IMG/VR virus record: IMGVR_UViG_3300020005_000005
Coordinates: 1-60,836 of that record
DNA from: a virus
Lineage: Duplodnaviria; Caudoviricetes
Direction: 5' to 3' (one strand)
Length of the DNA: 60,836 nucleotides
The notes under the pieces are model-generated. The model saw nothing but the letters and a program-made list of their open reading frames with translations, was not told the origin of the DNA and did not search any database. The position numbers and the translations under genes are program-made. Below are positions 1-60,836 of this stretch, in pieces; position 1 is the first letter of the stretch; each line of letters starts with the position of its first letter.

Positions 1-80
1 ATTTGCAACCATATTGCAACAAGGCAAAGCGATTGCCCCCCTCATGTCCCCCTTATTACGTGTTGTAACATCTAATTTAT

Positions 81-116
81 TGTCGCAATGCACCCGCGGA
101 GGGCGTAATGCGACAT
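81..116. other. Stem-loop in the non-coding left end
   Basis: TGTCGCA (81-87) pairs with TGCGACA near 110-116, with an inner CCC/GGG pairing. Confidence 0.4.
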
Positions 117-575
117 GACTGCAGTACTATGCTATACCTAGTTAACATAATGATAATTATTTAACAAACAAAACCTTTAAATTAGGCTATATACTCATGT
201 TTGTATTGCTGACATGGTATAACAGGAGTCTATCTGTCAAGGTGGCATAAGATAGGACCGGCACAAAAAGAATGCTTTTTAGGCAGGGGAAACAAGAGGC
301 GGGGGGTGTTTGACTTGACGCCGGGCAGCCGGGCGGGGGGGAGGGGAACCCCCAAACATTTCACACAAAAAGGGACCCCCTCTACATTTTTCCCAAAAAA
401 ACCGGGGTAAAAAGTGCCCTGAGGCTCGATTTACAGACAAAATATTAATAATGGTATACTTGAGTTAATATTAACAGTCGAGCATTGGGGTCTCGCGGGG
501 TGTGCTTATCCCCCCTATACTAAAGTTGATTACTTTATTGATCAAAAACGACTTTAGTATCATCCCTTTGGTGGA

Positions 576-604
576 CAACCTTTGGTATCCTTTTTGCGTT
601 ATAA
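576..604 (+). promoter_or_regulatory. ECF-sigma-type promoter motif, copy 1
   Basis: CAAC(576-579)-N17-CGTTATAA(597-604); ATG at 610. Confidence 0.65.
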
Positions 605-609
605 GGGGT

Positions 610-1353
610 ATGGACTACAAAACAATAAAATACCCGGACGGGCAGATATCTGTAGAGATTACTGATTTCGACGGACCAATCAAAAAGAGGATTAATAGTT
701 ATGAGGATCTGATAGGGATAGTGTCTGCAGGCGAGGTGCTCCGCCACCAGGGTAAATCGTGCGATCTATTTATTCCATGCCTTTTGGGGCAGCGGAGTGA
801 TAGGCGCTTTGGTCAAGATCAATCCTTTGATCTTAAAGTGATAGCGGGGCTGATCAACTCGGGCGGTTTTGGCAATGTGTCAATACTGGATCCACACAGC
901 GATGTTGCCTTAGCCCTGATAGACAGATCAACCAAGGTATCTTCTTACCAGTATGTCGCCCAGGCGTACGCAGAGGAGGGGTCTCCTACCTTAGTGTCTC
1001 CGGACGCGGGGGCCTATAAGAAGGTTTTTGAGTACGGTCAAAAGCTGGGAGCGCCAGTAGTGGCGGCAGTCAAGCACCGTGACAAGGATGGCAAGATCGA
1101 CCTTTCTTTTATTGGGGACGTTGCAGGGCAAAAATGCCTGATAGTGGATGACCTGGCTGACGGGGGATACACCTTTGTTTTGCTTGCAGAAGCGCTTCGC
1201 AGACAGGGTGCCATCAGAGTCGCGCTCTACGTCACGCACGCCTACTTTAATAAGGGTTTTGGTTTATTAGCCCCCCTTATAGACAACATTTATTGCACCA
1301 ATTCCGTTAAAGATATCGTAGACCCACTTGTAACACAATACAATGTCATATAG
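610..1353 (+). CDS. prs: Ribose-phosphate pyrophosphokinase-like protein (probable Adps of NARP1)
   Basis: YPDGQ N-terminus, RSDRRF, LDPHS, SPDAGA and PRPP-binding loop LIVDDLADGGYT; ATG 610 preferred over GTG 502. Confidence 0.85.
   Translation: MDYKTIKYPDGQISVEITDFDGPIKKRINSYEDLIGIVSAGEVLRHQGKSCDLFIPCLLGQRSDRRFGQDQSFDLKVIAGLINSGGFGNVSILDPHSDVALALIDRSTKVSSYQYVAQAYAEEGSPTLVSPDAGAYKKVFEYGQKLGAPVVAAVKHRDKDGKIDLSFIGDVAGQKCLIVDDLADGGYTFVLLAEALRRQGAIRVALYVTHAYFNKGFGLLAPLIDNIYCTNSVKDIVDPLVTQYNVI
1284..1312 (+). promoter_or_regulatory. ECF-sigma-type promoter motif, copy 2 (inside the end of the PRS-like gene)
   Basis: CAAC(1284-1287)-N17-CGTTAAAG, about 30 nt upstream of the macrodomain ATG. Confidence 0.45.
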
Positions 1354-1822
1354 AGAAGTACAAGGAAATCTAATCACCCTTGCCCAGGAGGGGGAATTTG
1401 ACCTCATCGCACACGGCTGTAATTGCTTTTGTACCATGGGGGCGGGTCTAGCCCCCCAGATGGCAAAGGCCTTTGGATGTGACAAGTTCCCCCTGGAGCA
1501 TGTTGATTATAGAGGTGATATCAACAAATTAGGGCAGATCGACGTCGGCGGCTTCAGATATTTGGGTAATGACTTTTTTGTAGTTAACTGTTATTCACAA
1601 TATGGTTTTGGGGCAAACCACGAGGAAGGCAAAGTAGCACCACTCGACTATGAGGCCCTGATCCTATGCCTGCGCAAAATAGGTCATATTTTTAAGGGTA
1701 AACACATTGGACTGCCCCAGATAGGGTGTCACCTTGCTGGGGGGGATTGGGAGGTGGTAAAAGAGATAATTAAGAAGGAATTGTCAAAATGTGATATTAC
1801 TATTGTAATTTATAAACCATGA
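1343..1822 (+). CDS. Macrodomain protein (ADP-ribose binding/hydrolase)
   Basis: GNL, IAHGCNC, MGAGLA and LPQIGCHLAGGDW motifs typical of phage macrodomains. Confidence 0.9.
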   Translation: MSYREVQGNLITLAQEGEFDLIAHGCNCFCTMGAGLAPQMAKAFGCDKFPLEHVDYRGDINKLGQIDVGGFRYLGNDFFVVNCYSQYGFGANHEEGKVAPLDYEALILCLRKIGHIFKGKHIGLPQIGCHLAGGDWEVVKEIIKKELSKCDITIVIYKP

Positions 1823-3261
1823 GAATAAATCCTTTACTTTTAACAGACTACTACAAGACGGAGCACTACAAGATGTACCCCCTCGGTACTTCTATGATCT
1901 ATTCCAACCTGACTCCACGCAAGAGTAGGCTACCAGGGGTCGATGCTGTTGTCGTCTTTGGTGTTCAATATTTTATAAAAGAGTACCTTATTAAAAGGTT
2001 TGATGAGGACTTCTTTGATAGGTCCTGGGGGGATGTGCTGGAAGAATACCGCTTTGCTGTCAACACTGATACAGCCCACATCGAGGCACTACACCGTTTG
2101 GGGTACTTACCTATCAGGATAAAAAGTCTTGCTGAGGGGTCTTTATGCCCTATAAGGGTACCTATGTTAACTATCGTAAATACCCTTCCTGATTTCTTCT
2201 GGCTGACTAATTACTTGGAAACATTGATGAGCAATGTCTTGTGGCAACCTATTACTTCGGCCACCATTGCTTACGAGTACAAGAAATTACTAAATAGGTG
2301 GGCACGCATGACAGGGGGAGATGAAAGTTTTGTGCCCTGGCAGGGGCACGATTTTAGCTTTAGGGGTATGTCTTCTCCTGAGTCAGGCATGACATCCGCT
2401 ATGGGCCACCTCTTGTCATTCACCGGTACTGACACCATACCCGCTATATACGGCCTGCGCGATTACTATAATGGACAGGGTCTGATTGGCGCCTCTGTGC
2501 CTGCAACAGAGCACAGCGTTATGTGCATGGGTGGCGCTTACTCAGAGCAGGAGACTTTTGAAAGATTGCTCGACCTTTATCCTACCGGAATCCTTTCAGT
2601 CGTCTCAGACACGTGGGACCTGTGGCACGTCTTGGGTACTATCTTACCTAATTCAAAAGACAAAATAATGGCCCGAGACGGTAAACTGGTGATCAGGCCC
2701 GACTCAGGGGATCCTGCTGATATTCTGTGCGGACAATCAAAAGATAAATGGACAAGGAGTATTAAAGACATTCCCAAACAAAAGGGGGTTATAGAGTTGT
2801 TATGGAATATCTTCGGGGGCACTGTCAACGCCAAGGGATACAAAGTACTTGATCCGCACATTGGGGCCATCTACGGCGACTCAATTACTTTGGAGAGAGC
2901 AGAGGACATACTGTCCCGCCTGGCAGTCAAAGGCTTTGCCTCTACCAACGTGGTGTTAGGTATTGGTTCCTATACCTATCAGTATAATACGCGCGACACC
3001 CTGGGCTTCGCCGTCAAGGCGACGTACGGAGAAGTAGATGGTGTAGGCAGAGAGATCTTTAAAGACCCAGTCACTGACGACGGTACAAAGAAAAGTGCCA
3101 AGGGGCTTCTTGTCGTTCACAAGGGCGACGGCGGTTATGTGCTCAAAGATCAGCAAACAGTTGACGGAGAAAGAAGGGGAGAACTAGACACCGTCTTTGT
3201 TGATGGTATGATAATCAAAGAGGAATACTTGGATAATATAAGAACAAGATTAAATTTTTAA
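1819..3261 (+). CDS. nadV: Nicotinamide phosphoribosyltransferase-like protein (probable Namat of NARP1)
   Basis: TDYYKTEH, HDFSFRG, SVPATEHSVM, SVVSDTWD, VIRPDSGDP, IYGDSIT, KDPVTDDGTKKSAKG. Confidence 0.95.
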   Translation: MRINPLLLTDYYKTEHYKMYPLGTSMIYSNLTPRKSRLPGVDAVVVFGVQYFIKEYLIKRFDEDFFDRSWGDVLEEYRFAVNTDTAHIEALHRLGYLPIRIKSLAEGSLCPIRVPMLTIVNTLPDFFWLTNYLETLMSNVLWQPITSATIAYEYKKLLNRWARMTGGDESFVPWQGHDFSFRGMSSPESGMTSAMGHLLSFTGTDTIPAIYGLRDYYNGQGLIGASVPATEHSVMCMGGAYSEQETFERLLDLYPTGILSVVSDTWDLWHVLGTILPNSKDKIMARDGKLVIRPDSGDPADILCGQSKDKWTRSIKDIPKQKGVIELLWNIFGGTVNAKGYKVLDPHIGAIYGDSITLERAEDILSRLAVKGFASTNVVLGIGSYTYQYNTRDTLGFAVKATYGEVDGVGREIFKDPVTDDGTKKSAKGLLVVHKGDGGYVLKDQQTVDGERRGELDTVFVDGMIIKEEYLDNIRTRLNF

Positions 3262-3265
3262 CTAT

Positions 3266-3487
3266 ATGGAATGCTTACCGTTGTTTTTTGCAGGTTTCCT
3301 TGTTGGCCTATCACTTGGAATGTTGTTGGCTAATAGGTGGTGGACAAAGGCAGATGTGTACAAGAGAGATGCGAGGGATAGGCACCAAGGACCACCGGGG
3401 GCACCCCCTCCGGACTACTGGGGTAAAGGAACAAAAGGGGGCACGAACAGAGTAAACACTGGTTATAACCATCAATATCATGAGTAA
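3266..3487 (+). CDS. Small membrane protein
   Basis: N-terminal hydrophobic helix; packed within the operon. Confidence 0.55.
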   Translation: MECLPLFFAGFLVGLSLGMLLANRWWTKADVYKRDARDRHQGPPGAPPPDYWGKGTKGGTNRVNTGYNHQYHE

Positions 3488-3692
3488 ACAACTCATCTCT
3501 CTAGAGGTACACAACGCGGCCCGTAGTGCTAGTTACAAATTTGACAACAGTCCGGAGCCTAACGGGATTGAATGCCCACAGTGTGGTCACGAGTTGGTAG
3601 ACTCCAACCCTATGGTAGTACTAACTAGCATGCCGGCGCAGAAGAACGTACACTGCCTGACGTGTCGCTACAGGGGTTATAGGTACCTATGA
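3480..3692 (+). CDS. Zinc-ribbon protein
   Basis: CPQC and CLTC pairs. Confidence 0.65.
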   Translation: MSKQLISLEVHNAARSASYKFDNSPEPNGIECPQCGHELVDSNPMVVLTSMPAQKNVHCLTCRYRGYRYL

Positions 3693-3820
3693 CAGAGGAT
3701 CCTATCATCTTTGCTGTAAGAACGCGCTTTTACTATAAGGGCCCCCGGATAGAAACGCTGACTAAGGAGCAATTGCTCGACCTCCTGCGTAAAATCCTCA
3801 AAAAGGAGATTTTTAAATAA
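3689..3820 (+). CDS. Small hypothetical protein (43 aa, absent from the ORF track)
   Basis: ATGA overlap with the upstream stop; MTEDPIIFAVRTRF...KKEIFK; fills the gap exactly. Confidence 0.5.
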   Translation: MTEDPIIFAVRTRFYYKGPRIETLTKEQLLDLLRKILKKEIFK

Positions 3821-3821
3821 T

Positions 3822-3836
3822 AGGCACAATTTTTGT
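3822..3836 (+). promoter_or_regulatory. Sigma54-type -24/-12 motif
   Basis: AGGCACAATTTTTGT; GG at 3823 and G at 3835 have canonical spacing; ATG at 3849. Confidence 0.65.
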
Positions 3837-3848
3837 GGTATAAATCTT

Positions 3849-4505
3849 ATGATTAAACCAATACTAATTTGTGCCTTTTTTGTGCTTTTTGCACAGGGCA
3901 TGCCGGAAGCGGAGAATCAAACGAAGACCACCTACCTTAAAGAGGTGGAGATTGTTGGCTATCCGCTCGATGTGGAGATCTACCGGGTTCTTACTCAGGG
4001 TAAAGACTCTGTTTGGGCGCTTGATGGGTCTGACAGTCTCCTGATCGATGTACCGGCCCTAGATCCGGCCATGGCGCGACTCATCGTTGCACAAGCCCGA
4101 CACGAGACGGGTGACTTTGTCTCCCCATTATTTACTAATCACAACAATGTTTACGGAATGCAACATCCGGGACGCGGCAAACTAACCACCTCCCTAGGTC
4201 CACTTGCGACAGCAGAAGGAAGGCCCAACAAGTACGCATCCTATAGTACCGTTGAGGCATCGGTACTTGATTTAATGCTCTGGCTACAGTATCACAACAC
4301 ACCCAAGATTACCACGGCCGATGCGTATTGTAAGTATTTAAAACAACATCGTTACTTTGAAGCACCTTTAGTCGTTTACCAAAACAGTCTCAAACACTAT
4401 TTAGCATGTCCATCACCCAGTTTAAAAACCTTTATGACCAAAAACCCTTTTACACATCAATCGACAAAGTCCTTGAGACTATCAAAAACGGTGGCAAGCA
4501 ATTAG
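3849..4505 (+). CDS. GH73 glucosaminidase-family peptidoglycan hydrolase with signal peptide
   Basis: AQARHETG catalytic motif, NNVYGM, YASYSTVEASV; hydrophobic N-terminus ending AQG. Confidence 0.8.
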   Translation: MIKPILICAFFVLFAQGMPEAENQTKTTYLKEVEIVGYPLDVEIYRVLTQGKDSVWALDGSDSLLIDVPALDPAMARLIVAQARHETGDFVSPLFTNHNNVYGMQHPGRGKLTTSLGPLATAEGRPNKYASYSTVEASVLDLMLWLQYHNTPKITTADAYCKYLKQHRYFEAPLVVYQNSLKHYLACPSPSLKTFMTKNPFTHQSTKSLRLSKTVASN

Positions 4506-6118
4506 ACCTGATCAAACAAATCCGGGCGTCTAGGGACAAGGAGGAACGCAATGAGTTAAAGAAGCAACTTTCCGTTATTTGTTTTGGCGGTAAGTTTAGT
4601 GAACGCAAGGCCGCCGCTTTGGTGGAGTACTCCCGTCTGGTGGTGCTTGACTTTGATGACGCTTCTATAGTGACTAAAAGGCAAGAACTCTTGCTCCTTC
4701 CATACGTCTATGCTGTCTTTGTCTCGCCCTCCGGCGAGGGACTCAAGGCACTCATCCGGGTGAGTTCCGACAACCACTTAGGTCACTGGTCGGCCCTGCA
4801 CAAAGAGATTGATGGAGTTGATAAGAGTGGCAAGGACGTCTGTCGCGCCTGCTTCATGTCTTACGATCCCTCACTGTATGTCAATGCACACAGCGATATT
4901 TATACCAAAGTTGTCGAATCGGCTTATACTGACGAACAAAAACTAGAGAAGTTAAAAGTATGGTTAGCCAACAAGGGCGAACAGTTTAAGACGGGCAACC
5001 GCAATAATTTTTTAGCCAAGCTGGCGGGAGCCTGCAATCGCTTTGGTCTGACGGAGGCCTACGTCCTATCTGTTTTTGAAAGGGACTACGTAAAGGGATC
5101 TGACTTTAGCCTCAACGAGGCGCAGACCGTCGTTAGGTCTATCTACAAGAACTACTCGGAGTTCCACGCGACCGCCTCCTTCGACGAATCCTTTGGTGAG
5201 GCTAGGGCGGCTGAGATACTCTCCTCAGAGTTAACCACCAATGACGTCATTTATCTTAAAGACGTCGAGGCTGATCTGATCAACGATTATGAGCACGGCA
5301 CTCAAGGCGCACCCACCACCTATTTTCCTTCTATCGATCCTATCTTTAGGCCCCTACCCGGTGACCTTAATGTGTTGTCCGGCATAGGCAACCACGGTAA
5401 ATCGGCCATTAAAAAACAAATGGATCTTGTCCGCTCAGTCAAGGACGGTCACAAGCACTGTTACTTTAGCCCCGAGGAGGTCCCGCCTCTGTTCTGGTAC
5501 AGGGAACTCATTCGTTCTTATATAGGCAAACCACTGGAGCCTGGCTCGCGCGACAGGATGACAATGACCGAATATAAGCGGGGTATGGATTTTGTGAAGG
5601 AACACTTTGTTTTTGTCTACCCGCCCAGTCTACCTACACCCGATTACATACTAGAACGCTTTTCTGAGGTGATTATCAAGCACGGTATGAACTCGGTTAC
5701 ATTAGACCCATGGAACCAATTGCTTCACATCATGGACAAAAGGGACGATATCTACCTAGGAGAAGTCCTTTCCAAATTTGAGCGTTTCGCCCAGCAACAC
5801 GGAATCTATTTTACAGTGATATGCCACCCGAATAGGACGCGAAAAAAGAAGGACAAACAGGGGAATGAAGATGCTAATTATGATTGTCCGGACGTTTATG
5901 ACTTAAATGGCGGCCCTACCTGGAACGCGCGATCAACCAATATTTGTGTCTACCATCGCCCGTTTTGGGGTTCGGACAAAAACGACCCTACCGCCGAATT
6001 CCATTCAAAAAAAATTAAGAGACAAATGATTAGCGGCATTCCTGGCGCGTGTTCACTTGATTATAACCGCAAAACAGGTCGTTTTTATGATGGTGGTTAC
6101 TCTCCATTGGACAACTAA
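4406..6118 (+). CDS. Primase-helicase (BT4734/VirE-N-like primase, PriCT-like linker, SF4 helicase)
   Basis: VLDFD, FVSPSGEGLK, DKSGKDVCRACFMSYDP; GNRNNFL; Walker A SGIGNHGKS; LDPWN; ICHP. Confidence 0.85.
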   Translation: MSITQFKNLYDQKPFYTSIDKVLETIKNGGKQLDLIKQIRASRDKEERNELKKQLSVICFGGKFSERKAAALVEYSRLVVLDFDDASIVTKRQELLLLPYVYAVFVSPSGEGLKALIRVSSDNHLGHWSALHKEIDGVDKSGKDVCRACFMSYDPSLYVNAHSDIYTKVVESAYTDEQKLEKLKVWLANKGEQFKTGNRNNFLAKLAGACNRFGLTEAYVLSVFERDYVKGSDFSLNEAQTVVRSIYKNYSEFHATASFDESFGEARAAEILSSELTTNDVIYLKDVEADLINDYEHGTQGAPTTYFPSIDPIFRPLPGDLNVLSGIGNHGKSAIKKQMDLVRSVKDGHKHCYFSPEEVPPLFWYRELIRSYIGKPLEPGSRDRMTMTEYKRGMDFVKEHFVFVYPPSLPTPDYILERFSEVIIKHGMNSVTLDPWNQLLHIMDKRDDIYLGEVLSKFERFAQQHGIYFTVICHPNRTRKKKDKQGNEDANYDCPDVYDLNGGPTWNARSTNICVYHRPFWGSDKNDPTAEFHSKKIKRQMISGIPGACSLDYNRKTGRFYDGGYSPLDN

Positions 6119-6139
6119 ATTTAAAATCTTACGTTAATA
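6112..6139 (+). promoter_or_regulatory. ECF-sigma-type promoter motif, copy 3
   Basis: CAAC(6112-6115)-N16-CGTTAATA(6132-6139) at the head of a small-gene cluster. Confidence 0.6.
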
Positions 6140-6193
6140 AGTCTATAGTCCCTTAACCTGACCCCCTCTTGAACCCTATAAAATGGAGATACG

Positions 6194-6325
6194 ATGAAAG
6201 AAGATCAAAAGACAACAGATTTAGGGTGTGGATGCGCTTTCTTCATGCTGATGTTTATTTGCTACGCCCTTTGGCATATCTCAAATCAACTTTCAAGTAT
6301 TATTGAATTATTGAAACGACCTTAA
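6194..6325 (+). CDS. Small membrane protein (43 aa, absent from the ORF track)
   Basis: MKEDQKTTDLGCGCAFFMLMFICYALW...; one transmembrane segment. Confidence 0.5.
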   Translation: MKEDQKTTDLGCGCAFFMLMFICYALWHISNQLSSIIELLKRP

Positions 6326-6337
6326 CCCCCTCCCCCC

Positions 6338-6772
6338 ATGCCCCTAAGTGAGAACATGACTATTGACGAACGCAAAGCAAGAGACAAGGCGATAAGAAAA
6401 GCCATAAAAAGCGATTACCCGCTAATTAAGTTTTTAGATATTGATGATGAGGCCAGATTAATTGCGGTGGCGTGGGTAGAGGGATTTGAAAAGATCGGAA
6501 CGATTGAAATTGAACAAAAACATAAGCTCGCCTCTGACATCATGAATTACACCAGACGCAAACTCGCCTCCCGCGATTCTGAACTTAGGGAACTGAGAGA
6601 GGTAGCGGAGAGGATGGCGGAGGCGTTGGAATTTTTCTCCACTGAGAGCGATATAATTGATAACGAATACCCAGTACACTCTGGCAAAGGTCGTGAAGCC
6701 ATCGCAGCTTATCGCAAAATTAAACCCGAGATAAAACATGGCACGCAAAAAGACCCATCAAGAAGTAGCTGA
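6338..6772 (+). CDS. Hypothetical protein
   Basis: 144-aa ORF in a tightly packed cluster. Confidence 0.6.
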   Translation: MPLSENMTIDERKARDKAIRKAIKSDYPLIKFLDIDDEARLIAVAWVEGFEKIGTIEIEQKHKLASDIMNYTRRKLASRDSELRELREVAERMAEALEFFSTESDIIDNEYPVHSGKGREAIAAYRKIKPEIKHGTQKDPSRSS

Positions 6773-6884
6773 GGCACATGCTAAAGACTTCCTTCGGTAC
6801 ATGCTAAAAACCTGTAAAGTGGTTGAGGTGAAACGAAACTTCAAAACTATTGATGAGCATTATTTCGAATATAAATATCAATAA
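6738..6884 (+). CDS. Small hypothetical protein (48 aa, absent from the ORF track)
   Basis: MARKKTHQEVAEAHAKDFLRYML...; A-rich start context; stop 2 nt before the next ATG. Confidence 0.5.
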   Translation: MARKKTHQEVAEAHAKDFLRYMLKTCKVVEVKRNFKTIDEHYFEYKYQ

Positions 6885-6886
6885 CC

Positions 6887-7285
6887 ATGAGAACATTAAG
6901 CGCACAAAATTTGGCTCTGTACCTGGGGTGTGAAGTGGAGTGCAAAGACGGCTTTACCCGCCAATTAATAGGTATATGCCGGTCCAACGATGATGAGAAC
7001 GAAATTAGGATTCAAACACGCATGGATGAACGTAGTAATGTATTGTGGTTTGATGAAGGTGAAGTCAAGCCACTTCTCCGCAAACTTGAATCTATGACGG
7101 AGGAAGATAAAAAAGAACTTTGTATCGTATGCGACTGGCCTGATTGGAAAACTGTTTTGATTAATTCTTCAGGTAGATATACCCCATCTCAATTCACCTA
7201 TCTTCTCTCCAAGCACTTCGATTTATTCAACTACATCGCGGAAGGTTTAGCGCTAGACAAAAATTTAAAAGATAATGCTAATTGA
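6887..7285 (+). CDS. Hypothetical phage protein
   Basis: LYLGCEV...VKPLLRKLESMTEE...LLSKHFDLF pattern resembling proteins of Bacteroidota phages. Confidence 0.65.
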   Translation: MRTLSAQNLALYLGCEVECKDGFTRQLIGICRSNDDENEIRIQTRMDERSNVLWFDEGEVKPLLRKLESMTEEDKKELCIVCDWPDWKTVLINSSGRYTPSQFTYLLSKHFDLFNYIAEGLALDKNLKDNAN

Positions 7286-7568
7286 TGAACTTATTGATAT
7301 GAGAGCAAAGGCCAGAGAAGGTAAGAACTATAAACTTTGTGACATAACCAGGCACAAATTGGATGCAGAACTTGTCTTCATATTTGATGCACCTTGGGGC
7401 CAGCAAATTTACTACCTAACCGAATCCTATTTTAAAAGAAAGCCGCCTGAAATGACTAACCGCAAATATGTTGAATACAAAATTCAGGCAGACATTAAGG
7501 CAGATCAGCTTCTAGATGCATGGTTATACACTGTGCGTCAAACATTGGACAAAAATCAAAGGGTATGA
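7275..7568 (+). CDS. Protein resembling the cysteinyl-tRNA synthetase C-terminal anticodon-binding domain
   Basis: IDELIDMRAKAREGKNYKLCDITRHKLDAELVFIFDAPWG matches the CysRS pattern LIxxRxxARxxKxWxxADxIRxxLxxxGxxxxDxxxG. Confidence 0.55.
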   Translation: MLIDELIDMRAKAREGKNYKLCDITRHKLDAELVFIFDAPWGQQIYYLTESYFKRKPPEMTNRKYVEYKIQADIKADQLLDAWLYTVRQTLDKNQRV

Positions 7569-7780
7569 AAGACGAATGGATTAGCGTTAAGGAGAGATTA
7601 CCGGGAGAGTTAGAATTTGTATTAGCCTACGGGAATGAAATTAATATGAAAATGCAAGTCGTAAGCCTTTGGAAAAGTGGTCATCCGGATAGAGTAATTG
7701 GTTATCAACTTAACGGTAATTCAATAAATGATGTCACCCACTGGATGCCCCTCCCTTCACCCCCTAATCAAGGACACTAA
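7565..7780 (+). CDS. DUF551-family protein
   Basis: EWISVKERLP ... VTHWMPLPSPP. Confidence 0.85.
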   Translation: MKDEWISVKERLPGELEFVLAYGNEINMKMQVVSLWKSGHPDRVIGYQLNGNSINDVTHWMPLPSPPNQGH

Positions 7781-7792
7781 ACGGAATAGAAT

Positions 7793-8458
7793 ATGAAAAA
7801 TAAGCGCAAGGTTGCCGTCCTATCCAGCAGCCCGGTAAAGAGCGAGACAGAAAGTATAGGTATTAAAATTGACGTTAACAACTTATCAACACATGAATTA
7901 CTGGACAATCTTATGTGTTCTGCTTATTACCAAAAATCTTACTTCGGTGGATTTGAGGAATGGAGAGAAAGTGATATAATTCAACAGGATATTAAACGTA
8001 TAGAATCACGTCTTCAACCCAAGGCCGAACCTACCGTAGAAGGGGAGAAATGGATTCTTGATGAGGTCAATGCCTGCATCTTTAAGGGTGATGATGTTCT
8101 TCGATTTGAATCATTTGAACCATACTTTCCGCCAGATAAAAATAAATTAATTAAACTCCAATCCATCGCTGCCCTTCTCAATCGTGCCCCCTCGGGGGAA
8201 GAGACAAAGGAGGAAATTAGTCCAAGAGTTGCAAAACTGATTCTTGGTATTCGTGACGCTCTTGCGCTGGATAACGAAAAGGAAGCATATCACTTACTTT
8301 ATCAGATTACCTCGCCTAAATTCGATAAAACTACGGAACTATGGAAAGACGTTGAAGCTATTGCTCGCCGTTCCCCCGACAAGAACGTAGGAAAGGGGTG
8401 CCCCTGTAAAGAATCTCCTAATTGTGACTGCACTGTTGCTGGATTTCAATCTATATGA
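7793..8458 (+). CDS. Hypothetical protein
   Basis: 221-aa ORF with a Cys-rich C-terminal tip. Confidence 0.6.
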   Translation: MKNKRKVAVLSSSPVKSETESIGIKIDVNNLSTHELLDNLMCSAYYQKSYFGGFEEWRESDIIQQDIKRIESRLQPKAEPTVEGEKWILDEVNACIFKGDDVLRFESFEPYFPPDKNKLIKLQSIAALLNRAPSGEETKEEISPRVAKLILGIRDALALDNEKEAYHLLYQITSPKFDKTTELWKDVEAIARRSPDKNVGKGCPCKESPNCDCTVAGFQSI

Positions 8459-8808
8459 TCAAATATAAAACATCAACTGGAGAGGTGGTCTCTCAGGCAA
8501 CAATCAACAAAGAGCGGGCGGAGGCGTACATCAAGTACGATTTGGGTGTACGGGTTTGCGCGGGATGTGGCGGCCAGGCGCAGGGTCGGGCACACATTAT
8601 CGCTCAAGCGCGATGTAAGAGTATCCACAAAACAGACTATATCTGGCAACCATGGAACTGGTTCATTGCTTGTCATCGTTGTAATCAAAATTGGGAGGGA
8701 TTTAAGGGAGATGCGTGTAAGAAACTACTGAATTATGAAGAGTGTCTGCAGGTTCTGAAAGAGCATGATTATTATACTTTTCTGAAATATACTCATCTCC
8801 CGGCATGA
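8455..8808 (+). CDS. HNH-like zinc-binding nuclease
   Basis: CAGC...AHII...NWFIACHRCN. Confidence 0.65.
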   Translation: MIKYKTSTGEVVSQATINKERAEAYIKYDLGVRVCAGCGGQAQGRAHIIAQARCKSIHKTDYIWQPWNWFIACHRCNQNWEGFKGDACKKLLNYEECLQVLKEHDYYTFLKYTHLPA

Positions 8809-8816
8809 TTTTTGCT
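8801..8816 (+). promoter_or_regulatory. Sigma54-type -24/-12 motif
   Basis: CGGCATGATTTTTGCT with canonical GG-N10-GC; ATG at 8828. Confidence 0.7.
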
Positions 8817-8827
8817 ACATATAACAC

Positions 8828-9484
8828 ATGGCTCTTCCTGTTATCTATATAATAATTTCTCCAACTAACCGTATTTATGTCGGTCAGACTCGTGATTTTG
8901 AAAAACGAATAAGTTATTATAAAAGATCTAAATGTAAGGGACAAACACTATTGCACGCGTCTTTGAGAAAATACGGCTGGGAACAGCACACGTGTGAGGT
9001 AGTTGTCAAAACCAGGGCAGAAATTCCTCAATGGGAACTAACTCTTTTAGAGCAAACAATCATGGATCATTACCGCTCGGAGGGTTATGAATTGATGAAT
9101 CTAAAGGAGGCCGGTTCTTGGGGTAAACACTCGGAAGAAACAAAATTAAAAATGAGCGTTTCTCGCAAGGGTACCTGCCTCGGAACAGATCATCATAATT
9201 TTGGTAAACACCCGTCCAGAGAAACTCTTTTAAAAATGAGCCTCATAATGAGAGGTAAGCACAAAGGATCAAAAAGTCCGTCAGCCGTGCCTGTGTGGCA
9301 ATGTGAAAAAGACGGCACAAAAATAAAAAGATGGGAAGCGATGGCAGAGGCAGCAGAAGGCTTAAATATTAAATACACAAACATATCCAGATGTTGTAGG
9401 GGAACCAGACTTACTGCGTACGGATTTGTGTGGAAATATACAGAACCAAAATTACCCATAGTAGCGAAACACACTACTAGGTAA
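8828..9484 (+). mobile_element. Free-standing GIY-YIG homing endonuclease (NUMOD3 + NUMOD1-like)
   Basis: VIYIIISP...IYVGQT; GKHSEETKLKMS; ISRCCRG...TAYGFVWKY. Confidence 0.85.
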
Positions 9485-9490
9485 CCAGAT

Positions 9491-9505
9491 TGGCACGATT
9501 TTTGA
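9491..9505 (+). promoter_or_regulatory. Sigma54-type -24/-12 motif
   Basis: TGGCACGATTTTTGA, intergenic. Confidence 0.75.
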
Positions 9506-9534
9506 TCTAATTAATTGTTAAAAATAACACTTTT

Positions 9535-9669
9535 ATGGCAAAAACAAATTCAAAAAAGAAACCAAAAAAACTCTACAAAGGAGTAGCCTGTGTCGTTCCT
9601 GGAAAAATATATGGAGGCGGTGTAGGTGTGCCGGAAAAGAATATTGACCTAGAAGGTAACCTGATTTAA
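9535..9669 (+). CDS. Small basic protein (44 aa, absent from the ORF track)
   Basis: MAKTNSKKKPKKLYKG...DLEGNLI; downstream of a promoter motif and abutting the next ATG. Confidence 0.55.
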   Translation: MAKTNSKKKPKKLYKGVACVVPGKIYGGGVGVPEKNIDLEGNLI

Positions 9670-9670
9670 T

Positions 9671-10015
9671 ATGTGCGTAGTTTCAAATACAGGGGACTAC
9701 TGGGGGCAGAGATTACATCCTTGGTCACCTTATACACCACCACTTCCTTACATTCCACCCGCTCAGATGCCCGATATAACCAAAATCGTCATTAATCCTA
9801 CCGGGCCTACCAAGGATGACTTTGACAATTTAAAAAAAGAGGTACAGATCATGAAGGAGCAATTGGCCCGTGCCAAGGAGTACGACAAAGCCAACGGAGA
9901 ACCAGACTGTGAGATAGAAGACAAAATGGCATTTTTAAGAGAAGTGGCCAAATTGGTTGGTATTGACTTGGATGAAGTACTTAAGAAAGACTCCGCAAAC
10001 GCCTCCTTATCCTAG
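9671..10015 (+). CDS. Hypothetical phage protein
   Basis: MCVVS...KEYDKANGEPDCE; Pro-rich linker plus coiled coil. Confidence 0.7.
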   Translation: MCVVSNTGDYWGQRLHPWSPYTPPLPYIPPAQMPDITKIVINPTGPTKDDFDNLKKEVQIMKEQLARAKEYDKANGEPDCEIEDKMAFLREVAKLVGIDLDEVLKKDSANASLS

Positions 10016-10024
10016 AGAGTTTTT

Positions 10025-10039
10025 TGGCACGGTTTTTGA
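10025..10039 (+). promoter_or_regulatory. Sigma54-type -24/-12 motif upstream of the tRNA
   Basis: TGGCACGGTTTTTGA; predicted +1 near 10051, adjacent to the tRNA 5' end. Confidence 0.75.
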
Positions 10040-10051
10040 TCATATAATAAC

Positions 10052-10129
10052 CGCGCGGTAAGGAAGTGGTCTATCCGCCCAGGCTCATAACCTCGGAATC
10101 GTTGGTTCGAATCCAACCCGACGCAACCA
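10052..10129 (+). tRNA. tRNA-Met(CAT), initiator-like, with structural irregularities
   Basis: Anticodon loop CTCATAA (CAT 10086-10088), T arm GTTGG-TTCGAAT-CCAAC, encoded CCA, C1:A72 mismatch. Confidence 0.85.
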
Positions 10130-10142
10130 GACATTTAAAAAA

Positions 10143-10672
10143 GGCACGGCAGAACAAGATCTCACAACTTAATCCTCGGATTGATCTCAACGCACTGCCG
10201 TGCTGGCTTCCCACGAGAAGCCAAGATTGATTTCGAGGATTATTTTTTGCCCTTTGGATAGGGAAGGATCTCTCCTGTACTGTTACCAGAAACAGCCTCT
10301 AAACCCTGGCACAACCCGATACAAGGGCGCCGTGTCGTCCGCGTACAACAAACCGTACGCCGACCACGTTAAAGAGTTTAATTGAGGAAATGGGCCTTCT
10401 ACTACTTGCTACCCGCCTCGGCCCATACGGTACACCTCACGATAAGATAAAGGGTACTCAAGATAGCAATCCTCTATAGGGGGTAGGGGGTTGCTACTTG
10501 CTTATCCACGGCGCCCGTAGCCCCTCGCTTCGCTTCGTGGCGACGTGTAGAGCACCGCGGGGACGTGATCAGCCCCCGTTTCCTTCTCTAAGAGATAGAG
10601 CCACACGGTGACAAGCAAACAGGTATTCCCCTCAAAAAATAGGGGAAGGGGAAATGAAGGGGGCACGTCCCG
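10143..10672 (+). ncRNA. Candidate large structured non-coding RNA
   Basis: No credible ORF; more than ten complementary segments including 8-10 bp perfect long-range helices and a pseudoknot (see findings). Confidence 0.55.
10346..10374 (+). promoter_or_regulatory. ECF-sigma-type motif, copy 4 (inside the structured region)
   Basis: CAAC(10346-10349)-N17-CGTTAAAG. Confidence 0.35.
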
Positions 10673-10740
10673 ACAGGATGCTTGATTTTAATAAAAAAAC
10701 GGTCGCGGAGGTCCGCCATTTTCAAACTAAAGTCTTAGTT

Positions 10741-10875
10741 ATGAGCAACCTTCATCTCGACAGGCCGGATTTAATGCTTACTTATCTAGTTGCTTCCGTC
10801 CTCGGATCTATAAGCATGCACTACGTAGCAATGCGGTTTTTCGAGAAAAAGGGCACTAATCGTGTAGTATCATAG
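10741..10875 (+). CDS. Small membrane protein or gene remnant
   Basis: LMLTYLVASVLGSISMHYVAMRFFEKK hydrophobic helix; start uncertain. Confidence 0.35.
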   Translation: MSNLHLDRPDLMLTYLVASVLGSISMHYVAMRFFEKKGTNRVVS

Positions 10876-10882
10876 GTCCGCA

Positions 10883-10910
10883 CAACCTTTATAGCCCAAA
10901 TACGTTAAAT
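10883..10910 (+). promoter_or_regulatory. ECF-sigma-type promoter motif, copy 5
   Basis: CAAC(10883-10886)-N16-CGTTAAAT, intergenic, upstream of ATG 10936. Confidence 0.65.
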
Positions 10911-10935
10911 AGGATAGGGTCAAAACAACAAAAAT

Positions 10936-11205
10936 ATGCCAAAAACAGTCACCTTTAAAGTTACACGGGAGGATCTGAAAGGTTATTATAGTGATAGTCA
11001 AGATTGTCCCATTGCTTTAGCTGCCAAAAGATATTTTAAAAAACCAGTATGGGTGACTGCCTGGTACCTAAGCATACCTGTGTGGGGTATGCGATATAAA
11101 TTGAATAGAAGTGCCTCTAGCAAAGCATACGCCAGGGGAAATAATTCTTTATGGGGTAAGTTAATGGGCGGCTTCGCAGTAGTTTTAACTGAACTGCCGG
11201 AATAG
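10936..11205 (+). CDS. Hypothetical protein
   Basis: 89-aa ORF with DCPIALAAKR. Confidence 0.6.
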   Translation: MPKTVTFKVTREDLKGYYSDSQDCPIALAAKRYFKKPVWVTAWYLSIPVWGMRYKLNRSASSKAYARGNNSLWGKLMGGFAVVLTELPE

Positions 11206-11388
11206 GTGGAAAGAGGATCTGTTATTGACAACCAGGAGCAAAAAATCGATGGAAGGATCAAGGTGTGGGTAACAGTCAAGAAAAAGGACGGGACAAAAGA
11301 GCGCCTTTTTTATTATTGGGACGAGGCCAGTAAGCAGCAGAAATACTACGATAACCTGTATAAAAATCACCCCCCGTGCCCACTATGA
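11206..11388 (+). CDS. Hypothetical protein
   Basis: 60-aa ORF abutting both neighbours. Confidence 0.5.
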   Translation: MERGSVIDNQEQKIDGRIKVWVTVKKKDGTKERLFYYWDEASKQQKYYDNLYKNHPPCPL

Positions 11389-12215
11389 AATATTATGTCT
11401 ATCGTCATATTCGCCCAGACAAGAACGAGCCCCTTTACATAGGCTTGGCTAAGAAAGCGAAGAAGTTTAATACTATTAAAAACGAATACGCACGAGCCTA
11501 CGCTCACAGCAAAGATCATAGAACTGAATTTTGGCATAACATATTTAACCTGTGTAATAAGAAAATTGAAGTTGACATTCTTTATGAATCCGATGATTGG
11601 AAAGAAATCAATGAAAAGGAAATAGAGTTTATAAAACTCTACGGGCGTGCTGATTTGGGTCTGGGCCCCCTAGTAAATTTCACCAACGGCGGCGAGGGTA
11701 ATCATGGAACAATAGTCACGGAGGAAACAAGACGCAAAAGAAGCGAGTCCATGAAGGGTAAAAATACCGGCCCAATAACGGAGGAGCATAGACAAAACTT
11801 AATCAAGTCCCATCTAGGATATAGCCCCACGGAGGAACATCGTAAGAATTTAAGTATAGCGGGTAAAAAACGCTATGAAGATCCAGTAGCGCGTCTTGTA
11901 ATGAGTCAACGAATGATTGGTCGCGTGTTTACCGAAGAATGGAAACAAAACGGTAGTAAGGCTAGGCTAAAATTTATGGCGGAAAATCCTGGCCATTGGG
12001 AAAGCATAAGATTAATCAATGATAGGGCTGTTGTTAAATTAACACTGGCTGGTGAATTTGTTCAAGAATATAAATCACTACGTGAAGCCGCCAAAGAAAA
12101 CGGAATGAAAAGCAGTTCTGGAATTGGTGCGGTTGTAAGAAAAGTAGGCAATAACAAAACGGCGTACGGATTTAGGTGGGCATTTAAAGAGAACTTTGTT
12201 CTATGCCCCAATTGA
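11385..12215 (+). mobile_element. Free-standing GIY-YIG homing endonuclease (second subfamily; NUMOD3 repeats + NUMOD1-like)
   Basis: YYVYRHIRPDKNEPLYIG; LVNFTNGGEG; TEETRRKRSESMKG and TEEHR repeats; TAYGFRW. Confidence 0.85.
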
Positions 12216-12871
12216 AACCACTGGTAGACGCCGACCTGCTTGTATATAGATGTTGCGCTGGCAACAGGGGTCATAACGATTTCATTCAAATGGTGGAGGC
12301 GGCCGATGATTTTATCCAATATATAGAGGGAATGTTTGAGGAGAAAGCCCTACTGTTCCTGACAGGGAAGAACAACTTTAGATATGCGGTAGCAACGCTA
12401 GTACCTTATAAAAACAATCGTAAAGATAAACCGCGCCCCCGTCACTTCCAATCAATGAGAGAGTACTTAGTGAACTTTCACAATGCTCGAATAGTGGACG
12501 GAATAGAGGCAGATGACGCTCTTGCGACGCTCCACAAGGAGGACACAGTACTTGTAACTTATGACAAAGATTTACGACAGTGCAAAGGGTGGTATTTTAA
12601 CACGCTTAAAAACGAACTTATTTATATCTCCCAGATCGAGGCAGACTACAACCTGTACTATCAAATGCTTGTGGGAGATTCCGCGGATGCCGTGCCAGGT
12701 ATAAGAGGAATAGGCGAAAAAAAGGCACCGCCGATTTTAATAGATAAGAATAAGCAAGAAATGGAGGAGGCCGTGATGAAAGAATACAAAAGACAGTACG
12801 GCGACAATGCTAAGAAATATTTTGATGAGGTTTATACACTACTTTACTTAAAAAGAGATTGCCAATTATGA
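12203..12871 (+). CDS. 5'-3' exonuclease (T7 gp6/flap endonuclease-like)
   Basis: VDADLLVY, NFRY, YKNNR, IEADDA, DKDLRQ, LVGDSADAVPGIRGIGEKKA. Confidence 0.9.
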   Translation: MPQLKPLVDADLLVYRCCAGNRGHNDFIQMVEAADDFIQYIEGMFEEKALLFLTGKNNFRYAVATLVPYKNNRKDKPRPRHFQSMREYLVNFHNARIVDGIEADDALATLHKEDTVLVTYDKDLRQCKGWYFNTLKNELIYISQIEADYNLYYQMLVGDSADAVPGIRGIGEKKAPPILIDKNKQEMEEAVMKEYKRQYGDNAKKYFDEVYTLLYLKRDCQL

Positions 12872-13083
12872 ACATAAACGATTTTATTGACAAATGGTGC
12901 TTAGGCCAGTATAGAGAACTGGCAACGCAGGACTTGCTCACGGTGTCTGACACCGAGTACAAGCAGGTGGGACTGGGCGAGATTTTTGAGATTGATGGGA
13001 AGAAGTACCTAATAAGGACGCCGGAAACTGCGACAGAAGACATAAACATACACGGTCAAGTAATTTACCCAGTATTCACATGA
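12868..13083 (+). CDS. Hypothetical protein
   Basis: ATGA-type overlaps with both neighbours. Confidence 0.55.
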   Translation: MNINDFIDKWCLGQYRELATQDLLTVSDTEYKQVGLGEIFEIDGKKYLIRTPETATEDINIHGQVIYPVFT

Positions 13084-13805
13084 AAATTTTACTTAACTAT
13101 AAAAGTTCAGATCTCATTTTCTTCGATATTGAAACAGCGAGGGTTGTGGAAAAATTAATACCAGGGACTCCATTGCACTCAGCGTGGCAGTACAAAGCGA
13201 GGTACCAGAATGAGATGAAGGAAAAACTATCACGCGACGGATCAGACCCCGAAGTGGCGCTGGAGGAATTCTTTGAAGAAAAAAGCCCACTCTACGCGCC
13301 ATTCGCTCGAATTGCTTGTATAGTGGTGGGTAGAATAGACGGAGAGAATCTCAAGGTTAAGACTTACGCTGGAGAGGAGGATCAACTTCTCACCAACTTC
13401 ATGACGGACCTGTCTATGTTTACCACCGCCAGGCCAGGCGCGGCCCTGTGTGGTTTCAATAATATAGGCTTTGATCAGCCAATGATTACCAAGAGATCGA
13501 TGGTCAATAATGTGCAACTCCATCCATTGCTTGACACGGCACACCTAAAACCGTGGGAAATTAATGCACTGGATCTCAGCACATTGTGGAAAGGCGCTTC
13601 CTTTTATCCCGATTCCCTCGTAGCCGTGGCCACAGCACTCGGCTTACCATCGCCCAAAACGGGCATGGACGGCGCCAAGGTTTCTGAAGCCTTTTACGCA
13701 GGTAAAATAGATGAAATTGTGGAGTACTGTAAGGCCGATGTCTTAACAACAGCCAATATTTATAGGCGCTTTTCTCAAAAAAGTTTATTAAAAATGACAG
13801 AATAG
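13080..13805 (+). CDS. DEDD 3'-5' exonuclease (PolB-exonuclease-related)
   Basis: FFDIET (ExoI), GFNNIGFDQP (ExoII), EYCKADVLTT (ExoIII). Confidence 0.85.
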   Translation: MKILLNYKSSDLIFFDIETARVVEKLIPGTPLHSAWQYKARYQNEMKEKLSRDGSDPEVALEEFFEEKSPLYAPFARIACIVVGRIDGENLKVKTYAGEEDQLLTNFMTDLSMFTTARPGAALCGFNNIGFDQPMITKRSMVNNVQLHPLLDTAHLKPWEINALDLSTLWKGASFYPDSLVAVATALGLPSPKTGMDGAKVSEAFYAGKIDEIVEYCKADVLTTANIYRRFSQKSLLKMTE

Positions 13806-13807
13806 GG

Positions 13808-13836
13808 CAACCTTGCGGGCCTGCTTTACGTTATAA
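13808..13836 (+). promoter_or_regulatory. ECF-sigma-type promoter motif, copy 6
   Basis: CAAC(13808-13811)-N17-CGTTATAA fills the 35-nt intergenic gap; ATG at 13841. Confidence 0.7.
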
Positions 13837-13840
13837 CACT

Positions 13841-14290
13841 ATGGGCAAATTGTTTTTAACTCTTTTCTTTGTCATTAGCACGAGTCTCTCAGCCCAGACG
13901 TATGTTTACAGTTATTTACTAACTATAGACAAACAAGGAAAAGCTACCGAGGTGAGAGATTCGTGCGTCCGGGTGGAGACATGGCCATCAATTTCTCATA
14001 AACCATTCATCATCGAGTATCAAGGTAATACATATTACTTCAAGGTTTTAAAGATGAGAGAAGAAAACACAAGCCGCTACTATCATTTGCATCAATCTTC
14101 AACACTATACGGTGTGGCAGATTGTTTAGGTAGTCCCTACTCACTCAGACAGGATTTCAAAGGTAATATTTTTACTCTTTGGATCCTACCTATGCGATTT
14201 AATACCCGCTCCACGATTAATCACAAGAGAGCCTTTATATTTACTGACGACAAAGTAGTTATCAAAACTTTACCCGGATACCATGACTAA
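13841..14290 (+). CDS. Exported protein with signal peptide
   Basis: MGKLFLTLFFVISTSLSA|Q signal peptide, Gln at +1. Confidence 0.65.
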   Translation: MGKLFLTLFFVISTSLSAQTYVYSYLLTIDKQGKATEVRDSCVRVETWPSISHKPFIIEYQGNTYYFKVLKMREENTSRYYHLHQSSTLYGVADCLGSPYSLRQDFKGNIFTLWILPMRFNTRSTINHKRAFIFTDDKVVIKTLPGYHD

Positions 14291-14660
14291 ACTCCTGTTT
14301 GCATTGTTGATGTTGGTTGGTTCCTTTGCTGTTGCGCAGAAGTCTCAAGAACCACAGAAGTTTGAATACTTGATGTATGCGGAACGCTTGGTACACGGCG
14401 ACACAATCACCGGTCAGCCGGAGACCCTAAAAACCGAATCTTTTGTTGTGTTCTACGCTGGAACAATGGATGTATTTACATTCAATTGGAAAGAGACCTT
14501 AGTAAGAGAAAGTAAAATAGCTAAAAATGTCTACCTCTGTAGAGATCACAATGGAGAATTAGCTATCGTTTCCTTCTTGAGAACAAAAAAACCAAGACAA
14601 TTGATTTTGGCTATCCAGACCGGAAATAAGAATTACTGGCTCTTTAAGCAAACAAAATAA
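14283..14660 (+). CDS. Exported protein with signal peptide
   Basis: MTKLLFALLMLVGSFAVA|Q signal peptide, Gln at +1. Confidence 0.65.
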   Translation: MTKLLFALLMLVGSFAVAQKSQEPQKFEYLMYAERLVHGDTITGQPETLKTESFVVFYAGTMDVFTFNWKETLVRESKIAKNVYLCRDHNGELAIVSFLRTKKPRQLILAIQTGNKNYWLFKQTK

Positions 14661-14809
14661 TGAAGAATCAAATTGAATTCTGGCTGGACCTGTTCGTTCG
14701 ACGCGAGATTTCTTACGCAGTGCTTGTCAAGCAGTTGACAAGAATAATAGTACTTGCTTTTGCGGTAGGTGTCATTTTAGGCGGAGTTGTATCTTATGGA
14801 ATCAGGTAA
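14660..14809 (+). CDS. Small membrane protein (49 aa, absent from the ORF track)
   Basis: TAATG overlap; C-terminal transmembrane segment IIVLAFAVGVILGGVVSYG. Confidence 0.55.
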   Translation: MKNQIEFWLDLFVRREISYAVLVKQLTRIIVLAFAVGVILGGVVSYGIR

Positions 14810-15248
14810 CCCAAGTTTTATGTTGATCGAAGAAATTGTTGAAATTTTGAGTGACGCCGGTAAGGTAGGCGTATATGCTGCCGAGGTCATGGAGGATAGC
14901 AAAAACAAAGATGAGACATATGCGCTGGCATGGTTCCTGTATAATTCGCGCCAATTTAAGGACAGTTTGGTTCAGGTTGCTTTTGTACTGGGCGGCAAAG
15001 ATGGCCGCCCAGTATCGGAGTTTTATACAGCCGCACCGGCCCTGACTGATCAGTACTTCACCCTGCACGATCTGCAAGAAAGACACTCGACCCTCCGCGA
15101 CAAGGTTCTGCGCATGCGCTTGGCCTATGAGGACTTCATTAACGAGAACGTGGCCGTCAGGATCCTCTTCAAAGTGGTGGACTCTCAGATGCAACTCATG
15201 ACGTGGGCACTTGGACAAGCCGTAAATGCAATACCCGATGCTAAATAA
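14796..15248 (+). CDS. Hypothetical protein
   Basis: 150-aa helical ORF. Confidence 0.6.
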   Translation: MESGNPSFMLIEEIVEILSDAGKVGVYAAEVMEDSKNKDETYALAWFLYNSRQFKDSLVQVAFVLGGKDGRPVSEFYTAAPALTDQYFTLHDLQERHSTLRDKVLRMRLAYEDFINENVAVRILFKVVDSQMQLMTWALGQAVNAIPDAK

Positions 15249-15612
15249 GCCTAAGTTCCTCAAAATCGTCATTTTGGCACTATTTTTGCTACTTGTAGTA
15301 GGAGGAATCAGTGGATGGATATACCACAGCCGGACTCAAAAACAATTACAGAATGAAAATCAATACCAACAATTACGGTCTCGCCAGCGCGAACTGGAAT
15401 ATGACAAAAGGCTCCAAGCCTCTGAGTTGGAGAGAAAAAGCGTACAGCGTCATTTGGATTCTCTTGCTTTTGCTTTTGATCATCTTGATAGGATACATGC
15501 AGCAGACTCTGCCGAGTTGGTCAAAATAAAAGGTAGGTTTAGTAAGTTAACTGGCACTGAACTCAGCAAGAAAATGATTGAGGAGTACAACAAAAGTTTA
15601 CAGCATGACTAA
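15238..15612 (+). CDS. Membrane-anchored coiled-coil protein (i-spanin-like)
   Basis: N-terminal transmembrane segment followed by a coiled coil. Confidence 0.5.
   Translation: MLNKPKFLKIVILALFLLLVVGGISGWIYHSRTQKQLQNENQYQQLRSRQRELEYDKRLQASELERKSVQRHLDSLAFAFDHLDRIHAADSAELVKIKGRFSKLTGTELSKKMIEEYNKSLQHD
15275..15290 (+). promoter_or_regulatory. Intragenic sigma54-type motif
   Basis: TGGCACTATTTTTGCT, canonical GG-N10-GC, but inside a CDS. Confidence 0.4.
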
Positions 15613-15805
15613 ATACAGGTTTATCCAGGAGAACAAAATCAACGGCGAAGTATTTTACTCCACTGAAAAGGAATCACCTCTTGGTCAATGGACTTACGTA
15701 CCCGACTCCTCAACTAGCAAGCACGGCCAAGGTAAAGCCATTTTTGACCGTATTTGTGGTGGAGTAGCAGCCGGAAGAATTACTCTGGAAACCAAAGAAG
15801 TATGA
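15605..15805 (+). CDS. Hypothetical protein
   Basis: 66-aa ORF overlapping both neighbours. Confidence 0.55.
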   Translation: MTKYRFIQENKINGEVFYSTEKESPLGQWTYVPDSSTSKHGQGKAIFDRICGGVAAGRITLETKEV

Positions 15806-16185
15806 CGCGATATTTTTTAATTCTGGCGTTTTTTCTATTTTTTGCGCCCAGCGGCCAAGCACAGACCACGGTACCTGATCCCGTGGCCGCCTGGTTCTTA
15901 GAAAGAAACGAGGAGCACAAGGTGCTCGATCACGACATTCAAACTTTGAAACTTGAGATTATTAATCTCACCACCCAACGTGATGACAAGGCTAAGTTGG
16001 CCGATAGTAGAGCCAAGGACGTAATCTCTTATGAAGGCAAAATCCTGGAGAAACAAATACAACTCGATCTCAAACAATCAGACATCAAAAGACTGGAGAG
16101 AGAAGTCAGACGACAGAAGTTTGCCAAAATGATATCTTGGATAGCCGCCGGTGTCATAATATTAGCAACAATAATTTATGGCTAG
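15802..16185 (+). CDS. Signal peptide + coiled coil + C-terminal TM protein (possible spanin partner)
   Basis: MTRYFLILAFFLFFAPSGQA|Q; heptad repeats; C-terminal ISWIAAGVIILATIIYG. Confidence 0.5.
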   Translation: MTRYFLILAFFLFFAPSGQAQTTVPDPVAAWFLERNEEHKVLDHDIQTLKLEIINLTTQRDDKAKLADSRAKDVISYEGKILEKQIQLDLKQSDIKRLEREVRRQKFAKMISWIAAGVIILATIIYG

Positions 16186-16321
16186 AGCGAAATCAAAACT
16201 CATATCTGAAATCTTTGAAATCATTGGCGGTGATCAGAGTCGTCATTTTGACTCCCTGTCGGACAAGTCGGCGGAATATTTAGAGAAGTACTTGCGCGTA
16301 GTTAAATCGCTCAAAAAATAG
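16178..16321 (+). CDS. Small hypothetical protein (47 aa, absent from the ORF track)
   Basis: MARAKSKLISEIFEIIGG...; stop directly abuts the next ATG. Confidence 0.5.
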   Translation: MARAKSKLISEIFEIIGGDQSRHFDSLSDKSAEYLEKYLRVVKSLKK

Positions 16322-16948
16322 ATGTTATATAAACTTGTTGCCAGCGAAGATCCGTTTGACCTCAATCCAGGCATTCGCGCAATCGAGGCTTATAACAAAC
16401 TTACCGGTCAGCAGTTTTTTTTCGTAAGCCTAGTGAGCGATTCGGATTGGGACAATCCGGTCCGGACCCTTCCCGAAAAGACCAAGCGCGAGAAGGCGGC
16501 TAAAATAGCCGGTTATGGTATGGAAGGCAAGAGGCCGGACAAGAACGCTCGCAACATGATCAACGGCAAAATTGAAAGTGTTGAGAGAGCCATTTTAGAA
16601 TATCGATCCTTGCAATATGACGAGGACAAAGTTAACCTAGATTTAATCAACACCCAAATTGAGCGTACTCAGACTCTAATACGCGACTATGATAGTAAAC
16701 TTAAAGATGAGAATATAGATGCTCGCTTTGACTACGCTAACAAAGCTATCAAACTTACACTCGAACTCACTAAGTTGATAGAGAAAAAGAAGGAACTCAT
16801 CACATTAATACAAAAGAAGGAGCCGGTGAAGGTTGCGGTCAGTACCTATACAGCCGCCGATCTCACACCACAAGAAGGTGACGAGCCGGACGAGGATGAA
16901 GAAGGAATGAGCACTATCGACAAAGTAATGGCACAAAAACATGACTAA
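16322..16948 (+). CDS. Hypothetical coiled-coil protein (possible terminase small subunit)
   Basis: 208 aa, long helices, acidic tail; function is a guess. Confidence 0.5.
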   Translation: MLYKLVASEDPFDLNPGIRAIEAYNKLTGQQFFFVSLVSDSDWDNPVRTLPEKTKREKAAKIAGYGMEGKRPDKNARNMINGKIESVERAILEYRSLQYDEDKVNLDLINTQIERTQTLIRDYDSKLKDENIDARFDYANKAIKLTLELTKLIEKKKELITLIQKKEPVKVAVSTYTAADLTPQEGDEPDEDEEGMSTIDKVMAQKHD

Positions 16949-17720
16949 AGCAGTAGTTACCGATACACCCATCAACACCACTTTTGGCTATCTTTACGTG
17001 AAGTCGTTCAAATGGTCCTCCGCGCACGACAATGAAACTCATGTAGGTAATCCAAAAGCCGGCCGCGTCTATCGTGCAGCTTTCAACAAAGATACCAAAA
17101 CTCACCGCCTCTTCTATGATTTATCTAATCAAGTTACTGCTCTATTTCTGCCTCACCTTGTCGTGGCTGAAAAATCAGATGAAGATAATTTTTTCTCGGA
17201 ACTTAACTACACCGGAGAAATTATAGAGTTAAAGAAGAGCACGATCTTGGACTGCAATATATCGGAAGAAGATCTAGATGAACTCTGCAAATGGATCGAG
17301 GAAGATAACAGATCAATCAAACAACTCATGGGATTTGAACAACCGCAGTTTAAACCAGTAACCGGAGAAGAAATCGTCCGGGCCATCCAGCAGAACATTC
17401 TTCGCGATGAGGACTTCATTGTCTTCGTTCAGGAGGCGCGAACCCTCAAAGAAAACAACAGAGTATTATTTGACGCCGTCGGGGAGTTTATGTGGTTTGT
17501 GAATGAGAAGTCGTCCCACCCGGACGAGCCAATTGATGGCTCCTGGACGGAGTTTAGTAAGACACTCGGTGCCGGTAAAAACATCAGCAAGGCGTTGGAT
17601 CACATTTCTAAATACGGTGGTGAGAGCGTCCGCACTAATCTCATGCAGGAGGATCTGTTTGGCGCAATTCGGTCGCTGATGCTTGAGCAGGGCCGTAGAC
17701 AAATACACGGAATAGAATGA
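16941..17720 (+). CDS. Hypothetical protein; C-terminus weakly DUF3310-like
   Basis: GKNISKALDHISKYGG...EDLFGAIRSL echoes the GNAIKYLxRYG...EDLxKA pattern. Confidence 0.5.
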   Translation: MTKAVVTDTPINTTFGYLYVKSFKWSSAHDNETHVGNPKAGRVYRAAFNKDTKTHRLFYDLSNQVTALFLPHLVVAEKSDEDNFFSELNYTGEIIELKKSTILDCNISEEDLDELCKWIEEDNRSIKQLMGFEQPQFKPVTGEEIVRAIQQNILRDEDFIVFVQEARTLKENNRVLFDAVGEFMWFVNEKSSHPDEPIDGSWTEFSKTLGAGKNISKALDHISKYGGESVRTNLMQEDLFGAIRSLMLEQGRRQIHGIE

Positions 17721-17986
17721 ACATAGATGATAAGCTAAAATGGTTCACCGTAGTAGCCGACGGCATCATTAAAGACATGGACCTTAAAGGTAAACTACTC
17801 TTTATTGTGCATGTTGTTAACAATGAGAAGTGGCCATTCCGCGTGTTGATAGAATATAATAAAAAGAAATTTGCATTTCCGATGGAAGCAAAGGTTACGC
17901 TTAAACAGGCAGAGCGATTTATAGAGGAAAAAATAAAAGATGTCAAAAAAAACGAGAGCCCAAAGAGATCGATATTCGACTTATAA
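17717..17986 (+). CDS. Hypothetical protein
   Basis: ATGA overlap; 89 aa. Confidence 0.55.
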   Translation: MNIDDKLKWFTVVADGIIKDMDLKGKLLFIVHVVNNEKWPFRVLIEYNKKKFAFPMEAKVTLKQAERFIEEKIKDVKKNESPKRSIFDL

Positions 17987-18212
17987 GTCGGCTGCCCAGC
18001 AGGTCTTCCACGACAAGGACATGATCATCGCGCGTCCGGCCGAAATGGCTTATGACGAGTATAAGATCATGCAACGTATTCAAAATAGAGTCCTGCGGAT
18101 TATCTTTCGTAAGCCAGCGCCGCGTCGGCCAACTATTCCACAAAGACTTGGTTATAATTTACACCCACAATTAAATTTAAAAGATGGCAAAAAAGTCGAT
18201 CAGAAAGATTAA
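17940..18212 (+). CDS. Hypothetical basic protein
   Basis: 90-aa ORF in the operon. Confidence 0.5.
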   Translation: MSKKTRAQRDRYSTYKSAAQQVFHDKDMIIARPAEMAYDEYKIMQRIQNRVLRIIFRKPAPRRPTIPQRLGYNLHPQLNLKDGKKVDQKD

Positions 18213-19197
18213 GGCGGAGGAAATTGTAGCCAAATTTAAAGATACCAACAACACGGCGCTGGCTAAACTTTTAATCAAGGAGAATCCAGCGCTGTATGAT
18301 AACGTCGATCAGGCACGCACTTGCGTCCGCCAAGTAAGAGGTTCGGCTGGTAAATTTCTCCGTAAGTACGCCACGGACGTCAAGCAGATGCCTAATGGCT
18401 TAGTTTACAATCCGTACGAACTCCCCGCCGAAGAACACCATGAAAACAAGTACTATAGTATTAAACCGTCTAAGGACACCGTGGTCGGCCTATTGTCGGA
18501 TATTCACATACCTTATCAGCATAACCAAGCCCTCACCTGTGCGCTCGATCACTGCAAGAAGGAAAAACTCACTCATTTAATTCTCAATGGTGACATCATG
18601 GATTGTTACCAAATTTCCAACTTCGTCAAGGATCCTACCATGCGTTCCTTTAAGAACGAGATAGAGGCCGTCCGCTCCTTTCTAAAAACATTGACGGAGA
18701 AGTTTGAAGGAGTAAAGATACTTTATAAGGAAGGTAACCACGAGGCGCGTTACATGCGCTTCATGCGATCCAAGGCACCCGAACTTCTCGGCGTGGAGGC
18801 TTTTACGCTTCCCCGATTGCTCGGCCTCAAGGATCTTGACATCGATCACATTCCGGATAATAAGTTAATTCAACTGGGTCATTTAATGATCATTCATGGT
18901 CATGAATTCGGACAAGCCATTTTCTCACCTGTTAATCCTGCCCGCGGTTATTTCCTTCGCGCAAAGACCAACGTGATCGGTGGGCACAATCATCAGGTAT
19001 CGGTCCACTCCGAGAATAATCTAGAAGGTAAGCAGTTGGTTGCTTATTCCACCGGTCACCTTGCCGATCCACACCCAGAGTACAAGCCAATCAACAATTG
19101 GTCTCATGGTTTTGCCATCATCAAGCATACGGAGGAAGGTAAAGATATTAATTTTGTCATCAACAACTATAAAATAATCAATGGCAAAGTCTATTAG
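18184..19197 (+). CDS. Calcineurin-like metallophosphoesterase
   Basis: SDIHIP, NGDIMD, EGNHE, HGH and GHNH metal-binding motifs. Confidence 0.9.
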   Translation: MAKKSIRKIKAEEIVAKFKDTNNTALAKLLIKENPALYDNVDQARTCVRQVRGSAGKFLRKYATDVKQMPNGLVYNPYELPAEEHHENKYYSIKPSKDTVVGLLSDIHIPYQHNQALTCALDHCKKEKLTHLILNGDIMDCYQISNFVKDPTMRSFKNEIEAVRSFLKTLTEKFEGVKILYKEGNHEARYMRFMRSKAPELLGVEAFTLPRLLGLKDLDIDHIPDNKLIQLGHLMIIHGHEFGQAIFSPVNPARGYFLRAKTNVIGGHNHQVSVHSENNLEGKQLVAYSTGHLADPHPEYKPINNWSHGFAIIKHTEEGKDINFVINNYKIINGKVY

Positions 19198-19348
19198 GTA
19201 TTCGATCACAGAGGATCAATTAAAATTGATAAAGGAGATTGTAGCGGATGCGTTGCTTCTAGCTGACCGCACCAAGCGCAGAGAAGTAGAGGATCTATTG
19301 TTTGAATTGACTTATTTAAGGGGAAAAAAAGAATGTGCCTGCTCGTAA
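19181..19348 (+). CDS. Small hypothetical protein (55 aa, absent from the ORF track)
   Basis: MAKSIRYSITEDQLKLIKEIVADALL...; bridges the gap with overlaps at both ends. Confidence 0.5.
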   Translation: MAKSIRYSITEDQLKLIKEIVADALLLADRTKRREVEDLLFELTYLRGKKECACS

Positions 19349-20346
19349 GCGCAAGTGATGATCGTTCCGGCCGCAAGGAATCTCAATACGGCCCGACGCA
19401 ACTCAAGATGCAAAAGATCTTCGAGAATAATTCATCCTTTGGAATAAACAAGTTTCTGATGTTAACTTGGGACGACATTGCCCAGACTGAGTTTTATACA
19501 AACAACAAAGTACTGCTGGATAACGTGGACGCCAGTAAAAATGGAAGGGTGTACAAAGTTTATGCTATTGCTAGGGCACTGAGTAGTCTCCAGGACGGAG
19601 AGTACATGATCTACAGCGACTGCAGTCCGGAGATATGGAAAATGGATGAGGATTTTATAATACCGGACACCTATAGTCTAGATGTGATGAAAAGTCTGTG
19701 CCAGGCGGCGAATGATATATTGGCCGCTTTTGTTCGCTGGGACACACGTAAGATACCGGCCGCCTCTGATCTTTTGGGTATACATACGCACGAAAACTTT
19801 ACCACAGATAGGTGCATGAGAGTCATGGGCTTGGAGAGATACCGCCGGAGTTTCATGCCTGCCAGTGGAATGATCATGATCCGCAAGACGGCCAAGACGG
19901 AGGCCTTCGTGGATGAGTGGTTAAAATGGAACTGTAATCCAGAGGCGGCTTGTCTCGGAAAGCCTGAAATACCGGATGACTTTTCCTACTGGGACGGAAG
20001 TGAGGATGATCTAAAAATGGGTCACCGCCACGATCAGTCAATATTTGGGCTTCTGATGTGCCGCGATGGTTACCACTTGCTCTGGCCGCCAGGCCGCGCG
20101 GAGATGCCTAATCACAATCCTCTCCTTTACTGCATGAAGGATTTTACTTATAAATTCATGGATCCAAACATCAATCCGGATCACGAGCGCAGGATACGGA
20201 AGGGAGACAAGGTTATAAATGCCAAAGGAATAGAACTTCAAGTATTTGAAATTAGGCGCGATGACGACGTGGAGTGGCTGATAGTAGGAGTACACAGGGA
20301 GTCCTGCTATCGAACTCAAAAACATCTTGTAACTTTAAAGCGATAG
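19333..20346 (+). CDS. Putative GT-A fold glycosyltransferase
   Basis: KVYAIARALSSLQDGEYMIYSD, FVDEWLKW and HRHDQSIF motifs. Confidence 0.65.
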   Translation: MCLLVSASDDRSGRKESQYGPTQLKMQKIFENNSSFGINKFLMLTWDDIAQTEFYTNNKVLLDNVDASKNGRVYKVYAIARALSSLQDGEYMIYSDCSPEIWKMDEDFIIPDTYSLDVMKSLCQAANDILAAFVRWDTRKIPAASDLLGIHTHENFTTDRCMRVMGLERYRRSFMPASGMIMIRKTAKTEAFVDEWLKWNCNPEAACLGKPEIPDDFSYWDGSEDDLKMGHRHDQSIFGLLMCRDGYHLLWPPGRAEMPNHNPLLYCMKDFTYKFMDPNINPDHERRIRKGDKVINAKGIELQVFEIRRDDDVEWLIVGVHRESCYRTQKHLVTLKR

Positions 20347-20347
20347 T

Positions 20348-22021
20348 ATGGCTATAACGATGACTTCGTTCGGATCTAACGGACGTCTAGGAAATCAACT
20401 TTTTCAGTACGCCTCCATGATAGGTCTAGCCAAGAAGCACAAAACCGAACTCGTTTTACCAGAATGGAAATATGCACAATACTTCGAAGGAACTTTTCCC
20501 AGCGGTGGAGTTCTTGAAAATGCAAGAGCAGTCCGAGAGCCCGTCTTCAATTACATTCCAGACTGGCCCTATATTGCTGAGAACGATCAGGTCGACATTA
20601 AAGGTTATCTCCAATCAGAGAAATACTGGGAAGATGCGATAGAAGAAGTCAGAACGGCGCTAACGTTCAAGAAAGAATTTAAGGAACAGGTATGGAACAA
20701 CTTCATGATCAATTATGTTGATGAAGATTTTAAGGCCAATCCTAAGAAGACATTAGCTATAAGTGTTCGTCGTGGTGATTACGTTGGAAATCCGCATTAC
20801 GCACAACTTTTGGTCACCTATTATATCCGCGCTATGTTTGATAATTTTCCAGACTGGCGCGATAGAAATATCATCCTGTTCAGTGACGACATACCTTGGT
20901 GTCGCGTGCACTTCGATTGTCTTCCTAATACCTACTTTAGCGAAAATAACAGTGACATAGAGGATCTTTGTTTGATGTCTCAGTGTGATGACTTTATAAT
21001 TTCTAACAGCACTTTCGGGTGGTGGGGTGCTTATCTTGGGCAGCAACCAATAGTCGTAGATATCGCACAAATACCGGAGGGCAGTACTATAGAAGGATTT
21101 ATAGCTTTAGCAATTTTTAATTGCACAACTACAAAAGTAATTCGTCCAGTTCATCACTTCGCAGGCAAACTTCTCAAGCAAAACAATATTAAAGATTTCT
21201 ATCCTGCACGCTGGATTGCCTACGACCACAAAGATGAGATTGGTCAGAACAAGAGGCTGGATCTTAAAGACTGTTGTTTCACTATACCGGTCAGGGCTGA
21301 CCACGAAGACCGCGTAGAAAACCTGAAATTAATAATCAGATATTTGCTTGAGAACTTGGACACAGACATCATGGTCCAGGAGCAAGGAGGAACTACATTC
21401 AACTTTGTCGGCGATGATTGGCGAGTTAAGTATTTGACGTTTGGTGGGCACGACTTCCACAGGACGCGGATGCTAAATTACATGGCTGCGCACACAAACA
21501 AGCCTTATATTTTCAATTGGGACGCGGATGTTTTAATTACACCGCTTCAACTTTGGCTGACGGCCGAGAAGTTACGGGCCGGCGCAGACATGGTGTATCC
21601 TTATGATGGGCAGTTCGCCAGGGCGCCAAGAAACACTTGGTTTGTTAAACTCAGGGACCACGACGGAGATGTGGGCATCTTTGGAGACACCAAGTTGAAC
21701 GGTATGAACAGGGGTGATGCTGTGAGCCTGGGTGGTGCTGTGGCTTGGAACAAGAAGAAGTTTTTTGAACTGGGCGGAGAAAATGAGCAGTTTGTAGCCT
21801 ATTGTCCTGAGGATATGGAGCGTTATGAGAGGGCGGTCAAGTTGGGAGCCATAATAGACCGTGTGCCTGGTCCAATGTACCACATTAATCATTTTGTTGG
21901 TCCAACAAGCAATATGTCCAATCCTCACTATCCGGCCGGTAAAAGGGAATTGGAGCGCATTCGGGCGCTGCCGGCAGACATATTATATACAGAAGTTAAA
22001 ACTTGGCCGAAAGGACTATAA
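20348..22021 (+). CDS. GT11 alpha-1,2-fucosyltransferase-like domain fused to a GT2/GT7-like domain
   Basis: GRLGNQLFQYA, SVRRGDY, FSDD, NSTFGWWGAYL; then FTIPV, NWDADV, GGENEQF..YCPED. Confidence 0.85.
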   Translation: MAITMTSFGSNGRLGNQLFQYASMIGLAKKHKTELVLPEWKYAQYFEGTFPSGGVLENARAVREPVFNYIPDWPYIAENDQVDIKGYLQSEKYWEDAIEEVRTALTFKKEFKEQVWNNFMINYVDEDFKANPKKTLAISVRRGDYVGNPHYAQLLVTYYIRAMFDNFPDWRDRNIILFSDDIPWCRVHFDCLPNTYFSENNSDIEDLCLMSQCDDFIISNSTFGWWGAYLGQQPIVVDIAQIPEGSTIEGFIALAIFNCTTTKVIRPVHHFAGKLLKQNNIKDFYPARWIAYDHKDEIGQNKRLDLKDCCFTIPVRADHEDRVENLKLIIRYLLENLDTDIMVQEQGGTTFNFVGDDWRVKYLTFGGHDFHRTRMLNYMAAHTNKPYIFNWDADVLITPLQLWLTAEKLRAGADMVYPYDGQFARAPRNTWFVKLRDHDGDVGIFGDTKLNGMNRGDAVSLGGAVAWNKKKFFELGGENEQFVAYCPEDMERYERAVKLGAIIDRVPGPMYHINHFVGPTSNMSNPHYPAGKRELERIRALPADILYTEVKTWPKGL

Positions 22022-22039
22022 GTTCCAAGTGGAACATTC

Positions 22040-22054
22040 TGGCACGATTTTTGT
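22040..22054 (+). promoter_or_regulatory. Sigma54-type -24/-12 motif
   Basis: TGGCACGATTTTTGT, intergenic. Confidence 0.75.
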
Positions 22055-22124
22055 GCTATAATTGGTTTCTAAACCATGGGTAAGGCTAAAACGCCCTATC
22101 TGTTAAAAACCAAAACCCAATTAA

Positions 22125-22406
22125 ATGGCACAACCTACCACGTTATCTCTCAGGGCCTGCAAAATTGTATCGCCCGACCAAAAAATCGTTTTCGACGGCG
22201 GTCCTACTACGTCGGGCACAACTAAAGATGTCTGCGTAGTTCTTGCAGGCGGAACAGCCTTTCTAACCGCAGTTCCGGCACGTACAGGATCTACCTCCAC
22301 GAATGACACGCTGATTGTCACCTCTCTTGGCTATCAAATCACGATCATTCAAGAGTACGCAGATGTGTTGACCGCACTCTCTGCAACTGACATAACGGCT
22401 TCCTAA
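22125..22406 (+). CDS. Small Thr/Ser-rich protein with its own promoter motif and terminator
   Basis: 93 aa with 17 Thr and 8 Ser. Confidence 0.7.
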   Translation: MAQPTTLSLRACKIVSPDQKIVFDGGPTTSGTTKDVCVVLAGGTAFLTAVPARTGSTSTNDTLIVTSLGYQITIIQEYADVLTALSATDITAS

Positions 22407-22425
22407 TCAGACAGTTATGACTAAT

Positions 22426-22461
22426 AGAAGCCCCCTACTTATGTAGCTGGGGCTTCTTTTG
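22426..22461 (+). terminator. Intrinsic terminator
   Basis: AGAAGCCCC...GGGGCTTCT followed by a T tract. Confidence 0.75.
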
Positions 22462-22494
22462 TTGATGTTCACAAAACCTGAACAACCCTTTAAA

Positions 22495-23385
22495 ATGAAC
22501 AAAAAACTTATTTATACGGTCCTCCTCGGAGGATACGACGACCTAAAAGAGCCCCGGGAAGTGACGCCGGGATGGGACTACGTAGTTTTTACGGACAATA
22601 GAGAACTCAAGTCTGATAACTGGTTTGTTTCGTGGGGCGGTTATTATAATACTTGTCCAGAAACTGATATTAAGAAGCAGTCCAGATGGTTTAAATTGAA
22701 GCCATTGGGGGGATACGATACAACCCTGTATGTGGACGCCTCTTACCGTCCACTGGGCAACCTCGATGAATTCATAGAGGGCAAAACAGAGGGCGTCTGG
22801 ATGACGCGACATCCGCAAAGAAATTGTGTGTATAGGGAAGCCCAGACAGTCCGCGAAAAGGGTCTAGACAACGAAAATACAGTACTTGAGCAAGTAGGTC
22901 GCTATAGAGACGAGGGCCTACCCGACAGAGGAGGGCTATGGAGAGGGGGAGTAATCGTTCGAAATAAGGGCTGCGAGGCTTTTAATGAAAAATGGTGGGA
23001 GGAAGTTTCACGGGGAACATATAGGGACCAGATTTCGGCACCCTACGCCGCCCGGGCGACCGGCACCAAGATACACGACATTCCGCACGGCCAGGTGGAA
23101 CAGTACTTTGCGCCCAGTCTCCACAAACCACACAAAGTGGGAGGGGGAGTAGTAAGGGTGTCAGATCCCGCGGAGATTTCTACATACAAAGACTGCTGGA
23201 TCTGCCTGGGAGACTTCCCGAAAGCAGAACAGGCCATAGAGGAATTTCCAGAAGTGCATCTAATAACCAATCAAAGTGGCGCTCTTTTGTTTCCCAGGTG
23301 GTTGTACAATTACTTGCAGTTTCCTGAACAGATGATCAAACATGTCCAGATTTATGGTGGTTCATATGTATTATACTTCAAATGA
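22495..23385 (+). CDS. Glycosyltransferase, DUF616 (TOD1/MUCI70)-like
   Basis: IYTVLLGGYDDLKEP, YVVFTDN, LYVDAS, HPQRNCVYREA, RDQISAPY. Confidence 0.8.
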   Translation: MNKKLIYTVLLGGYDDLKEPREVTPGWDYVVFTDNRELKSDNWFVSWGGYYNTCPETDIKKQSRWFKLKPLGGYDTTLYVDASYRPLGNLDEFIEGKTEGVWMTRHPQRNCVYREAQTVREKGLDNENTVLEQVGRYRDEGLPDRGGLWRGGVIVRNKGCEAFNEKWWEEVSRGTYRDQISAPYAARATGTKIHDIPHGQVEQYFAPSLHKPHKVGGGVVRVSDPAEISTYKDCWICLGDFPKAEQAIEEFPEVHLITNQSGALLFPRWLYNYLQFPEQMIKHVQIYGGSYVLYFK

Positions 23386-23684
23386 CCTTTAAAAATCTCT
23401 CCGATTTAGAACTTGAGTTAATCGTCTGGGCAGACGTCATAGAGTACGACGAGACGTGGGCCAGTCTGGACGAGATACAGGAGTGGCTCAAAGACGGAGC
23501 ACACTTCATAGTAGAGCAGCCCGGATACGTAATTGCTGAAGATAACGATTGTATAGTTCTGGTTTCCTGCTTCGTAGAATCTGCCGAAGTATTTAGTAAT
23601 GTTCACAAAATACCTAAAGGTCTGATTAAAAGGAGAGCAAAGCTAATTGAGCATGATCAAAGTCCCGGCCTTCATCCAGAGTGA
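23382..23684 (+). CDS. Hypothetical phage protein
   Basis: IVWAD...GYVIAED...IPKGLI pattern. Confidence 0.6.
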   Translation: MTFKNLSDLELELIVWADVIEYDETWASLDEIQEWLKDGAHFIVEQPGYVIAEDNDCIVLVSCFVESAEVFSNVHKIPKGLIKRRAKLIEHDQSPGLHPE

Positions 23685-24162
23685 TAGTTCTCGTTGTGGA
23701 CCTACCGTCATCAAAAGTATTCTGGCCTACTACGACATAGAGGCTTCGGAGGATGAGATTTGCCGATTATGCGGTCACACTTTTGAATATGGTTGCGATG
23801 ACGCTGGCATGAAGGCTGCTCTGGAGCATTACGGACTCCGCGTGGCTATCTACAACAACTCCAACTTCCAGCAAATAGCCTACTGGATCAAGAGAGAAAT
23901 ACCGGTGATTGTCGATTGGTTCACCGGCGGAGTTCAGCCAGGTCCGGCCGATCTACCTAACGGGCACTCAAGCATTGTGGTAGGACTCGACGAGGACAAG
24001 ATACATTTGCTAGATCCTGAAGATGGGAATATCAGACATGTTGTGCGAGAAGATTTTCTCCGTTGTTGGTTTGATTTTAAAGGTCTTGACGCGCCTTGCA
24101 TAGATTCTTGGGATCAGTTGATATTACGTCAAATCATTGTTCCGTACAAGGTTAATTTTTAA
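23653..24162 (+). CDS. C39-family cysteine peptidase
   Basis: QSDSSRCGP (Gln/Cys), GHSSIVVG (His), LLDP (Asp). Confidence 0.85.
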   Translation: MIKVPAFIQSDSSRCGPTVIKSILAYYDIEASEDEICRLCGHTFEYGCDDAGMKAALEHYGLRVAIYNNSNFQQIAYWIKREIPVIVDWFTGGVQPGPADLPNGHSSIVVGLDEDKIHLLDPEDGNIRHVVREDFLRCWFDFKGLDAPCIDSWDQLILRQIIVPYKVNF

Positions 24163-24166
24163 AAAT

Positions 24167-24781
24167 ATGAATATAGGTATTTATGTTATAACATCTCCCG
24201 TTAATAAACTATATATAGGTCAGAGTTGGAATATTTCTCGCAGAGAGGAAATTTATCAAAATAATCAATGTAAACATCAACCAAAAATATTAGCTTCTCT
24301 AAATAAGTATGGTTGGCCGGCCCACAAATTTGAAGTAGTCCTCTACCTAGAAGAAAAAACCAACCAAGCAATTATGGACTATTGGGAGCAGTTCTTCATG
24401 GACTTCTACAGGGCGCAAGATTATGAATTGTTGAATATTAAAGAGGGGGGAAGGGGAGGCAGACACTCCGAGGATACCAAATTTAAAATAGGGCAAGCGG
24501 GCAAGGGTAGAAAACATTCAGAAGAGGTCAAACAAAAAATAAAAGAATCGGTAAAAAAATCTTGGGAATCTGAAACAAATAGAAGTAGAAATAAACCGTC
24601 AGACAACCCAAATGCGATACCTATATTACAATTTACTAAGTCGGGTGAATTTGTTAAAGAATGGCCCAGTATTGGAGCCGCGGGTAAAGTATATAATAAC
24701 GCCAGAAGTTATATAAGTATTTGTTGTAAAACAGGTAAGGGGATCTCTGCCGGCTTTAAATGGGAATATAAGAATGTCTAA
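24167..24781 (+). mobile_element. Free-standing GIY-YIG homing endonuclease
   Basis: GIYVITSP..KLYIGQS; HSEDTKFKIG and HSEEVKQKI NUMOD3; ISAGFKWEY. Confidence 0.85.
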
Positions 24782-26675
24782 GGAAGAAGATCGTCCTGGA
24801 ATAATTCCTTTAAATGAGTATAAAGAAGATCTCGAACTTGAGGTACAGTACCACGTCGCTCGAATAATGGCAGGGAATCCATTTAAAGTAAACAAGAAAT
24901 ATAAACGTATCGAAATACCCGACTTCAAACCAAATGAAACACGAGAGCGCTTGGACTGGGAAATGTCTCAAGTGGACAAGTGTATTCATGGTTTTGATGG
25001 ACTCCCCGGCAGATACTACTTCTTTCTAAACTTCTGCAAAATAAAACACAAGAAGCGTGGTAAAATTTCTCCCGATTTCAGAGCATGGCAATTAAATTTT
25101 GCCAATGTGAAAGAAAAGATTTCAAAAACACCCGGCAGAGGATTGGTATCTATTAAACGTCGTCAGGTTGGTGCTTCTTGGGATTTCTCAGCAGATAATA
25201 TTTATGACTGCACTTTCAATAAGCATTTTGATATAGGGATGAATTCAAAGGGGGAAGTAGACTCCAGATCCTTATTTATCAAACATAAATATATTCATCG
25301 CAATCTGCCGCCGTTTCTGCGGGCAAGCATTTCCATAGATCGCCGCGACGCGATGATCTTTGGTAAATGGGATAAAAAAATACAAAAGTGGAAAGGCAAT
25401 GAGTCATCTATTATTTCGGTAGCACCTACGCTTACATCTCACGCTGGAAATCAATATCGAAAATTAGTAATAGACGAGGCTGGTGAAATTGATAATTTAA
25501 TGGGTATTTGGTCAAATTGCGAGGATTGTATTATCCAAGACTCTGAGCGCGTGGGCATACCATACATATTTGGGACCATGGGCGACACAGCTAAAAACGG
25601 AAAAGGTCTGATGGAGTTTTATCTAAAGAACGAACTTTACGGGCTTGATCGCTTTCCTATTTTTGGATATAATGGTTTGCTTGTAGACGATTTAGGCAAT
25701 GATATGATCGAGGATGCGGTGCGCTACATTCTATATGAGAGAAGGAGGAAGGAGGGTGGTTCTGATATCGTCTACAGAAAATACTTACAAAAATTTCCAC
25801 TCACCGAACAGGACGCGTTCATAACCATTAGTGGTTCCGGGGTTGGTAATCCTCAACTAATACAGAAGCGCTATACGCAGTTAATGGAAAATCCAGTCCA
25901 GCAAGTCAAGGGATGGATGAGACCTAAAGTTGGAGGGGGATCTGATTTTGTTCCAGATCCATTAGGTAAGATTATTGTGTATGAAAGACCATTGCAAGTA
26001 ACTAATGGCTACGTGGCATCAACAGATCCGGCTGAGGATGATGATGTTCTTAAAAATCGCGATACCTCCAATTTATCAACAGCAATAGTTGCGCGTCCTT
26101 TAGGGTTACAACCGCCGCGGTTAGTACTTGAATATACAGATAGACCAAATAAACTTGCGGATTATTATCAGCAAGTAGCCCTTGCTTTAGAGTGGTACAA
26201 TCATACGCAAGTACTAATCGAAATGAATAAAGGCGGCTGGAGAATGAATGATTGGTTTGAGTTGTACTTCCCTAAATTAATATGTTGGTCGCCAAAGTCA
26301 GGTAATTCTGTTCGCGGCGGCTTTGCAATGACGAAGGGTATTAAGATGAGTCCCGATAGAAAGATGCAAATGATGGGGTTGCTTGATTCTAATGTAGAAA
26401 ACTACTGGGAATCATTGCCGTCACTTAGGTTACTAGACGAATTTAAAGTATTTGGGGCCGATCACGCGGATGATGATCTCGCGGCTGCGTATGGGTGGTG
26501 TCTTGTTCAATTACAAAGTGATAAACGTGTAGCGCAGGCACTCAATGCAGATGAAGCCAACAAACCAAAAGCCTTTTATAAAAAGGAAGGGCTCACCATA
26601 AAATTATATTCTGATATTAACAAGCCGGTAGGTCCGGTGATACGTCGTACTAGAAATCCACTTTTCAACAGATAA
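24774..26675 (+). CDS. terL: Terminase large subunit
   Basis: Walker A-like KRRQVGAS, Walker B LVIDEAG, nuclease motif ASTDP, IEMN; lies before the portal. Confidence 0.9.
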   Translation: MSKEEDRPGIIPLNEYKEDLELEVQYHVARIMAGNPFKVNKKYKRIEIPDFKPNETRERLDWEMSQVDKCIHGFDGLPGRYYFFLNFCKIKHKKRGKISPDFRAWQLNFANVKEKISKTPGRGLVSIKRRQVGASWDFSADNIYDCTFNKHFDIGMNSKGEVDSRSLFIKHKYIHRNLPPFLRASISIDRRDAMIFGKWDKKIQKWKGNESSIISVAPTLTSHAGNQYRKLVIDEAGEIDNLMGIWSNCEDCIIQDSERVGIPYIFGTMGDTAKNGKGLMEFYLKNELYGLDRFPIFGYNGLLVDDLGNDMIEDAVRYILYERRRKEGGSDIVYRKYLQKFPLTEQDAFITISGSGVGNPQLIQKRYTQLMENPVQQVKGWMRPKVGGGSDFVPDPLGKIIVYERPLQVTNGYVASTDPAEDDDVLKNRDTSNLSTAIVARPLGLQPPRLVLEYTDRPNKLADYYQQVALALEWYNHTQVLIEMNKGGWRMNDWFELYFPKLICWSPKSGNSVRGGFAMTKGIKMSPDRKMQMMGLLDSNVENYWESLPSLRLLDEFKVFGADHADDDLAAAYGWCLVQLQSDKRVAQALNADEANKPKAFYKKEGLTIKLYSDINKPVGPVIRRTRNPLFNR

Positions 26676-26678
26676 ATT

Positions 26679-28838
26679 ATGTTTCCAAGGTTAGACTCGT
26701 CAAAAAAAGATAAAGATTATCATGTTGCCTGGGGTAGGGCAATTTTAACTTCATCAATCACAGACGACTGGTCTATGAAGTACCGAGTCATGGCTGAGTG
26801 TTACAAGTTTTTTCAGTCAGGCTCTAGCGGCGAACTAACTTCCTTCTTACAAAAAGCAGCCGACGGAAGCGACATGCCGGCGATGTGGCTCACGATGAGT
26901 TCACTCAAGTCTAAAATCGAAGTGCTCGTTGGAGAACTCGAAGAACGCGGGTATGATATTCGCGTCAGAGCGCTAAACAAAGAAGCCACCTCGCGTAAAC
27001 TTGATGAGAAGGAAAGACTTCGTGTAGAAAGGCGCCTTCAAAACATAGCTAGGTTTGCTACGGCAGAGACCGGATTACCAGTTCAAAAGGATACAGACAT
27101 TCCGCAAAGTGATGCGGAATTAGATGAGAAGATGGACAGCTACAAAGATAAAGCCGAGATCATTGTAGAGACCGCGCTGAAGTACTGCAATAAAAGAGAA
27201 GACTTCGACGACACGCGGGTCAAGTGGTTTAAGGACGTGTGGATCGCTGGCAAAATCTTTGCACGCAACCAGATTGTGAGAGGAATGCCCGAATCACCTC
27301 GAGTTGATCCATTAGCTTTTATCTACGACAGACACTGCGTCAAGGACGACCTTAGTGATAGTACTTTTTTTGGTGAAGTCTATTACATGCCGTTAGGACA
27401 GGCCGCGGAACGTTTCAATTTAACCAAGGACGAATTAGAAACTGCCAACAACGCCTACAATCAATTTGTAGGTATGACCTCGCAGTTGATGAACACACCA
27501 CAGACGAGTAATCAATTTTTTGATAGTATTCCTAACGCCACACTTGGTTGGTTTAAAAACGTAGATAATATACCTCGCGTGCTCGTGTGCAGAACTGTCT
27601 GGTCAGATTTTAAGATCAGAAAGTATAAAAACGAAGTTAATACTAAATATGGCACCGAACACCTTCAGGAGATAACGGACGAAGTTAGAAATCGCGGCAA
27701 GAGTCCTCTTATCACGAGCAAGATGAATGTGTGGCGTCAGGTCACTTTGATCGGCGGTACTATTGTCAGGGAATGGGGAGAGTGTCCCAACCAGGCAAGA
27801 GAACTGTCAAGCCTTGAGATGACCGAACCTCCTTACAAATGTTGGGTTCCTAATTACTTCTTGAGTTCTTCGGTCAGTAAGACCGAGCAAGTCGTCGGCA
27901 TAGAATTGCTCCGAGACATTGCTGCTTACAATCTCCAGTTAGCCATGAACCGGTCAGCGGGCAAAGTGGTAGCTTATGATATAGCAATGAAGCCCGAAAA
28001 CATGACCTTTGAGCAGGTAATGGGGTATGCTAAGACGGGTGGATTTATCCCGGTGAACTCCAAGGAGTATCAAATGATGAGCGGGGGCATGAAGATCATG
28101 GATTCCTACGATCTGACTATGTCGGGTGATATTAACAAGTTCTTGGAAATCATGGCCTTTCTAGATTCCCAGGTGGATACAATTCTTGGCACCTCGCCCG
28201 AACGTCAAGGTAATATACCTGTTGCTTCTCAAGCTGTGGGTGTCACACAGGCTGCCGTGGCTGGATCTAATCTCGTCACCGCACCGTACTTCAAGGGCTT
28301 TGAAAGATTTTGTAGCAGAGTGCTCAATCAGAAGGCAAAGTTTATTAAAATTGCTTGGGCCAACAGTGATAAGGAATTATTTGCACCAATTATAGGTGAT
28401 GCCGGAATAGACTTTTTAAAAGACAACATAGATATAGATCTGGATGAATTCAATGTTTGGGTAGAATCCTTGCCGCCACTGTTGCGCGACCGCGATAAGT
28501 TGGAGAATCTGGTTACCCTAGCCGTGCAAAGCGGTACTATGGAAATTCAAGATGCGCTCGCTATCCTTATGGAGCCGGACCTCAAGATTGCCGTTCGCAA
28601 GCTAATGCGCAAAGCTGCACTTCGTAAGATGATGGAAGCGCAGCAGGCGCAGGCTGAACAGCAACAAGAAGCAGCCTTGCAGGAAAAAATGAAGGCAGCA
28701 GACATGCAGAATCAGCAAATGTTGATGCAGAATCAGCAACAATTGCAGGCTCAAAAGAACCAGGGCAATATGCAAAAAACACTGGCCACTGGGCAGGTCA
28801 AACTCTCTACTGAGAAAATAAAAGCACTGACTCAGTAA
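26679..28838 (+). CDS. Portal protein
   Basis: 719 aa directly after terL; ILGTSPERQG and AVGVTQAA motifs; Gln-rich C-terminal helix. Confidence 0.85.
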   Translation: MFPRLDSSKKDKDYHVAWGRAILTSSITDDWSMKYRVMAECYKFFQSGSSGELTSFLQKAADGSDMPAMWLTMSSLKSKIEVLVGELEERGYDIRVRALNKEATSRKLDEKERLRVERRLQNIARFATAETGLPVQKDTDIPQSDAELDEKMDSYKDKAEIIVETALKYCNKREDFDDTRVKWFKDVWIAGKIFARNQIVRGMPESPRVDPLAFIYDRHCVKDDLSDSTFFGEVYYMPLGQAAERFNLTKDELETANNAYNQFVGMTSQLMNTPQTSNQFFDSIPNATLGWFKNVDNIPRVLVCRTVWSDFKIRKYKNEVNTKYGTEHLQEITDEVRNRGKSPLITSKMNVWRQVTLIGGTIVREWGECPNQARELSSLEMTEPPYKCWVPNYFLSSSVSKTEQVVGIELLRDIAAYNLQLAMNRSAGKVVAYDIAMKPENMTFEQVMGYAKTGGFIPVNSKEYQMMSGGMKIMDSYDLTMSGDINKFLEIMAFLDSQVDTILGTSPERQGNIPVASQAVGVTQAAVAGSNLVTAPYFKGFERFCSRVLNQKAKFIKIAWANSDKELFAPIIGDAGIDFLKDNIDIDLDEFNVWVESLPPLLRDRDKLENLVTLAVQSGTMEIQDALAILMEPDLKIAVRKLMRKAALRKMMEAQQAQAEQQQEAALQEKMKAADMQNQQMLMQNQQQLQAQKNQGNMQKTLATGQVKLSTEKIKALTQ

Positions 28839-28841
28839 GTT

Positions 28842-28882
28842 TGGCACGGTTTTTGTTACTATAAGCATGGCACGCTATTTGT
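28842..28882 (+). promoter_or_regulatory. Tandem sigma54-type motifs ahead of the capsid operon
   Basis: TGGCACGGTTTTTGT (28842-28856) and TGGCACGCTATTTGT (28868-28882). Confidence 0.75.
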
Positions 28883-28919
28883 TAGCTGCCAGATTTTAAT
28901 AACCTAAACCCACTTTAGC

Positions 28920-30128
28920 ATGCCAGGAGGATCCGATATTGATCGTGATATTAACAAGGACTTAGCCGACTTCGGCAAAAAACTTAAAGAACAAGCGCTC
29001 GCCAAGGGTATTCAAACACCTCCGGCGGACCAAAATACTCAGGTTGCTAATGTGCAACCTACACAAATATCAACACAGGCCGCCCAAATAGCGGCTATCG
29101 TTGAACCAACACCTCCGGCACCTGCCGCTGCTACTCCCACCCAGCCGTCTGTGACGCCTGTAAAGGATGAGCCTACAGGACCGGACTCTACCTCGACGGA
29201 TCCTCCTTTGGATACCGAAGAACCAGTACCAGCCTGGGACAAAGACCTGGAAACACCACCAGTCAAGGACGAACCTTTGACATTCGAAAGTTTAGGCAGT
29301 GCCTTAAAACTGGAGAAAACGCCAAAGTCCACCGCCGAACTGGTAGAACAATTTACAGCACAGCAACTCAAGATTAAGGCATTGGAGGCCTCCCAGGAGC
29401 AATCCTTGGATGACATCGATCCTGAACTCAAGGAAGTAGTGCAATTTGCCAAGAATAAAGGGAATTGGAAACAGTTCCTCTCCACCAAGGTAGTCAATTT
29501 CAACAATGCCGATCCAGTAAGTCTGTTCAATCAATCGGTTGAACAGCAATTTAAAAAGCCGGACGGGTCCATCGATTTTGACGCCGCCGACGCAGAACTT
29601 GCTCAGATTCCCGATGCGGTAAAACGCGCTCAGGGTAACATAATGAAGCAAAATCTGATCGCCCAGCAGGAGAACAGACGGGCGCAAATCTTGCAGGAGG
29701 CTGAACGCAGGCAGACGGATTTTAACCGTAACCTAGCAGAGGCCGCGAAGAAATTGCCTGAATATCTAACCAAAGACAAGGTAGGAATTCAGGTAGAACC
29801 CAAACACGCCGATTTCCTCTATGAGGGAATAAGAAATGGAAAGTTAGTTGAGAAACACCTCGGAAAAGTTGATATCAGTGGTATCGCTCCCGAAAAGTTA
29901 ATCAGAACACTAGCCATGGCAGAATGGGGAGAACGCATCAGCAAGACGCAATTCGACCAAGGCGTTGTTCAAGGCAAAAAGCAACTCTTAAAGAGTACGC
30001 AAAACGTGCAACTCAACACGCCGGCCATTCCGCCGGCACCAAACGTGGCTGACCCAAATAAGGTAGAAACACCGGCTGAGAAAATGGCCAAGGTGATGAG
30101 CCGAAACAAGCAGCCCGGATCACTTTAA
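28920..30128 (+). CDS. Scaffold-like capsid assembly protein
   Basis: Pro/Thr-rich acidic N-terminus and helical C-terminus; between portal and MCP. Confidence 0.65.
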   Translation: MPGGSDIDRDINKDLADFGKKLKEQALAKGIQTPPADQNTQVANVQPTQISTQAAQIAAIVEPTPPAPAAATPTQPSVTPVKDEPTGPDSTSTDPPLDTEEPVPAWDKDLETPPVKDEPLTFESLGSALKLEKTPKSTAELVEQFTAQQLKIKALEASQEQSLDDIDPELKEVVQFAKNKGNWKQFLSTKVVNFNNADPVSLFNQSVEQQFKKPDGSIDFDAADAELAQIPDAVKRAQGNIMKQNLIAQQENRRAQILQEAERRQTDFNRNLAEAAKKLPEYLTKDKVGIQVEPKHADFLYEGIRNGKLVEKHLGKVDISGIAPEKLIRTLAMAEWGERISKTQFDQGVVQGKKQLLKSTQNVQLNTPAIPPAPNVADPNKVETPAEKMAKVMSRNKQPGSL

Positions 30129-30252
30129 AATAGATTACTTTTTGTAGTCGTTTAAACCTCATAAAAAGGGGTTTATCTCGTGCTCAAAGGTAATGTCGGA
30201 AGGGGCAAACGTCCTCTTTCTCAACCTATTACTTACCTAAACTTCTCATAAA

Positions 30253-31599
30253 ATGCCATTAATTCCTGGTATAGACGTCCCCACGACCGTATCCGGCCAG
30301 GGCACCCAAGGTCGCAGCACGACTACTGGTGTCCTGTCCGGCCACTTGTATAATGCGGGGATGGAAAAACCCGAAATCCTGGAGTCCTTGATAATCAAGT
30401 ACCCGAATTATTACCTCACCGACCTCACCGAGAAAATCGCGGGTGTGTCGGGAACCATTTTTTCTGACGTGTACGCATGGCAGATCATGGACCGGACCCG
30501 TAAGGGCGCCACGGTCACTGCCGCTTCTGGCAACACCACAACTTCCGCAACGCTTACTTTGGACATCACTGCAGACGGTACCAATGACCTTGGTTACTTC
30601 CTCGTGGGCGATGAATTCAGGGTAGCAGACAGCGGTATCAATGGACGGGTAACCGCCGTTGGTAACTCGGGCGGCTTCCAGACTATCGTCGTTGCGCGCT
30701 TTGACGCCGCCGCTTGGGCAGTAGCAACAATAGCGGCCAATATGAAGATTGGCCACGTTGCCACAGGCTTCGCTCGTGGTTCGGCCGGATCTGGTGGAAT
30801 TCGTTCCTACATTCCTGGTACCGACTACAACGTCACCAACATCCACCGCAGAGGTTTCAAAATCGAACGCGGTGTGCTCGCCCAAAAGACTTGGGTGGAC
30901 AACGAGACCTGGTACTACAAACAGGAGGACTTCGAACAAAAGGAGTTCATGCGTGACTTCGAGGCCAAATTGGTCTTCGGTCAGCGCTACCTAGATCGTT
31001 CCGGTGTTAATCAAACACGTGGTTTGCAAGAGTATGCAGCCGGCTCAGGACAGACGGTCACCTTTGCATCAGCAGTAGGTGTGCAAGAGGCAGACTGGTC
31101 GCAATTGCTCCAGCAACTGTACCCTCAGCAAGGTTCGAATGACCTCATTGCTTTGTGCGGCGAGAAGATCCTCTTTGATACCAACCATGCGCTGAAGCCC
31201 AACTACAGGACGATTCCCAAAGATCAGATTCCTCAGCAACTCGCCGGGTTAAACTTCCAATCTTACGAGATTGCCGGGAAGCGTGTTCACTTTGCTTACT
31301 TTGAATTGTTCTCCGATGCGGCTGTCGTTCCAGTAGTGACACCGTCTAGCACGGCCAAAGATTTCAGAAACTACGCACTTGTGCTGGATTTTGGAACCGT
31401 GGCTGGCGCAGGTGAGCGCAACATTCAGGTTAAATATCGCGACGGTGCCAAGTTCATCCAAAAGATGATTCCAGGCATGGTGGGCGATGGTCTCCAAACC
31501 TCCAATGCATACGACGGAATCCAGGGCGAACTCTTGACCGAGTTTACCACGGCCGTTCTACTGCCTAATAGGTTGGGCCAAATCTACGCGAACTCGTAG
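30253..31599 (+). CDS. Major capsid protein
   Basis: 448 aa; position after portal and scaffold; EAKLVFG...TRGLQEY resembles HK97-fold capsids; C-ending codon bias; strong terminator follows. Confidence 0.85.
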   Translation: MPLIPGIDVPTTVSGQGTQGRSTTTGVLSGHLYNAGMEKPEILESLIIKYPNYYLTDLTEKIAGVSGTIFSDVYAWQIMDRTRKGATVTAASGNTTTSATLTLDITADGTNDLGYFLVGDEFRVADSGINGRVTAVGNSGGFQTIVVARFDAAAWAVATIAANMKIGHVATGFARGSAGSGGIRSYIPGTDYNVTNIHRRGFKIERGVLAQKTWVDNETWYYKQEDFEQKEFMRDFEAKLVFGQRYLDRSGVNQTRGLQEYAAGSGQTVTFASAVGVQEADWSQLLQQLYPQQGSNDLIALCGEKILFDTNHALKPNYRTIPKDQIPQQLAGLNFQSYEIAGKRVHFAYFELFSDAAVVPVVTPSSTAKDFRNYALVLDFGTVAGAGERNIQVKYRDGAKFIQKMIPGMVGDGLQTSNAYDGIQGELLTEFTTAVLLPNRLGQIYANS

Positions 31600-31604
31600 T
31601 CTTC

Positions 31605-31634
31605 ATGGGCCGGGCAAACGCCCGGCCCATTTTT
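31605..31634 (+). terminator. Intrinsic terminator after MCP
   Basis: 11-bp perfect stem ATGGGCCGGGC/GCCCGGCCCAT followed by a T tract. Confidence 0.9.
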
Positions 31635-31654
31635 AAACTTTTAAATTTACAACA

Positions 31655-32491
31655 ATGGCTTTAAGAAATTATAATTCACAAAATTTTATTTGGTTCATTC
31701 TGACCGGCGAAGGTCTTGATAAAGTGGGACGCGGCGGCTCGGTATCCTTCAGAGGTTACACCGATCATGCAGGCGCTCTTGGTAAGCCCGGCGCTTATCT
31801 TCAATACGTAACTAGCACGGACGGTCAAGGCAAGGCTGTCGGCAAGTACTTCACCTTTGACGAGTCGCGTAGACGCTTCCAAGTCAGGGAGGGAGAGCAG
31901 GATGTCAATCAAGTTACTCAGTATGATTTTCTGAAAAATGCTCCAGACTGCGAGGGTTCGCCAAATGGCACCTACGTAGGCGAAGGAGATTTGAGAATAC
32001 AGCAAGGTGTCCTCTATCGTGAGTTCAACAACGAGGCCGATGCCGAAATTGCACTCGACGCAGAGTCCAATAGAATCAAGGCCCAGGCAAGTGCTTATGG
32101 TCTCGATGACAAAACACTTCAGGAATTAGCAGCATTCATTGGTGAGTTTGGTCCGCCGAATAAAACAATGAAGTTGAGAGTTCTTGAGTGGGCTGGCAAA
32201 CGTCCGGCCGATTACTTTAAACTTCTTGAATCAGGTGACCGGGCACTCAGGGCCATTGTTCGAAAGGCAATAGCTGATGGTATTTTCTCTAAGAAGGGAT
32301 CTATCATTTATTGGGAATCTACAATGATCGGCGCAACTGAGGACGATGCAATATCAACCTTGGCTGGAGATCCAGCAATGTTGGAAGCACTCCAGGCGAA
32401 GGTGGACCTAAACACATCGATCAAAATAGAGAAGGATAAGCGTCCTGCAAAAGGCAGCAATAAAAAAGCAAAAGCTGTTGAAATTACCTAA
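31655..32491 (+). CDS. Post-MCP virion protein (crAss-like positional equivalent)
   Basis: 278 aa; C-terminal RAIVRKAIADGIF...IGATEDDAI; synteny. Confidence 0.6.
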   Translation: MALRNYNSQNFIWFILTGEGLDKVGRGGSVSFRGYTDHAGALGKPGAYLQYVTSTDGQGKAVGKYFTFDESRRRFQVREGEQDVNQVTQYDFLKNAPDCEGSPNGTYVGEGDLRIQQGVLYREFNNEADAEIALDAESNRIKAQASAYGLDDKTLQELAAFIGEFGPPNKTMKLRVLEWAGKRPADYFKLLESGDRALRAIVRKAIADGIFSKKGSIIYWESTMIGATEDDAISTLAGDPAMLEALQAKVDLNTSIKIEKDKRPAKGSNKKAKAVEIT

Positions 32492-32507
32492 TAACCTATC
32501 CATAATC

Positions 32508-32544
32508 AAGAGCCTGCGCGGGATTCCTCGCGGAGGCTCTTTTT
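32508..32544 (+). terminator. Intrinsic terminator
   Basis: AAGAGCCT.CGCG / CGCG.AGGCTCTT followed by a T tract. Confidence 0.8.
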
Positions 32545-32548
32545 GTTT

Positions 32549-32644
32549 ATGAGCAGAGAATCCATATACAGGCTTCTGTCTTTTCTTATTTTTATCTTAT
32601 TCATAGCTACGCTGCTTATTCTTAAAGTTTTAATTTATGGATAG
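32549..32644 (+). CDS. 31-aa single-TM peptide (possible holin or regulator)
   Basis: MSRESIYRLLSFLIFILFIATLLILKVLIYG, overlapping the CHAP start. Confidence 0.4.
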   Translation: MSRESIYRLLSFLIFILFIATLLILKVLIYG

Positions 32645-33125
32645 GGACAAAATAATTAAGGTGGCTGCGTCTCAAAATGGGTATAAAGAAGATCCACCCA
32701 ATTCCAATCTCACCAAATATAACCTTTGGTATTATGGTAAAAACACAGCAGCACCGTGGTGCGCAACTTCAGCGAGTTGGGTTTTTAACGAAGCTGGTTA
32801 TCCTCTACCAAAAATTCAAGATGGTGTAAGCGGAGCCGCTTACGTTCCGTACATCTACAGTTTCTATAAAAAGTGGAGTACGCCGGCAAAATCTAAATTC
32901 ACCATTACTCCACAAAAGGCTGATCTTGTTTTGTACGATTGGAATGGAGACAAGGTAGGTGATCACATTGGTATCTTTGTTGGCTGGGTAGTACAAGGTA
33001 AATCTTCCTATGCTTGGGAAGGGAACACAAGCCCAACTAGCGATTCAAATGGTGGAGAGTACATGCTTAGACTTCGATACATTTCACAAGTTCTGTGTTT
33101 TATTGATGCAGAATTAGCAATCTAA
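32637..33125 (+). CDS. CHAP-domain peptidoglycan hydrolase (endolysin)
   Basis: PWCA (Cys), DHIGIF (His), EGNT. Confidence 0.85.
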   Translation: MDRDKIIKVAASQNGYKEDPPNSNLTKYNLWYYGKNTAAPWCATSASWVFNEAGYPLPKIQDGVSGAAYVPYIYSFYKKWSTPAKSKFTITPQKADLVLYDWNGDKVGDHIGIFVGWVVQGKSSYAWEGNTSPTSDSNGGEYMLRLRYISQVLCFIDAELAI

Positions 33126-33137
33126 AATTAAAAATCA

Positions 33138-33836
33138 ATGGCATTAGACGTGAGTTTGTCGTTCGAGTCAATTACTGCCGATAGGCTGACTGGAACTTTA
33201 CTGGATAATACAGTGTATGGCACCGGAGGTAATCCCGCACGAGCCGCCGTTGGCGTATGGATGACTGGGACAAAAAGAAAATTTGATGACACCGTTGATT
33301 CGACTTTAACGGTCAGCGGAAATTCAAATAGTCCAAGTACGGATGTTTCATGGACCTTCAACATACCTAAAGACGGATGGTTCCGCTTCTTGTTTGTAAT
33401 CATTCCTGATTACGCCGGAGGCACAACTTATGCGTTATATGATGCCGTTCGAAATTCTTCAACCAACGTAGTCTATCGTTCTAAACAAGCGGGCAATGTA
33501 GGGCACGCGTTGACAGATACCGCCTGGTGGGAAGTTATAGCCGATCCTTCTTCTCTAGCTTCTAATGAGGGAGAGCCCAATGAGTCAGCCAATATTGCAT
33601 CCGACGTGTATGAGATAGTACCAACTCCTTCGGGGGAGTTAGCGTTTGCCAGTGCTATAGCTATTGCTTCAACCGAGGGTGGAGATGCCGATAGAGAGCA
33701 AAGTGTTCAACTTTATGAATTACTTGCTGTTCTTATAGATGGCGCATACATTCGTTCAGATAGATCGTCTTTTAGTCAGGCTGAAAGAATATGTAGAAGA
33801 ATAGAAACTATTTATACAGAAAATGGATTGATATGA
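33138..33836 (+). CDS. Virion structural protein
   Basis: 232 aa, beta-rich, at the head of the fibre cluster. Confidence 0.55.
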   Translation: MALDVSLSFESITADRLTGTLLDNTVYGTGGNPARAAVGVWMTGTKRKFDDTVDSTLTVSGNSNSPSTDVSWTFNIPKDGWFRFLFVIIPDYAGGTTYALYDAVRNSSTNVVYRSKQAGNVGHALTDTAWWEVIADPSSLASNEGEPNESANIASDVYEIVPTPSGELAFASAIAIASTEGGDADREQSVQLYELLAVLIDGAYIRSDRSSFSQAERICRRIETIYTENGLI

Positions 33837-34660
33837 GTATAGGAATTTATACTATTATTTCTCCAACCAGCAAGGTCTACGTAGGACAAAGTTGGGATAT
33901 ATCAAGACGCTGGAGGTCTTATAATAGACTGAGTTGCTCTGATCAACCTGCTATTTATAATTCTCTCAAGAAGCATGGTCCAGAGGCACATGATTTTGAA
34001 ACTATTTTAGACTTCACACAAGACGTCACCCAAGCAGAACTAGACTGGTGGGAACAAATTATGATGGATTATCATCGTGAAAAGGGAGACGAATTACTTT
34101 TTATAAGAGACGCCGGCTCTAATGGTAAACAAGCAGAAGAAACTAAAAGGAAACTAAGTGAATCTAAAAAAGATAAAAAAAGAAAACCATTTACGGCAGA
34201 ACATCAACAAAAATTAAAAGATCGCTGGACATACCAACCTCATCCCTGGGAAGGTAGAAATCATTCGGGCGAATCTCGACAAAAAATGAGTAATTCTCAT
34301 AAAGGAAAAAATACAGGAAATAAAAATCCTATGTTTGGTAAAACTCATTCCGAACTAGCAAAATTAAAAATTAGCAAAGCGTGGAAAGGCAAAAAACATC
34401 GTCCTGAGTCTATTTTAAAAATACAAAAAGCTACTGCGGGCGAAAATAATCCGATGTATAGTAAGTTCGGAATAGAGCACGGTGCCTCCAAGACAGTTGT
34501 TCAATTAACCAAAGAAGGAAAATTTGTTAAAAACTGGGATTGTATATCGGATGCCGGTAGATTTTTGCAGATGAAAAGTACATCTAACATAAGTGGGTGT
34601 TGCAGAGGCAAGCGTAAAACCGCGGCAGGATTTAAATGGAAATACAATGTCAGTAAGTAG
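33833..34660 (+). mobile_element. Free-standing GIY-YIG homing endonuclease with multiple NUMOD3 motifs
   Basis: GIYTIISP..KVYVGQS; HSGESRQKMS, NPMFGKTHS; CCRGKRKTAAGFKWKY. Confidence 0.88.
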
Positions 34661-35738
34661 GCCACGAGTTATTTTAGACCGTATAACTTTCGGCGCAGGG
34701 GGTGTCAAGAACTCAATTGTCATCGACAGTTCTGATAACTTTATTGAACTTGATGGCGATCAGTTGGCGCCAGGTAATAATCAAGTATATGGTACTAATG
34801 CTTCCGGCATTAAAGGTTGGAAGGCTGATGTTAGTTCAGTCATATCCGACGGGTCAATCACCAATGCCAAGTTAGCCAACGAAGCCCAATCAACCATCAA
34901 GGGTCGCGCGGCGGGTGCTGGTACAGGAGCACCACAGGATCTCACCGCTGCTCAAGTAAAAACAATCTTGACTTATTTAGGGACCGAGGTTGGGAATACT
35001 CCAGCCGGTAGCATAGCCGCTACTACAGTTCAGGCAGCTATCAACGAACTCGATTCTGAGAAGCAACCGCTCAACGGAGATCTAACCGCACTCTCCAACC
35101 TTTCTGCGGCGAATAACACCCTTATTCAACGCATAACTGGCGTATTAACCACTCAAACACCAGCACAAGTAAAAACCAGCATGGCTTTTGTTAAAGCCGA
35201 TGTAGGTCTTGGTAATGTAGACAATACATCTGATGTTAATAAGCCGGTATCCACCGCGCAAGCCGCGGCCAATAATCTTCGTGTTTTAAAGTCAGGTGAC
35301 TCCATGACCGGTCCGCTTTCCATGGGTGCCAACAAGGTTACCGATTTGGCTAATGGAAGTAACGCACAAGATGCGGTCAGCTTTTCTCAAATGAACACGG
35401 CTATATCGGCCGCGGTGACATCAACCAACGGATTAATAACTACAATTGTCAATATTGGCGATTGGAATATGGATAGCACCGGTTTGGTAACAATAGCGCA
35501 CGGGCTGACACTTTCCAAGATAAGGATTGTAGAAGCAATGATAATTGCCGACGGCGGAGGAACAGTTACACCAATAGACTCAGGCGATCCGGGAGCTGCT
35601 GGAACAATAGGTGGTGGTATACAAATAAATTCAAGTAGTGTTTTATTAATAAGAACAACGGGCGGTTTTTTTGATAACACAAATTACGACGCTACATCCT
35701 TCAATAGAGGATTCATTACTATTCAATCGATTCCATAA
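34647..35738 (+). CDS. Tail fibre protein
   Basis: KADVGLGNVDNTSD, GDSMTGPLSMG, DGSITNAKLA fibre motifs; ATG 34647. Confidence 0.75.
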   Translation: MSVSRPRVILDRITFGAGGVKNSIVIDSSDNFIELDGDQLAPGNNQVYGTNASGIKGWKADVSSVISDGSITNAKLANEAQSTIKGRAAGAGTGAPQDLTAAQVKTILTYLGTEVGNTPAGSIAATTVQAAINELDSEKQPLNGDLTALSNLSAANNTLIQRITGVLTTQTPAQVKTSMAFVKADVGLGNVDNTSDVNKPVSTAQAAANNLRVLKSGDSMTGPLSMGANKVTDLANGSNAQDAVSFSQMNTAISAAVTSTNGLITTIVNIGDWNMDSTGLVTIAHGLTLSKIRIVEAMIIADGGGTVTPIDSGDPGAAGTIGGGIQINSSSVLLIRTTGGFFDNTNYDATSFNRGFITIQSIP

Positions 35739-38700
35739 TGCCAGCTATAGAAAATAAAAAATCAGAAGTCAACGAACAAGCAATACGTTACCAAGCGCGG
35801 ACAACTTTGGCCGACTTGGCCAACGAGATATGCTCGATCCGTAATCTTGAAAAGGATACTACGATTGCTCTGATTAAACGTGCGGCTAAGATTCGTTATT
35901 GGCTTAAGGCACTGGATGCTAAGGAGTTTTTAACAAGGGAACAAAGAGAACAAATCTGGTATAAATTAATAGAAATTTCTCAAATTTATAATTTTCCCAC
36001 AGCACCAATTCTGGAACTTCGCAATAGGCCGAGTATCCTGACAGGATTGCCTGGCGCTAAGGGGGATACCGGTGCTGCTGGTGGCGGCACTGGTGGTATT
36101 CCTTTCAGCAGGAGCGCCGTTAACACGGGTGTCACCGTGGTTGACTTATTTCCCATCACTATTGGTTCAGGTACTGAGTGGTTATATACGGTTAAGAACG
36201 GAACAGATCAGCGAACTGGTCATATCGAAGCTACGTGGTTGGCCAATGGATCTGCTGTCGAGTTTGGTGATGACAACACAACCACCGAAATAGGAGACAC
36301 ATCTGATGTCCAGTTGAGTGTTGATTATAGTGCCGGTGAAATAAGATTATTGGCTACCGCTCTGTCCGACGGCTGGACCGTAGAGGGAACTCGTTCTGGC
36401 ATACCGGTGATTGTATCCAGCGGAGGAGGATCAGGTGGCGTCACCGGGCCTGCTTCATCAGTCACCGATGATTTTGCTTCTTTCTTGGATACTTCTGGGC
36501 AAGTACTAAAAGATTCAGGATATAATGCGGCATCGTTTCTGAAACAAGGTCCCAACACGCTTACACAAAATTTAGATTTTGACGGGGCTTTTCATGTAGG
36601 CTTTGGGTATGCTACTACACCAATAACTACATTCAGGGTCAATACCGGGGGTATGACTTTGACCAGTGGTTATTTCGATCTTTTTGCGGGTCAATTCAAC
36701 TTCAATGGTTCCTCTGGACTCCATAATTTCATTGTTGGTACTTCGCCGGGGGCTTCGGGAGAACCGGGGTTACAAGTAGGTTATGGTACAGGTGGACCCA
36801 ACACATCTCAGATTTTTTTAAGCGCGAACGGGCCAACGCCTAGCACAGATGGAGCCCAGATCTCTATATATGGCGTTATCAATCCGTTTATTCAAATGAC
36901 GGTAGGGGTAGGTACTAGGGCTAATTTTTATTCTGATGCTATTGATTTTGATGGGGCTATAGATGTCGGCTTTGGACAGAACACACCTATAACAACTTTT
37001 AACATTGCAAATGATGAAGGGCTTTTTGTTAAAATGGGGCACCTTGGTGACGGTAATGCAATGGAACTTGGGGCTGCATCGGCGCATCTTGATTTTAATA
37101 TTGGTAGTTTTGGAAATGAAACAGCAATCTTATCCGGTGATGGTATTGCTGTTCTAAGTAGTATAAATGGAAATCAAGTATCCGTTGGAGATATTTCTCC
37201 GGCAGGGACGGGCTCACCAAGAGGAGTCAAAATAATTACTAATTCTATACTTAGAATGACTATAACGGAAGCGGGGGCTTTTAGATTTCTCCCCTCTGTT
37301 GCTCCCGTTGTGGGTCAAGTCATAACCGCGACAAATGTAGATGGTACGTGGACATGGCAGACACCATCAGGAGGCGGCGGAACTGTAACCTCTGTTTCAG
37401 GTACAACCAATCGAATAACCTCAACAGGAGGCGCTACTCCTGTAATTGATATTTCAGCTTCTTATGTGGGGCAGACTTCAATTACAACGCTAGGAACAAT
37501 CACAACCGGAACGTGGACAGGCACAGCAATCACTGCTGCTAATGGTGGGACAGGTATAACTTCTTACGCGGTTGGCGATATATTATATGCCTCCGGTGCT
37601 ACTACTCTTTCTAAGTTAGCGGATGTTGCTGCCGGATCTTATTTAAGGAGTGGTGGAGTAACCACTGCACCAGCCTGGTCAACAGTGACACTTCCTAATA
37701 CGGTTGCAACAGGGGACATCTGGCAAGCATCGGCTACCAACACTGTAGTAGTTCTGCCTTCTGTAGCAACAGGGAATGTTTTAATCTCAGGAGGCGTAAC
37801 CACGGTATCCGCTTGGGGAAAGGTTACGTCTGCACACGTTGATGCGACGGTATTGACTACTACCACAGGATGGCAAGTTGCAGGAACTTCTACTTTCACC
37901 GGAGCCGTTCTGATCGACCAAACCACCACAGCAGGTAACACCCTTAAATTCAAGTCTGCCAACCTTGGAGTCACCCCGGTTGACGGCAAAGGAATCTGGC
38001 TATACAACGATACGGCAGCAGCAGCAGGAGCACAACAAATTTCCGGTTCAATAGTACAGGAAGGTCAGGGATGGGCGACTACTCCAGTAGCTTCACAATC
38101 AGTAAAGTTTAGAGCCGACGTTCTCCCGGTTCAAGGTGCGGCGAATCCATCGGCAACATGGAGATTGTTTTCCAGCATCAATGCCGGTGCCTATGTGACG
38201 CAGGTAACCGTTACCTCTGGTGGAGTGATGACGTTGGGTACACCAGGAAGTGGCCTTGGACAACTTGCCACAAATAATATACTTCTTAGCGGCACCGGCT
38301 CAGCGTCATTGCAATTACTTCTAAATTCAAGTTCTGTTGCTTTCATGGCGGTTGCCACCGGTGGGACAATAATGAGTGTCAACAGCCAGACGGCCACCAT
38401 TATCCTATCACTTGCCGGAAATTCCGGTAGTAACTGGATGGCTAACACTAGCGGTAATCTCACTCAATTCAACGCTTCGGTTGAATTTCGCCCAACATCA
38501 GGCACAGCGACGGTCAACTACATAAATTCGAGCGCGGTCATCAACATGACCGGCGGGGCAAACGGTTTGCAGACCATATTCAGAAGTGCCCCAACCATCA
38601 CCGCGGCGGTTGATCTTATTGGATTTTTACATGACCCCGTCACTCCGGCTAATATCTCAGGAGTGCATTTGGCTTTCAAGGCGACATCGGGCAGCGGGCT

Positions 38701-38896
38701 GATCGGCGGGACGACCCTGACCACCAACGCAATCCTTGATCTGCAATCAACGACCAAAGCCTTCATTCCGCCACGCATGACGACCACACAGCGCGACGCA
38801 ATCGGAAGCCCTTCGGCCGGCATGGTGATCCACAACACAACGACAGGAAAACTCAACGTTTACACGACGGCCTGGGAGGCGGTCACATCAGCTTAA
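35738..38896 (+). CDS. Long tail fibre/hub protein
   Basis: 1052 aa, Gly/Thr/Ser-rich; short collagen-like GLPGAKGDTG; C-terminal FIPPRMTTTQRDAI. Confidence 0.8.
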   Translation: MPAIENKKSEVNEQAIRYQARTTLADLANEICSIRNLEKDTTIALIKRAAKIRYWLKALDAKEFLTREQREQIWYKLIEISQIYNFPTAPILELRNRPSILTGLPGAKGDTGAAGGGTGGIPFSRSAVNTGVTVVDLFPITIGSGTEWLYTVKNGTDQRTGHIEATWLANGSAVEFGDDNTTTEIGDTSDVQLSVDYSAGEIRLLATALSDGWTVEGTRSGIPVIVSSGGGSGGVTGPASSVTDDFASFLDTSGQVLKDSGYNAASFLKQGPNTLTQNLDFDGAFHVGFGYATTPITTFRVNTGGMTLTSGYFDLFAGQFNFNGSSGLHNFIVGTSPGASGEPGLQVGYGTGGPNTSQIFLSANGPTPSTDGAQISIYGVINPFIQMTVGVGTRANFYSDAIDFDGAIDVGFGQNTPITTFNIANDEGLFVKMGHLGDGNAMELGAASAHLDFNIGSFGNETAILSGDGIAVLSSINGNQVSVGDISPAGTGSPRGVKIITNSILRMTITEAGAFRFLPSVAPVVGQVITATNVDGTWTWQTPSGGGGTVTSVSGTTNRITSTGGATPVIDISASYVGQTSITTLGTITTGTWTGTAITAANGGTGITSYAVGDILYASGATTLSKLADVAAGSYLRSGGVTTAPAWSTVTLPNTVATGDIWQASATNTVVVLPSVATGNVLISGGVTTVSAWGKVTSAHVDATVLTTTTGWQVAGTSTFTGAVLIDQTTTAGNTLKFKSANLGVTPVDGKGIWLYNDTAAAAGAQQISGSIVQEGQGWATTPVASQSVKFRADVLPVQGAANPSATWRLFSSINAGAYVTQVTVTSGGVMTLGTPGSGLGQLATNNILLSGTGSASLQLLLNSSSVAFMAVATGGTIMSVNSQTATIILSLAGNSGSNWMANTSGNLTQFNASVEFRPTSGTATVNYINSSAVINMTGGANGLQTIFRSAPTITAAVDLIGFLHDPVTPANISGVHLAFKATSGSGLIGGTTLTTNAILDLQSTTKAFIPPRMTTTQRDAIGSPSAGMVIHNTTTGKLNVYTTAWEAVTSA

Positions 38897-38914
38897 AAAT
38901 TAACAACTAAAACT

Positions 38915-39325
38915 ATGGCAACAGTAGCATTGACAGATGACCAAAAGGAACAGCTCCGGGCCAGTTCCAAATTCATACCGATGATCCGCACGGCAGCTTT
39001 GAACAAATCAAAGTTTTGGGCTGTGACGACCGACCCCACGGCTATCCCGGGAGGTCAGACGGCGCTCAACATTATCAGGTGGGCAAAGAGCCGCTTGATT
39101 TCCGCCCAGATGTTAAACAGCCCTCAGGTGATTGATGGGAATGTCAATCTTCAAATCCTCTTTTTGAAGAACCTTACGCAGAACGTGTGGGATAACGTGG
39201 CGGTCAATCCGTTCAATGCGGATGCTGTGATACTGAACATGGAGACATCCGGCAATGCGCCAACAATGATTGACGCCCCTATGGATACCACCTTTGACGA
39301 CCTTATCAAATACATGGTCTTCTGA
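38915..39325 (+). CDS. Hypothetical protein (possible fibre-associated)
   Basis: 136 aa between two fibre genes. Confidence 0.55.
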   Translation: MATVALTDDQKEQLRASSKFIPMIRTAALNKSKFWAVTTDPTAIPGGQTALNIIRWAKSRLISAQMLNSPQVIDGNVNLQILFLKNLTQNVWDNVAVNPFNADAVILNMETSGNAPTMIDAPMDTTFDDLIKYMVF

Positions 39326-39350
39326 TCGATGAAGCTCAGAATAAAATTAC

Positions 39351-42110
39351 ATGGCTAAAGGAGAAATTATTTGGAATCAACTCTATTTTAAGGGATGGAC
39401 TCTTTCGCAGGACCTGGCCGCTAAAATATTGTCCATCGACAATACTGGTAAGATAGTATCTCGTCCGGCGATTGATACGTCTGCCTTTATGTCCTCAGCA
39501 TTAACCGATAGTTATATTTTTGTTGGTAATGCTTCAAATATAGCCGAAGGAGTACCTGTTACAGGAGATATAATACTGGCTAATAATGGGGCAGTATCTA
39601 TTGCCGATAATGTTATTGTAGATAGTGACATTTCTGCTACGGCAGCGATTGCTCTGAGCAAGTTAAACGGGCTTACTCCATCCCGCGTGGTAGTTACCAG
39701 TAACCTTGGGGTTTTACAGGCTTCTACTAAAACAACAACCGATCTTACTTATTTGGATGCCACTTCCAGCATTCAAACTCAACTCAATACTAAATTAGCA
39801 GCTACTATCACCAGCCCGGTGACCGGTGACATGATTCGTTATAGTGGTTCTGCGTGGGTGAACTTTCCGGTTGGGACTAATGGATTTGTACTTACTGTCT
39901 CCGCTGGCGTTCCTACCTGGGCTGCTGCTGCTGCGGGTAATTTACCTGTGGGAGGGACGACTGGTCAGTATCTCAATAAGATTGACGCAACCAATTACAA
40001 CGCCCAATGGTCCACCCTGACGGTCGCTAAGATTACTGATCTGACCGCCTCGGCCGCAGAACTTAATATTATGGACGGAGTCACAACTGACTTTACCCAC
40101 ATCAACTACTTAACAGATGTGACAAGTCTGATTCAGGCTCAAATCAATGCTAAACAAGCAACTATTACGGGTGGCGCATCCACAATTGTCTCATCCAATC
40201 TTTCGACCAACCTTGTGCTTGTTTCCGACGGTTCGGGTAAAGTTATCGTTAGCACAGTATCAACAACTATACTTGGGTATATAGGAGGACTAACATCTAG
40301 CGCCCAAGCCCAACTTGATAGCAAACTCACCAAATCTCTTTCTCAAAATGCTCTTTGGGTGGGCAATGGTTCCAATATAGCAGTTGAATTATCCCCCGGA
40401 ACTACCGGATATGTACTTACTTCAGTAGGTGGTGTTCCAACATGGCAACCGGCCAGTGGTGGAGGAGGCGGTGGTATAGCAGGTCCTGGGTCCTCTACTG
40501 ATAATGCTGTGGTTCGATGGGACGGCGTATTGGGCACCGTTGTACAAGATAGCAGCATGCTTGTCGGTGATACTGGAATTGTTACGGGCGCCACATGGAA
40601 TGCCAATAAAATAGGACTTGCTTATGGTGGTACCAATGCCGATCTATCAGGAACAGGAGGTACGTCCAATTATCTCAAACAGGCCTCCGTTGGGGCGGCC
40701 ATTACAGTAGGTACCATTCCAGCTTCCGACATAGCTAGTGGTGCCGCTCTGACAAGGGTAAGTGATACCAACGTCACTTTGACTTTGGGCGGTGCGCCTA
40801 CCACGGCACTATTAACTGCCTCGTCGATCACAGTAGGTTGGGCAGGTACCCTAGCCTATGCTCGATTTGTAGACGGCGCAGGACTATCGGTTGTTGGACG
40901 TGCAACCAATAGTGCAGGTGTACAGGCTGATATCACGGCTGGTACAGATGCTCACGTATTGAGACGCTCAGGTACATCAATCGGTTTTGGGACGATAGGT
41001 GATGCTAGTATTACGGCCTTGGCCTTTGGTAAGCTGACCGGATTACCTACTACTTTGGCTGGTTATGGAATACTTGACGCGGCCAACAAATACTGGACAC
41101 TCAATCCACAAAGCGGCACAACCTATACTTTTGTATTAACCGACAAGGATACTGTTCTAGTACAAGCAACCAATGCTGCCGCTAGCAGTTTCACCATTCC
41201 TCCTAACGCCAGTGTAGCTTATCCTACAGGATCTCAGATCGCCTTGACTTGGGACGGAGTAGGCCAACCTTCCTTTGTAGCTGGTGCGGGAGTAACTCTC
41301 AATAGTTCTTCTGGAGATCTGACAGTACCCTCGCGCTATTCTATAGCTATTGCAACCAAGATCGCCACCAATACATGGTACGTGTGGAACGGCTCGGCTT
41401 TTGCTGCTCAATCAGCTAATGTTGTATTTGCCGGGCCAACGTCCGGTGGTGCTGCTGTTCCTACCTTCAGGGCCCTTGTAGCTGCTGATATCGGGACTAT
41501 TGCGGTAGCCAATGGTGGAACCAACATCACTTCCTACGTAGCGGGTGATATTCTTTATGCTTCTGGTACAACAACATTATCCACACTGGCTATTGGAACA
41601 ACCGGGCAGATCCTTTATGTTACTGGAGGAATACCTGCGTGGAAGAGTGAAGTTAGCATCACTTTAGGTAAAACTGACGATATAGGTAGCCTCACTGCTA
41701 ATTTTGAATTACTATCAAGTGTAGCAAATAATAAAACATCCACTTATTTTAGTAATAACGTCGCGGCTTCTTGGAATGGTGCAAGTGCCTCTACTAACGT
41801 TCTGCAATCAGTACCCAACACAGGGACTATCCTCGTCAGAGGTACGTTTGTGGGAGTGCAGACAAGTGGCACAGCCGGATCAACGGGGTTCCATTATGTA
41901 TTTGAACGCGCATTTAGACGTACAGGGTCTACCACTACAGCAATAGGTGCTGCGACAGTAACATCCTCCTCTAATGATACGGGGTTAACATTCTCAACCG
42001 TTCCGACATTTAGTACAAGCGGTAGTAATATTAATTTTGACAGACAGTTGTCCGCCACTACCATAACCTTTAATGTGCTTCTGAAAATAGAAGTTACCGA
42101 AGTAGTATAA
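39351..42110 (+). CDS. Tail fibre protein
   Basis: 919 aa; repeated TSxIQxQLxxK and GTxGxVLT...GVPTW modules. Confidence 0.8.
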   Translation: MAKGEIIWNQLYFKGWTLSQDLAAKILSIDNTGKIVSRPAIDTSAFMSSALTDSYIFVGNASNIAEGVPVTGDIILANNGAVSIADNVIVDSDISATAAIALSKLNGLTPSRVVVTSNLGVLQASTKTTTDLTYLDATSSIQTQLNTKLAATITSPVTGDMIRYSGSAWVNFPVGTNGFVLTVSAGVPTWAAAAAGNLPVGGTTGQYLNKIDATNYNAQWSTLTVAKITDLTASAAELNIMDGVTTDFTHINYLTDVTSLIQAQINAKQATITGGASTIVSSNLSTNLVLVSDGSGKVIVSTVSTTILGYIGGLTSSAQAQLDSKLTKSLSQNALWVGNGSNIAVELSPGTTGYVLTSVGGVPTWQPASGGGGGGIAGPGSSTDNAVVRWDGVLGTVVQDSSMLVGDTGIVTGATWNANKIGLAYGGTNADLSGTGGTSNYLKQASVGAAITVGTIPASDIASGAALTRVSDTNVTLTLGGAPTTALLTASSITVGWAGTLAYARFVDGAGLSVVGRATNSAGVQADITAGTDAHVLRRSGTSIGFGTIGDASITALAFGKLTGLPTTLAGYGILDAANKYWTLNPQSGTTYTFVLTDKDTVLVQATNAAASSFTIPPNASVAYPTGSQIALTWDGVGQPSFVAGAGVTLNSSSGDLTVPSRYSIAIATKIATNTWYVWNGSAFAAQSANVVFAGPTSGGAAVPTFRALVAADIGTIAVANGGTNITSYVAGDILYASGTTTLSTLAIGTTGQILYVTGGIPAWKSEVSITLGKTDDIGSLTANFELLSSVANNKTSTYFSNNVAASWNGASASTNVLQSVPNTGTILVRGTFVGVQTSGTAGSTGFHYVFERAFRRTGSTTTAIGAATVTSSSNDTGLTFSTVPTFSTSGSNINFDRQLSATTITFNVLLKIEVTEVV

Positions 42111-43390
42111 TGTTTCCATCATCTATAGCATCTGGCCGTCGGGTAGTAACCAGGCAATATTTACCTCTGGCGGCGGCTCCGTCGTTGACAGCACCACATA
42201 CGACAATTCCATCGGACGACTATGCGCCCGGTTTCTTTACATACGCTAACTTCGGCGGGACTAATACAGTAGGGAATGACGTAATTTTAAGTGGCAATTT
42301 TAACCTAGGTCTAGATTGCAACGGTTTTAGTACGACGGTTAATCCGAGCCCTTATTACAGGATGGTTAATTTTGATGGTGCGACCGTGCTGGGTAGTTCC
42401 TCTTTAGCGGATCATGCAATGCAGACCATTGGGTCATTCTCCGGCGTAGAACTGTATGGTAAATCTGCCACCGAACCTTTAGTTTTTAAATCACAAACTC
42501 AAAATGGCGCTCAGATTGGATCTACTTCTTTTGGATCTTACTTTTTATTTCAAAACTGTGTAGTCAAGGGTGCCGGAGCGAGCGGAATGACTGCTAATTT
42601 TGGAAGTACTTCAATTTATTATGAGTCCGTAACTCTTTATCAATATAGAACTTTTAATACAGGAGAGGAGGGAATTTGCTATTTAGGACATACTTCCAAT
42701 CCATTTAGTTATCTTAATTATGCGACGGTTACTCATTGCTTTTCATACATTTCTCAGCGAGAGGGCACGCAGTTTGAGCACATCAACTATCTCACATCAC
42801 ATCATAACACCTGTGTCTTGCCTGGGCAGACGGCTACGGGCGGCCAAAATCACGGATTGCAAGCGCACGACATTGGCGCGGGATCTACGATTGCATACAA
42901 TATTTATGACGGATCCAAATATCCATTCAACATATTTACTCACGGACTAACTATCTCCTATACCTATTTTGGGTTTACTAATAGTGGTACAGGATATGGT
43001 GGCTTCATCGGTAGAACCGATAATTCTTATTTCTCAACCAGTCCGCGCCTCACAGGCGAGCCTTTAATATTCTACCGTTGTTACTTTAATTACACAGGTG
43101 TCGGAACATTAACTTACATGACATCAATAGAAGAAAGAGTAGCCAATATTATCTTCCTTGAATGTGTATTTAGTCCCAATATTACCAACGCTTACTTAGA
43201 CAACAGGGTTGCCGGTTATACTAATACGATCACAGGAACGATAGGTACCAATGGCAATACGTCAGCAACCATCTTGTCGCCCACTTATATAACTGGTTAT
43301 AACGATCAGGACGATTACGAACATCAAGGTTTACTCACCAGTCCATTCTACTTATCGCTGAGAATGGGCTACAGAACAATGGCAGCATAA
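42110..43390 (+). CDS. Putative tailspike/receptor-binding protein (possible beta-helix)
   Basis: 426 aa rich in Tyr/Phe/Asn/Gly/Thr; TAATG-coupled to the fibre gene. Confidence 0.55.
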   Translation: MFPSSIASGRRVVTRQYLPLAAAPSLTAPHTTIPSDDYAPGFFTYANFGGTNTVGNDVILSGNFNLGLDCNGFSTTVNPSPYYRMVNFDGATVLGSSSLADHAMQTIGSFSGVELYGKSATEPLVFKSQTQNGAQIGSTSFGSYFLFQNCVVKGAGASGMTANFGSTSIYYESVTLYQYRTFNTGEEGICYLGHTSNPFSYLNYATVTHCFSYISQREGTQFEHINYLTSHHNTCVLPGQTATGGQNHGLQAHDIGAGSTIAYNIYDGSKYPFNIFTHGLTISYTYFGFTNSGTGYGGFIGRTDNSYFSTSPRLTGEPLIFYRCYFNYTGVGTLTYMTSIEERVANIIFLECVFSPNITNAYLDNRVAGYTNTITGTIGTNGNTSATILSPTYITGYNDQDDYEHQGLLTSPFYLSLRMGYRTMAA

Positions 43391-43971
43391 TGAAAAATAA
43401 AATATTAATTTTACTCTTCTTCTGTCTTTTCTCCGTTTCCTGCAACGATTTTTTGGATACTTGGGAAGGCTATGTGATTGAAAACGATGCACATTATAGT
43501 CATCGATCAGGATTACCACCTAGAGTAGTAAGTTTCAAGGATGGCAGACATTTGGTATTCGATGCTCGATTCGATCCTTCATGTTTGTATGACCCTAGTC
43601 TACTTGGTCAGGATGGAGCAGATATAAATAAACTGTATGGTTTTACTGATTGTAATTCGTTAATTCATCAAAATTCAGCGCGTTTTGGTTGGCGAGTAGT
43701 ACAAGATCAAAAGATAGAGATCTTTAGTTATTCATATTCCAACGGCAAAGTCGATTATCATTCCATGGGCTTTACGGAGCCCAATAAGGTAGATCACTAC
43801 GAAATTTGGGCTAAATATGATTCTTATTATTTTAATTTTAACGGCGCCGAGTACGAATCTGATCGGTCCAAAGATTGTGTTCACGGGCTCCGGGTGAGAT
43901 TATATCCTTATTTTGGAGGCAACGCCAAAGCACCTCACCGAATGGAAATATTCATCTACGAATATAATTAA
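43390..43971 (+). CDS. Lipoprotein
   Basis: MKNKILILLFFCLFSVS|C lipobox; beta-rich body with INKLYGF and SARFGWR. Confidence 0.7.
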   Translation: MKNKILILLFFCLFSVSCNDFLDTWEGYVIENDAHYSHRSGLPPRVVSFKDGRHLVFDARFDPSCLYDPSLLGQDGADINKLYGFTDCNSLIHQNSARFGWRVVQDQKIEIFSYSYSNGKVDYHSMGFTEPNKVDHYEIWAKYDSYYFNFNGAEYESDRSKDCVHGLRVRLYPYFGGNAKAPHRMEIFIYEYN

Positions 43972-43980
43972 ACATAAAAT

Positions 43981-45588
43981 ATGTTTCCTTATACATACGG
44001 CAAAGCAAGAATAGGCGGAGATTCAGCAGTCCTCGGTGTTAATTTTTTAACCAATTCTAATCTCGGTTTAATAAATGGTTCTGGTGGAGTGGCCGGCCTT
44101 GCCCCAAAGTTAGATAACACTTATCAGAGTTTTGCTGGAGGTGTTTTAAGAAAGACTGATAAAGGATTGATCGTTGAAGACACCCGCCAAAACTTCATAG
44201 CCGCTTCTTCGGATTTTATAAACGCGGCATGGGCCGCTGGTTCATTTACAGGAATTGTATCTAAACTTAGTGTTATACCGTCAGTAACTGGCGCGTCCGA
44301 GTTTGAATCCAACACTAATCAAGGATTAATTAATCAAAATAACAGAGGAACATTCTCAGCGGGGGTAGAAACGCTTTGGTGCTTGGTGGAGGCCACGCCA
44401 TCGGCCACAGATTTTGGGATGGCGATGGGTGACTCTACATCCGGGAACGTCGAGGTTATTGGGATGTATTTCAACTTTGTCACCAAAGTGATCACACAAA
44501 GAGGAAACGCCAATACTCGCATCTTTGGATATATAGATTTTGGTCCTGCAAGTGGCCCTAATGGTGGAAATTTATTTTTACTTATCACTTCGGGAACACC
44601 CGCCGCCGGCACAGTAGGTCACACGCGCAGAATGTTTTTATATCCTAACGGGTCAACAGCCGGAACCGCAGGCAGAAAGACTACTTTACATCATCTTCAA
44701 TATGAACCTGGCGCTTTTGCAACTTCGCCCATTGTAAATGCAAGTACAACTAGCAATACACGCGCGGCAGAGTCAATAACAGTATCAGTAGCTACAGGAA
44801 CCTACGATGTAAGGTTTACTACGCAGGACGGAACAATAAACGATAAATATGCGGTAGCCAGTTCCTCTAATTTATTGACCATTCCGTTAGACATAACACA
44901 GAACGTATCAATTCAAATAGGTGACGTATTTTTACAGCGCTTACAGAGGAATGGATCAATATCCAATATATCCATTTGGAACCAAAAAGTTAATAATATT
45001 CATGGTCTCGGCGATAGTTACTTGGTTCTCGGGGCATCTGGCGGACAGAATGTAATCCAGTGGTTACCACCAAAATTGTACAGGCCTAGAGTATGGACTT
45101 TTGATGGAGTTGGTGCCACCTCTCTTACTCAGCAGGCGGTTAGGTTTGATGCTACGCCATCATTTTACGGGGACCTTCTTGTAATAGTAGATGGTGTTAT
45201 TGACGGACTAACTACTAATAACGACTTCGCACTCATAGTCCAACCGGCAATCGAAAGCATGCTTGCTCATTTAACTACCTCTCCAAAGCAATGGATTTAT
45301 GTACAACCAAACCCAGATGTAAATGCTGGCACTGTAGGAAGCGTTTATTATACTAGATGGCTCCTGATTCAGTCCCAAATAAAGGCGGCGTATCCAAATA
45401 ATTATGTTGAAACTTTACCTCAAATGCAAGCATTCAATAATGGATCAGCCAATGATCTTGCAGATATAGCCGCCGGCGAATGGCCCAGATCTTTGAGAAT
45501 AGACGCCGCTAATGTTCATCCTAATGAGTTAGGGTCGATGTATCTGGCTCAAATAATAGACAACGCGATTCAGGCCCGTGGCTACTGA
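43981..45588 (+). CDS. Virion fibre/spike with C-terminal SGNH hydrolase domain
   Basis: GLIVEDTRQN and QYEPGAFATSPI...TRAAE fibre motifs; GLGDSY and VHPNELG SGNH motifs. Confidence 0.75.
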   Translation: MFPYTYGKARIGGDSAVLGVNFLTNSNLGLINGSGGVAGLAPKLDNTYQSFAGGVLRKTDKGLIVEDTRQNFIAASSDFINAAWAAGSFTGIVSKLSVIPSVTGASEFESNTNQGLINQNNRGTFSAGVETLWCLVEATPSATDFGMAMGDSTSGNVEVIGMYFNFVTKVITQRGNANTRIFGYIDFGPASGPNGGNLFLLITSGTPAAGTVGHTRRMFLYPNGSTAGTAGRKTTLHHLQYEPGAFATSPIVNASTTSNTRAAESITVSVATGTYDVRFTTQDGTINDKYAVASSSNLLTIPLDITQNVSIQIGDVFLQRLQRNGSISNISIWNQKVNNIHGLGDSYLVLGASGGQNVIQWLPPKLYRPRVWTFDGVGATSLTQQAVRFDATPSFYGDLLVIVDGVIDGLTTNNDFALIVQPAIESMLAHLTTSPKQWIYVQPNPDVNAGTVGSVYYTRWLLIQSQIKAAYPNNYVETLPQMQAFNNGSANDLADIAAGEWPRSLRIDAANVHPNELGSMYLAQIIDNAIQARGY

Positions 45589-45590
45589 TT

Positions 45591-45605
45591 TGGCACGATT
45601 TTTGT
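45591..45605 (+). promoter_or_regulatory. Sigma54-type -24/-12 motif
   Basis: TGGCACGATTTTTGT, intergenic. Confidence 0.75.
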
Positions 45606-45646
45606 ACTAAACATACGCATTAACCAATTTTAAACTAACAAAATTT

Positions 45647-46057
45647 ATGGAACAAATCGAACTTTCAATTGTAGAACTTTACGAACTTCGCGCGCTTTTG
45701 GACGGTTTTGCCATCATCAAACCCGCAAAAGAGGGTGAAGAGCCTAAAAGAGAGGCTATTTATCCGGGTTTTATCTCTGAAAAAGGCATCACTGAGGGCA
45801 CCAAAAGACAGATCAGAAAGGCATCCAAAGTACTTAACGAAGAACTCAAGACCATCGAGGAGCAGCGCCAGGAGATAAGAAATTACAAAGAAGAGGGTCT
45901 GTCTGAGGAAGAACTCAAGGCTAAAATCCTAGCAAAGGATCAAGAAGTGCTTAATGACAAGGTCAAATTCATGGTTGAAAAACTGGACTTTCAGAGGATT
46001 GAGGACCTTACTTTATCCATGGACTACGGATTATTGTACGAAAAGTTGTTTAAATAA
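45647..46057 (+). CDS. Hypothetical acidic helical protein
   Basis: 136 aa, Glu/Lys-rich. Confidence 0.6.
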   Translation: MEQIELSIVELYELRALLDGFAIIKPAKEGEEPKREAIYPGFISEKGITEGTKRQIRKASKVLNEELKTIEEQRQEIRNYKEEGLSEEELKAKILAKDQEVLNDKVKFMVEKLDFQRIEDLTLSMDYGLLYEKLFK

Positions 46058-46078
46058 ACAAAATATTAATAAAAAATC

Positions 46079-46363
46079 ATGGCTGTAACAAACAAACAAT
46101 TTCAATCAGAATATGACTTCCGTGACGGCTTTAATGTTACACCTAGTGACACGGTCAACCTAGCGCAAGACGCCGGTAATACACCCGGCTATACGTTTGC
46201 CAACGCCCTACTTGTTAGAGCAACAGGTGATGTTTCTTTCCTTACACCGACTGGGTTAACAATCACCATGACAGCCGTACCGGTTAGTACATACATCGTT
46301 GTAGCCGCGAAGCGAGTTAACGCTACAGGCACAACGGCTTCTGTAGCCGCCCTCATTAGATAG
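46079..46363 (+). CDS. Head spike base protein (RcGTA Rcc01079-like)
   Basis: VTPSDTVNL...ALLVRATGDV...KRVNATGTTA pattern; 94 aa. Confidence 0.7.
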   Translation: MAVTNKQFQSEYDFRDGFNVTPSDTVNLAQDAGNTPGYTFANALLVRATGDVSFLTPTGLTITMTAVPVSTYIVVAAKRVNATGTTASVAALIR

Positions 46364-46364
46364 A

Positions 46365-47021
46365 ATGACAACTCAGGAAGCTGTTAATTATTTCAACGTA
46401 CTCATCGATAAATACGGATCTCCCAATGTTATCGATAGTGAGATATTGACTTATCTCAATCACGCTATTAATGAATACCTTAATAGAGTGCTACCTAGCA
46501 ACCAGGGGGGTGTCATAAACTTCGAGGAGGATAAGAATGTAATTGCCAACATTCAGCCGCTGATCTATGCGGTTACCGTTAATATGGATAGTACGGGGTT
46601 GCTCACCGATGCAGTACTCAACGCAGCGGTTGATGTGGCGGCCGGAACCGGCTCAACCTATCTTAGGATCATGTCGGTAGGGCAAACGGTCGCCGGAGTA
46701 ACTTATCCAGTCAAGTATGTTCGCCAAAATAATCTTTGGCCCTTTCATAGAAACTACTTTAAGAAACCAGTAACCACGCAGTCTAAATTTACTTTGGTGG
46801 CCGAAGGTCTTCAATTTTATCCTACAGCCGCCTCCAATGCTTTAAAGGTAGCAGTTATTAAGAAGCCTAATGTCTTGGCATTGTCACCTGTAGTAAATCC
46901 TGAATGGGGCGATATGGAGATGTTTGTTATTATTGCAATAGCATTACAGTTGGGCGGTGTTGCTATTAGGGACGAGGAAGTCATACAGGATTTACGCAAC
47001 ATTACCTTGCAAGGTAAGTAG
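46365..47021 (+). CDS. Tail ring/adaptor protein
   Basis: MTTQEAVNYFNVLIDK...EILTYLNHA; size and synteny with crAss-like ring proteins. Confidence 0.65.
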   Translation: MTTQEAVNYFNVLIDKYGSPNVIDSEILTYLNHAINEYLNRVLPSNQGGVINFEEDKNVIANIQPLIYAVTVNMDSTGLLTDAVLNAAVDVAAGTGSTYLRIMSVGQTVAGVTYPVKYVRQNNLWPFHRNYFKKPVTTQSKFTLVAEGLQFYPTAASNALKVAVIKKPNVLALSPVVNPEWGDMEMFVIIAIALQLGGVAIRDEEVIQDLRNITLQGK

Positions 47022-47356
47022 TGGCTACAGTACAAATAAAGCCGCTGTCAGTAAACCAATGCTGGCAGGGTAGACGGTTTAAAACCAAGGCTTATCAGAG
47101 TTACGAGAAGGAAATGATCCTTCGTCTCAAAAAAGAGAAACTTCCAGAGCCGCCTTTCAAAATTGTTGTTGTTTTTGGTTTTAGTAATAAAGCGTCCGAC
47201 ATAGACAACCCCCTCAAACCCTTGCTCGATATCGTCCAAAAAAAGTACAAAAAGAAATTCAATGACAAGGACATTTATCAGATGATCATTTATAAACAAG
47301 TAGTAAAGAAAGGTAAAGAGTTCGTAAGATTTGCGATATATAATATAGACGATTAA
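47021..47356 (+). CDS. rusA: RusA-family Holliday junction resolvase
   Basis: PLSVN, SDIDNPLKPLLD, NDKDI. Confidence 0.85.
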   Translation: MATVQIKPLSVNQCWQGRRFKTKAYQSYEKEMILRLKKEKLPEPPFKIVVVFGFSNKASDIDNPLKPLLDIVQKKYKKKFNDKDIYQMIIYKQVVKKGKEFVRFAIYNIDD

Positions 47357-48093
47357 TGGCAAGGATAACCAAAGAGAAACTTATAGGTGACGTGGAATTG
47401 CAGCTAACGCAGGCGTTTCCTAGCCAGGATCTTGAACTTGAACAAAGTCAGACTGCCTTTTGGTTAACCAATGTACGTAATGCTTTGGTGGCGCAGGAGA
47501 TAGAGAAATCTTTTAAACAGGGCAAACAGGTACCTCAAATTTATCTAGTCACCGAGACGTGCAAGCAATTAGTAGAAACACCGGTTGGCTGTGTCGACTC
47601 GGGGGAAGATGGAGAAAATGACAATTACTATTTTGCGTTGACTGGTGCAGTAGTAGACGTTAGTGACGATAATGGTATAGTGCAAGTATTATCAGCCGAT
47701 GACGATGGTGATCAAGATGAGATTTTTAAAGCATCGTTACAGTCATTACCTATGTTAAAGGCGATGACTTACACTAAACCCAGTTCGCAGATTGTCAGTT
47801 GGTCCCGTTCTGGAGACTACATTTATGTACAAGGTTTCAAAAATTCAGACATTGATTTTAATAAGATCATAGTTACTTATGTAGCCAAGCAGGATCTACT
47901 TACGATGGCGGATACTGATTTGGTAAACATTACCGACAGTCTGCTCCCTGTTTTAATTGAACAGGTGGTTGAACTTGGTAAGTTAGAACTCTTCGGCACA
48001 CAGGCCGACACGGAGAACAACGCCTCTCCTGATATCAAATCAGTTTATCATAGACAAATAGAATCACCGGCGCAACAACCAACTCAAGCATAA
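47356..48093 (+). CDS. Tail ring protein
   Basis: 245 aa; synteny before the muzzle gene. Confidence 0.6.
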   Translation: MARITKEKLIGDVELQLTQAFPSQDLELEQSQTAFWLTNVRNALVAQEIEKSFKQGKQVPQIYLVTETCKQLVETPVGCVDSGEDGENDNYYFALTGAVVDVSDDNGIVQVLSADDDGDQDEIFKASLQSLPMLKAMTYTKPSSQIVSWSRSGDYIYVQGFKNSDIDFNKIIVTYVAKQDLLTMADTDLVNITDSLLPVLIEQVVELGKLELFGTQADTENNASPDIKSVYHRQIESPAQQPTQA

Positions 48094-48096
48094 TAA

Positions 48097-48798
48097 ATGA
48101 ACACAATAGGAGTTGATGATATCATTGCAACAGTTCAGTCAAGCGGTAAAACAATCACCAGTCACGATAAGTTAATATTTCGTCAATGGATTGCTGTGCT
48201 GTGCTTACCAGTGCTTGGCTTGGCCGAGGAAGATGTAAAAACGGTAGCGCTGTTACCCATCAATGGAACAGTTCCAAAGCCAGATGATGTTCGCTGTGTT
48301 ATTGATATTTCTTTGTTTGATGTAAACGGTTGTCCGCTTGCCCACAAATTTCGCAGAGGCGGCCAACGTATTTATAGGGATGATAGAATATTACCGGCGG
48401 CATTGGTAACTCCACCGGATAACACAGCCCAAGCACTTTCTGGCCTAATACCAGTAGACGTTTCGGAAGATGCTTATTCCATCTTTTTGGGGACTAATGC
48501 CGATAGAGTTACCACGATTCTTTTAAGATATTACGCGGCCGCATTAGACGATGGGGGCTATCCACTGATACGCACCGACGAGAGTATGGCAATTCTTTTA
48601 TTCCTGCACTACATGATAGCCATGCGGGATAATGAAAACCAAAGCGAAATTCAAGCTAAAGAGATCCGTTGGAAACAGGAGGCAGATCGTGTGAAGGCTC
48701 ATAAAAAATCTATGAGTGTAACTAATGAGGTAATGAAGTACATCACAAATAGTGTCTGGATGCGTGGGATTCCAAACTTCAATTTCTCTCAGTATTAA
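48097..48798 (+). CDS. Tail ring protein
   Basis: LRYYAAALDDGGYPLI motif resembling crAss-like ring proteins. Confidence 0.65.
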   Translation: MNTIGVDDIIATVQSSGKTITSHDKLIFRQWIAVLCLPVLGLAEEDVKTVALLPINGTVPKPDDVRCVIDISLFDVNGCPLAHKFRRGGQRIYRDDRILPAALVTPPDNTAQALSGLIPVDVSEDAYSIFLGTNADRVTTILLRYYAAALDDGGYPLIRTDESMAILLFLHYMIAMRDNENQSEIQAKEIRWKQEADRVKAHKKSMSVTNEVMKYITNSVWMRGIPNFNFSQY

Positions 48799-48799
48799 A

Positions 48800-49471
48800 A
48801 TGAAACAAGTTGGTATTTATACTATTTTCTCACCATCGAATAAGGTGTATGTAGGTCAGAGTTGGAATATAAAACATCGTATAGCCTGTTATTCCGGTGG
48901 ACAGTGTGCTCATCAATCAAAATTAAACGCATCGTTTAAGAAATACGGTTGGGAAAACCACAAATTTAATACCGTATTATATCTAAATGAGAAAGTAGAA
49001 CAAAAGATTCTCGATTTTTGGGAACAATATCTTATGGATTTCTACCGGGCTAGAGGGTATGAATTGATGAACATTAGGGAGGGTGGTTCCCGAGGGAAGC
49101 ATACGGAAGAGACAATAAAAAGAATGTGCATAGCACAAAAAGGAAGAATAGTTTCTGAAGAAACTAAGAAAAAACTTTCTGCAATAACTTTAGCCCAAGG
49201 TATGTGTGGAGAAAATCATCCCATGTGGGGTAAAAAACATTCAAAAGAATCTAGGCTAAAAATGTCATTATCTCACTTGGGGTGTAAAAATAGGGCAAAA
49301 GCAGTCATTCAAACAGATAAGTACGGTAATATTAAGGAATGGTTTTCTGCTACGGAGGCTGCCTCTTCGCTAGGAATAAGGAGCATGTCTAATATAAGCG
49401 CGTGCTGTAGAGGTAAAATAAAACAAGCCTACGGCTTCGTCTGGAAATACAAAGAGAAGACGTGCGCATAA
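48800..49471 (+). mobile_element. Free-standing GIY-YIG homing endonuclease
   Basis: GIYTIFSP..KVYVGQS; HPMWGKKHSKESRLKMS; CCRGKIKQAYGFVWKY. Confidence 0.88.
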
Positions 49472-52400
49472 CAAAAAACTCATTCGCCAAAGGGCTTAAT
49501 GCGGACATTGACCCCCAGTCTTTACCCCCCGACTCCTATGTGGATGCGCACAACCTAACCTTGACTTCCGACGGTAAGTTTCTTGCTTTAAAGAACTTTC
49601 AAGGCACTCTGCCGACAGGAGCAGTAACAGGCGGTATTAATACATTGTTTCCAGACTCCACCAACGTAAGATCTATAGTAGGCAAATATAAAGTAGGGGA
49701 CGTCGAGGGGGTAAACTTCATTACTTATTTCATTACAGGAAATGAAGCCGGCGATCAAGGAGCATTCTACATCACAGCGTACGATCTGGATAATGACGTT
49801 CTCTATTACCTGTTTCAACAACAGGGATTAGGAACTGATTATTTTGATGAACACAGAATAGTTGACCTCCGCTCGTTCGCAGAAAATGGAATAGATTACA
49901 TTTACTTTACTGATTTTTTTAATGAGATTAGGCAGCTTCGTTGTGAAATTCCTGCGGGATCTCCTGATTTTTTCCTAACCGAGCAGGATCTTAGTTTACA
50001 ACGGCACGGAGCCAACGGTGTAATAACCTACAATAATTCTACTGTAGTTGACGGTACACTGCTTTCGGGTACATATCAATATGCCTATCGGATGGTGGAT
50101 CCGATTCATAAGCGTTCGACACGCTGGAGTTCTTTGACATCTCCAATACATGTATATCAGCAGGCCAATACGTTCGGTGTAACTCCTGTCTATTCTGCTG
50201 TTGGTATTTCAACGCCTTTTGGAATAACTATAACAATTACGCCAACGGCGGAGGAATCCGCATTATTTTCTTATTATCAATTAGCCGTTGTAGAGAATAT
50301 CTATCCTGTCACTACGCCTGTAACACCTGCCTCTTTACTACCTATCACAGCAGTAACTAATACTCCTTTCGCCGGTTCTTCTGTATTTATTCATCGCTCT
50401 AATGATAAAATAGGTACCGTTCCAATCGAGGAGATAGTGGTTGATCTGGCGGCTATTCAAACGGCCAAAACTTTAGCAATTAAACAAGAGCGCCTCTTTG
50501 CTGGTAATATTAAGTATCATAAACTTGATTTTGATAATGGTACGCCTGCCACTTCCGGTAGTGTATTAACTAGCCATGCCTTTGTTAGTAATCATTTAGG
50601 GGGGTTCAACGATGCTCGATTATCCTCCTTAGATCGAGGTTACTTCCGCGATGAAACTTATAGATTTGGTATAGTTTATCGTGACAAGTACGGTAACAAA
50701 GCGCCCGTCAGTGTGCTTGATTTGAGTACTTTGACGGGTAATCAAATTTCGGGCGGTGCTATAGACTTTCATTTTCCGAGTCGCGCTGTAAGCAATCAAT
50801 ACAGCCTTTTTGATGGTAGTGGTTTTGTTAGGCTTATGGGGCTTAATTTAACCAATATACACAATCATCCTACCTGGGCGGTTGGTTTTGAGATCGTAGT
50901 TGCAAGAAGGATTAAAAATATTTTATTTCAGACACCGCTCATATCCTTGGTTGGCGTTAATGGAGTTGGAACCTTAGACAACTATCCTTCTTTGTCAGTC
51001 AATGTGGCTGATGGTATTGCAGACAATCCTTATCCAAATGCCCAGCCACAAACTAATTCCAAAATTTACGTACCAAGAAATTTATTCTGGCCCGAGTCGA
51101 GATCCATTAAATCACGAACAACCGCGATAGGGGGAACCGGTACCACAGTTAAAATAGGCGAGGCTGTTTTAACGCCCACCAATGATGGTAATCCTGCGTC
51201 AACAACATCTACTATAGCGGAGAACTATTTATATTCAATGATCTTCCCACCTTCCTCTATGTATGGGGCGGCTATACCCTATCAGTTTGTCGGGAACGAG
51301 CAGATTCAAACAGTAGACTACGCGATTGCCAAATTAAATGTAGCCAACTTTAATCCAAACATGGTTGATAGTTTTGGTGGGAGTATAGGTGCGGGGGATA
51401 GTGTAAAAACCAAAATATCGGGTACTTTCTATGCTTTGTCTGACGGGGATTATTATTTTGATTCTGGCTGGAGTGCCAAGACCATTCCCCTAACTAAAAT
51501 AGGCATAAAAGATTATCTGTTCTTAGATAATCTAGCGCCAGGCACTGTATTTGGTGGGAATAGAATACTAGATCACGAGGCTTTAGCTGGGGTTGGAGTC
51601 GACTATGGGGCTACACCACAAGTACAGCGGGGAGCAATTATAGGTCTCGCTATATCCAAACCGGAAATTAACACTATAGGTCCCCTAGTCTTTGCCAACG
51701 GCACACTCAACGATTATACTCTTAGTGCCAATTATATAGTTGGATCCTCCGGTCCGCGCTATGAGGAAGCTAATGTTGGAATTTCGGGGCAGTTTCTCAT
51801 CACCAATAAATACATTAGCGAATATAGTGGTTTTGTAAACAACTCTAGTTACGTTCAGTATTTTGAAATTGTCAACGTGGTTAATAATTTTGGGGATGAT
51901 CGTTATGGAACCATAGATACACCGCATGAATTTATATCAACGGGGACGTCCTACGCCTTCAACGAAACCGAGTTAGCCCTAGTTGCCGCCGGAAGTGTAG
52001 TTAATATTAGTACTTCAGTTTTTGGCGGAGATTGTTTTGTGGCACCTCATACATTCAAGATTGCCGATAGTGCTTATTCTGTAGTCTTTCAAGGTAAGAA
52101 CGAAATCCCCGCTATAATTGATTCTTCCTCGATCACAATCACCAAGTGGGGTCGGTTTTACTACAATCATCCTCCGGGGGGCGTTACTGGAGCACCTATA
52201 AGCCTGCCAGTAGGAGTACAGGGGGCTTCACAGTTTATTGAAGTAGTACTTGAATCTGAATATAACGGCGGGGTAATGGCTGAAGACATCATCAATGGAG
52301 TAGCCGTTGCTAATGGATTTCCGGTGATGAATCTGAGTACAACTCAAAATAGCGAGGGGGCAATACATTCACCCTTACTTTATGACTATAATAACAATCT

Positions 52401-53526
52401 ATCCAAACAGGATGATCAAAAAATATATTTTACACGTCAGCCTTTCAATTTTATTCAGTATAATTTTAAGTCTCGCATTAATTACAGCGACCTCAAGATC
52501 TATGGGTCCGATATTCAGGGATTCGATATTTTTAGGATTGGTAATACTTTTGACTTAGAGGAGAATAAGGGGGCCATCACCAAGTTGGCTGTAGAGGGTG
52601 ATAATATGTATGGCATCCAGGAGACGGGTGTTGTTTACTTACCCACCGGCCAAGTTCAACTCCAGCAGACAGACGCTGGACAACTGGCGGTCGGTACGGG
52701 AGACGTGATTGCTCGACCAATCATTATCAATCAAGCCAGCGGCAGCCAACACATGAACGCAATAGTTGAGACCGGTGACGCCATCTACATACCTAACGTG
52801 GCCAACAAGGACATCTATAAACTACAGGGTAGAAACTTGGAGCCAATTGACAATCTTAATTTCAACACCAAGACTAGACAACTGTTTGCGGAAACTATAC
52901 CGGAGGATAAATTGGTAGGTATCTATGATCAGGATCGAGGAGAGTATTGGTTGGCGGATAACGAGAATAACTTCTGTTACATTTTTTGTGAGGATATTGG
53001 TGAACTCGGTACTTGGGTGGGTAATTATGAATTTTTTGATCCTCTCGATGCGCTAACTTCTAAGTTGGTAGCTGGGGCTTATGGCAATCAACGGCTCTAC
53101 TTGGTAGCCGATACTACCACAGGGGGGCGCACAGTCTTGACGGGCCACGCCATGTACAGGGGTGCGGAAAACAATATGTTTGGTAGGGTTGTTCAGCCGC
53201 GCGTAACCGTTGTGGTTAATCCAGATAGCGACGTAAGCAAAACTTTTGACGTTATGAGTTTTGCGGCAACTGATCGATTGGCCTCCATGGATCTGACCGT
53301 ACAGCGTGAGGCCTCTTTGGGTGATCAAGTAGTCAACAATATATCGCTAGACAATTTGAGTATTGAGGGAAACTACAGGGTCAAAACGCTCAGAGACTCT
53401 TCAAGCGCAAGACTGAGGGGGCTCCGGATGCTTGCTACAATTAAGTGGAAACAAGTTTTATCACAAACGGCAGCATTAAGTTCTGTTTTGGTTAAGTATA
53501 GATGGTCGGCTAGAAATCCTTTTTAA
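49462..53526 (+). CDS. Tail muzzle/stabilisation protein (P22 gp10-like)
   Basis: 1354 aa; NSFAKGLNADID, GTYQYAYR, RLFAGN, RGYFRDETYRFGIVY, RLRG near the C-terminus. Confidence 0.85.
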   Translation: MRITKNSFAKGLNADIDPQSLPPDSYVDAHNLTLTSDGKFLALKNFQGTLPTGAVTGGINTLFPDSTNVRSIVGKYKVGDVEGVNFITYFITGNEAGDQGAFYITAYDLDNDVLYYLFQQQGLGTDYFDEHRIVDLRSFAENGIDYIYFTDFFNEIRQLRCEIPAGSPDFFLTEQDLSLQRHGANGVITYNNSTVVDGTLLSGTYQYAYRMVDPIHKRSTRWSSLTSPIHVYQQANTFGVTPVYSAVGISTPFGITITITPTAEESALFSYYQLAVVENIYPVTTPVTPASLLPITAVTNTPFAGSSVFIHRSNDKIGTVPIEEIVVDLAAIQTAKTLAIKQERLFAGNIKYHKLDFDNGTPATSGSVLTSHAFVSNHLGGFNDARLSSLDRGYFRDETYRFGIVYRDKYGNKAPVSVLDLSTLTGNQISGGAIDFHFPSRAVSNQYSLFDGSGFVRLMGLNLTNIHNHPTWAVGFEIVVARRIKNILFQTPLISLVGVNGVGTLDNYPSLSVNVADGIADNPYPNAQPQTNSKIYVPRNLFWPESRSIKSRTTAIGGTGTTVKIGEAVLTPTNDGNPASTTSTIAENYLYSMIFPPSSMYGAAIPYQFVGNEQIQTVDYAIAKLNVANFNPNMVDSFGGSIGAGDSVKTKISGTFYALSDGDYYFDSGWSAKTIPLTKIGIKDYLFLDNLAPGTVFGGNRILDHEALAGVGVDYGATPQVQRGAIIGLAISKPEINTIGPLVFANGTLNDYTLSANYIVGSSGPRYEEANVGISGQFLITNKYISEYSGFVNNSSYVQYFEIVNVVNNFGDDRYGTIDTPHEFISTGTSYAFNETELALVAAGSVVNISTSVFGGDCFVAPHTFKIADSAYSVVFQGKNEIPAIIDSSSITITKWGRFYYNHPPGGVTGAPISLPVGVQGASQFIEVVLESEYNGGVMAEDIINGVAVANGFPVMNLSTTQNSEGAIHSPLLYDYNNNLSKQDDQKIYFTRQPFNFIQYNFKSRINYSDLKIYGSDIQGFDIFRIGNTFDLEENKGAITKLAVEGDNMYGIQETGVVYLPTGQVQLQQTDAGQLAVGTGDVIARPIIINQASGSQHMNAIVETGDAIYIPNVANKDIYKLQGRNLEPIDNLNFNTKTRQLFAETIPEDKLVGIYDQDRGEYWLADNENNFCYIFCEDIGELGTWVGNYEFFDPLDALTSKLVAGAYGNQRLYLVADTTTGGRTVLTGHAMYRGAENNMFGRVVQPRVTVVVNPDSDVSKTFDVMSFAATDRLASMDLTVQREASLGDQVVNNISLDNLSIEGNYRVKTLRDSSSARLRGLRMLATIKWKQVLSQTAALSSVLVKYRWSARNPF

Positions 53527-53528
53527 AT

Positions 53529-53592
53529 ATGAGTGGAGTTGGAATTTATCTAATCATATCACTGGAAGTATAAACATAAAAAAGATGCCTAG
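53529..53592 (+). pseudogene. Internally deleted GIY-YIG endonuclease relic
   Basis: MSGVGIYLIIS joined out of frame to WKYKHKKDA*. Confidence 0.7.
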
Positions 53593-54235
53593 TCCTTATT
53601 ATCTACCTTCGTTCAACACCAATCCAGCCTCCTTCGGTAGAGGTATTAATTCCCGTGTAGCCGGACTCGATCCGCGCTTTACCAACAAAGGGAACATCGA
53701 TTATGGTGGTCAGAACAGCGGATCGTTTACAGAAGGCCAGGCTGCGGGGGCTATAGGTGGAGCAATAGGCTTAGGAGCCCAGGCTTACGGAATGAGTCGT
53801 CAGGGTCTCAACTTGCCACAGTACGACATGACTCAACAGTACTCTCCCACCGGTCAGCCGTCTTACAACGGGGAGATTGAAAACACAGCAACCAATGCTC
53901 GCGTACAACGGGGTGCGACAGGGGGAGAGATAGGAGGAGCAGTCGCCACGGGGGCTCTAACGGGGGCCAGTGTGGGTGGGCCGTGGGGGGCTGTTGTTGG
54001 TGGCGCAGTAGGTGCCGGCACCGCTATTGTAGGCGGGGCTGCAAGGGGAAATCGCCAACAGCGAGATAAAAATAGAGCAGAGGCTTCAGCATCCGGGTAT
54101 CAGTCCGCCTATAATTCCGCATCCAAAAACTTTGAGCAAAATCAGAACGCACAAATAGATTATCAGAGACGAACTAACAATTACAAAAGATTCCAAAATC
54201 TTTATTCTTTACCTTCTCAATACTACTATGGATAA
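53585..54235 (+). CDS. Internal virion/ejection protein with Gly-Ala membrane segments
   Basis: GASVGGPWGAVVGGAVGAG glycine-zipper-like segment; follows the muzzle gene. Confidence 0.65.
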   Translation: MPSPYYLPSFNTNPASFGRGINSRVAGLDPRFTNKGNIDYGGQNSGSFTEGQAAGAIGGAIGLGAQAYGMSRQGLNLPQYDMTQQYSPTGQPSYNGEIENTATNARVQRGATGGEIGGAVATGALTGASVGGPWGAVVGGAVGAGTAIVGGAARGNRQQRDKNRAEASASGYQSAYNSASKNFEQNQNAQIDYQRRTNNYKRFQNLYSLPSQYYYG

Positions 54236-54384
54236 AATCTTCGCTATTTATAAAATTACTTCTCCTTCCGATAAAATTTATATTGTTCAGACAACATTTA
54301 AGCCTGTCTCACAAAGGTAAACCTTGGTCCTCGGCGAGACGGATTGCTCAAAATAACAGAAAAAAATATGCAACGATATCTTGA
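54228..54384 (+). pseudogene. Internally deleted GIY-YIG endonuclease relic
   Basis: MDKIFAIYKITSPSDKIYIVQT joined out of frame to HLSLSHKGKPWSSARRIAQNNRKKYATIS*. Confidence 0.7.
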
Positions 54385-55387
54385 AATTTTACGCGCACTG
54401 CGCGGTGGGCGTGATGTCTCCCAGGAGGACATCAAATATTTTGCTTCCTTCCATCAAGACTTTGATGCGGGTCAGTATGAAAAGTTGAAAGGCAAACTGG
54501 CTTCTGAAGAAGGTCTTAAGTCAATGACTGACGAAGATTTCGACAGTTATGTTAATGAGGCCCGCAAGATGCTCACTACGGGTAAGTACAAGGAGGACGT
54601 GATCGACATAGCCAAACAAGCGGAGGCAGGTAAGGTGGCCGCTAAAGTTACCACCGGCCTCAATACACTTTTAGCCGGCACAGATATAGCAATATCGCTA
54701 GGTCAAATTGGTAAAGCTAATCAACAGTTAGCGGGGATTAAGCGACCAGCGCGTCCGGCTGTTCTTCAGCGCGATCAGGATCTGGCCCAGGCTCTCCAGG
54801 AGGCCCATCGTGGAACTCTAGACCAATCAGCGGCGTTGCAACCTGCGCGTTTAGCCAATCTGGATACCTACAAAGCAGATCTAGCCCAGGGGGCTATCGC
54901 TTCAGAAGGCCAACCTGGGGCCTACGGAGCCTATGGCCAGGCCGCCGCTGGACGCATGTATCGCGCCAATGCCGAACTCGTGCCGCTGGGCAACGAAATT
55001 AAGCGCCAAGAACAAGGTAGATACGACCAATTGCTTGGCATGAGACAGCAGGAAGGGCAAGCTATCAACCAATCACAATCCCAATTTTATCCGCAAGATC
55101 TCTATCAATATGGTATTGATAGACAAGCAGCGGCTAGTCTTGGACAAACCGGCAGATCCAACTTGAGAGATTCTTTAACCGGATTGGCTGCGCAGGTTCC
55201 GGCTATTGGGCAAGAGTTTAGCAATCGCCGATACGACGATATCTATAATCAGATGTCAGCCTATGGGCACGAACACGCACAGACAGCAGCCGATGCTTGG
55301 AAGGACTTAAATGATATTCATCAAAGCAATCAGGGTTATCAATACGGGCCTCCGCGTGATATGTACGACAAAGCCTTTAGATTTTAA
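54368..55387 (+). CDS. Internal virion/ejection protein
   Basis: Ala/Gln-rich helical protein in the cargo gene position. Confidence 0.6.
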   Translation: MQRYLEILRALRGGRDVSQEDIKYFASFHQDFDAGQYEKLKGKLASEEGLKSMTDEDFDSYVNEARKMLTTGKYKEDVIDIAKQAEAGKVAAKVTTGLNTLLAGTDIAISLGQIGKANQQLAGIKRPARPAVLQRDQDLAQALQEAHRGTLDQSAALQPARLANLDTYKADLAQGAIASEGQPGAYGAYGQAAAGRMYRANAELVPLGNEIKRQEQGRYDQLLGMRQQEGQAINQSQSQFYPQDLYQYGIDRQAAASLGQTGRSNLRDSLTGLAAQVPAIGQEFSNRRYDDIYNQMSAYGHEHAQTAADAWKDLNDIHQSNQGYQYGPPRDMYDKAFRF

Positions 55388-55392
55388 ATAAG

Positions 55393-56889
55393 ATGCCATA
55401 CCAAAACAACAGACTTCCTAACCAATCTTTCGCGCAGGACTTCGATCTTCCTGATCAGAGATATCTTGCCCAGCCTCAGCAAGGAGCGCCCGTAGGGCCT
55501 GGCGGTTATCAACCGACATTACCCGTACCTGCTCCGCAGAACGGGTTAGCCGACGTAGAGGGAATGACCGATAAATACTACGATACTTGGGGCAAGTTAC
55601 AAAGCCTTACACAGGGTATGTGGAAGGATTACGGTATTGATATTACTCAGCCAGACTTTACTCAACAAGGCGGAGGCACTCCTTTTAAAACCTATCAGAA
55701 GTTGTCCGGTGTCCTTATGAACACGGCAAACAAACTTGGCAACAGGATGAAGGAACAAACACAAGCTGCTCCTTATAAATTCACCGGACAGATTCATGGT
55801 GAAGGAACCGACCAAGATCCGTATGTTTCTAACGATCTTCTGCCTGAGGTTGTAAATATGCAGAAAATTGCCGAAGAGGCGCTGTACACCACAGGTGACG
55901 TCAAAAGAGCCAATGAGCAGATAGATAGATTCTTACCTGAATTAGAAAAGCAGGCGGCAACAGGTGATCCTTACATGGCACATAATTATGAAGTAGCGAA
56001 GGCCACCAAGGCTAAACTTCAAATTCATCCTTCTTTCTTTAAGAACGAGGAGGCAGACAAGAAGGCTGCCCTTAAAAAAGCCGCGGGGGCTTCTAAAGAA
56101 TTAGCCGTACTTAAAGAAATAATTCCTATAGCCAAGGGCCATTGGCGTCCCGGATCCTATAAGACAGGGCCAGATCCGGCGGATCCCGCTAAGATAGTAG
56201 CCATAAATATGGCACATTCCGGAGAGAACCTTGGTCAATATACCCCAGAAGGAAGCACTACACCCAAACCACGTCTGATCGATTATTTTGTAAAAAACAA
56301 CAGAGGAGAGGTCTACATTAGGTTTAAACCTCCGGAGGAAGGTGTAGAACCCCCGCCCGATGAACGCGTGGATAATCAGGGAGGCTTTCAGATTACCTCT
56401 AAGTTCCAGGAGAATAACCCCACCTACGGTAAGACTACCAATACGGCAGCCGCTGTACAGGCTATGGACTTGGCCGATCTTGGTGGGTACGATGTGAACG
56501 ATGAGAAATTATTTGATAAGGACTACCAAGATCTAACTAAATTGGGCGAGGGGGTGAATCAGGATATTTCCGCCGGGCAGGCCGCTACTGATCTTAAAGT
56601 TAAAACTCGAAATCAATTAGAGGGTATACCTCGTGGATCGACAGTTACTGTAGGGGGATTAGATATAACCAACAATTGGCTTAAGGGGTACGGTATAAAG
56701 GATGAGGGTCGTTTTTCTCTGGATGAAATAATGAAAAAGATTGAGGAATCCGGTTACTTTAACGGCACCCCCTCCACTGAGTCACCTTCTCAAGGCCCCC
56801 CTACCATAACCACCAAAGCTGCCTATGACGCCCTTCCAAGTGGTACAGCCTACATTGACTCAAAGGGAGTTAAAGCAACCAAAAAATAA
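55393..56889 (+). CDS. Internal virion/ejection protein
   Basis: 498 aa; C-terminal YDALPSGTAYIDSKG. Confidence 0.6.
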   Translation: MPYQNNRLPNQSFAQDFDLPDQRYLAQPQQGAPVGPGGYQPTLPVPAPQNGLADVEGMTDKYYDTWGKLQSLTQGMWKDYGIDITQPDFTQQGGGTPFKTYQKLSGVLMNTANKLGNRMKEQTQAAPYKFTGQIHGEGTDQDPYVSNDLLPEVVNMQKIAEEALYTTGDVKRANEQIDRFLPELEKQAATGDPYMAHNYEVAKATKAKLQIHPSFFKNEEADKKAALKKAAGASKELAVLKEIIPIAKGHWRPGSYKTGPDPADPAKIVAINMAHSGENLGQYTPEGSTTPKPRLIDYFVKNNRGEVYIRFKPPEEGVEPPPDERVDNQGGFQITSKFQENNPTYGKTTNTAAAVQAMDLADLGGYDVNDEKLFDKDYQDLTKLGEGVNQDISAGQAATDLKVKTRNQLEGIPRGSTVTVGGLDITNNWLKGYGIKDEGRFSLDEIMKKIEESGYFNGTPSTESPSQGPPTITTKAAYDALPSGTAYIDSKGVKATKK

Positions 56890-59800
56890 TGGCATTTTTA
56901 GCACCGCAGGAGGAAATCGATAGCACTCCCCAAGAGGCCCCCTTTGTAGCACCCCCACAAGATGTTGGTGAGGGTTTTACGGCCCCTGTGGAGGAGCATG
57001 CTCCTGAAAATGAGCAGAGTCCGGGTGTGCTGGATTATATCAAATCCCTACCTGCTCTTGCTTTAAGAGGAGTGACGGAACCCTTTGCGGTAGATATACC
57101 AAAGGCCGCAGGGAGACTTTCTGAATTTGTAGGAAGACAACTGCCCGAGGGGTTTCAGCATAAATCTGCCTTTACAACCCTTGGAGAAGAAAATCAAAAA
57201 ACAATTGAGGGTTTATTCCCTGTCGATCAAGGAGTAGGGGAATCAGTTCCCGGGCAACTAGCTAAGGGGGCGGGTATGATTGCCGGGTTTGTGGGAACAG
57301 GGGGTCTGGGGGAACTCGGCGCGGCAGGCAAGGGGCTGGCTCTCACGGACACGGCTGTCCCAGGAGCGGCGTCCATAGTAGGTAAATTCTTAGGTAAGCC
57401 GGGATCTATCGCCATGGGGTCCATGGTAGGCGTGCCAGAGTTTGAAAAGGCAAAGGCGGCCGGTAAGAGCGATGACGAGGCTTTTAAGTCTCTCGTTGAG
57501 AATTATTTTGTAGGAACTTTAGGGGCTCTACCAATAGAATCCATGATCCACCGGCTCAATACGGTCACGGGAGGGGGGATCGTTAACTATCTCAAAACAG
57601 TAGGTATAGGGGGACTCCAATCGGGGGCCGCTATGGCTACGCAGACCTATCTGACCAACCAACTGGCCAAGGCTGACTACGATCCAGACCGCGATCCCAT
57701 GTGGGAGGTGGCTCATTCTGCCCTTATAGGGGGCGCACTAGGGATGCTCCTGCCAGGCATCGGGGGTGCTTTGAGAAAGGCTACTCCGGAGAACAGGGTC
57801 AAGATAGAGAAGAAAGTGGCCGAACTACAGGCTAAGGAGCAGGCTCTAAAGATGGCTGACCAAGGCATCAAACAGGCCGCCTCGGGGGATCAAGTTCTTG
57901 ATTCGCAAATTGCGGATATGGCTAAATTAAGTCCGGAGGAGCAGGCTGTCATCGATACAAAGAGAACGGCCGCCAGCCAGGCGGAAGAGGCTGTAAGACT
58001 TTCTGAAGAACGTCAAAAGCGCATCGATCAGATAGAGAAGGATCTGGAAAAGCACGAGGTGGCCAAGAAGAAAAGTGAAGAGGGAAAGGGCACTTTATTG
58101 CCTGAACAGAAAAAGGACCTTGATTTAGAACTCAAGGAATTACTTAAAGAAAAGGAGATTGGGGAAAAGAGCAATATACTGCCTAAAGGCGCAGAGTCAA
58201 AAATAGGGGAACAAAAAGAAGCAGAAAAAGCTAAATTTGACGCAGCAGAAAAAGCTAAAAATGATGCGATTGACAAGATCACTGCTCTCCAGCAAAAAAT
58301 GGCAGCGACGACTCCCGAGGCAGACATCGAAGGACTCTACAAAGAGTTGCTTGAGGCCAAAGCAGCGCTGCGCAAAATTGCACCCGAACTTAGACCAACA
58401 GGCAACAAAGCAGTAGAGGAGGCCACGGGTGGCGCCAAGGAAGGCAAGACGGTCAAGATGACGCCAGCGGAGGCCATCAAACACCAAGTCCAGACCTTTT
58501 ATAGAGGAATGACCAAAGGAGTCCGTAAAGGGGCTCAACTCAAGAATGACTTGGTTGACAAGGTAAGGGCGGCCTTAAAGGGCAGTCCTATGACCAATGG
58601 CCAAGTGGGTACCATCCTCACTAAGTTAAAAAGAACCAATCTCTTCACAGCAGGCTCTGTCTCAAAGTTAGGGCAATTTATCGATAAAGTTGCTACGGAT
58701 GCCGAGTATGCCGAGAAGTTGGATACCGCCCAAAAGATTCAAAAGAGAATCAAGAGTAAGAAGAACACAGGTACGCCGAGGGAGAAGGACGCCCTGACCG
58801 AGTTTTCCAAGATAGACCCCAGTGAGGTGGACATAGACAAGTACCTCGCCGCGGCTAACGAGATTACACCCTCCTTCCGCCCGGTCACCAATCGGTCCGT
58901 CATACCGCTAGATAGAACTTGGGAGTACATCAACAGCACCCACCCGGAGAGGGAAGCCGCTGAGGGGGCAAGACAGGAAGCAAGAATGGAACGGGCGAGA
59001 GAGATGGCCGATGAACTGGGCCTTAATTTTGAAGACGCACAGGCTTTGCTCTTCGGCGAGGAGACTAATATTGAGAAATCAATTACTGACGTTAATAAAA
59101 AGGAAAAGATCAGGGAGAAATTGGTCGAGATGGCCGACGGAGCCAAGGAAGGACTTCACTTTGTTTTTGATGACACCGCGGGGCTAACCGACACACAAAG
59201 GGGAGATGTTGACTCCTTCAAAACTGCTGATCTGGATCTGTTAACGCCCGATCAACTCAAGGCTTATATCCGAGCAATCGATAGACTAACAACCAACGAA
59301 GACTTTGGGGGAACAGGTAAGTTACATTCGATCATAGATTCCGCGAAAGACTTTGCTGAGTTAAAGGTTAAGTTAAAGGATTCGCATATTCTTACTCTCA
59401 ACGACTGGGAGAAGAATCTCAACAGCATGCCCCTTGTCATGCGGGCCATCACAGGATTGAGTGAGCATGCCGCACAGTTTCAAAATCTAATGGGGATGAT
59501 TCGTCCTAATGAGGCACACGTTAAAGCCACTCAAGCAGACATTAAACTTATCAAGGACATTCACAAGATTGATCCCAAAGGGAAAGGGGCTACGGCTGAA
59601 TCCAAAACTCGGCAGACTATCTTTAGCGAATTGATCAAGTCGCCAGTAACTGAGGATCCCGTCCAATGGATGGAGGGAGTCAAACAGATTATGGAGTACA
59701 ACGTGCGCGAATATGAACGTCAAGGGATGGTAGAGCAGGCCAAATTGATTGACAAGGCGCTGGAGCCCTTTAGAAAAGCAATCACGGTGGAGGAGGTCAT

Positions 59801-60836
59801 GGCCATCATGGAAAAGATGGATCCGATTGGTAAGAAAATCATCGATAAAACCATTGATCATTTTAAACCGGTAGCTGCAAAACTTGGCGATTATGCTGAA
59901 AGATACCACAACGAGGGTTTTGTTGAGCAGAGAAATTATTCCGGCCCCCGTTCCTGGCGTACCAAAGGCAAGAAGGGGGAGGACATAGTCTATCGTGATC
60001 CCTTTGGTGACTTGGGTGCTTATCAAAATTCAATAGCCAAACCAAAATTAAATACCTCAGCATTAGAGGTGTATAATGGGGTGCCCACGGACGGACGCTT
60101 ACTCAATTTTGATAAGCATGCCACTATGACGCGGGGGCTTAAGCGTTCGATTTTTGACATTGAGGGGGTAGATGGGCAGATCAGGGTCCGCGAGAATGCG
60201 GGGAGAGAAAGAGAACTTATTGAATTGCTTGGCGGCAAGGAAGGAACCAAGTCCTATATTGAGGCCCAGCGTCTGTATGATATACTGTTCAAGGGGAAAG
60301 AATCTCTCTACTTTAAACTTGAGCGCCAACTTTCCGGCCAGGTTCCGCATCGTCCCAACAAATTTATAGATAACTATCTGCGGCCCCTTCGTAAAATTGC
60401 ATACAACTTAGGCCTATCCGGCTGGACACAGTACCCCAAACAAATGGCTGTCATTTCAAACGTGATGTCTCAACTAGGTACCGACGTTACCCTCATGCCA
60501 ATCAAGGAACTTCTTGTCAATCCAAAGGGGGCATTTAAGTTCTTCAGCGGTCATACGGTCTCCTTGAGGGGGGCTCAGAGGGCCGACTATGCTTTGGGAG
60601 AAATTACTGAGGACACAGCGACAGAGGTCCATAACTTGGCCGGCAGGGCTTTGGATAATCTAGGAGAAAAGGGTTTCAATAGTATCCTTGGAGTCAGGGC
60701 GCTAATCAAGGGGGACGTGCATGCGGCTAAAATATCGTACGGGTCCTTCTACAAGCAGTATCTCAAGAATCAGGGGATCGAATATGAGGGCTTTGACCGG
60801 GAGGCCGATTTACAGGACACCCCCGCCCGCCGGGCT
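56889..60836 (+). CDS. Giant internal virion protein, truncated by the window end (at least 1316 aa; absent from the ORF track)
   Basis: TAATG-coupled ATG 56889 (MAFLAPQEEIDST...); frame open wherever checked through to the last base; Gly-rich hydrophobic segments then a Lys/Glu coiled coil. Confidence 0.8.
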   Translation, partial: MAFLAPQEEIDSTPQEAPFVAPPQDVGEGFTAPVEEHAPENEQSPGVLDYIKSLPALALRGVTEPFAVDIPKAAGRLSEFVGRQLPEGFQHKSAFTTLGEENQKTIEGLFPVDQGVGESVPGQLAKGAGMIAGFVGTGGLGELGAAGKGLALTDTAVPGAASIVGKFLGKPGSIAMGSMVGVPEFEKAKAAGKSDDEAFKSLVENYFVGTLGALPIESMIHRLNTVTGGGIVNYLKTVGIGGLQSGAAMATQTYLTNQLAKADYDPDRDPMWEVAHSALIGGALGMLLPGIGGALRKATPENRVKIEKKVAELQAKEQALKMADQGIKQAASGDQVLDSQIADMAKLSPEEQAVIDTKRTAASQAEEAVRLSEERQKRIDQIEKDLEKHEVAKKKSEEGKGTLLPEQKKDLDLELKELLKEKEIGEKSNILPKGAESKIGEQKEAEKAKFDAAEKAKNDAIDKITALQQKMAATTPEADIEGLYKELLEAKAALRKIAPELRPTGNKAVEEATGGAKEGKTVKMTPAEAIKHQVQTFYRGMTKGVRKGAQLKNDLVDKVRAALKGSPMTNGQVGTILTKLKRTNLFTAGSVSKLGQFIDKVATDAEYAEKLDTAQKIQKRIKSKKNTGTPREKDALTEFSKIDPSEVDIDKYLAAANEITPSFRPVTNRSVIPLDRTWEYINSTHPEREAAEGARQEARMERAREMADELGLNFEDAQALLFGEETNIEKSITDVNKKEKIREKLVEMADGAKEGLHFVFDDTAGLTDTQRGDVDSFKTADLDLLTPDQLKAYIRAIDRLTTNEDFGGTGKLHSIIDSAKDFAELKVKLKDSHILTLNDWEKNLNSMPLVMRAITGLSEHAAQFQNLMGMIRPNEAHVKATQADIKLIKDIHKIDPKGKGATAESKTRQTIFSELIKSPVTEDPVQWMEGVKQIMEYNVREYERQGMVEQAKLIDKALEPFRKAITVEEVMAIMEKMDPIGKKIIDKTIDHFKPVAAKLGDYAERYHNEGFVEQRNYSGPRSWRTKGKKGEDIVYRDPFGDLGAYQNSIAKPKLNTSALEVYNGVPTDGRLLNFDKHATMTRGLKRSIFDIEGVDGQIRVRENAGRERELIELLGGKEGTKSYIEAQRLYDILFKGKESLYFKLERQLSGQVPHRPNKFIDNYLRPLRKIAYNLGLSGWTQYPKQMAVISNVMSQLGTDVTLMPIKELLVNPKGAFKFFSGHTVSLRGAQRADYALGEITEDTATEVHNLAGRALDNLGEKGFNSILGVRALIKGDVHAAKISYGSFYKQYLKNQGIEYEGFDREADLQDTPARRA

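Follow-up and report, generated by a model that had tools for sequence, protein, structure and literature searches.

A sigma54-type −24/−12 motif recurs upstream of genes in a soil crAss-like phage and may be read by the host sigma54 holoenzyme

Introduction

Sigma54 (RpoN) promoters are the textbook example of tightly locked, activator-dependent bacterial transcription: sigma54 requires an enhancer-binding ATPase, and the C of the −12 element is nearly invariant. Transcription from such promoters depends on rpoN and sets in 11–13 nt downstream of the −12 element. The consensus attributed to Barrios et al. 1999 is reportedly TGGCACG-N4-TTGCW. Phages, for their part, use primary-sigma promoters, sigma factors of their own or polymerases of their own. 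Late transcription of phage T4, which involves gp55, gp33 and the sliding clamp, is often likened to enhancer-dependent sigma54 initiation. To our knowledge, a virion polymerase is said to be universal among crAss-like phages.

PMC12316311 gives the sigma54 consensus as TGGCACN5-7TTGCT. In the crAss-like Cellulophaga phage phi14:2 and related phages, Drobysheva et al. (10.1101/2020.03.07.982082) describe host-polymerase promoters, located before the portal gene, the gene ahead of the capsid gene and tRNA genes, and, for phi14:2, early genes that use the virion polymerase gp66. The 60,836-nt stretch of viral DNA analyzed here (the window) resembles phi14:2 in carrying candidate host-polymerase promoters in a crAss-like genome and in where they are placed. 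It differs in their type: the phi14:2 promoters are primary-sigma sequences (TTG...TAnnTTTGTA upstream of g070, g075, g108 and g110), phi14:2 has no sigma54-consensus site at ≥10/12, and neither the window nor its relative G001 yielded a gp66 homologue. As in T4 late transcription, the sites form a phage promoter class without a −35 element for which an extra activating step would be needed; unlike the window, T4 relies on a sigma-like protein that it encodes itself and on a TATAAATA box, and no gp55-like gene was found in the window. A literature search found no report of a phage with a sigma54-type recurring promoter.

Phage identity and gene content

The genome is approximately 75 kb long; about 81% of it lies within the window and about 14 kb outside. 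Profile searches revealed a crAss-type virion module with the crAss muzzle protein (49462-53526, + strand; PF25731, 135.8 bits) and crAss tail ring protein 2 (47356-48093, +; PF25702, CrAss_Ring_2, 42.6 bits). The portal and TerL, encoded by the large terminase and portal genes at 24774..28838 (+), are 21–24% identical to those of Crassvirales. These matches bear out the crAss-like assignment made in an earlier, sequence-only reading of this DNA. A 233-aa ORF (48097-48798, +) and a GIY-YIG nuclease gene (48752-49471, +) separate ring protein 2 from the muzzle, and the window closes with the 5' part of a gene for a coiled-coil-rich virion-type protein (56889..60836, +); a 75,092-b contig encodes the identical protein at its full length of 1594 aa. 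The minus strand of the window is gene-free.

The left part encodes a NAD-salvage cluster of PRPP synthetase, phosphatase (phrog_335) and nicotinamide phosphoribosyltransferase (610..3261, +), a glucosaminidase-domain protein (3849..4505, +; PF01832, 34.2 bits; phrog endolysin, 2.9e-6) and a tRNA-like gene with anticodon CAU and one gap in the acceptor stem (10053..10125, +; Rfam RF00005, 37.9 bits); ARAGORN detected no tRNA in the window. The roughly 800 nt 3' of the tRNA-like gene hold no ORF of ≥80 aa. A clear endolysin gene lies at 32637-33125.

Megablast of 22 kb of the window against phage records and tblastn of its last ORF against phages gave no match. Neither single-protein scans of viral contigs (queries: portal and last ORF) nor a metagenome scan with the last ORF found relatives, which were recovered by alignment-based scans. 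PDB sequence searches with the two largest ORFs returned nothing meaningful.

A strand-specific motif upstream of genes

TGGCACGRTTTTTG, with an A/T-rich, TATAAT-like stretch behind it, is an intergenic and strand-specific motif that occurs at nine places between 583 and 45606. Five copies are exact, all on the + strand (9491, 10025, 22040, 28842 and 45591); the reverse strand of the window and a backwards control contain none. Scored against TGGCACG-N4-TTGCW, a consensus taken from the outside literature, six sites reached ≥11/12 on the + strand and none on the − strand, whereas 200 Markov shuffles averaged 0.19 such sites and never exceeded 2. At ≥10/12 the counts were 12 and 1 (shuffle mean 2.4). 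The ≥11/12 counts establish as real the sigma54-type class that the sequence-only reading had proposed.

A sigma54 promoter calls for GG at −24 and, a set distance away, TTG at −14 to −12′; this hallmark (GG, 8 bases, TTG) was found in 9/9 sites. The invariant columns are G2, G3, A5, T9, T11-13 and G14. The full TGGCACG −24 box, the T-tract before the −12 element and the A/T-rich stretch downstream, with a TATAAT-like box after most sites, are further likenesses to bacterial −24/−12 promoters. Unlike in those promoters, C occupies the −12 position in only 2/9 window sites (T in five, A in two), and the motif would here be the chief recurring promoter in a phage of lytic type, serving tRNA and virion genes as well.

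Each of the nine sites is on the coding strand and has a start 27–78 nt downstream. The weaker copies, all on the + strand, head the NAD-salvage genes (TGGTATCCTTTTTGCG, 8/12, then TTATAAG; 583..598, ATG of the PRPP synthetase gene at 610), the glucosaminidase-domain gene (AGGCACAATTTTTGTG, 8/12, then GTATAAA; 3822..3837, ATG at 3849) and a GIY-YIG homing endonuclease gene (CGGCATGATTTTTGCT, 10/12; 8801..8816, ATG at 8828); in each, the ATG follows exactly 27 nt past the motif start. Transcription would begin about 26 nt past the motif start, so that these three genes would be nearly leaderless; from the site at 10025, transcription is predicted to start some 2 nt short of the 5' end of the tRNA-like gene, leaving a leader of that length.

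The strong sites, also on the + strand, head two small ORFs, 9535-9669 and 9671-10015 (TGGCACGATTTTTGAT, 11/12; 9491..9506), the tRNA-like gene (TGGCACGGTTTTTGAT, 11/12, then TATAAT; 10025..10040), a short ORF or the 93-aa ORF 22125-22406 (TGGCACGATTTTTGTG, 10/12, then CTATAAT; 22040..22055), the pre-capsid gene and the tail/muzzle block. At the pre-capsid gene, two sites stand in tandem (TGGCACGGTTTTTGTT and TGGCACGCTATTTGTT, 11/12 each; 28842..28883) between the portal gene and a 402-aa gene (28920-30128) that comes before the capsid gene; the last site (TGGCACGATTTTTGTA, 11/12; 45591..45606) heads the block 45647-53526 with ring protein 2 and the muzzle. One further match on the + strand (TGGCACTATTTTTGCT, 11/12; 15275..15290) is doubtful as a promoter because it lies within ORF 15226-15612, in codons of a hydrophobic membrane helix.

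The sequence-only reading had assigned sigma54-type sites to lysis, tRNA and virion genes. The tRNA-like gene and the virion blocks do carry them; the 'lysis' gene that was meant is probably the glucosaminidase-domain gene at 3849..4505, and the connection to lysis is weak, since the endolysin gene has no motif site. Likewise, the proposed partition of two motif classes by function shrinks to a weak tendency within one motif class, with weak copies on the left before metabolic and nuclease genes and strong ones on the right before virion genes.

The proposed ECF class

The same reading had placed ECF-type sites before metabolic and nuclease genes and made them the first step of a sigma cascade, with sigma54 following for lysis, tRNA and virion genes. 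The pattern GGAAC-N15-18-CGT gave 10 matches in the window against 4.9 ± 2.2 expected, four on + and six on −, the strand without genes, and no match to a GGAAC or GAAC pattern lies ≤60 nt upstream of a start. The minimal form AAC-N16/17-CGT occurs 24 times on + and 25 times on − (shuffles 24.1 ± 5.2); the four matches at 577, 1285, 10884 and 13809 precede starts, a position for which shuffles gave a mean of 1.9 and a maximum of 5. In all, five ECF patterns, canonical and relaxed, were at chance level in the window, and k-mer enrichment across 75 upstream regions yielded no second motif. The sigma70/ECF-family profile PF04542 had no match in G000 and G001, and was positive in 10/14 control genomes.

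A cascade could draw on the minimal AAC-N17-CGT match at 577 and on the rough division of weak and strong copies into a left (metabolic/nuclease) and a right (virion) group. The match (577-599), however, overlaps the weak sigma54-type copy at 583; the site at 576-600 is that copy, its ATG 27 nt past the motif start just as at 3822 and 8801. Since the ECF patterns are at chance and this site belongs to the sigma54 type, we see one promoter class and no cascade. With no sigma70/ECF-family gene either, two steps and sigma switching are left without evidence, and we consider the cascade model hardly credible.

The motif in relatives and in unrelated phages

G001, near-complete with a small piece missing, has a portal 37% identical to that of the window and carries four 12/12 sites and one 11/12 site on its + strand; C is found at −12 in 5/7 of its sites. 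Its site at 64204, before the pre-capsid gene, is syntenic with the 28842..28883 pair, and the 45591 site of the ring/muzzle block has syntenic counterparts in G001 (5164) and L177 (1134). Two divergent sites, 52892 (−) and 53164 (+), head the two gene blocks of G001, and most of its sites are oriented along the gene-block direction. Closer relatives retain the motif (one site in G010, the syntenic site in L177); the more distant G011 and L180 (over 24 kb) have degenerate copies or none.

The GG...TTG core is conserved in G001 and the TATAAT-like tail is not, which identifies the −24/−12 core as the constrained part. This bears on whether the sites are unusual primary-sigma (sigma70/sigmaA-type) promoters, with the TATAAT-like box as −10 and the T-tract or TTGGCA as upstream element. 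The box after most window sites would fit such promoters, as would a possible TTGGCA-N16-TATAGT reading of a + strand cluster in the phage contig G003, and the phi14:2 middle promoters are of primary-sigma type and transcribed by the E. coli sigma70 holoenzyme, according to the phi14:2 report (10.1101/2020.03.07.982082). In the window, however, the sigma70 geometry fails because TTGGCA and TATAAT are 12–13 nt apart, and the phi14:2-type Bacteroidetes pattern (TTG at about −33, TAnnTTTG at about −7) is absent at the motif sites. Sigma70-type scans of the window were at chance level and the Bacteroidetes −7 box was not enriched upstream of genes; TANNTTTG gave 67 matches against 50.8 ± 7.7 expected, with no enrichment on the + strand (27 of the 67, none in its first 9 kb). 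A primary-sigma promoter is therefore improbable in our estimation.

Beyond the relatives, the motif 14-mer was detected in 4/5 searched phage contigs without a portal match to the window, among them G003, a 217-kb phage contig with 66 sites at ≥11/12. No candidate regulator is common to window/G001 and G003/G002 (tblastn, E ≤ 1e-4); at this threshold the matches comprise only three NAD-salvage enzymes and one 177-aa ORF. The lack of a shared regulator favors a host factor.

The same sequence in bacterial genomes

When bacterial genomes were scanned, the motif turned up at no fewer than 119 loci; among the matches listed, 80 had C at position 15, 26 had T, 10 had A and 3 had G. Twenty Bacteroides-type loci were picked from these, and of the 10 tested against Pfam, eight had MacB/FtsX or OEP efflux genes downstream of the motif. 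The phage motif is identical to such Bacteroidales sigma54-type sequences before MacB/FtsX and TolC-type genes, that is, to what appear to be host-type chromosomal sigma54 promoters. In four Bacteroidales genomes, each picked for an existing motif hit and hence slightly biased, TGGCACG-N4-TTGT occurred 35 times vs 5 in the control and TGGCACG-N4-TTGC 25 times vs 7. A T at −12 is therefore normal in these genomes.

The sites might instead be non-promoter cis elements, such as binding sites of a replication or packaging protein, or RNA signals; the site at 22040 is able to form a weak hairpin. Identity with host-type promoters argues against this, as does the position of 9/9 sites on the coding strand, 27–78 nt before a start, and the way orientation in G001 mostly tracks the gene blocks, with a divergent pair at the block heads. 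We regard this explanation as very improbable.

Regulators and RNA polymerase genes

The enhancer-binding ATPase profile PF00158 had no match in G000 and G001, the GAFTGA loop motif of the AAA+ activators occurs in no frame, and the primase-helicase accounts for the sole Walker A motif of the window. No upstream activator site emerged, in that no 8-mer is common to more than three upstream regions. The lack of both elements in the roughly 81% of the genome covered departs from bacterial sigma54 promoters; an activator may still be supplied by the host. PF00158 matches in G003 and G005 proved to be ClpB-like chaperones. PF04552 is absent from G000 and G001; G003 and G005 encode sigma70-family proteins.

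RNA polymerase genes were sought in the window, that is, the genome less about 14 kb, and in G001 less its small missing piece. The phi14:2 gp66 (aa 604-2180) found no match in G000 or G001 at E ≤ 1, and matched G012, a more distant crAss-like contig, at 1.9e-15. The DFDxD motif of the large virion RNA polymerases, sought as D[FYW]DxD, is missing from every frame of G001, and its only match in the window, DYDPD, stands in a context unrelated to RNA polymerase. The conserved DLDND of the N-terminal muzzle region was dismissed as well, its context being unlike RNA polymerase and the motif absent from the phi14:2 muzzle. Motif and search also ruled out the 1594-aa coiled-coil-rich protein as a polymerase. 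The absence of a virion RNA polymerase gene from the window and G001 fits dependence on the host polymerase, which the sequence-only reading had suggested; the sigma switching that it attached to this dependence found no evidence.

A promoter class for host sigma54 holoenzyme

We hypothesize, with a probability of roughly 55%, that the single promoter class of the window is of the sigma54 (RpoN) −24/−12 type and is read by the host sigma54 holoenzyme. The promoter would consist of TGGCACG and, after a gap of four bases, TTG plus one of C, T or A, with an A/T-rich, TATAAT-like melting region next to it; host core RNA polymerase with host sigma54 would bind these sites, and no ECF stage would be involved. 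Sigma54 dependence, with its consequences for start sites, timing and closed-complex opening, is what we infer from the sequence of the sites.

Classical enhancer-dependent control sits uneasily with 66 sites in a jumbo phage and with sites at both G001 block heads. The 66 sites form a pattern typical of phage-specific promoters, and the motif could be read by an unrecognized factor that the phage encodes or carries in its virion, be it a new sigma, an RNA polymerase or a stand-in for sigma54; the sigma54 likeness of the motif would then reflect mimicry or convergence. The missing activator and activator sites point the same way; many ORFs lack a known family, about 14 kb of the genome lie outside the window, and G003 and G005 do encode sigma70-family proteins. 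Such a factor would have to account for a motif that equals host-type chromosomal promoters before efflux genes and reaches the 12/12 sigma54 consensus in G001. No regulator is shared with G003/G002, neither PF04542 nor PF04552 has a match in G000 or G001, and no RNA polymerase was found. We consider a phage factor unlikely, if less so than a primary-sigma promoter.

Returning to host sigma54, a broader proposal can be made, which we put forward as tentative and rather doubtful: this soil lineage of about 75 kb with a crAss-type virion may have lost its virion RNA polymerase and may run its programme, both block heads included, through the host sigma54 holoenzyme without a recognizable enhancer-binding protein or activator site. 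If so, sigma54 closed complexes would be opened in a novel manner, for example by a virion-delivered or novel phage activator, or through −12 variants that escape the activator. Considering that unrelated phages share the promoter type, the 217-kb contig with its 66 sites among them, sigma54 capture would be a general, so far undescribed phage strategy. Confirmation would mean a new route of host takeover and a crAss-like lineage that dispenses with the virion polymerase, and would pose the source of the ATPase step as the biochemical question. The motif could then also serve as a practical marker of operon starts in uncultured phages of a similar kind.

Minor observations

A CCCCC-rich motif, RACCCCCTCY, was dropped: it gave 18 matches against 11.6 ± 3.3, a count reached in 5/100 shuffles. 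An ESM Atlas search with the 1719-aa protein of G001 gave merely weak leads to 'large polyvalent protein' domains. The end of the final site (45604-45606) agrees with the end coordinate of the sequence-only reading.

Sigma54-type sites in the window

The data are best read as a single class of sigma54-type promoters, with strong and weak copies, in a crAss-like phage of about 75 kb without a visible virion polymerase. The sequence TGGCACGRTTTTTG was found exactly five times in the window, always on the + strand and always in intergenic DNA. Sigma54 promoters follow the consensus TGGCACG-N4-TTGCW, and the window was scored against this outside, bacterial consensus, with 200 Markov shuffles as control. 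Six sites matching at least 11 of the 12 positions were detected on the + strand and none on the - strand (shuffle mean 0.19, maximum 2, n = 200). The sigma54-type motif named in the sequence-only reading is real and was rightly named. At 10 or more matches, the counts were 12 and 1, respectively, against a shuffle mean of 2.4. A similar consensus, TGGCACN5-7TTGCT, appears in PMC12316311.

One of the six strong sites, at 15275, is doubtful, as it lies in codons for a hydrophobic helix. Weaker + strand copies were located at 583, 3822 and 8801, each with an ATG exactly 27 nt from the motif start. Altogether, nine intergenic sites were obtained, each 27-78 nt upstream of a start; numbered from the motif start, the columns G2, G3, A5, T9, T11-T13 and G14 are invariant, and three or four bases separate the motif from a TATAAT-like stretch downstream. 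C at -12 is present in only two of the nine. Given normal sigma54 geometry, transcription would begin some 26 nt past the start of the motif, and the genes behind 583, 3822 and 8801 would therefore be almost leaderless, while only about 2 nt would precede the tRNA-like gene in its transcript.

One promoter class rather than two

The sequence-only reading had also proposed an ECF-type class preceding the sigma54-type one in a two-step cascade. The + strand carries every gene of the window, and GGAAC-N15-18-CGT matched four times there and six times on the gene-free - strand (10 matches, 4.9 ± 2.2 expected), never in the 60 nt before a start. The looser AAC-N16/17-CGT gave 24 matches on the + strand and 25 on the - strand (shuffles 24.1 ± 5.2), four of them upstream of starts (shuffle mean 1.9, maximum 5). 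The match at 577, which fits the start coordinate of the proposed cascade (576), shares bases with the weak sigma54-type copy at 583. When 6- to 8-mers were tested for enrichment across 75 upstream regions, the only clear outliers were fragments of the TGGCACGATTTTTG motif; neither the window nor its 73.5-kb relative G001 encodes a sigma70/ECF-family domain. Taken together, the pattern counts, the overlap, the k-mer enrichment and the domain search support a single class of promoters, some strong and some weak; there is no real ECF class, and with it the cascade falls away.

Conservation of the motif in relatives and other phages

In G001, whose portal and muzzle proteins are 37% and 32% identical to those of the window and whose virion module is syntenic, the + strand carries four 12/12 sites and one 11/12 site, reading TGGCACGGTTTTTGCT. 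Two of these match the window placement, one ahead of the gene preceding the capsid gene, the other ahead of the ring/muzzle block. The downstream TATAAT-like box is not conserved in G001, which marks the -24/-12 core as the constrained part. A divergent motif pair heads the two gene blocks of G001, and a further 12/12 site at 31145 (- strand) lies within a small ORF. The motif is retained in the closer relatives G010 and L177; the distant relative G011 has degenerate copies, and a 24-kb stretch of the distant L180 contains no site of at least 10/12.

Among the searchable viral records, the same 14-mer was found in nine further ones, and four of the five 14-mer-bearing records searched gave no portal match to the window. 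The 217-kb contig G003 has 66 sites of at least 11/12 (42 on the + strand, 24 on the - strand) at 28-58 kb and 68-183 kb, the 42 on the + strand being packed between 30 and 58 kb at intervals of about 0.2-1 kb. These 42 share a conserved tail, TATAGTATAGTGTAACCAA; the 24 on the opposite strand are mostly of the TTTTTGTA type. Two sigma70-family proteins and a ClpB-like ATPase are among the G003 gene products. A search for a regulator common to the window/G001 and G003/G002 (the latter another viral contig) matched only NAD-salvage enzymes and one 177-aa ORF, which argues for a host factor.

Which polymerase form reads the sites

A sigma70 reading does not fit the geometry, the TTGGCA-to-TATAAT spacer being 12-13 nt and not 16-18; sigma70-type matches in the window are at chance (35 versus 34.4 ± 7.1; 28 versus 30.8 ± 5.0). 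The Bacteroidetes pattern TTG...TAnnTTTGTA, found upstream of the middle genes of the Cellulophaga crAss-like phage phi14:2, is absent from the motif sites. Phi14:2 differs from the window both in these middle promoters and in having no sigma54-consensus site of at least 10/12 in 100,000 of its 100,418 bases.

The sigma54 holoenzyme requires an enhancer-binding ATPase, and none was found, which counts against a sigma54 reading: PF00158 had no match in the window or G001, the GAFTGA loop is absent from every frame, the single Walker A motif of the window belongs to the primase-helicase, and no 8-mer is common to more than three of the regions upstream of the sites. The PF00158 matches in G003 and the viral contig G005 were rejected as activators, being ClpB-like chaperones. 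In G001, a MoxR-like ATPase gene adjoins a gene for a VWA/metallopeptidase protein; as a candidate activator, this ATPase is only a lead.

The main objection, the scarcity of C at -12, is weakened by bacterial genomes. A scan for the motif plus TATAA, with one genome per prokaryote species, gave at least 119 loci, which fall in sigma54-bearing groups; among the 119 matches listed, position 15 is most often C (80), followed by T (26), A (10) and G (3). From the listed matches, 20 loci with a Bacteroides, Bacteroidaceae or Bacteroidales label were picked, 19 with a downstream ORF. Ten were compared with Pfam and gave MacB/FtsX permeases (four), outer-membrane efflux proteins (four), SecA (one) and a MoxR-type ATPase (one); PMC12316311 names COG0577 permeases as predicted sigma54 targets in Bacteroidia. 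In four of the picked genomes, TGGCACG-N4-TTGT occurred 35 times versus 5 for the backwards control, and TGGCACG-N4-TTGC 25 times versus 7, so T at -12 is ordinary there.

On balance, we consider it somewhat better than an even bet (probability roughly 0.55) that the sigma54 holoenzyme reads these sites; their sigma54 dependence, timing and activating step we infer from sequence. In the literature covered, which takes in few subscription journals, a sigma54-type promoter as a recurring phage promoter is unreported.

The position of the virion RNA polymerase gene

According to bioRxiv 10.1101/2020.03.07.982082, the packaged polymerase gp66 transcribes the early genes of phi14:2, and the host polymerase its middle and late genes. 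The polymerase gene of phi14:2 and crAss001 lies downstream of the muzzle gene with a few genes between; in the window, that place is taken by the gene for the 1594-aa coiled-coil protein and, in G001, by that for its 1719-aa counterpart. The window protein lacks the DFDxD motif and is not matched by gp66; the G001 protein has no DxDxD at all, and D[FYW]DxD is absent from every G001 frame. Downstream of the latter gene come a 203-aa ORF and a convergent replication block. Both ends of the G001 contig lie inside tail-fibre-like ORFs that fit the window gene order, and little of its genome is therefore missing. As a positive control, a gp66 query (aa 604-2180) matched G012 (E 1.9e-15), an 85-kb crAss-like contig with a portal only 21% identical to that of the window. 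On these results, the lineage probably lacks a recognisable crAss-type virion polymerase, about 14 kb of the window's genome lying beyond the window. Crassvirales without the polymerase are likewise unreported in that literature, with the same restriction on journals.

The G012 homologue, at about 27.5-31 kb, belongs to a 6563-aa open frame; gp66 has only 2180 aa, and the large excess in length suggests that several virion cargo proteins are fused there. G001 also carries inteins (Hint and LAGLIDADG domains) in a DnaB-like helicase (26613-28631, -) and the large terminase (54267-57152, +).

Genome extent and gene content

The crAss-like label given earlier holds. Two crAss virion proteins, tail ring protein 2 (PF25702) and the muzzle (PF25731, 135.8 bits), are encoded in the right part of the window, and portal and terminase are 21-24% identical to those of Crassvirales, which on protein similarity makes the phage crAss-like but distantly related. 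From 24.7 kb on, the window encodes the large terminase, portal, virion proteins, endolysin and tail fibres.

CheckV estimated the linear, whole 60,836-b IMG/VR record as 44% complete, which is probably too low. The open ORF at the end of the window matches residues 1-1315 of the 1594-aa protein on a 75,092-b contig with 100% identity, and the contigs of G001 and L180 measure 73.5 and 77 kb; this puts the full genome at about 75 kb, of which the window represents about 81%.

The non-coding left end (500 nt, 1-520) contains G and C runs such as GGGGGGGAGGGGAACCCCC and repeated TTGCAAC, and could be a genome terminus, origin or early control region. Directly after a strong promoter-like site and the tRNA-like gene, 10126-10935 (about 800 nt) is G+C-rich, has no ORF of at least 80 aa, and has a 14-pair hairpin at 10464-10496; Rfam returned nothing beyond the preceding tRNA. 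Long intergenic transcripts are reported to be abundant in phi14:2, and by analogy the stretch could encode a non-coding RNA. By eye, tRNA-like sequences were also recognised immediately before the portal gene in G011 (L168 about 6060-6150, CAU anticodon loop) and before the gene preceding the capsid gene in L180 (about 630-710), so the lineage may conserve a tRNA gene in its virion module.

A three-gene NAD-salvage cluster (PRPP synthetase, phosphatase and nicotinamide phosphoribosyltransferase; 610-3261, +) resembles phage NAD-reconstitution counter-defence pathways, and homologues are present in G003, an unrelated jumbo contig. The left 24 kb also encodes a glucosaminidase-domain protein, the primase-helicase, exonucleases, glycosyltransferases and a C39-like papain-type peptidase domain protein (23647-24162) just upstream of the terminase gene. 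GIY-YIG homing endonuclease genes, five in total and all from a single PHROG family (phrog_314; 8828-9484, 11376-12215, 24137-24781, 33833-34660 and 48752-49471), are spread over early and virion regions alike.

Follow-up and report, generated by a model that had tools for sequence, protein, structure and literature searches.

We found a short box, TTGGCAYGRTTTTTG, repeated along the genome of a soil phage, which would be the main promoter of its rightward genes, those for replication, tRNA, packaging, capsid and tail. The box was identified in a viral sequence of 60,836 nucleotides, the whole stretch of DNA that we analysed and that we call the window. Judged from its sequence, there is about an even chance that it acts as a promoter of sigma54 type, through which host RNA polymerase transcribes the replication as well as the late genes.

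The window belongs to a phage distantly related to the crAss phages. Its portal protein shares 21-24% identity with crAss portals across 77-88% of its length, and its muzzle protein matches PF25731 at 2.2e-39. The hallmarks of crAss-like phages are a crAss-type portal, a muzzle protein and a giant virion RNA polymerase with a DFDxD motif; a DxDxD motif was not found in the giant ORF, either in the window copy or in the complete 1572-aa copy of the relative G127. The window is a fragment, with a CheckV completeness of 44%, and one relative extends 22 kb further. No Shine-Dalgarno sequences were seen ahead of the window genes, and this, with the crAss-like portal and muzzle proteins and the groES boxes described below, makes a Bacteroidota host plausible. 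A GC-rich hairpin followed by a T run on the + strand (GGGCCGGGC-AAAC-GCCCGGCCC-ATTTTT, 31607..31636), found by eye and not listed by the scan tool, may be an intrinsic terminator for bacterial RNA polymerase. A second hairpin of this kind lies at about 32510-32545 and was likewise not listed by the tool.

The box in the window

The pattern GGCAY-N5-TTG, scanned as GGCAYNNNNNTTG, has 13 matches in the window (12 on the + strand and one on the - strand), vs 4.07 ± 2.00 in 100 dinucleotide-preserving shuffles searched on both strands, where the largest count was 10 and none reached 13. Nine of these matches, with GG starting at 3823, 8802, 9492, 10026, 15276, 22041, 28843, 28869 and 45592, are the sites listed in the initial annotation, which are all present and were numbered there from the base before GG, a T in seven of the nine. 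The other four (42764, 51541 and 54017 on the + strand, 38179 on the - strand) are intragenic and without the wider consensus. The full box is longer than this pattern and reads TTGGCACGRTTTTTG. With up to three mismatches, the 15-mer TTGGCACGATTTTTG matches 12 times in the window vs 2.68 ± 1.55 in shuffles (0 of 100 reached 12), and all nine sites, each on the coding strand, are among these matches. Among 11- and 12-mers, words of the box also rank with those repeated most often in the window.

The distance from the first G of GG to the G of TTG is exactly 12 nt at all nine sites, which is the sigma54 spacing that had been claimed for them. Placement also agreed with the first description: eight copies are at gene boundaries, seven of them in intergenic gaps and the one at 8802 overlapping the stop of the upstream ORF, and the copy at 15276 is within ORF 15226-15612. 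Along the eight boundary sites, TTG is followed in turn by T, C, A, A, T, T, T and T, so that seven of them indeed lack C at -12; at 15276 it is followed by C, which brings C to two of the nine window sites. Six or seven of the nine carry a TATAAT-like hexamer 3-5 nt past TTG, with GGCAC 11-13 bp upstream of the hexamer.

All copies described here lie on the + strand. The first, TAGGCACAATTTTTG (3821..3835), heads a block with a primase/helicase gene; the ATG of a lysin-like ORF (3849), whose match to endolysins is weak, sits 14 nt past the last G, and its mRNA is for that reason probably leaderless. The copy CCGGCATGATTTTTG, followed by C (8800..8814), has the ATG of a GIY-YIG endonuclease (8828) 14 nt past its last G, and translation very likely does start at this codon because the GIY motif begins at about residue 5. 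An exact consensus copy, TTGGCACGATTTTTG (9490..9504), precedes a 44-codon basic ORF (9535-9668) and a gene at 9671. At 10024..10038, TTGGCACGGTTTTTG is followed by TATAAT at 10043-10048 and by a tRNA gene (10053..10125, + strand; Rfam RF00005, 37.9 bits; missed by ARAGORN) that begins 15 nt past the last G. The intragenic copy, TTGGCACTATTTTTG then C (15274..15288), is probably an internal promoter for downstream genes. Further along, CTGGCACGATTTTTG then TGCTATAAT (22039..22053) opens the block that encodes glycosyltransferase, terminase and portal. The junction to the capsid block (ATG 28920) holds two copies, TTGGCACGGTTTTTG (28841..28855), 3 nt after the portal stop, and a second, weaker one 26 nt further on, ATGGCACGCTATTTG (28867..28881). 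The last, again the exact consensus TTGGCACGATTTTTG (45590..45604), stands before the tail/muzzle block, which starts at 45647 and contains the muzzle-protein homologue and the giant ORF. The lysin-like, endonuclease, tRNA, capsid and tail genes are those first named downstream of the box, or close to them.

In the window and in G127, the box stands at the head of every rightward block. Its initial description as a late promoter was too narrow, since it also precedes primase/helicase and exonuclease blocks, the homing endonuclease and the tRNA; its position ahead of such genes therefore suggests a general promoter of the whole rightward gene set.

Conservation in relatives and recurrence in other records

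Related genomes, to which the initial annotation had looked for confirmation, carry the box too. It is kept in relatives whose portal proteins are 36-66% identical, and in an unbiased best-match search it lies at most 50 nt downstream of the portal stop in 10 of 20 relatives. The motif at these ten junctions is GGYA-N6-TTG (GGCA or GGTA) with varying letters between, which argues that TTG is not an accident of spacing. Over 30 sequences, GG[CT]A[CT]-N5-TTG was found 99 times on the coding strand vs 31 on the other, and the whole record of the relative G129 has nine box matches vs none by strand.

A family set was built from 51 unique non-coding sites of the window and 29 relatives' sequences, where GG, A and TTG are fixed by the search pattern. 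At the free positions we found T at -14 in 36 of the 51 sites and at -13, just before GG, in 35, G at -7 in 35, a purine at -6 in 47 and T at -5 in 45, and the third box position is C, rather than T, in 43 (GGC vs GGT). The family profile reads YTGGCACG-N4-TTG. The base after TTG is T in 26 sites, A in 16, C in 8 and G in one, and the G127/L301/L303 lineage does have TTGCT. No second conserved block was found, positions -37 to -15 and +1 to +40 all holding at most 0.33 bits, and within that same bound the TATAAT-like signal downstream amounts across the family to weak AT-richness. No shared upstream activator site was visible at the window sites or at the 51 family sites.

Distances to gene starts are consistent with a fixed geometry. 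An ATG occurs 14 nt past the last G (G+14) in the window genes at 3849 and 8828 and in G128 at 26405, and the portal gene ATG of L286 and the 5' end of the window tRNA are found at G+15. All other listed distances are at least 25 nt, with four doubtful calls set aside, namely TTG starts at 15 (G128 622) and 12 (L297 14386) and calls at 3 (G129 8778) and -2 (L298 3348). The starts at G+14/15 would fit a -24/-12 element that initiates transcription about 13-14 nt further on. No RNA run was found to contain the phage sequence.

The box also turns up in viral records with no detectable protein in common with the window. In G001 there are 11 sites vs none for a reversed-pattern control, and tblastn of this record to the window gave one weak hit only. 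The 208-kb contig G135 carries 34 sites on the richer and 3 on the poorer strand (control 2 and 1), and the corresponding counts are 16 and 2 in G132 (2 and 0), 10 and 7 in G133 (0 and 0) and 5 and 0 in G136 (0 and 0). In the G135 cluster, TTG stands at the fixed spacing in 30 of 35 TGGCAY, with T after TTG in 15 of the 30, and these 30 boxes lie mostly 34-40 nt ahead of small ORFs. The simplest explanation of this recurrence would be a host factor whose specificity is nearly universal. Of 121 matches to the exact 15-mer in bacteria, 54 continue with C, and there the box therefore often lies within true TTGC promoters. In the viral loci L021, L022 and L042 the box occurs as inverted pairs or tight tandem arrays.

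The sigma54 reading and known promoters

From the sequence we infer the promoter role of the box, a transcription start about 13-14 nt past its last G, host RNA polymerase with sigma54 as its most likely reader and a host that is probably a member of Bacteroidota. The bacterial sigma54 (RpoN) -24/-12 consensus is YTGGCACG-N4-TTGCW. The box resembles RpoN promoters in having TGGCAC(G) and TTG at the canonical spacing, with GG at -24/-25 within TGGCAC and 12 nt fixed between GG and G, in a single block of about 15 bp followed by AT-rich DNA. In such an architecture, GG and TTG would be one helical turn apart in one compact block, with easily melted DNA downstream. Unlike RpoN promoters, the phage box seldom has C at -12, and no upstream activator site or enhancer-binding ATPase was seen with it. 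The sigma54 consensus TGGCAC-N5-7-TTGCT appears in the portion of PMC12316311 available to us. C at -12 in 8 of the 51 family sites is atypical for sigma54 promoters, and the family departs from the GC doublet within TTGC. The accessible part of a study of a Pseudomonas putida sigma54 in-vitro library (PMC11997794) describes TTGAAT recovered beside TTGCAT, and an activator that acted without binding sites, which suggests that a -12 element without C can work. Since C at -12 is nearly absent and the downstream DNA is AT-rich, the -12 lock may be weakened, and opening might get by with little activator or with one that acts from solution, or depend on a phage protein.

Searches for Sigma54_activat, Sigma54_DBD and Sigma54_CBD found no match in the window, and the first two found none in G127-G131, five relatives' records, or in G001. 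The original remark that no activator is visible holds for rpoN and enhancer-binding ATPase domains in the window and these relatives' records, but the window is only 44% complete and the remark is therefore not readable as absence. A literature search recovered no description of a -24/-12 element as the general promoter of a lytic phage, in agreement with the earlier statement that no well-described phage is known to use sigma54 in this way.

Upstream regions of groES in a sample of the phylum Bacteroidota contain TGG-N9-TGC/TTG boxes such as TTTGGTACGGTAGTTGCAT in 18 of 35 cases. The mapped sigma54 regulon of Flavobacterium psychrophilum agrees with these boxes, and the available part of that report places sigma54 chaperone promoters of Bacteroidota at groES, dnaK, grpE, lon and clpB, with F. 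psychrophilum motif SM4 (PMC9723704). The phage box is like these promoters in the likely host phylum and in the form of its -24 element (TTTGGTACG / TTTGGCAC; groES in 18 of 35 genomes). The host groES promoters read here, however, keep TTGC or TGC, lie 85-95 nt before the ATG and have a conserved element further upstream, whereas in the phage boxes TTGT or TTGA prevails and the distance to the start is 14-70 nt.

Among phages, phi14:2 has conserved middle promoters that precede middle/late genes and tRNAs and are read by host polymerase, according to the accessible part of the preprint (Drobysheva et al., bioRxiv 10.1101/2020.03.07.982082). The placement is like that of the window box in a crAss-like phage, but these promoters are of primary-sigma type, TTG ... 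TAnnTTTG, and a -24/-12-like box was absent from the 50 kb scanned of phi14:2 and from the first 50 kb of Fpv1. A single short block before middle/late genes together with a small sigma gene, found here in relatives, is also described for phiEco32 and phage 7-11; their block has a TGATGT core with TATA, unlike the window box, and the part of that paper available to us reports no sigma54 likeness (PMC4331800).

Alternative readings and significance

The proposal of sigma54 as the reader stood in part. A conserved, strand-specific box with -24/-12 sequence and spacing speaks for it, and the rarity of C at -12 and an ECF-like gene in three of three relatives speak for a serious, if doubtful, rival, in which the factor reading the box is a phage-encoded member of the sigma70 family (ECF-like, about 160-200 residues) and the likeness of the box to sigma54 sites is coincidental. 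The gene would presumably lie outside the window, in the remainder of the genome, and the factor, supplied by an early transcript, would guide host core polymerase to every box. Phages 7-11 and phiEco32 offer a precedent for a phage sigma with single-block promoters, within what is accessible of PMC4331800. A gene for an ECF-like sigma or LuxR-type HTH protein is present in all three whole relatives examined (G127, G128 and G129), and the 163-aa ORF of G127 matches Pfam Sigma70_ECF (E 7.6e-5, 23.1 bits, cut-off 21.1) and, more weakly, sigma regions 2 and 4. However, only one of the three copies passes the Pfam cut-off, the sequence of the C-terminal half resembles a LuxR/NarL-type HTH as well as sigma region 4, and the gene was not seen in the window, itself a fragment. 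In G127 and G128 this gene is on the strand opposite to the main genes, and in G127 it lies within a leftward block of about 15 kb without a convincing box, the rightward blocks beginning with one. Phage sigmas that turn on later genes classically have this arrangement, with the gene on the opposite strand and without a box. Such a factor would also suit a phage in which no RNA polymerase of its own was seen, the giant ORF being without DxDxD, and the rare C at -12 and missing enhancer-binding ATPase would need no special explanation.

A sigma with regions 2 and 4 normally needs two elements 16-18 bp apart, whereas GG and TTG are only 10 bp apart, and no second block at that spacing was found at the 51 sites. 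With GGCAC as a -35 element, the start would fall after the ATGs and the tRNA end at G+14/15. Sigma70-type hexamer pairs numbered 28 vs 30.8 ± 5.0 expected, with no enrichment of a two-element arrangement. Three of six other box-bearing records do have Sigma70_r2 matches (G135 1.5e-16, G133 5e-6, G001 0.013), and we can also read the G001 copies as TTGGCA-N16-TATTAT, a sigma70-type promoter. Yet a profile of the ECF-like protein, which recovers its three sources, found no match in any of these six, so that unrelated sigmas would be required to converge on one 15-mer that is the sigma54 consensus.

We consider it unlikely that the box is a site for a phage or host activator immediately ahead of a -10-like element used by the host primary sigma, a layout comparable to T4 middle promoters, with a MotA box plus -10, or to a class II activator site. 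The TATAAT-like hexamers past TTG at most window sites suggest it, but they fade to the weak AT-richness seen across the family, and a start 7 nt past them would fall beyond the ATGs at G+14. The relatives' small protein with its LuxR/GerE-type HTH, and the operator-like pairs and arrays in L021, L022 and L042, would suit an activator, whereas the sigma70-type scan showed no enrichment. Moreover, the cultured Bacteroidota crAss-like phages phi14:2 and Fpv1 show TTG ... TAnnTTTG and not TATAAT, as far as the accessible sources go, so that TATAAT would not be a site for the likely host sigma. Very improbable is a role other than promoter (RNA processing site, replication/packaging signal or repressor operator), for which strand specificity and boundary placement would be equally expected in the case of an RNA signal and the arrays and inverted pairs of other viral loci also speak, but against which stand the box directly ahead of the tRNA and of ORFs with a start codon 14 nt away, the gaps before those genes without other promoter-like motif, its position heading every rightward block of the window and G127, the 30 G135 copies mostly 34-40 nt before small ORFs and a sequence that is that of a known promoter class.

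The Bacteroidota primary-sigma consensus has TTG at -33 and TAnnTTTG at -7, about 19-21 bp apart, and agrees with phi14:2 and Fpv1. The box does not read as such a promoter: nothing is conserved upstream of -15 at the 51 sites, and the would-be TA positions hold G 35, A 11, T 4, C 1 and A 26, G 21, C 3, T 1.

Returning to the sigma54 reading, we tentatively extend it, as a proposal that may well prove wrong, to a class of uncultivated phages (the crAss-like soil family, a 34-copy jumbo phage and several others) that would run most of their transcription through host sigma54 holoenzyme. In these phages TTGGCAYGRTTTTTG is followed by T or A, not C, and with a weakened -12 lock the promoter would need no DNA-bound enhancer protein, or would rely on a phage-made opener of the closed complex. 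If this is true, phage gene expression in Bacteroidota would be tied to the sigma54-driven chaperone response of the host. On the sigma54 reading of the window alone, this soil phage may borrow a host transcription factor that no well-studied phage is known to use.

Promoter-like boxes in the window

The motif that the initial annotation had proposed as a sigma54 (-24/-12) promoter was matched 13 times in the window, against 4.07 +/- 2.0 matches expected, and 0 of 100 shuffles reached 13, so that the nine sites it listed are real. The motif itself is present but had been written too short, the true consensus being TTGGCACGATTTTTG, for which the window gives 12 matches with up to three mismatches and its shuffles 2.68 +/- 1.55. 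The coding strand carries all nine sites; seven are intergenic, one overlaps a stop codon and one is intragenic. Words of the box rank high among the repeated 11- and 12-mers in the window. The boxes, at 3821, 8800, 9490, 10024, 15274, 22039, 28841/28867 and 45590, head nearly all rightward blocks and would therefore drive the replication genes and the tRNA as well as the structural genes; the earlier restriction to late genes was wrong, as boxes also stand ahead of replication genes and the tRNA. Inside the first gene (583-601), the stretch TTTGGTATCCTTTTTGCGT has the canonical TGGTAT-N5-TTGC form without the wider consensus of the family, and may be due to chance.

TATAAT-like hexamers occur 3-5 nt past the window boxes, while at family level there is only general AT-richness; a scan for sigma70-type promoters found no enrichment. 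Across 128 intergenic stretches from the window and three whole relatives' records (G127, G128 and G129), 6-mer enrichment revealed no second promoter class and gave only words of the AACTAA/TAACTA/AATTTA type. These words (AACTAA, TAACTA, ACTAAA and AATTTA), enriched 2.7-3.8 times in the intergenic DNA of the four records, often lie 10-25 nt before an ATG, or directly upstream of the box in G128, and may be a translation or UP-like signal. Two hairpin and T-run terminators were read by eye in the window and are absent from the listing of the sigma70-type scan.

The window record is of the linear class (60,836 bp, CheckV completeness of 44%), with all long ORFs on the + strand. A circular contig, considered because of an ORF continuing 24 codons into position 1, was dropped: the record is a fragment, and G127 extends 22 kb further. 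At 1-501 the record ends in a non-coding stretch that has no box but contains long runs of G and of C (GGGGGGGAGGGGAACCCCC); this stretch may be an origin, a terminus of the genome or the place where it borders on the missing leftward block. It is followed by an NAD salvage set (502-3261, + strand) of a PRPP-synthetase-like (ribose-phosphate pyrophosphokinase-like) protein, a phosphatase and a nicotinamide phosphoribosyltransferase (PHROG matches of 4.4e-53, 1.9e-42 and 4.6e-191, respectively), with no box ahead of the block; we take this set to be a possible counter-measure against NAD-depleting host defences. Also on the + strand are a primase/helicase (4406-6118), exonucleases (12203-13805), a metallophosphoesterase, glycosyltransferases and three GIY-YIG homing endonucleases (8828-9484, 11376-12215 and 33833-34660), one homing endonuclease having a box of its own and a probably leaderless start. 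Two other ORFs (24137-24781 and 48752-49471) cross-match the endonuclease region of G127 by tblastn; together with the three GIY-YIG genes, they indicate a genome heavily invaded by homing elements. The tRNA has an Rfam match and was missed by ARAGORN. Past it, about 0.5 kb (10126-10653) contain no convincing ORF and G/C-rich runs such as GGGGGTAGGGGGTTGC, and an Rfam search of this stretch gave nothing; one possibility is that the box at 10024 drives a non-coding RNA here. Long intergenic regions that are highly transcribed have been described in phi14:2 (Drobysheva et al.).

The structural genes, on the + strand as well, comprise the large terminase (24774-26675), the portal (26679-28838), capsid and tail genes and a homologue of the crAss muzzle protein (49462-53526; PF25731, 2.2e-39). 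After the muzzle and cargo genes comes a giant ORF (56889-60836 in the window, 44691-49409 in reoriented G127), sharing 37% identity over ~1300 residues between both records and with no Pfam or PHROG match; the idea that it is a crAss-type virion RNA polymerase was dropped, as neither the window nor the complete 1572-aa copy of G127 has a DxDxD motif. The portal shares 21-24% identity with crAss-like portals, and by tblastn it matched none but distant phages, crAss-like ones and those of Flavobacterium; no close cultured relatives turned up in a megablast of 8 kb of the window. Direct reading found no Shine-Dalgarno sequences ahead of the window genes, which, with the crAss-like kinship, suggests a host in Bacteroidota. 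Four soil-metagenome DNA runs from two studies are the only runs listed that contain the window stretch, and no RNA run is among them.

Conservation of the box and its distance to gene starts

The window portal has 153 homologues at E <= 1e-10, with 46-66% identity among the 120 matches listed; many come from contigs 71-77 kb long, and a contig of 75,092 bp encodes an identical portal protein. Relatives' loci were gathered with a portal alignment, A1 (16 metagenome and 17 IMG/VR loci); the IMG/VR scan with the single portal protein gave nothing, and A1 alone yielded loci. G127, G128 and G129 are collinear with the window. Among 30 sequences, some of them near-duplicates, GG[CT]A[CT]-N5-TTG has 99 coding-strand matches and 31 on the opposite strand, and the whole G129 record has nine sites against none on the opposite strand. 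A box lies within 50 nt downstream of the portal stop in 10 of 20 relatives, with differing letters between GGCA and TTG, and in several relatives another one lies directly upstream of the portal gene.

A family profile was built from 51 unique non-coding sites, with positions counted from the last G of the box. All the information lies within -15 to 0, and no position in -37 to -15 or +1 to +40 exceeds 0.33 bits. T is found at -14 in 36/51 and at -13 in 35/51 sites; the three positions past GGCAY are G (35/51), purine (47/51) and T (45/51), and the block ends in TTG. As aligned, the box consists of two short elements separated by one helical turn, and nothing else is conserved; sigma54 promoters have this layout.

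The window genes at 3849 and 8828 have their ATG at G+14 (14 nt past the last G), and these start codons are credible because of the hydrophobic N-terminus of the former and the GIY motif at residues 5-7 of the latter. G+14 is likewise the position of the ATG in a small G128 ORF, while the portal gene of the relative locus L286 and the window tRNA start at G+15. Four short distances were left out as doubtful calls, namely TTG starts at 15 (G128 622) and 12 (L297 14386) and values of 3 (G129 8778) and -2 (L298 3348), and the remaining listed distances from box to gene are all at least 25 nt. Since genes and tRNA start at G+14/15, transcription would begin by about G+14 at the latest. A predicted start 13-14 nt past the last G fits, and one 7 nt past the TATAAT-like hexamers fits poorly; the starts at G+14/15 would rule out that GGCAC serves as a -35 element.

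Recurrence of the box in unrelated phages

An exact-word IMG/VR scan led to G001, a viral record of 110 kb and 29% G+C with 11 sites against none for the reversed-pattern control. Nine of them are the identical 14-mer followed by CA. Searched by tblastn, G001 and the window proteins share one weak match only, and BLAST of the promoter cassette of G001 against cultured phages gave only weak chance matches. Counts of sites in five other viral records (richer/poorer strand, each followed in brackets by those of the reversed-pattern control) were: G135, of 208 kb, 34/3 (2/1); G132, 16/2 (2/0); G133, 10/7 (0/0); G136, 5/0 (0/0); and G134, 5/3 (2/0). In the G135 cluster, TTG is at the fixed spacing in 30/35 TGGCAY, the information lies in TTTGGCAYGATTtTTG with T as the next base in 15/30, and small ORFs mostly begin 34-40 nt past the box. 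The exact 15-mer in bacterial genomes is followed by C in 54/121 matches, and there it is often the canonical TTGC promoter. The box is absent from the 50 kb of phi14:2 that were scanned and from the first 50 kb of Fpv1.

G135 (C1:143679-145106 and 8444-8644) also encodes an 888-aa ORF with two AAA+ stretches matching Sigma54_activat (2.4e-11), which could be Clp-like and not an enhancer-binding protein, and a 238-aa ORF with a strong Sigma70_r2 match (1.5e-16). Some viral contigs among L021, L022, L042, L034 and L098 (further IMG/VR loci) carry the box as tight tandem arrays or inverted pairs: L022 has four copies 17-34 nt apart, and L021 and L042 have inverted pairs sharing TTGC halves. Such arrangements resemble operator or iteron arrays, or else convergent promoters, more than they do single promoters.

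Candidate readers of the box and implications for phage transcription

The best single explanation of these sequence data, held with moderate confidence, is that sigma54 reads the box. It would be the simplest reader because one box is common to unrelated phages, and sigma54 is a host factor with the same specificity across bacteria. The letters of the box agree with the consensus of bacterial sigma54 promoters, TGGCAC-N5-7-TTGCT (PMC12316311), and -24/-12 boxes are found in 18/35 groES upstream regions of Bacteroidota. Mapped start sites of Flavobacterium psychrophilum assign groES/EL, dnaK, grpE, lon, htpG and clpB to sigma54 (PMC9723704), and the same enrichment is described in PMC12316311. 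However, the host groES promoters keep GC at -12, whereas C is found there in 8/51 phage boxes.

According to two reviews (PMC5095919, PMC7057263), recognition of -24 dominates closed-complex formation, the holoenzyme opens no DNA without an ATPase activator, and the -12 region is a regulatory lock whose loosening goes with activator bypass if the DNA melts. A phage relying on sigma54 must therefore solve opening. Domain searches of the window, five relatives' records and G001 found no enhancer-binding ATPase or rpoN domain, and no upstream activator sites are common to the aligned flanks of the window copies and the 51 family sites. Two loose G[AS]F[TS]G matches, both in tail proteins, were taken as chance resemblance to GAFTGA. 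In a Pseudomonas putida in-vitro library, TTGAAT works as -12 beside TTGCAT, with an activator that acts from solution (PMC11997794). Together with the reviews on the lock, this would make a weakened -12 lock followed by AT-rich DNA a coherent mechanism of opening.

A serious but less likely alternative is that the box is read instead by a phage-encoded sigma factor, which would be made early and redirect the host core enzyme to the boxes. Past its giant ORF, G127 has a leftward block of ~15 kb and then a rightward block opening with a box; a 163-aa ORF of the leftward block exceeds the Pfam Sigma70_ECF cut-off (23.1 vs 21.1 bits) and has homologues in G128 and G129 (L318:15112-15603:+ for G127, L328:8510-9034:+ for G128 and L323:17884-18483:- for G129). 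No homologue of this ECF-like protein was found in the window, which is without that region. In G127 and G128 this gene and the main genes lie on opposite strands, and in G129 it is inside the rightward replication block; a 644-aa ORF of the G127 leftward block is a DNA polymerase by guess, with no family match. The family shows no RNA polymerase of its own, since the giant ORF lacks DxDxD, and an early phage sigma that switches the host core enzyme would be the textbook solution; in phages 7-11 and phiEco32, a phage sigma is already known to use single-block promoters (PMC4331800). Nevertheless, the spacing of the two elements is unsuited to a factor that has both region 2 and region 4, gene starts at G+14/15 speak against it, and the profile of the ECF-like protein found nothing in 6/6 other box-bearing records. 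This absence is no final argument, because three of the six have other Sigma70_r2 matches. By sequence, the likeness of the C-terminal half of the ECF-like protein to a LuxR/NarL HTH is as great as that to sigma region 4. That an HTH factor reads the box is unlikely.

Whichever factor reads it, the comparisons confirm that the box is a promoter-like signal conserved in a new family of crAss-like soil phages, and in several uncultivated phages unrelated to it. Known strategies of phage transcription rely on the primary sigma of the host, on phage factors of the sigma70 family, on sigma appropriation or on RNA polymerases of the phage. In the openly readable full texts searched, no phage is described as running its own genes from promoters of the sigma54 type; the nearest case is a Pectobacterium phage protein with a weak HHpred similarity to sigma54 (PMC7693777). 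If sigma54 is the reader, the fact that C has been lost systematically at -12 gives a hint of the way in which these phages solve opening. If the phage ECF-like factor reads the box, it would be the promoter of a new phage sigma family mimicking a sigma54 site. Compact and very well conserved, the box is also widespread among viral contigs, and it could mark operons for prediction in uncultivated phages.

What the first reader, a model, noticed from the sequence alone, without database searches (positions are those of the whole stretch)
10143..10672. Candidate ~530-nt ornate, pseudoknotted non-coding RNA directly behind the tRNA
Seen: domain 1, GCACGGCAG 10144-52 pairs with 10195-203; its loop segment 10170-87 pairs with 10224-42 (9 perfect bp plus a G-U extension), giving a pseudoknot or switch, with a hairpin at 10204-23 between. 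Domain 2, a perfect 10-bp helix 10325-34/10507-16 closes a junction with three arms: 10341-60; 10383-439 with inner 10390-96/10420-26; 10441-506 with a 13-bp inner helix 10464-76/10484-96 containing two G-U pairs. Domain 3, 10560-67/10664-71 and 10572-77/10659-64 enclose hairpin 10626-47. G-U pairs favour a + strand RNA. Established: large phage RNAs such as GOLLD and ROOL often lie next to tRNAs. Inference: a late RNA co-transcribed from the sigma54-type site at 10025, possibly a new class; I could not match it to tmRNA, RNase P or an intron by eye.
Basis: partly seen in the sequence, partly recalled or inferred. Interest (0 to 1): 0.85.

Follow-up and report, generated by a model that had tools for sequence, protein, structure and literature searches.

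The report
Orphan structured RNA candidate behind phage tRNA
A 640-base gene-free stretch of an uncultivated soil phage, just behind a damaged-looking tRNA gene, folds unusually well and is probably a non-coding RNA, but it has no known relatives and no expression data, so it remains a candidate.

Summary
The interval lies in the longest ORF-free gap of the window away from the contig start, 10016-10653. It is G+C-enriched, 0.50-0.56 against 0.448 overall. It folds better than shuffles: z -4.92 on the + strand against -2.75 on the - strand. In a scan of the whole + strand it ranks 2nd of 603 600-nt stretches.

A -24/-12-type motif, TGGCACN5TTG, ends 15 nt before the tRNA-like gene. It has 7 exact copies, all on the + strand, against 0.40 expected.

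No Rfam family other than tRNA matches. No frame is opened by recoding one stop codon. No protein family fits the ORF pieces.

No homologue turned up in phage genomes, IMG/VR, JGI metagenomes or GTDB genomes. The phage itself has no close relatives there, so covariation could not be tested. No RNA run was listed.

Verdict: a credible orphan candidate for a tRNA-linked structured phage RNA. It resembles GOLLD, ROOL and T4 RNAC/RNAD in context only. Rivals are a cis leader, a relic spacer and a DNA element.

The parts
10025..10038 (+). A -24/-12-type (sigma-54-like) promoter motif, TGGCACGGTTTTTG. The inferred start site is about 10051, two bases before the tRNA-like gene.
   Evidence: It is one of 7 exact copies of TGGCACN5TTG, all on the + strand, against 0.40 expected and 0 of 100 shuffles with 7; context. 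The start site is my inference from the recalled -24/-12 geometry. The abstract of PMC2831329, seen in the listing, states that conserved positions lie around -24 and -12.
10053..10125 (+). tRNA-like element with a CAU anticodon. It has a 6-bp acceptor stem with a bulged A and mismatches in the D and anticodon stems, and it is followed by ACCA.
   Evidence: Rfam tRNA scores 37.9 bits against a cut-off of 29. ARAGORN finds none. Its only blastn hit is a tRNA-Met of Sinorhizobium phage Phosso, 80.6% over 67 nt. Aligned with the tRNAs of phage X1.
10130..10142 (+). A/U-rich single-stranded linker (GACAUUUAAAAAA), a possible processing site between the tRNA-like element and domain 1.
   Evidence: Sequence; mostly unpaired in the folds. 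Its role in processing is inference.
10143..10252 (+). Domain 1. It holds helix A (10144-52/10195-203), hairpin B (10204-23) and a long stem (10170-87/10224-42) that is followed at once by U6 (10243-48). It could be a crossing pseudoknot, a switch, or a branched terminator-like hairpin.
   Evidence: z -4.92, 0 of 200 shuffles as good. The terminator scan lists hairpin B only.
10253..10324 (+). Weakly structured connector. Its last 13 nt (10312-24, CAACCCGATACAA) repeat the 3' end of the tRNA-like element (10114-26) at 11 of 13 positions.
   Evidence: -14.4 kcal/mol; repeat D3. In one related contig, two T>C changes at 10269 and 10278 fall on bases unpaired in the MFE fold.
10325..10516 (+). 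Domain 2. A perfect 10-bp closing helix (10325-34/10507-16) encloses a multi-stem junction. Its arms are 10337-64, 10368-82, 10383-439 (inner stem 10390-96/10420-26 with a 23-nt loop) and 10452-507 (14-bp hairpin 10464-77/10483-96).
   Evidence: -77.4 kcal/mol, z -4.76, 0 of 200 shuffles as good; ensemble tighter than 99 of 100 shuffles.
10517..10550 (+). Short connector with a small hairpin (10526-28/10545-47 and 10530-34/10539-43).
   Evidence: -13.1 kcal/mol for 10517-10560.
10551..10682 (+). Domain 3. Stacked helices 10560-66/10665-71, 10572-77/10659-64 and 10578-84/10649-55 enclose hairpins 10585-95 and 10626-47.
   Evidence: -52.0 kcal/mol, z -3.66, 1 of 200 shuffles as good. Its ensemble is not unusually tight: 18 of 100 shuffles are as tight.
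10683..10720 (+). A/U-rich tail (AUUUUAAUAAAAAAAC), then a 4-bp G+C hairpin (10705-08/10713-16), then CAUUUUC. This is at best a weak terminator.
   Evidence: Sequence and fold. The terminator scan does not list it.
10742..10875 (+). Possible small ORF of 44 aa, from the internal ATG of ORF call 10654-10875, with a hydrophobic stretch. It would be the first candidate coding sequence after the RNA region.
   Evidence: ORF list. No PHROG or Pfam match at E of 0.1 or better. That it is coding is unproven.

Best explanation
The interval is the body of a non-coding RNA locus that sits where related phages keep tRNA genes.

Proposed mechanism (inferred, not shown):
1. Transcription starts at about 10051 from the -24/-12-type promoter motif at 10025-38 and runs along the + strand.
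2. It first makes a tRNA-like element (10053-10125) and then three independently folding domains: 10143-10252, 10325-10516 and 10551-10682.
3. Host tRNA-processing enzymes cut at the tRNA-like element, with RNase P at its 5' end and endonuclease cuts in the A/U-rich linkers at 10130-42 and 10683-99.
4. This releases a stable structured RNA of about 540 nt, or its domains separately, which acts in trans during infection.

It would work like the stable RNAs made from phage tRNA regions (T4 RNAC/RNAD, GOLLD, ROOL), whose roles are themselves unknown.

What is shown: the absence of coding capacity, the excess of structure, the G+C enrichment and the repeated motif. What is inferred: transcription, processing, stability and action in trans.
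For: 1. No coding capacity.
- 10016-10653 is the longest gap free of + strand ORFs of 70 aa or more, apart from the contig start (6 gaps of 150 nt or more listed).
- All six frames carry 4 to 13 stops of mixed kinds, so recoding one stop codon opens none.
- 0 of 7 ORF pieces inside the gap match a PHROG or Pfam family at E of 0.1 or better.

2. Structure.
- z -4.92 for 571 nt, with 0 of 100 shuffles as good.
- Rank 2 of 603 among 600-nt stretches of the + strand.
- Domain 2's ensemble is tighter than 99 of 100 shuffles.
- All three domains have stronger z on the + strand than on the - strand: -4.92, -4.76, -3.66 against -2.70, -2.96, -3.25.

3. Composition. G+C is 0.50-0.56 across 10200-10699, against 0.448 for the window.

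4. Promoter motif.
- There are 7 exact copies, all on the + strand, against 0.40 expected.
- At the other sites the next start codon follows within about 27-85 nt. Here the next thing is the tRNA-like gene, and the nearest candidate ORF start is about 700 nt away.

5. Context.
- Every ORF of 90 aa or more that looks like a gene is on the + strand.
- In Xanthomonas phage X1, the homologue of the upstream protein (44% identity) is followed by tRNA-Val, tRNA-Leu, a small CDS and tRNA-Met. The slot is therefore a tRNA island elsewhere.
- GOLLD and ROOL are described as often lying near tRNAs in phages, and one GOLLD lies downstream of a Met-tRNA (passages of PMC5737381 and bioRxiv 10.1101/2024.12.08.627333).
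- T4 makes RNAC and RNAD from its tRNA region (passage of PMC3014915).

6. Weak hint of conservation. In low-depth contigs of one soil run, a piece over the coding stretch 9677-9826 differs at 13 of 150 bases, while a piece over 10569-10719 differs at 1 of 151. The two pieces may come from different strains.
Against: - No homologue was found anywhere, so there is no covariation. The phage also has no close relatives in the collections, so this silence says little either way.
- A coding stretch, 29601-30200, scores slightly better in the same folding scan. This statistic alone can therefore be reached without an RNA gene.
- Both strands reach the same MFE, and DNA parameters give z -5.10. The fold does not prove an RNA product.
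- Domain 1 ends in a stem followed by U6 (10243-48). If that terminates transcription, domains 2 and 3 would be made only by read-through.
- No convincing terminator closes the unit, so the region may simply be the 5' part of a longer mRNA.
- The tRNA-like element is degenerate, which fits a decaying locus as well as it fits a processing handle.
Confidence: 0.45

Rival explanations
1. Cis-acting leader. The region is the long structured 5' part of the mRNA for the genes that follow: the small ORF 10742-10875, ORF 10936-11205, the GIY-YIG endonuclease 11376-12215 and the 5'-3' exonuclease 12203-12871. Domain 1 would act as an attenuator, with its long stem plus U6 terminating transcription and helix A as the alternative fold. 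Domains 2 and 3 would protect the 5' end or slow decay.
For: - No further copy of the promoter motif occurs between 10038 and 15275.
- No canonical terminator follows domain 3, so transcripts from 10025 should run into these genes.
- Domain 1 has two nested folds close in energy, -38.5 and -33.4 kcal/mol, and the lower one ends directly in U6.
- Structured RNAs that limit translation of free-standing homing endonuclease genes are known in T4-type phages (passage of PMC3014915).
Against: - About 690 nt between start site and first ORF is far longer than at the other six motif sites, which have about 27-85 nt.
- The terminator-like stem is A/U-rich at its base and encloses a 36-nt branched loop, which is atypical for an intrinsic terminator. 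The scan did not list it.
- No riboswitch or leader family matches.
- Other, unrecognised promoters may serve the downstream genes.
Confidence: 0.2
2. Relic spacer. The stretch is non-functional DNA left in a tRNA-island slot. It would be decayed tRNA genes, or DNA dragged in by the flanking GIY-YIG homing endonucleases from a more G+C-rich phage. Its helices would be leftovers or chance.
For: - The only recognisable tRNA is itself degenerate.
- The slot holds three tRNAs in phage X1.
- Homing endonuclease genes flank the locus at 8828-9484 and 11376-12215.
- A 13-nt near-copy of the tRNA 3' end lies at 10312-24.
- No homologue was found in any collection.
- A coding stretch reaches a similar folding score.
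Against: - No second tRNA-like match appears, even at E up to 10, in 605 or 1101 nt.
- Decay should erase long-range helices, not leave a perfect 10-bp helix closing a 192-nt domain whose ensemble is tighter than 99 of 100 shuffles.
- This phage packs its genes tightly, with the other internal gaps at 219 nt or less. That argues against 600 nt of junk.
- The promoter motif sits directly in front of the locus.
Confidence: 0.22
3. DNA-level element. The stretch would be a replication origin, a single-strand initiation signal or a recombination or cleavage hotspot within the replication module. The structure would form in single-stranded DNA and not in RNA.
For: - Folding with DNA parameters is as unusual as with RNA parameters, z -5.10.
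- The locus lies among replication genes: a primase-like protein at 4406-6118, a 5'-3' exonuclease at 12203-12871 and a 3'-5' exonuclease at 13080-13805.
Against: - The stretch is G+C-rich, not A+T-rich.
- It has no iterons or tandem repeats, only two- or three-copy repeats of 9-24 nt.
- Cumulative GC skew shows no turn here.
- The promoter motif and the tRNA-like gene point to transcription.
Confidence: 0.08
4. Hidden or broken protein-coding gene. The stretch would be read with another genetic code or a frameshift, or it would be a recent pseudogene.
For: Short ORFs of 37-61 aa exist in the interval.
Against: - Stops of all three kinds occur in every frame.
- No PHROG or Pfam match at E of 0.1 or better for 7 ORF pieces.
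- The neighbouring genes read normally with table 11.
Confidence: 0.03

Closest known systems
GOLLD and ROOL RNAs (large ornate RNAs of phages and prophages)
   Same: - Size class of about 500-800 nt.
- Multi-domain fold with multi-stem junctions.
- Phage origin.
- Position beside tRNA genes. One studied GOLLD lies downstream of a Met-tRNA (passages of PMC5737381 and bioRxiv 10.1101/2024.12.08.627333).
   Different: - No match to either Rfam model, even at E up to 10.
- The structure here rests on one sequence and energy minimisation, not on covariation.
- Nothing is known about multimer or cage formation.
Phage T4 RNAC and RNAD (small stable RNAs of the T4 tRNA region)
   Same: - Non-coding RNAs of unknown role, made from a phage tRNA region (passage of PMC3014915).
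- That region also holds a GIY-YIG-type homing endonuclease gene, segB, cited in the same paper. That SegB is GIY-YIG is recalled.
   Different: - By recall, the T4 RNAs are much shorter (about 120-140 nt) and lie among functional tRNAs.
- No sequence comparison was made here.
Intrinsic terminator or attenuator downstream of a tRNA gene
   Same: Domain 1 offers a stable stem (10170-87/10224-42) followed directly by U6, and an alternative helix A.
   Different: - The stem encloses a 36-nt branched loop and has an A/U-rich base.
- The scan lists only the inner hairpin 10204-23.
- About 430 nt of further structured sequence follows it.
tRNA-like processing handles (tRNA punctuation of transcripts)
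   Same: A tRNA-shaped element at the 5' end of a longer non-coding transcript could be cut by tRNA-processing enzymes to set the end of the downstream RNA. This is inference from general knowledge.
   Different: No cleavage data exist. The element may simply be a weak or dead tRNA-Met gene.

Membership tests
GOLLD RNA | Match to the family's covariance model (conserved 3' domain). | tested here: not met
   There is no GOLLD match at the gathering score in the whole window. There is none at E up to 10 in 9900-11000 or in 10126-10730.
GOLLD RNA / ROOL RNA | Typical context: phage or prophage, near tRNA genes. | tested here: met
   The window is a virus record. A tRNA-like gene lies directly upstream. 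The context is described in PMC5737381 and bioRxiv 10.1101/2024.12.08.627333 (passages). Context alone does not define membership.
ROOL RNA | Match to the family's covariance model (six multistem junctions, three pseudoknots). | tested here: not met
   No ROOL match appears.
tmRNA | A tRNA-like domain formed by the 5' and 3' ends, plus a tag reading frame. | tested here: not met
   ARAGORN finds no tmRNA in the window. No Rfam tmRNA family matches at E up to 10.
RNase P RNA | Match to bacterial type A/B or archaeal models (conserved P4 core). | tested here: not met
   No match appears. The string GAGGAAA at 10384-90 resembles, from recall, the start of a conserved RNase P region. The rest does not follow.
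Group I or group II intron | Conserved catalytic core (model match) and an interrupted host gene whose exons join in frame. | tested here: not met
   No intron model matches at E up to 10. The upstream protein is complete: homologues align over residues 1-106 to 1-114 of 114. The tRNA-like element is contiguous.
tRNA gene array (decayed) | Further cloverleaf matches within the interval. | tested here: not met
   Only one tRNA match (10053-10125) appears at E up to 10. No hairpin loop carries a T-loop-like sequence, as read.
Intrinsic terminator (domain 1) | A G+C-rich hairpin with a short loop, followed at once by a U run. | tested here: inconclusive
   U6 at 10243-48 directly follows the long stem. 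However, the stem is branched and A/U-rich at its base, and the scan lists only hairpin 10204-23.
Sigma-54-type (-24/-12) promoter in front of the locus | TGGCAC-N5-TTGC-like elements at fixed spacing, recurring before transcription units. | tested here: inconclusive
   There are 7 exact TGGCACN5TTG copies, all on the + strand, against 0.40 expected. The base after TTG is A, T or C (C at 15275 only), where the recalled consensus has C. No sigma-54, activator or transcription data are available.

The most novel reading that the evidence does not exclude
The interval encodes a new class of large, multi-domain, tRNA-linked phage RNA. It would be unrelated in sequence and fold to GOLLD and ROOL, made from a sigma-54-type phage promoter, and set free by tRNA-processing enzymes in an uncultivated soil phage lineage that has no close relatives in current collections.
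Probability: 0.2. Interest if true: 0.7.

Novelty: new variant of a known kind. Interest (0 to 1): 0.42.

Why it matters
Large structured RNAs beside phage tRNA genes (GOLLD, ROOL) have recently been shown to build RNA-only cages, yet their function is unknown (abstract and passages of bioRxiv 10.1101/2024.12.08.627333).

A further, unrelated example in a very different phage would suggest that 'tRNA island plus big RNA' is a general phage strategy and not a quirk of two families. It would also give another molecule on which to test what such RNAs do.

The tight link to a -24/-12-type promoter motif would offer a handle on when the RNA is made. As things stand, this is one sequence without expression data or covariation. 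Its value is as a lead for targeted searches in soil viromes, not as an established RNA.

Tried and rejected
**Homologue searches (all empty)**
- blastn 'distant' of 9900-11000 against 50,697 phage records gave only a 67-nt tRNA-Met hit.
- Loci around homologues of the upstream protein: 8 in IMG/VR and 6 in JGI/ENA metagenomes, all at 48-58% full-length identity. None shows similar DNA by blastn or nhmmer. ARAGORN finds no tRNA in 5 of them, and 8 of them have no Rfam match. Two of the metagenome loci (L012, L015) look like the same contigs as IMG/VR loci.
- Genome contigs with the same protein: none.
- The exonuclease and the portal protein found no relatives in IMG/VR. The capsid protein found none among phage records.
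- Exact 17-22-nt patterns from the interval and from the tRNA-like 3' end gave 0, 2, 8 and 0 places in IMG/VR. All hits match only the pattern itself.
- The gapped pattern of the two strands of the 10-bp helix was a poor choice. It is G+C-rich and palindromic, and it hit more than 120 places in high-G+C genomes and 8 in IMG/VR. None shows further similarity.
- Single-sequence covariance models of domain 2 (R1) and domain 3 (R2) found only themselves in the window plus 14 loci. They found nothing in 4 whole related records; L014's record was not held.
- R1 gave nothing in G004. In 151 genomes of G004's phylum it gave one 17.9-bit partial hit. Its per-genome E is 0.025, which is chance over 151 genomes. 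That this phylum is the host's is only my guess.

**Expression**
- No RNA holder was listed among the 6 soil DNA runs.
- The laid contigs are short and near-identical. They leave parts of the interval uncovered.

**Other readings considered and rejected**
- Weak Rfam rows (CRISPR-DR31 at 16.4 bits and two snoRNA families, all with E above 1) are taken as chance.
- Chance-level repeats were noted and not built upon. These are the anticodon-loop complement at 10738-46, the CTACTTGCT copies and 10651-60/10749-58.
- No reverse transcriptase, RNA ligase or tRNA repair enzyme was seen among the 30 ORFs scanned with Pfam outside the gap. A retron-like reading was therefore dropped.

- One search used a mistyped regular expression and returned one false site. 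One search corrected it.
- Supplementary files of the papers were not opened. The alignments of GOLLD and ROOL in them might allow a finer structural comparison than the Rfam models did.
Full report
**What the window is.** The window is a whole IMG/VR virus record of 60,836 bp. It is linear, and CheckV estimates it at 44% complete. All ORFs that look like genes lie on the + strand. The finding sits in a replication-type module:
- a primase-like protein at 4406-6118;
- a GIY-YIG homing endonuclease at 8828-9484;
- a small conserved protein of unknown function at 9671-10015 (phrog_10166);
- the interval in question;
- two small ORFs, then a second GIY-YIG endonuclease at 11376-12215;
- a 5'-3' exonuclease at 12203-12871 and a 3'-5' exonuclease at 13080-13805.

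**Checking the observation.**
- Six are perfect, including the 9-bp helix 10144-52/10195-203 and the 10-bp helix 10325-34/10507-16.
- Only the outer parts of two arms are weak (5 of 7 and 7 of 10 pairs).
- The minimum-energy fold of 10126-10725 recovers nearly all of them and splits the stretch into three domains: 10143-10252, 10325-10516 and 10551-10682.

**Is it more than chance?**
- The 571-nt stretch 10130-10700 folds at -200.5 kcal/mol, z -4.92, with 0 of 100 dinucleotide shuffles as good.
- The single domains give z -4.92, -4.76 and -3.66. I set their borders after seeing the fold, which flatters them.
- Domain 2's ensemble is tighter than 99 of 100 shuffles. Domain 3's is not unusual, with 18 of 100 shuffles as tight.
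- As a background I scanned the whole + strand in 607 windows of 200 nt with 25 shuffles each. The mean z is -0.45 and the sd is 1.21.
- The three adjacent windows over the interval sum to -9.47. That ranks 2nd of 603 (mean -1.34, sd 2.35).
- First place goes to 29601-30200, inside the ORF before the capsid gene. This statistic can therefore be matched by coding sequence.

The structural signal is real and rare in this genome, but it is not proof of an RNA gene.

**Coding capacity.**
- 10016-10653 is the longest stretch without a + strand ORF of 70 aa or more, apart from the contig start. The other internal gaps are 219 nt or shorter.
- Each of the six frames carries 4 to 13 stops of mixed kinds, so no single recoding opens a frame.
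- Seven ORF pieces of 37-73 aa match no PHROG or Pfam family at E of 0.1 or better.
- G+C rises to 0.50-0.56 against 0.448 for the window, as is usual for structured RNA genes in moderately A+T-rich genomes.

**The 'tRNA'.**
- Rfam finds one tRNA match at 10053-10125, at 37.9 bits against a cut-off of 29, with a CAU anticodon.
- Its acceptor stem has six pairs and a bulged A. The D and anticodon stems each have a mismatch.
- ARAGORN calls no tRNA in the window.
- No second tRNA-like match appears in the interval, even at E up to 10.

**Promoter motif.**
- TGGCACN5TTG occurs 7 times exactly, all on the + strand, against 0.40 expected. None of 100 shuffles reaches 7.
- Six copies lie between ORF calls. 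The seventh, at 15275, lies 27 nt after a stop codon and inside the first bases of the longest ORF call there.
- The motif has the form of a -24/-12 (sigma-54-type) promoter. The consensus is recalled; the abstract of PMC2831329, seen in a search listing, states the -24/-12 positions.
- With that geometry, the copy at 10025-38 would start transcription at about 10051, two bases before the tRNA-like element.
- At the other sites a start codon follows within about 27-85 nt. Here the first candidate ORF start is about 700 nt away.

This is the best internal argument that the locus is an RNA gene unit. It remains inference.

**Known families.** Apart from tRNA, no Rfam family reaches its gathering score in the window. 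None gives a meaningful match at E up to 10 in 1101 nt or 605 nt, on either strand. This covers GOLLD, ROOL, OLE, tmRNA, RNase P, group I and II introns, riboswitches and small ribozymes, as far as their models reach.

**Relatives.**
- I found no homologue of the interval. The full list of searches is under Tried and rejected.
- The phage has no close relatives in the collections. The exonuclease and portal find nothing in IMG/VR, and the capsid protein finds nothing among 50,697 phage records.
- Only the small upstream protein has relatives, at 44-59% identity, and their neighbourhoods differ.
- One neighbourhood is telling. In Xanthomonas phage X1 the homologue is followed by tRNA-Val, tRNA-Leu, a small CDS and tRNA-Met. 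The slot is therefore a tRNA island in at least one other phage.
- Six soil DNA runs hold the stretch or parts of it, and none is an RNA run.
- The laid contigs are near-identical. Two T>C changes, at 10269 and 10278, fall on bases unpaired in the fold.
- In one run, a piece over coding sequence differs at 13 of 150 bases while a piece over domain 3 differs at 1 of 151. The two pieces may belong to different strains, so this is only a hint.

**Strand and molecule.**
Both strands reach -200.5 kcal/mol, with 18 of 173 pairs G-U on the + strand and 12 of 176 on the - strand.
- The + strand is favoured by z-score overall (-4.92 against -2.75) and in each domain. Gene orientation and the promoter motif also favour it.
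- DNA parameters give z -5.10, so a single-stranded DNA structure is not excluded by folding.

**Domain 1.**
- Nested folds that keep one or the other differ by about 5 kcal/mol, -38.5 against -33.4.
- The long stem is followed at once by U6 (10243-48).
- Domain 1 could therefore be a pseudoknot, a switch, or a branched terminator or attenuator for the tRNA-like gene. The tools here cannot decide.

**Interpretation.** I rate the explanations as follows.

| Explanation | Confidence |
|---|---|
| tRNA-linked structured non-coding RNA locus | 0.45 |
| Long cis-acting leader with an attenuator for the downstream genes | 0.20 |
| Relic spacer of a decayed or endonuclease-shuffled tRNA island | 0.22 |
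| DNA-level element | 0.08 |
| Hidden or broken coding sequence | 0.03 |

The leading explanation works like the stable RNAs of phage tRNA regions, T4 RNAC/RNAD (passage of PMC3014915) and GOLLD and ROOL (passages). The tRNA-like element and the A/U-rich linkers would act as processing sites.

**Novelty and score.** The interval is not a member of any family tested. In kind it resembles the large RNAs found beside phage tRNAs. If real, it would be a new class within that kind. The boldest reading still open is a new class of large tRNA-linked phage RNA, at a probability of about 0.2.

Noticed in passing
window 9491, 10025, 15275, 22040, 28842, 28868, 45591 (+ strand): A -24/-12-type motif, TGGCACN5TTG (mostly TGGCACGNTTTTTG), occurs 7 times exactly, all on the + strand before transcription units, against 0.40 expected. 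One pair is a tandem before the gene ahead of the capsid gene. A phage that relies on sigma-54-type promoters would be unusual, and that deserves its own look.
   Followed up: partly
window 502-1353 and 1819-3261: A PRPP-synthetase-like protein (Pribosyl_synth, Pribosyltran) and a NAPRTase/NAMPT-family protein lie close together. They look like a phage NAD salvage pair. From recall, such pairs counter NAD-depleting host defences.
   Followed up: no
window 8828-9484, 11376-12215, 24137-24781: Three free-standing GIY-YIG homing endonuclease genes are present. Two of them bracket the tRNA-like/RNA locus.
   Followed up: partly
window 29601-30200 (inside ORF 28920-30128): This stretch has the strongest local folding excess on the + strand: the summed z over three windows is -9.73, and window 29601-29800 scores -4.36. 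It lies within the ORF just upstream of the SU10-type capsid gene 30253-31599. It may be a structured mRNA segment.
   Followed up: no
window 10114-10126 and 10312-10324: A 13-nt near-repeat (11 of 13) of the 3' end of the tRNA-like element lies directly before the closing helix of domain 2. It could be chance, or the scar of an insertion at a tRNA end.
   Followed up: no
window 10083-10091 and 10738-10746: The anticodon loop of the tRNA-like element (GCTCATAAC) is the perfect complement of GTTATGAGC, which holds the ATG of the small ORF 10742-10875. By my arithmetic, about two such 9-nt matches are expected by chance in 1.1 kb.
   Followed up: no
L026 (Xanthomonas phage X1, OQ427096.1) 3501-4502: The homologue of the upstream small protein (phrog_10166) is followed by tRNA-Val, tRNA-Leu, a small CDS and tRNA-Met. 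This protein may be a marker for tRNA-island borders in some large phages.
   Followed up: partly
window 20348-22021, 22459-23385, 23647-24162: Two glycosyltransferase-like proteins (a GT11 fusion and TOD1_MUCI70) and a C39-type peptidase lie between the replication and head modules.
   Followed up: no
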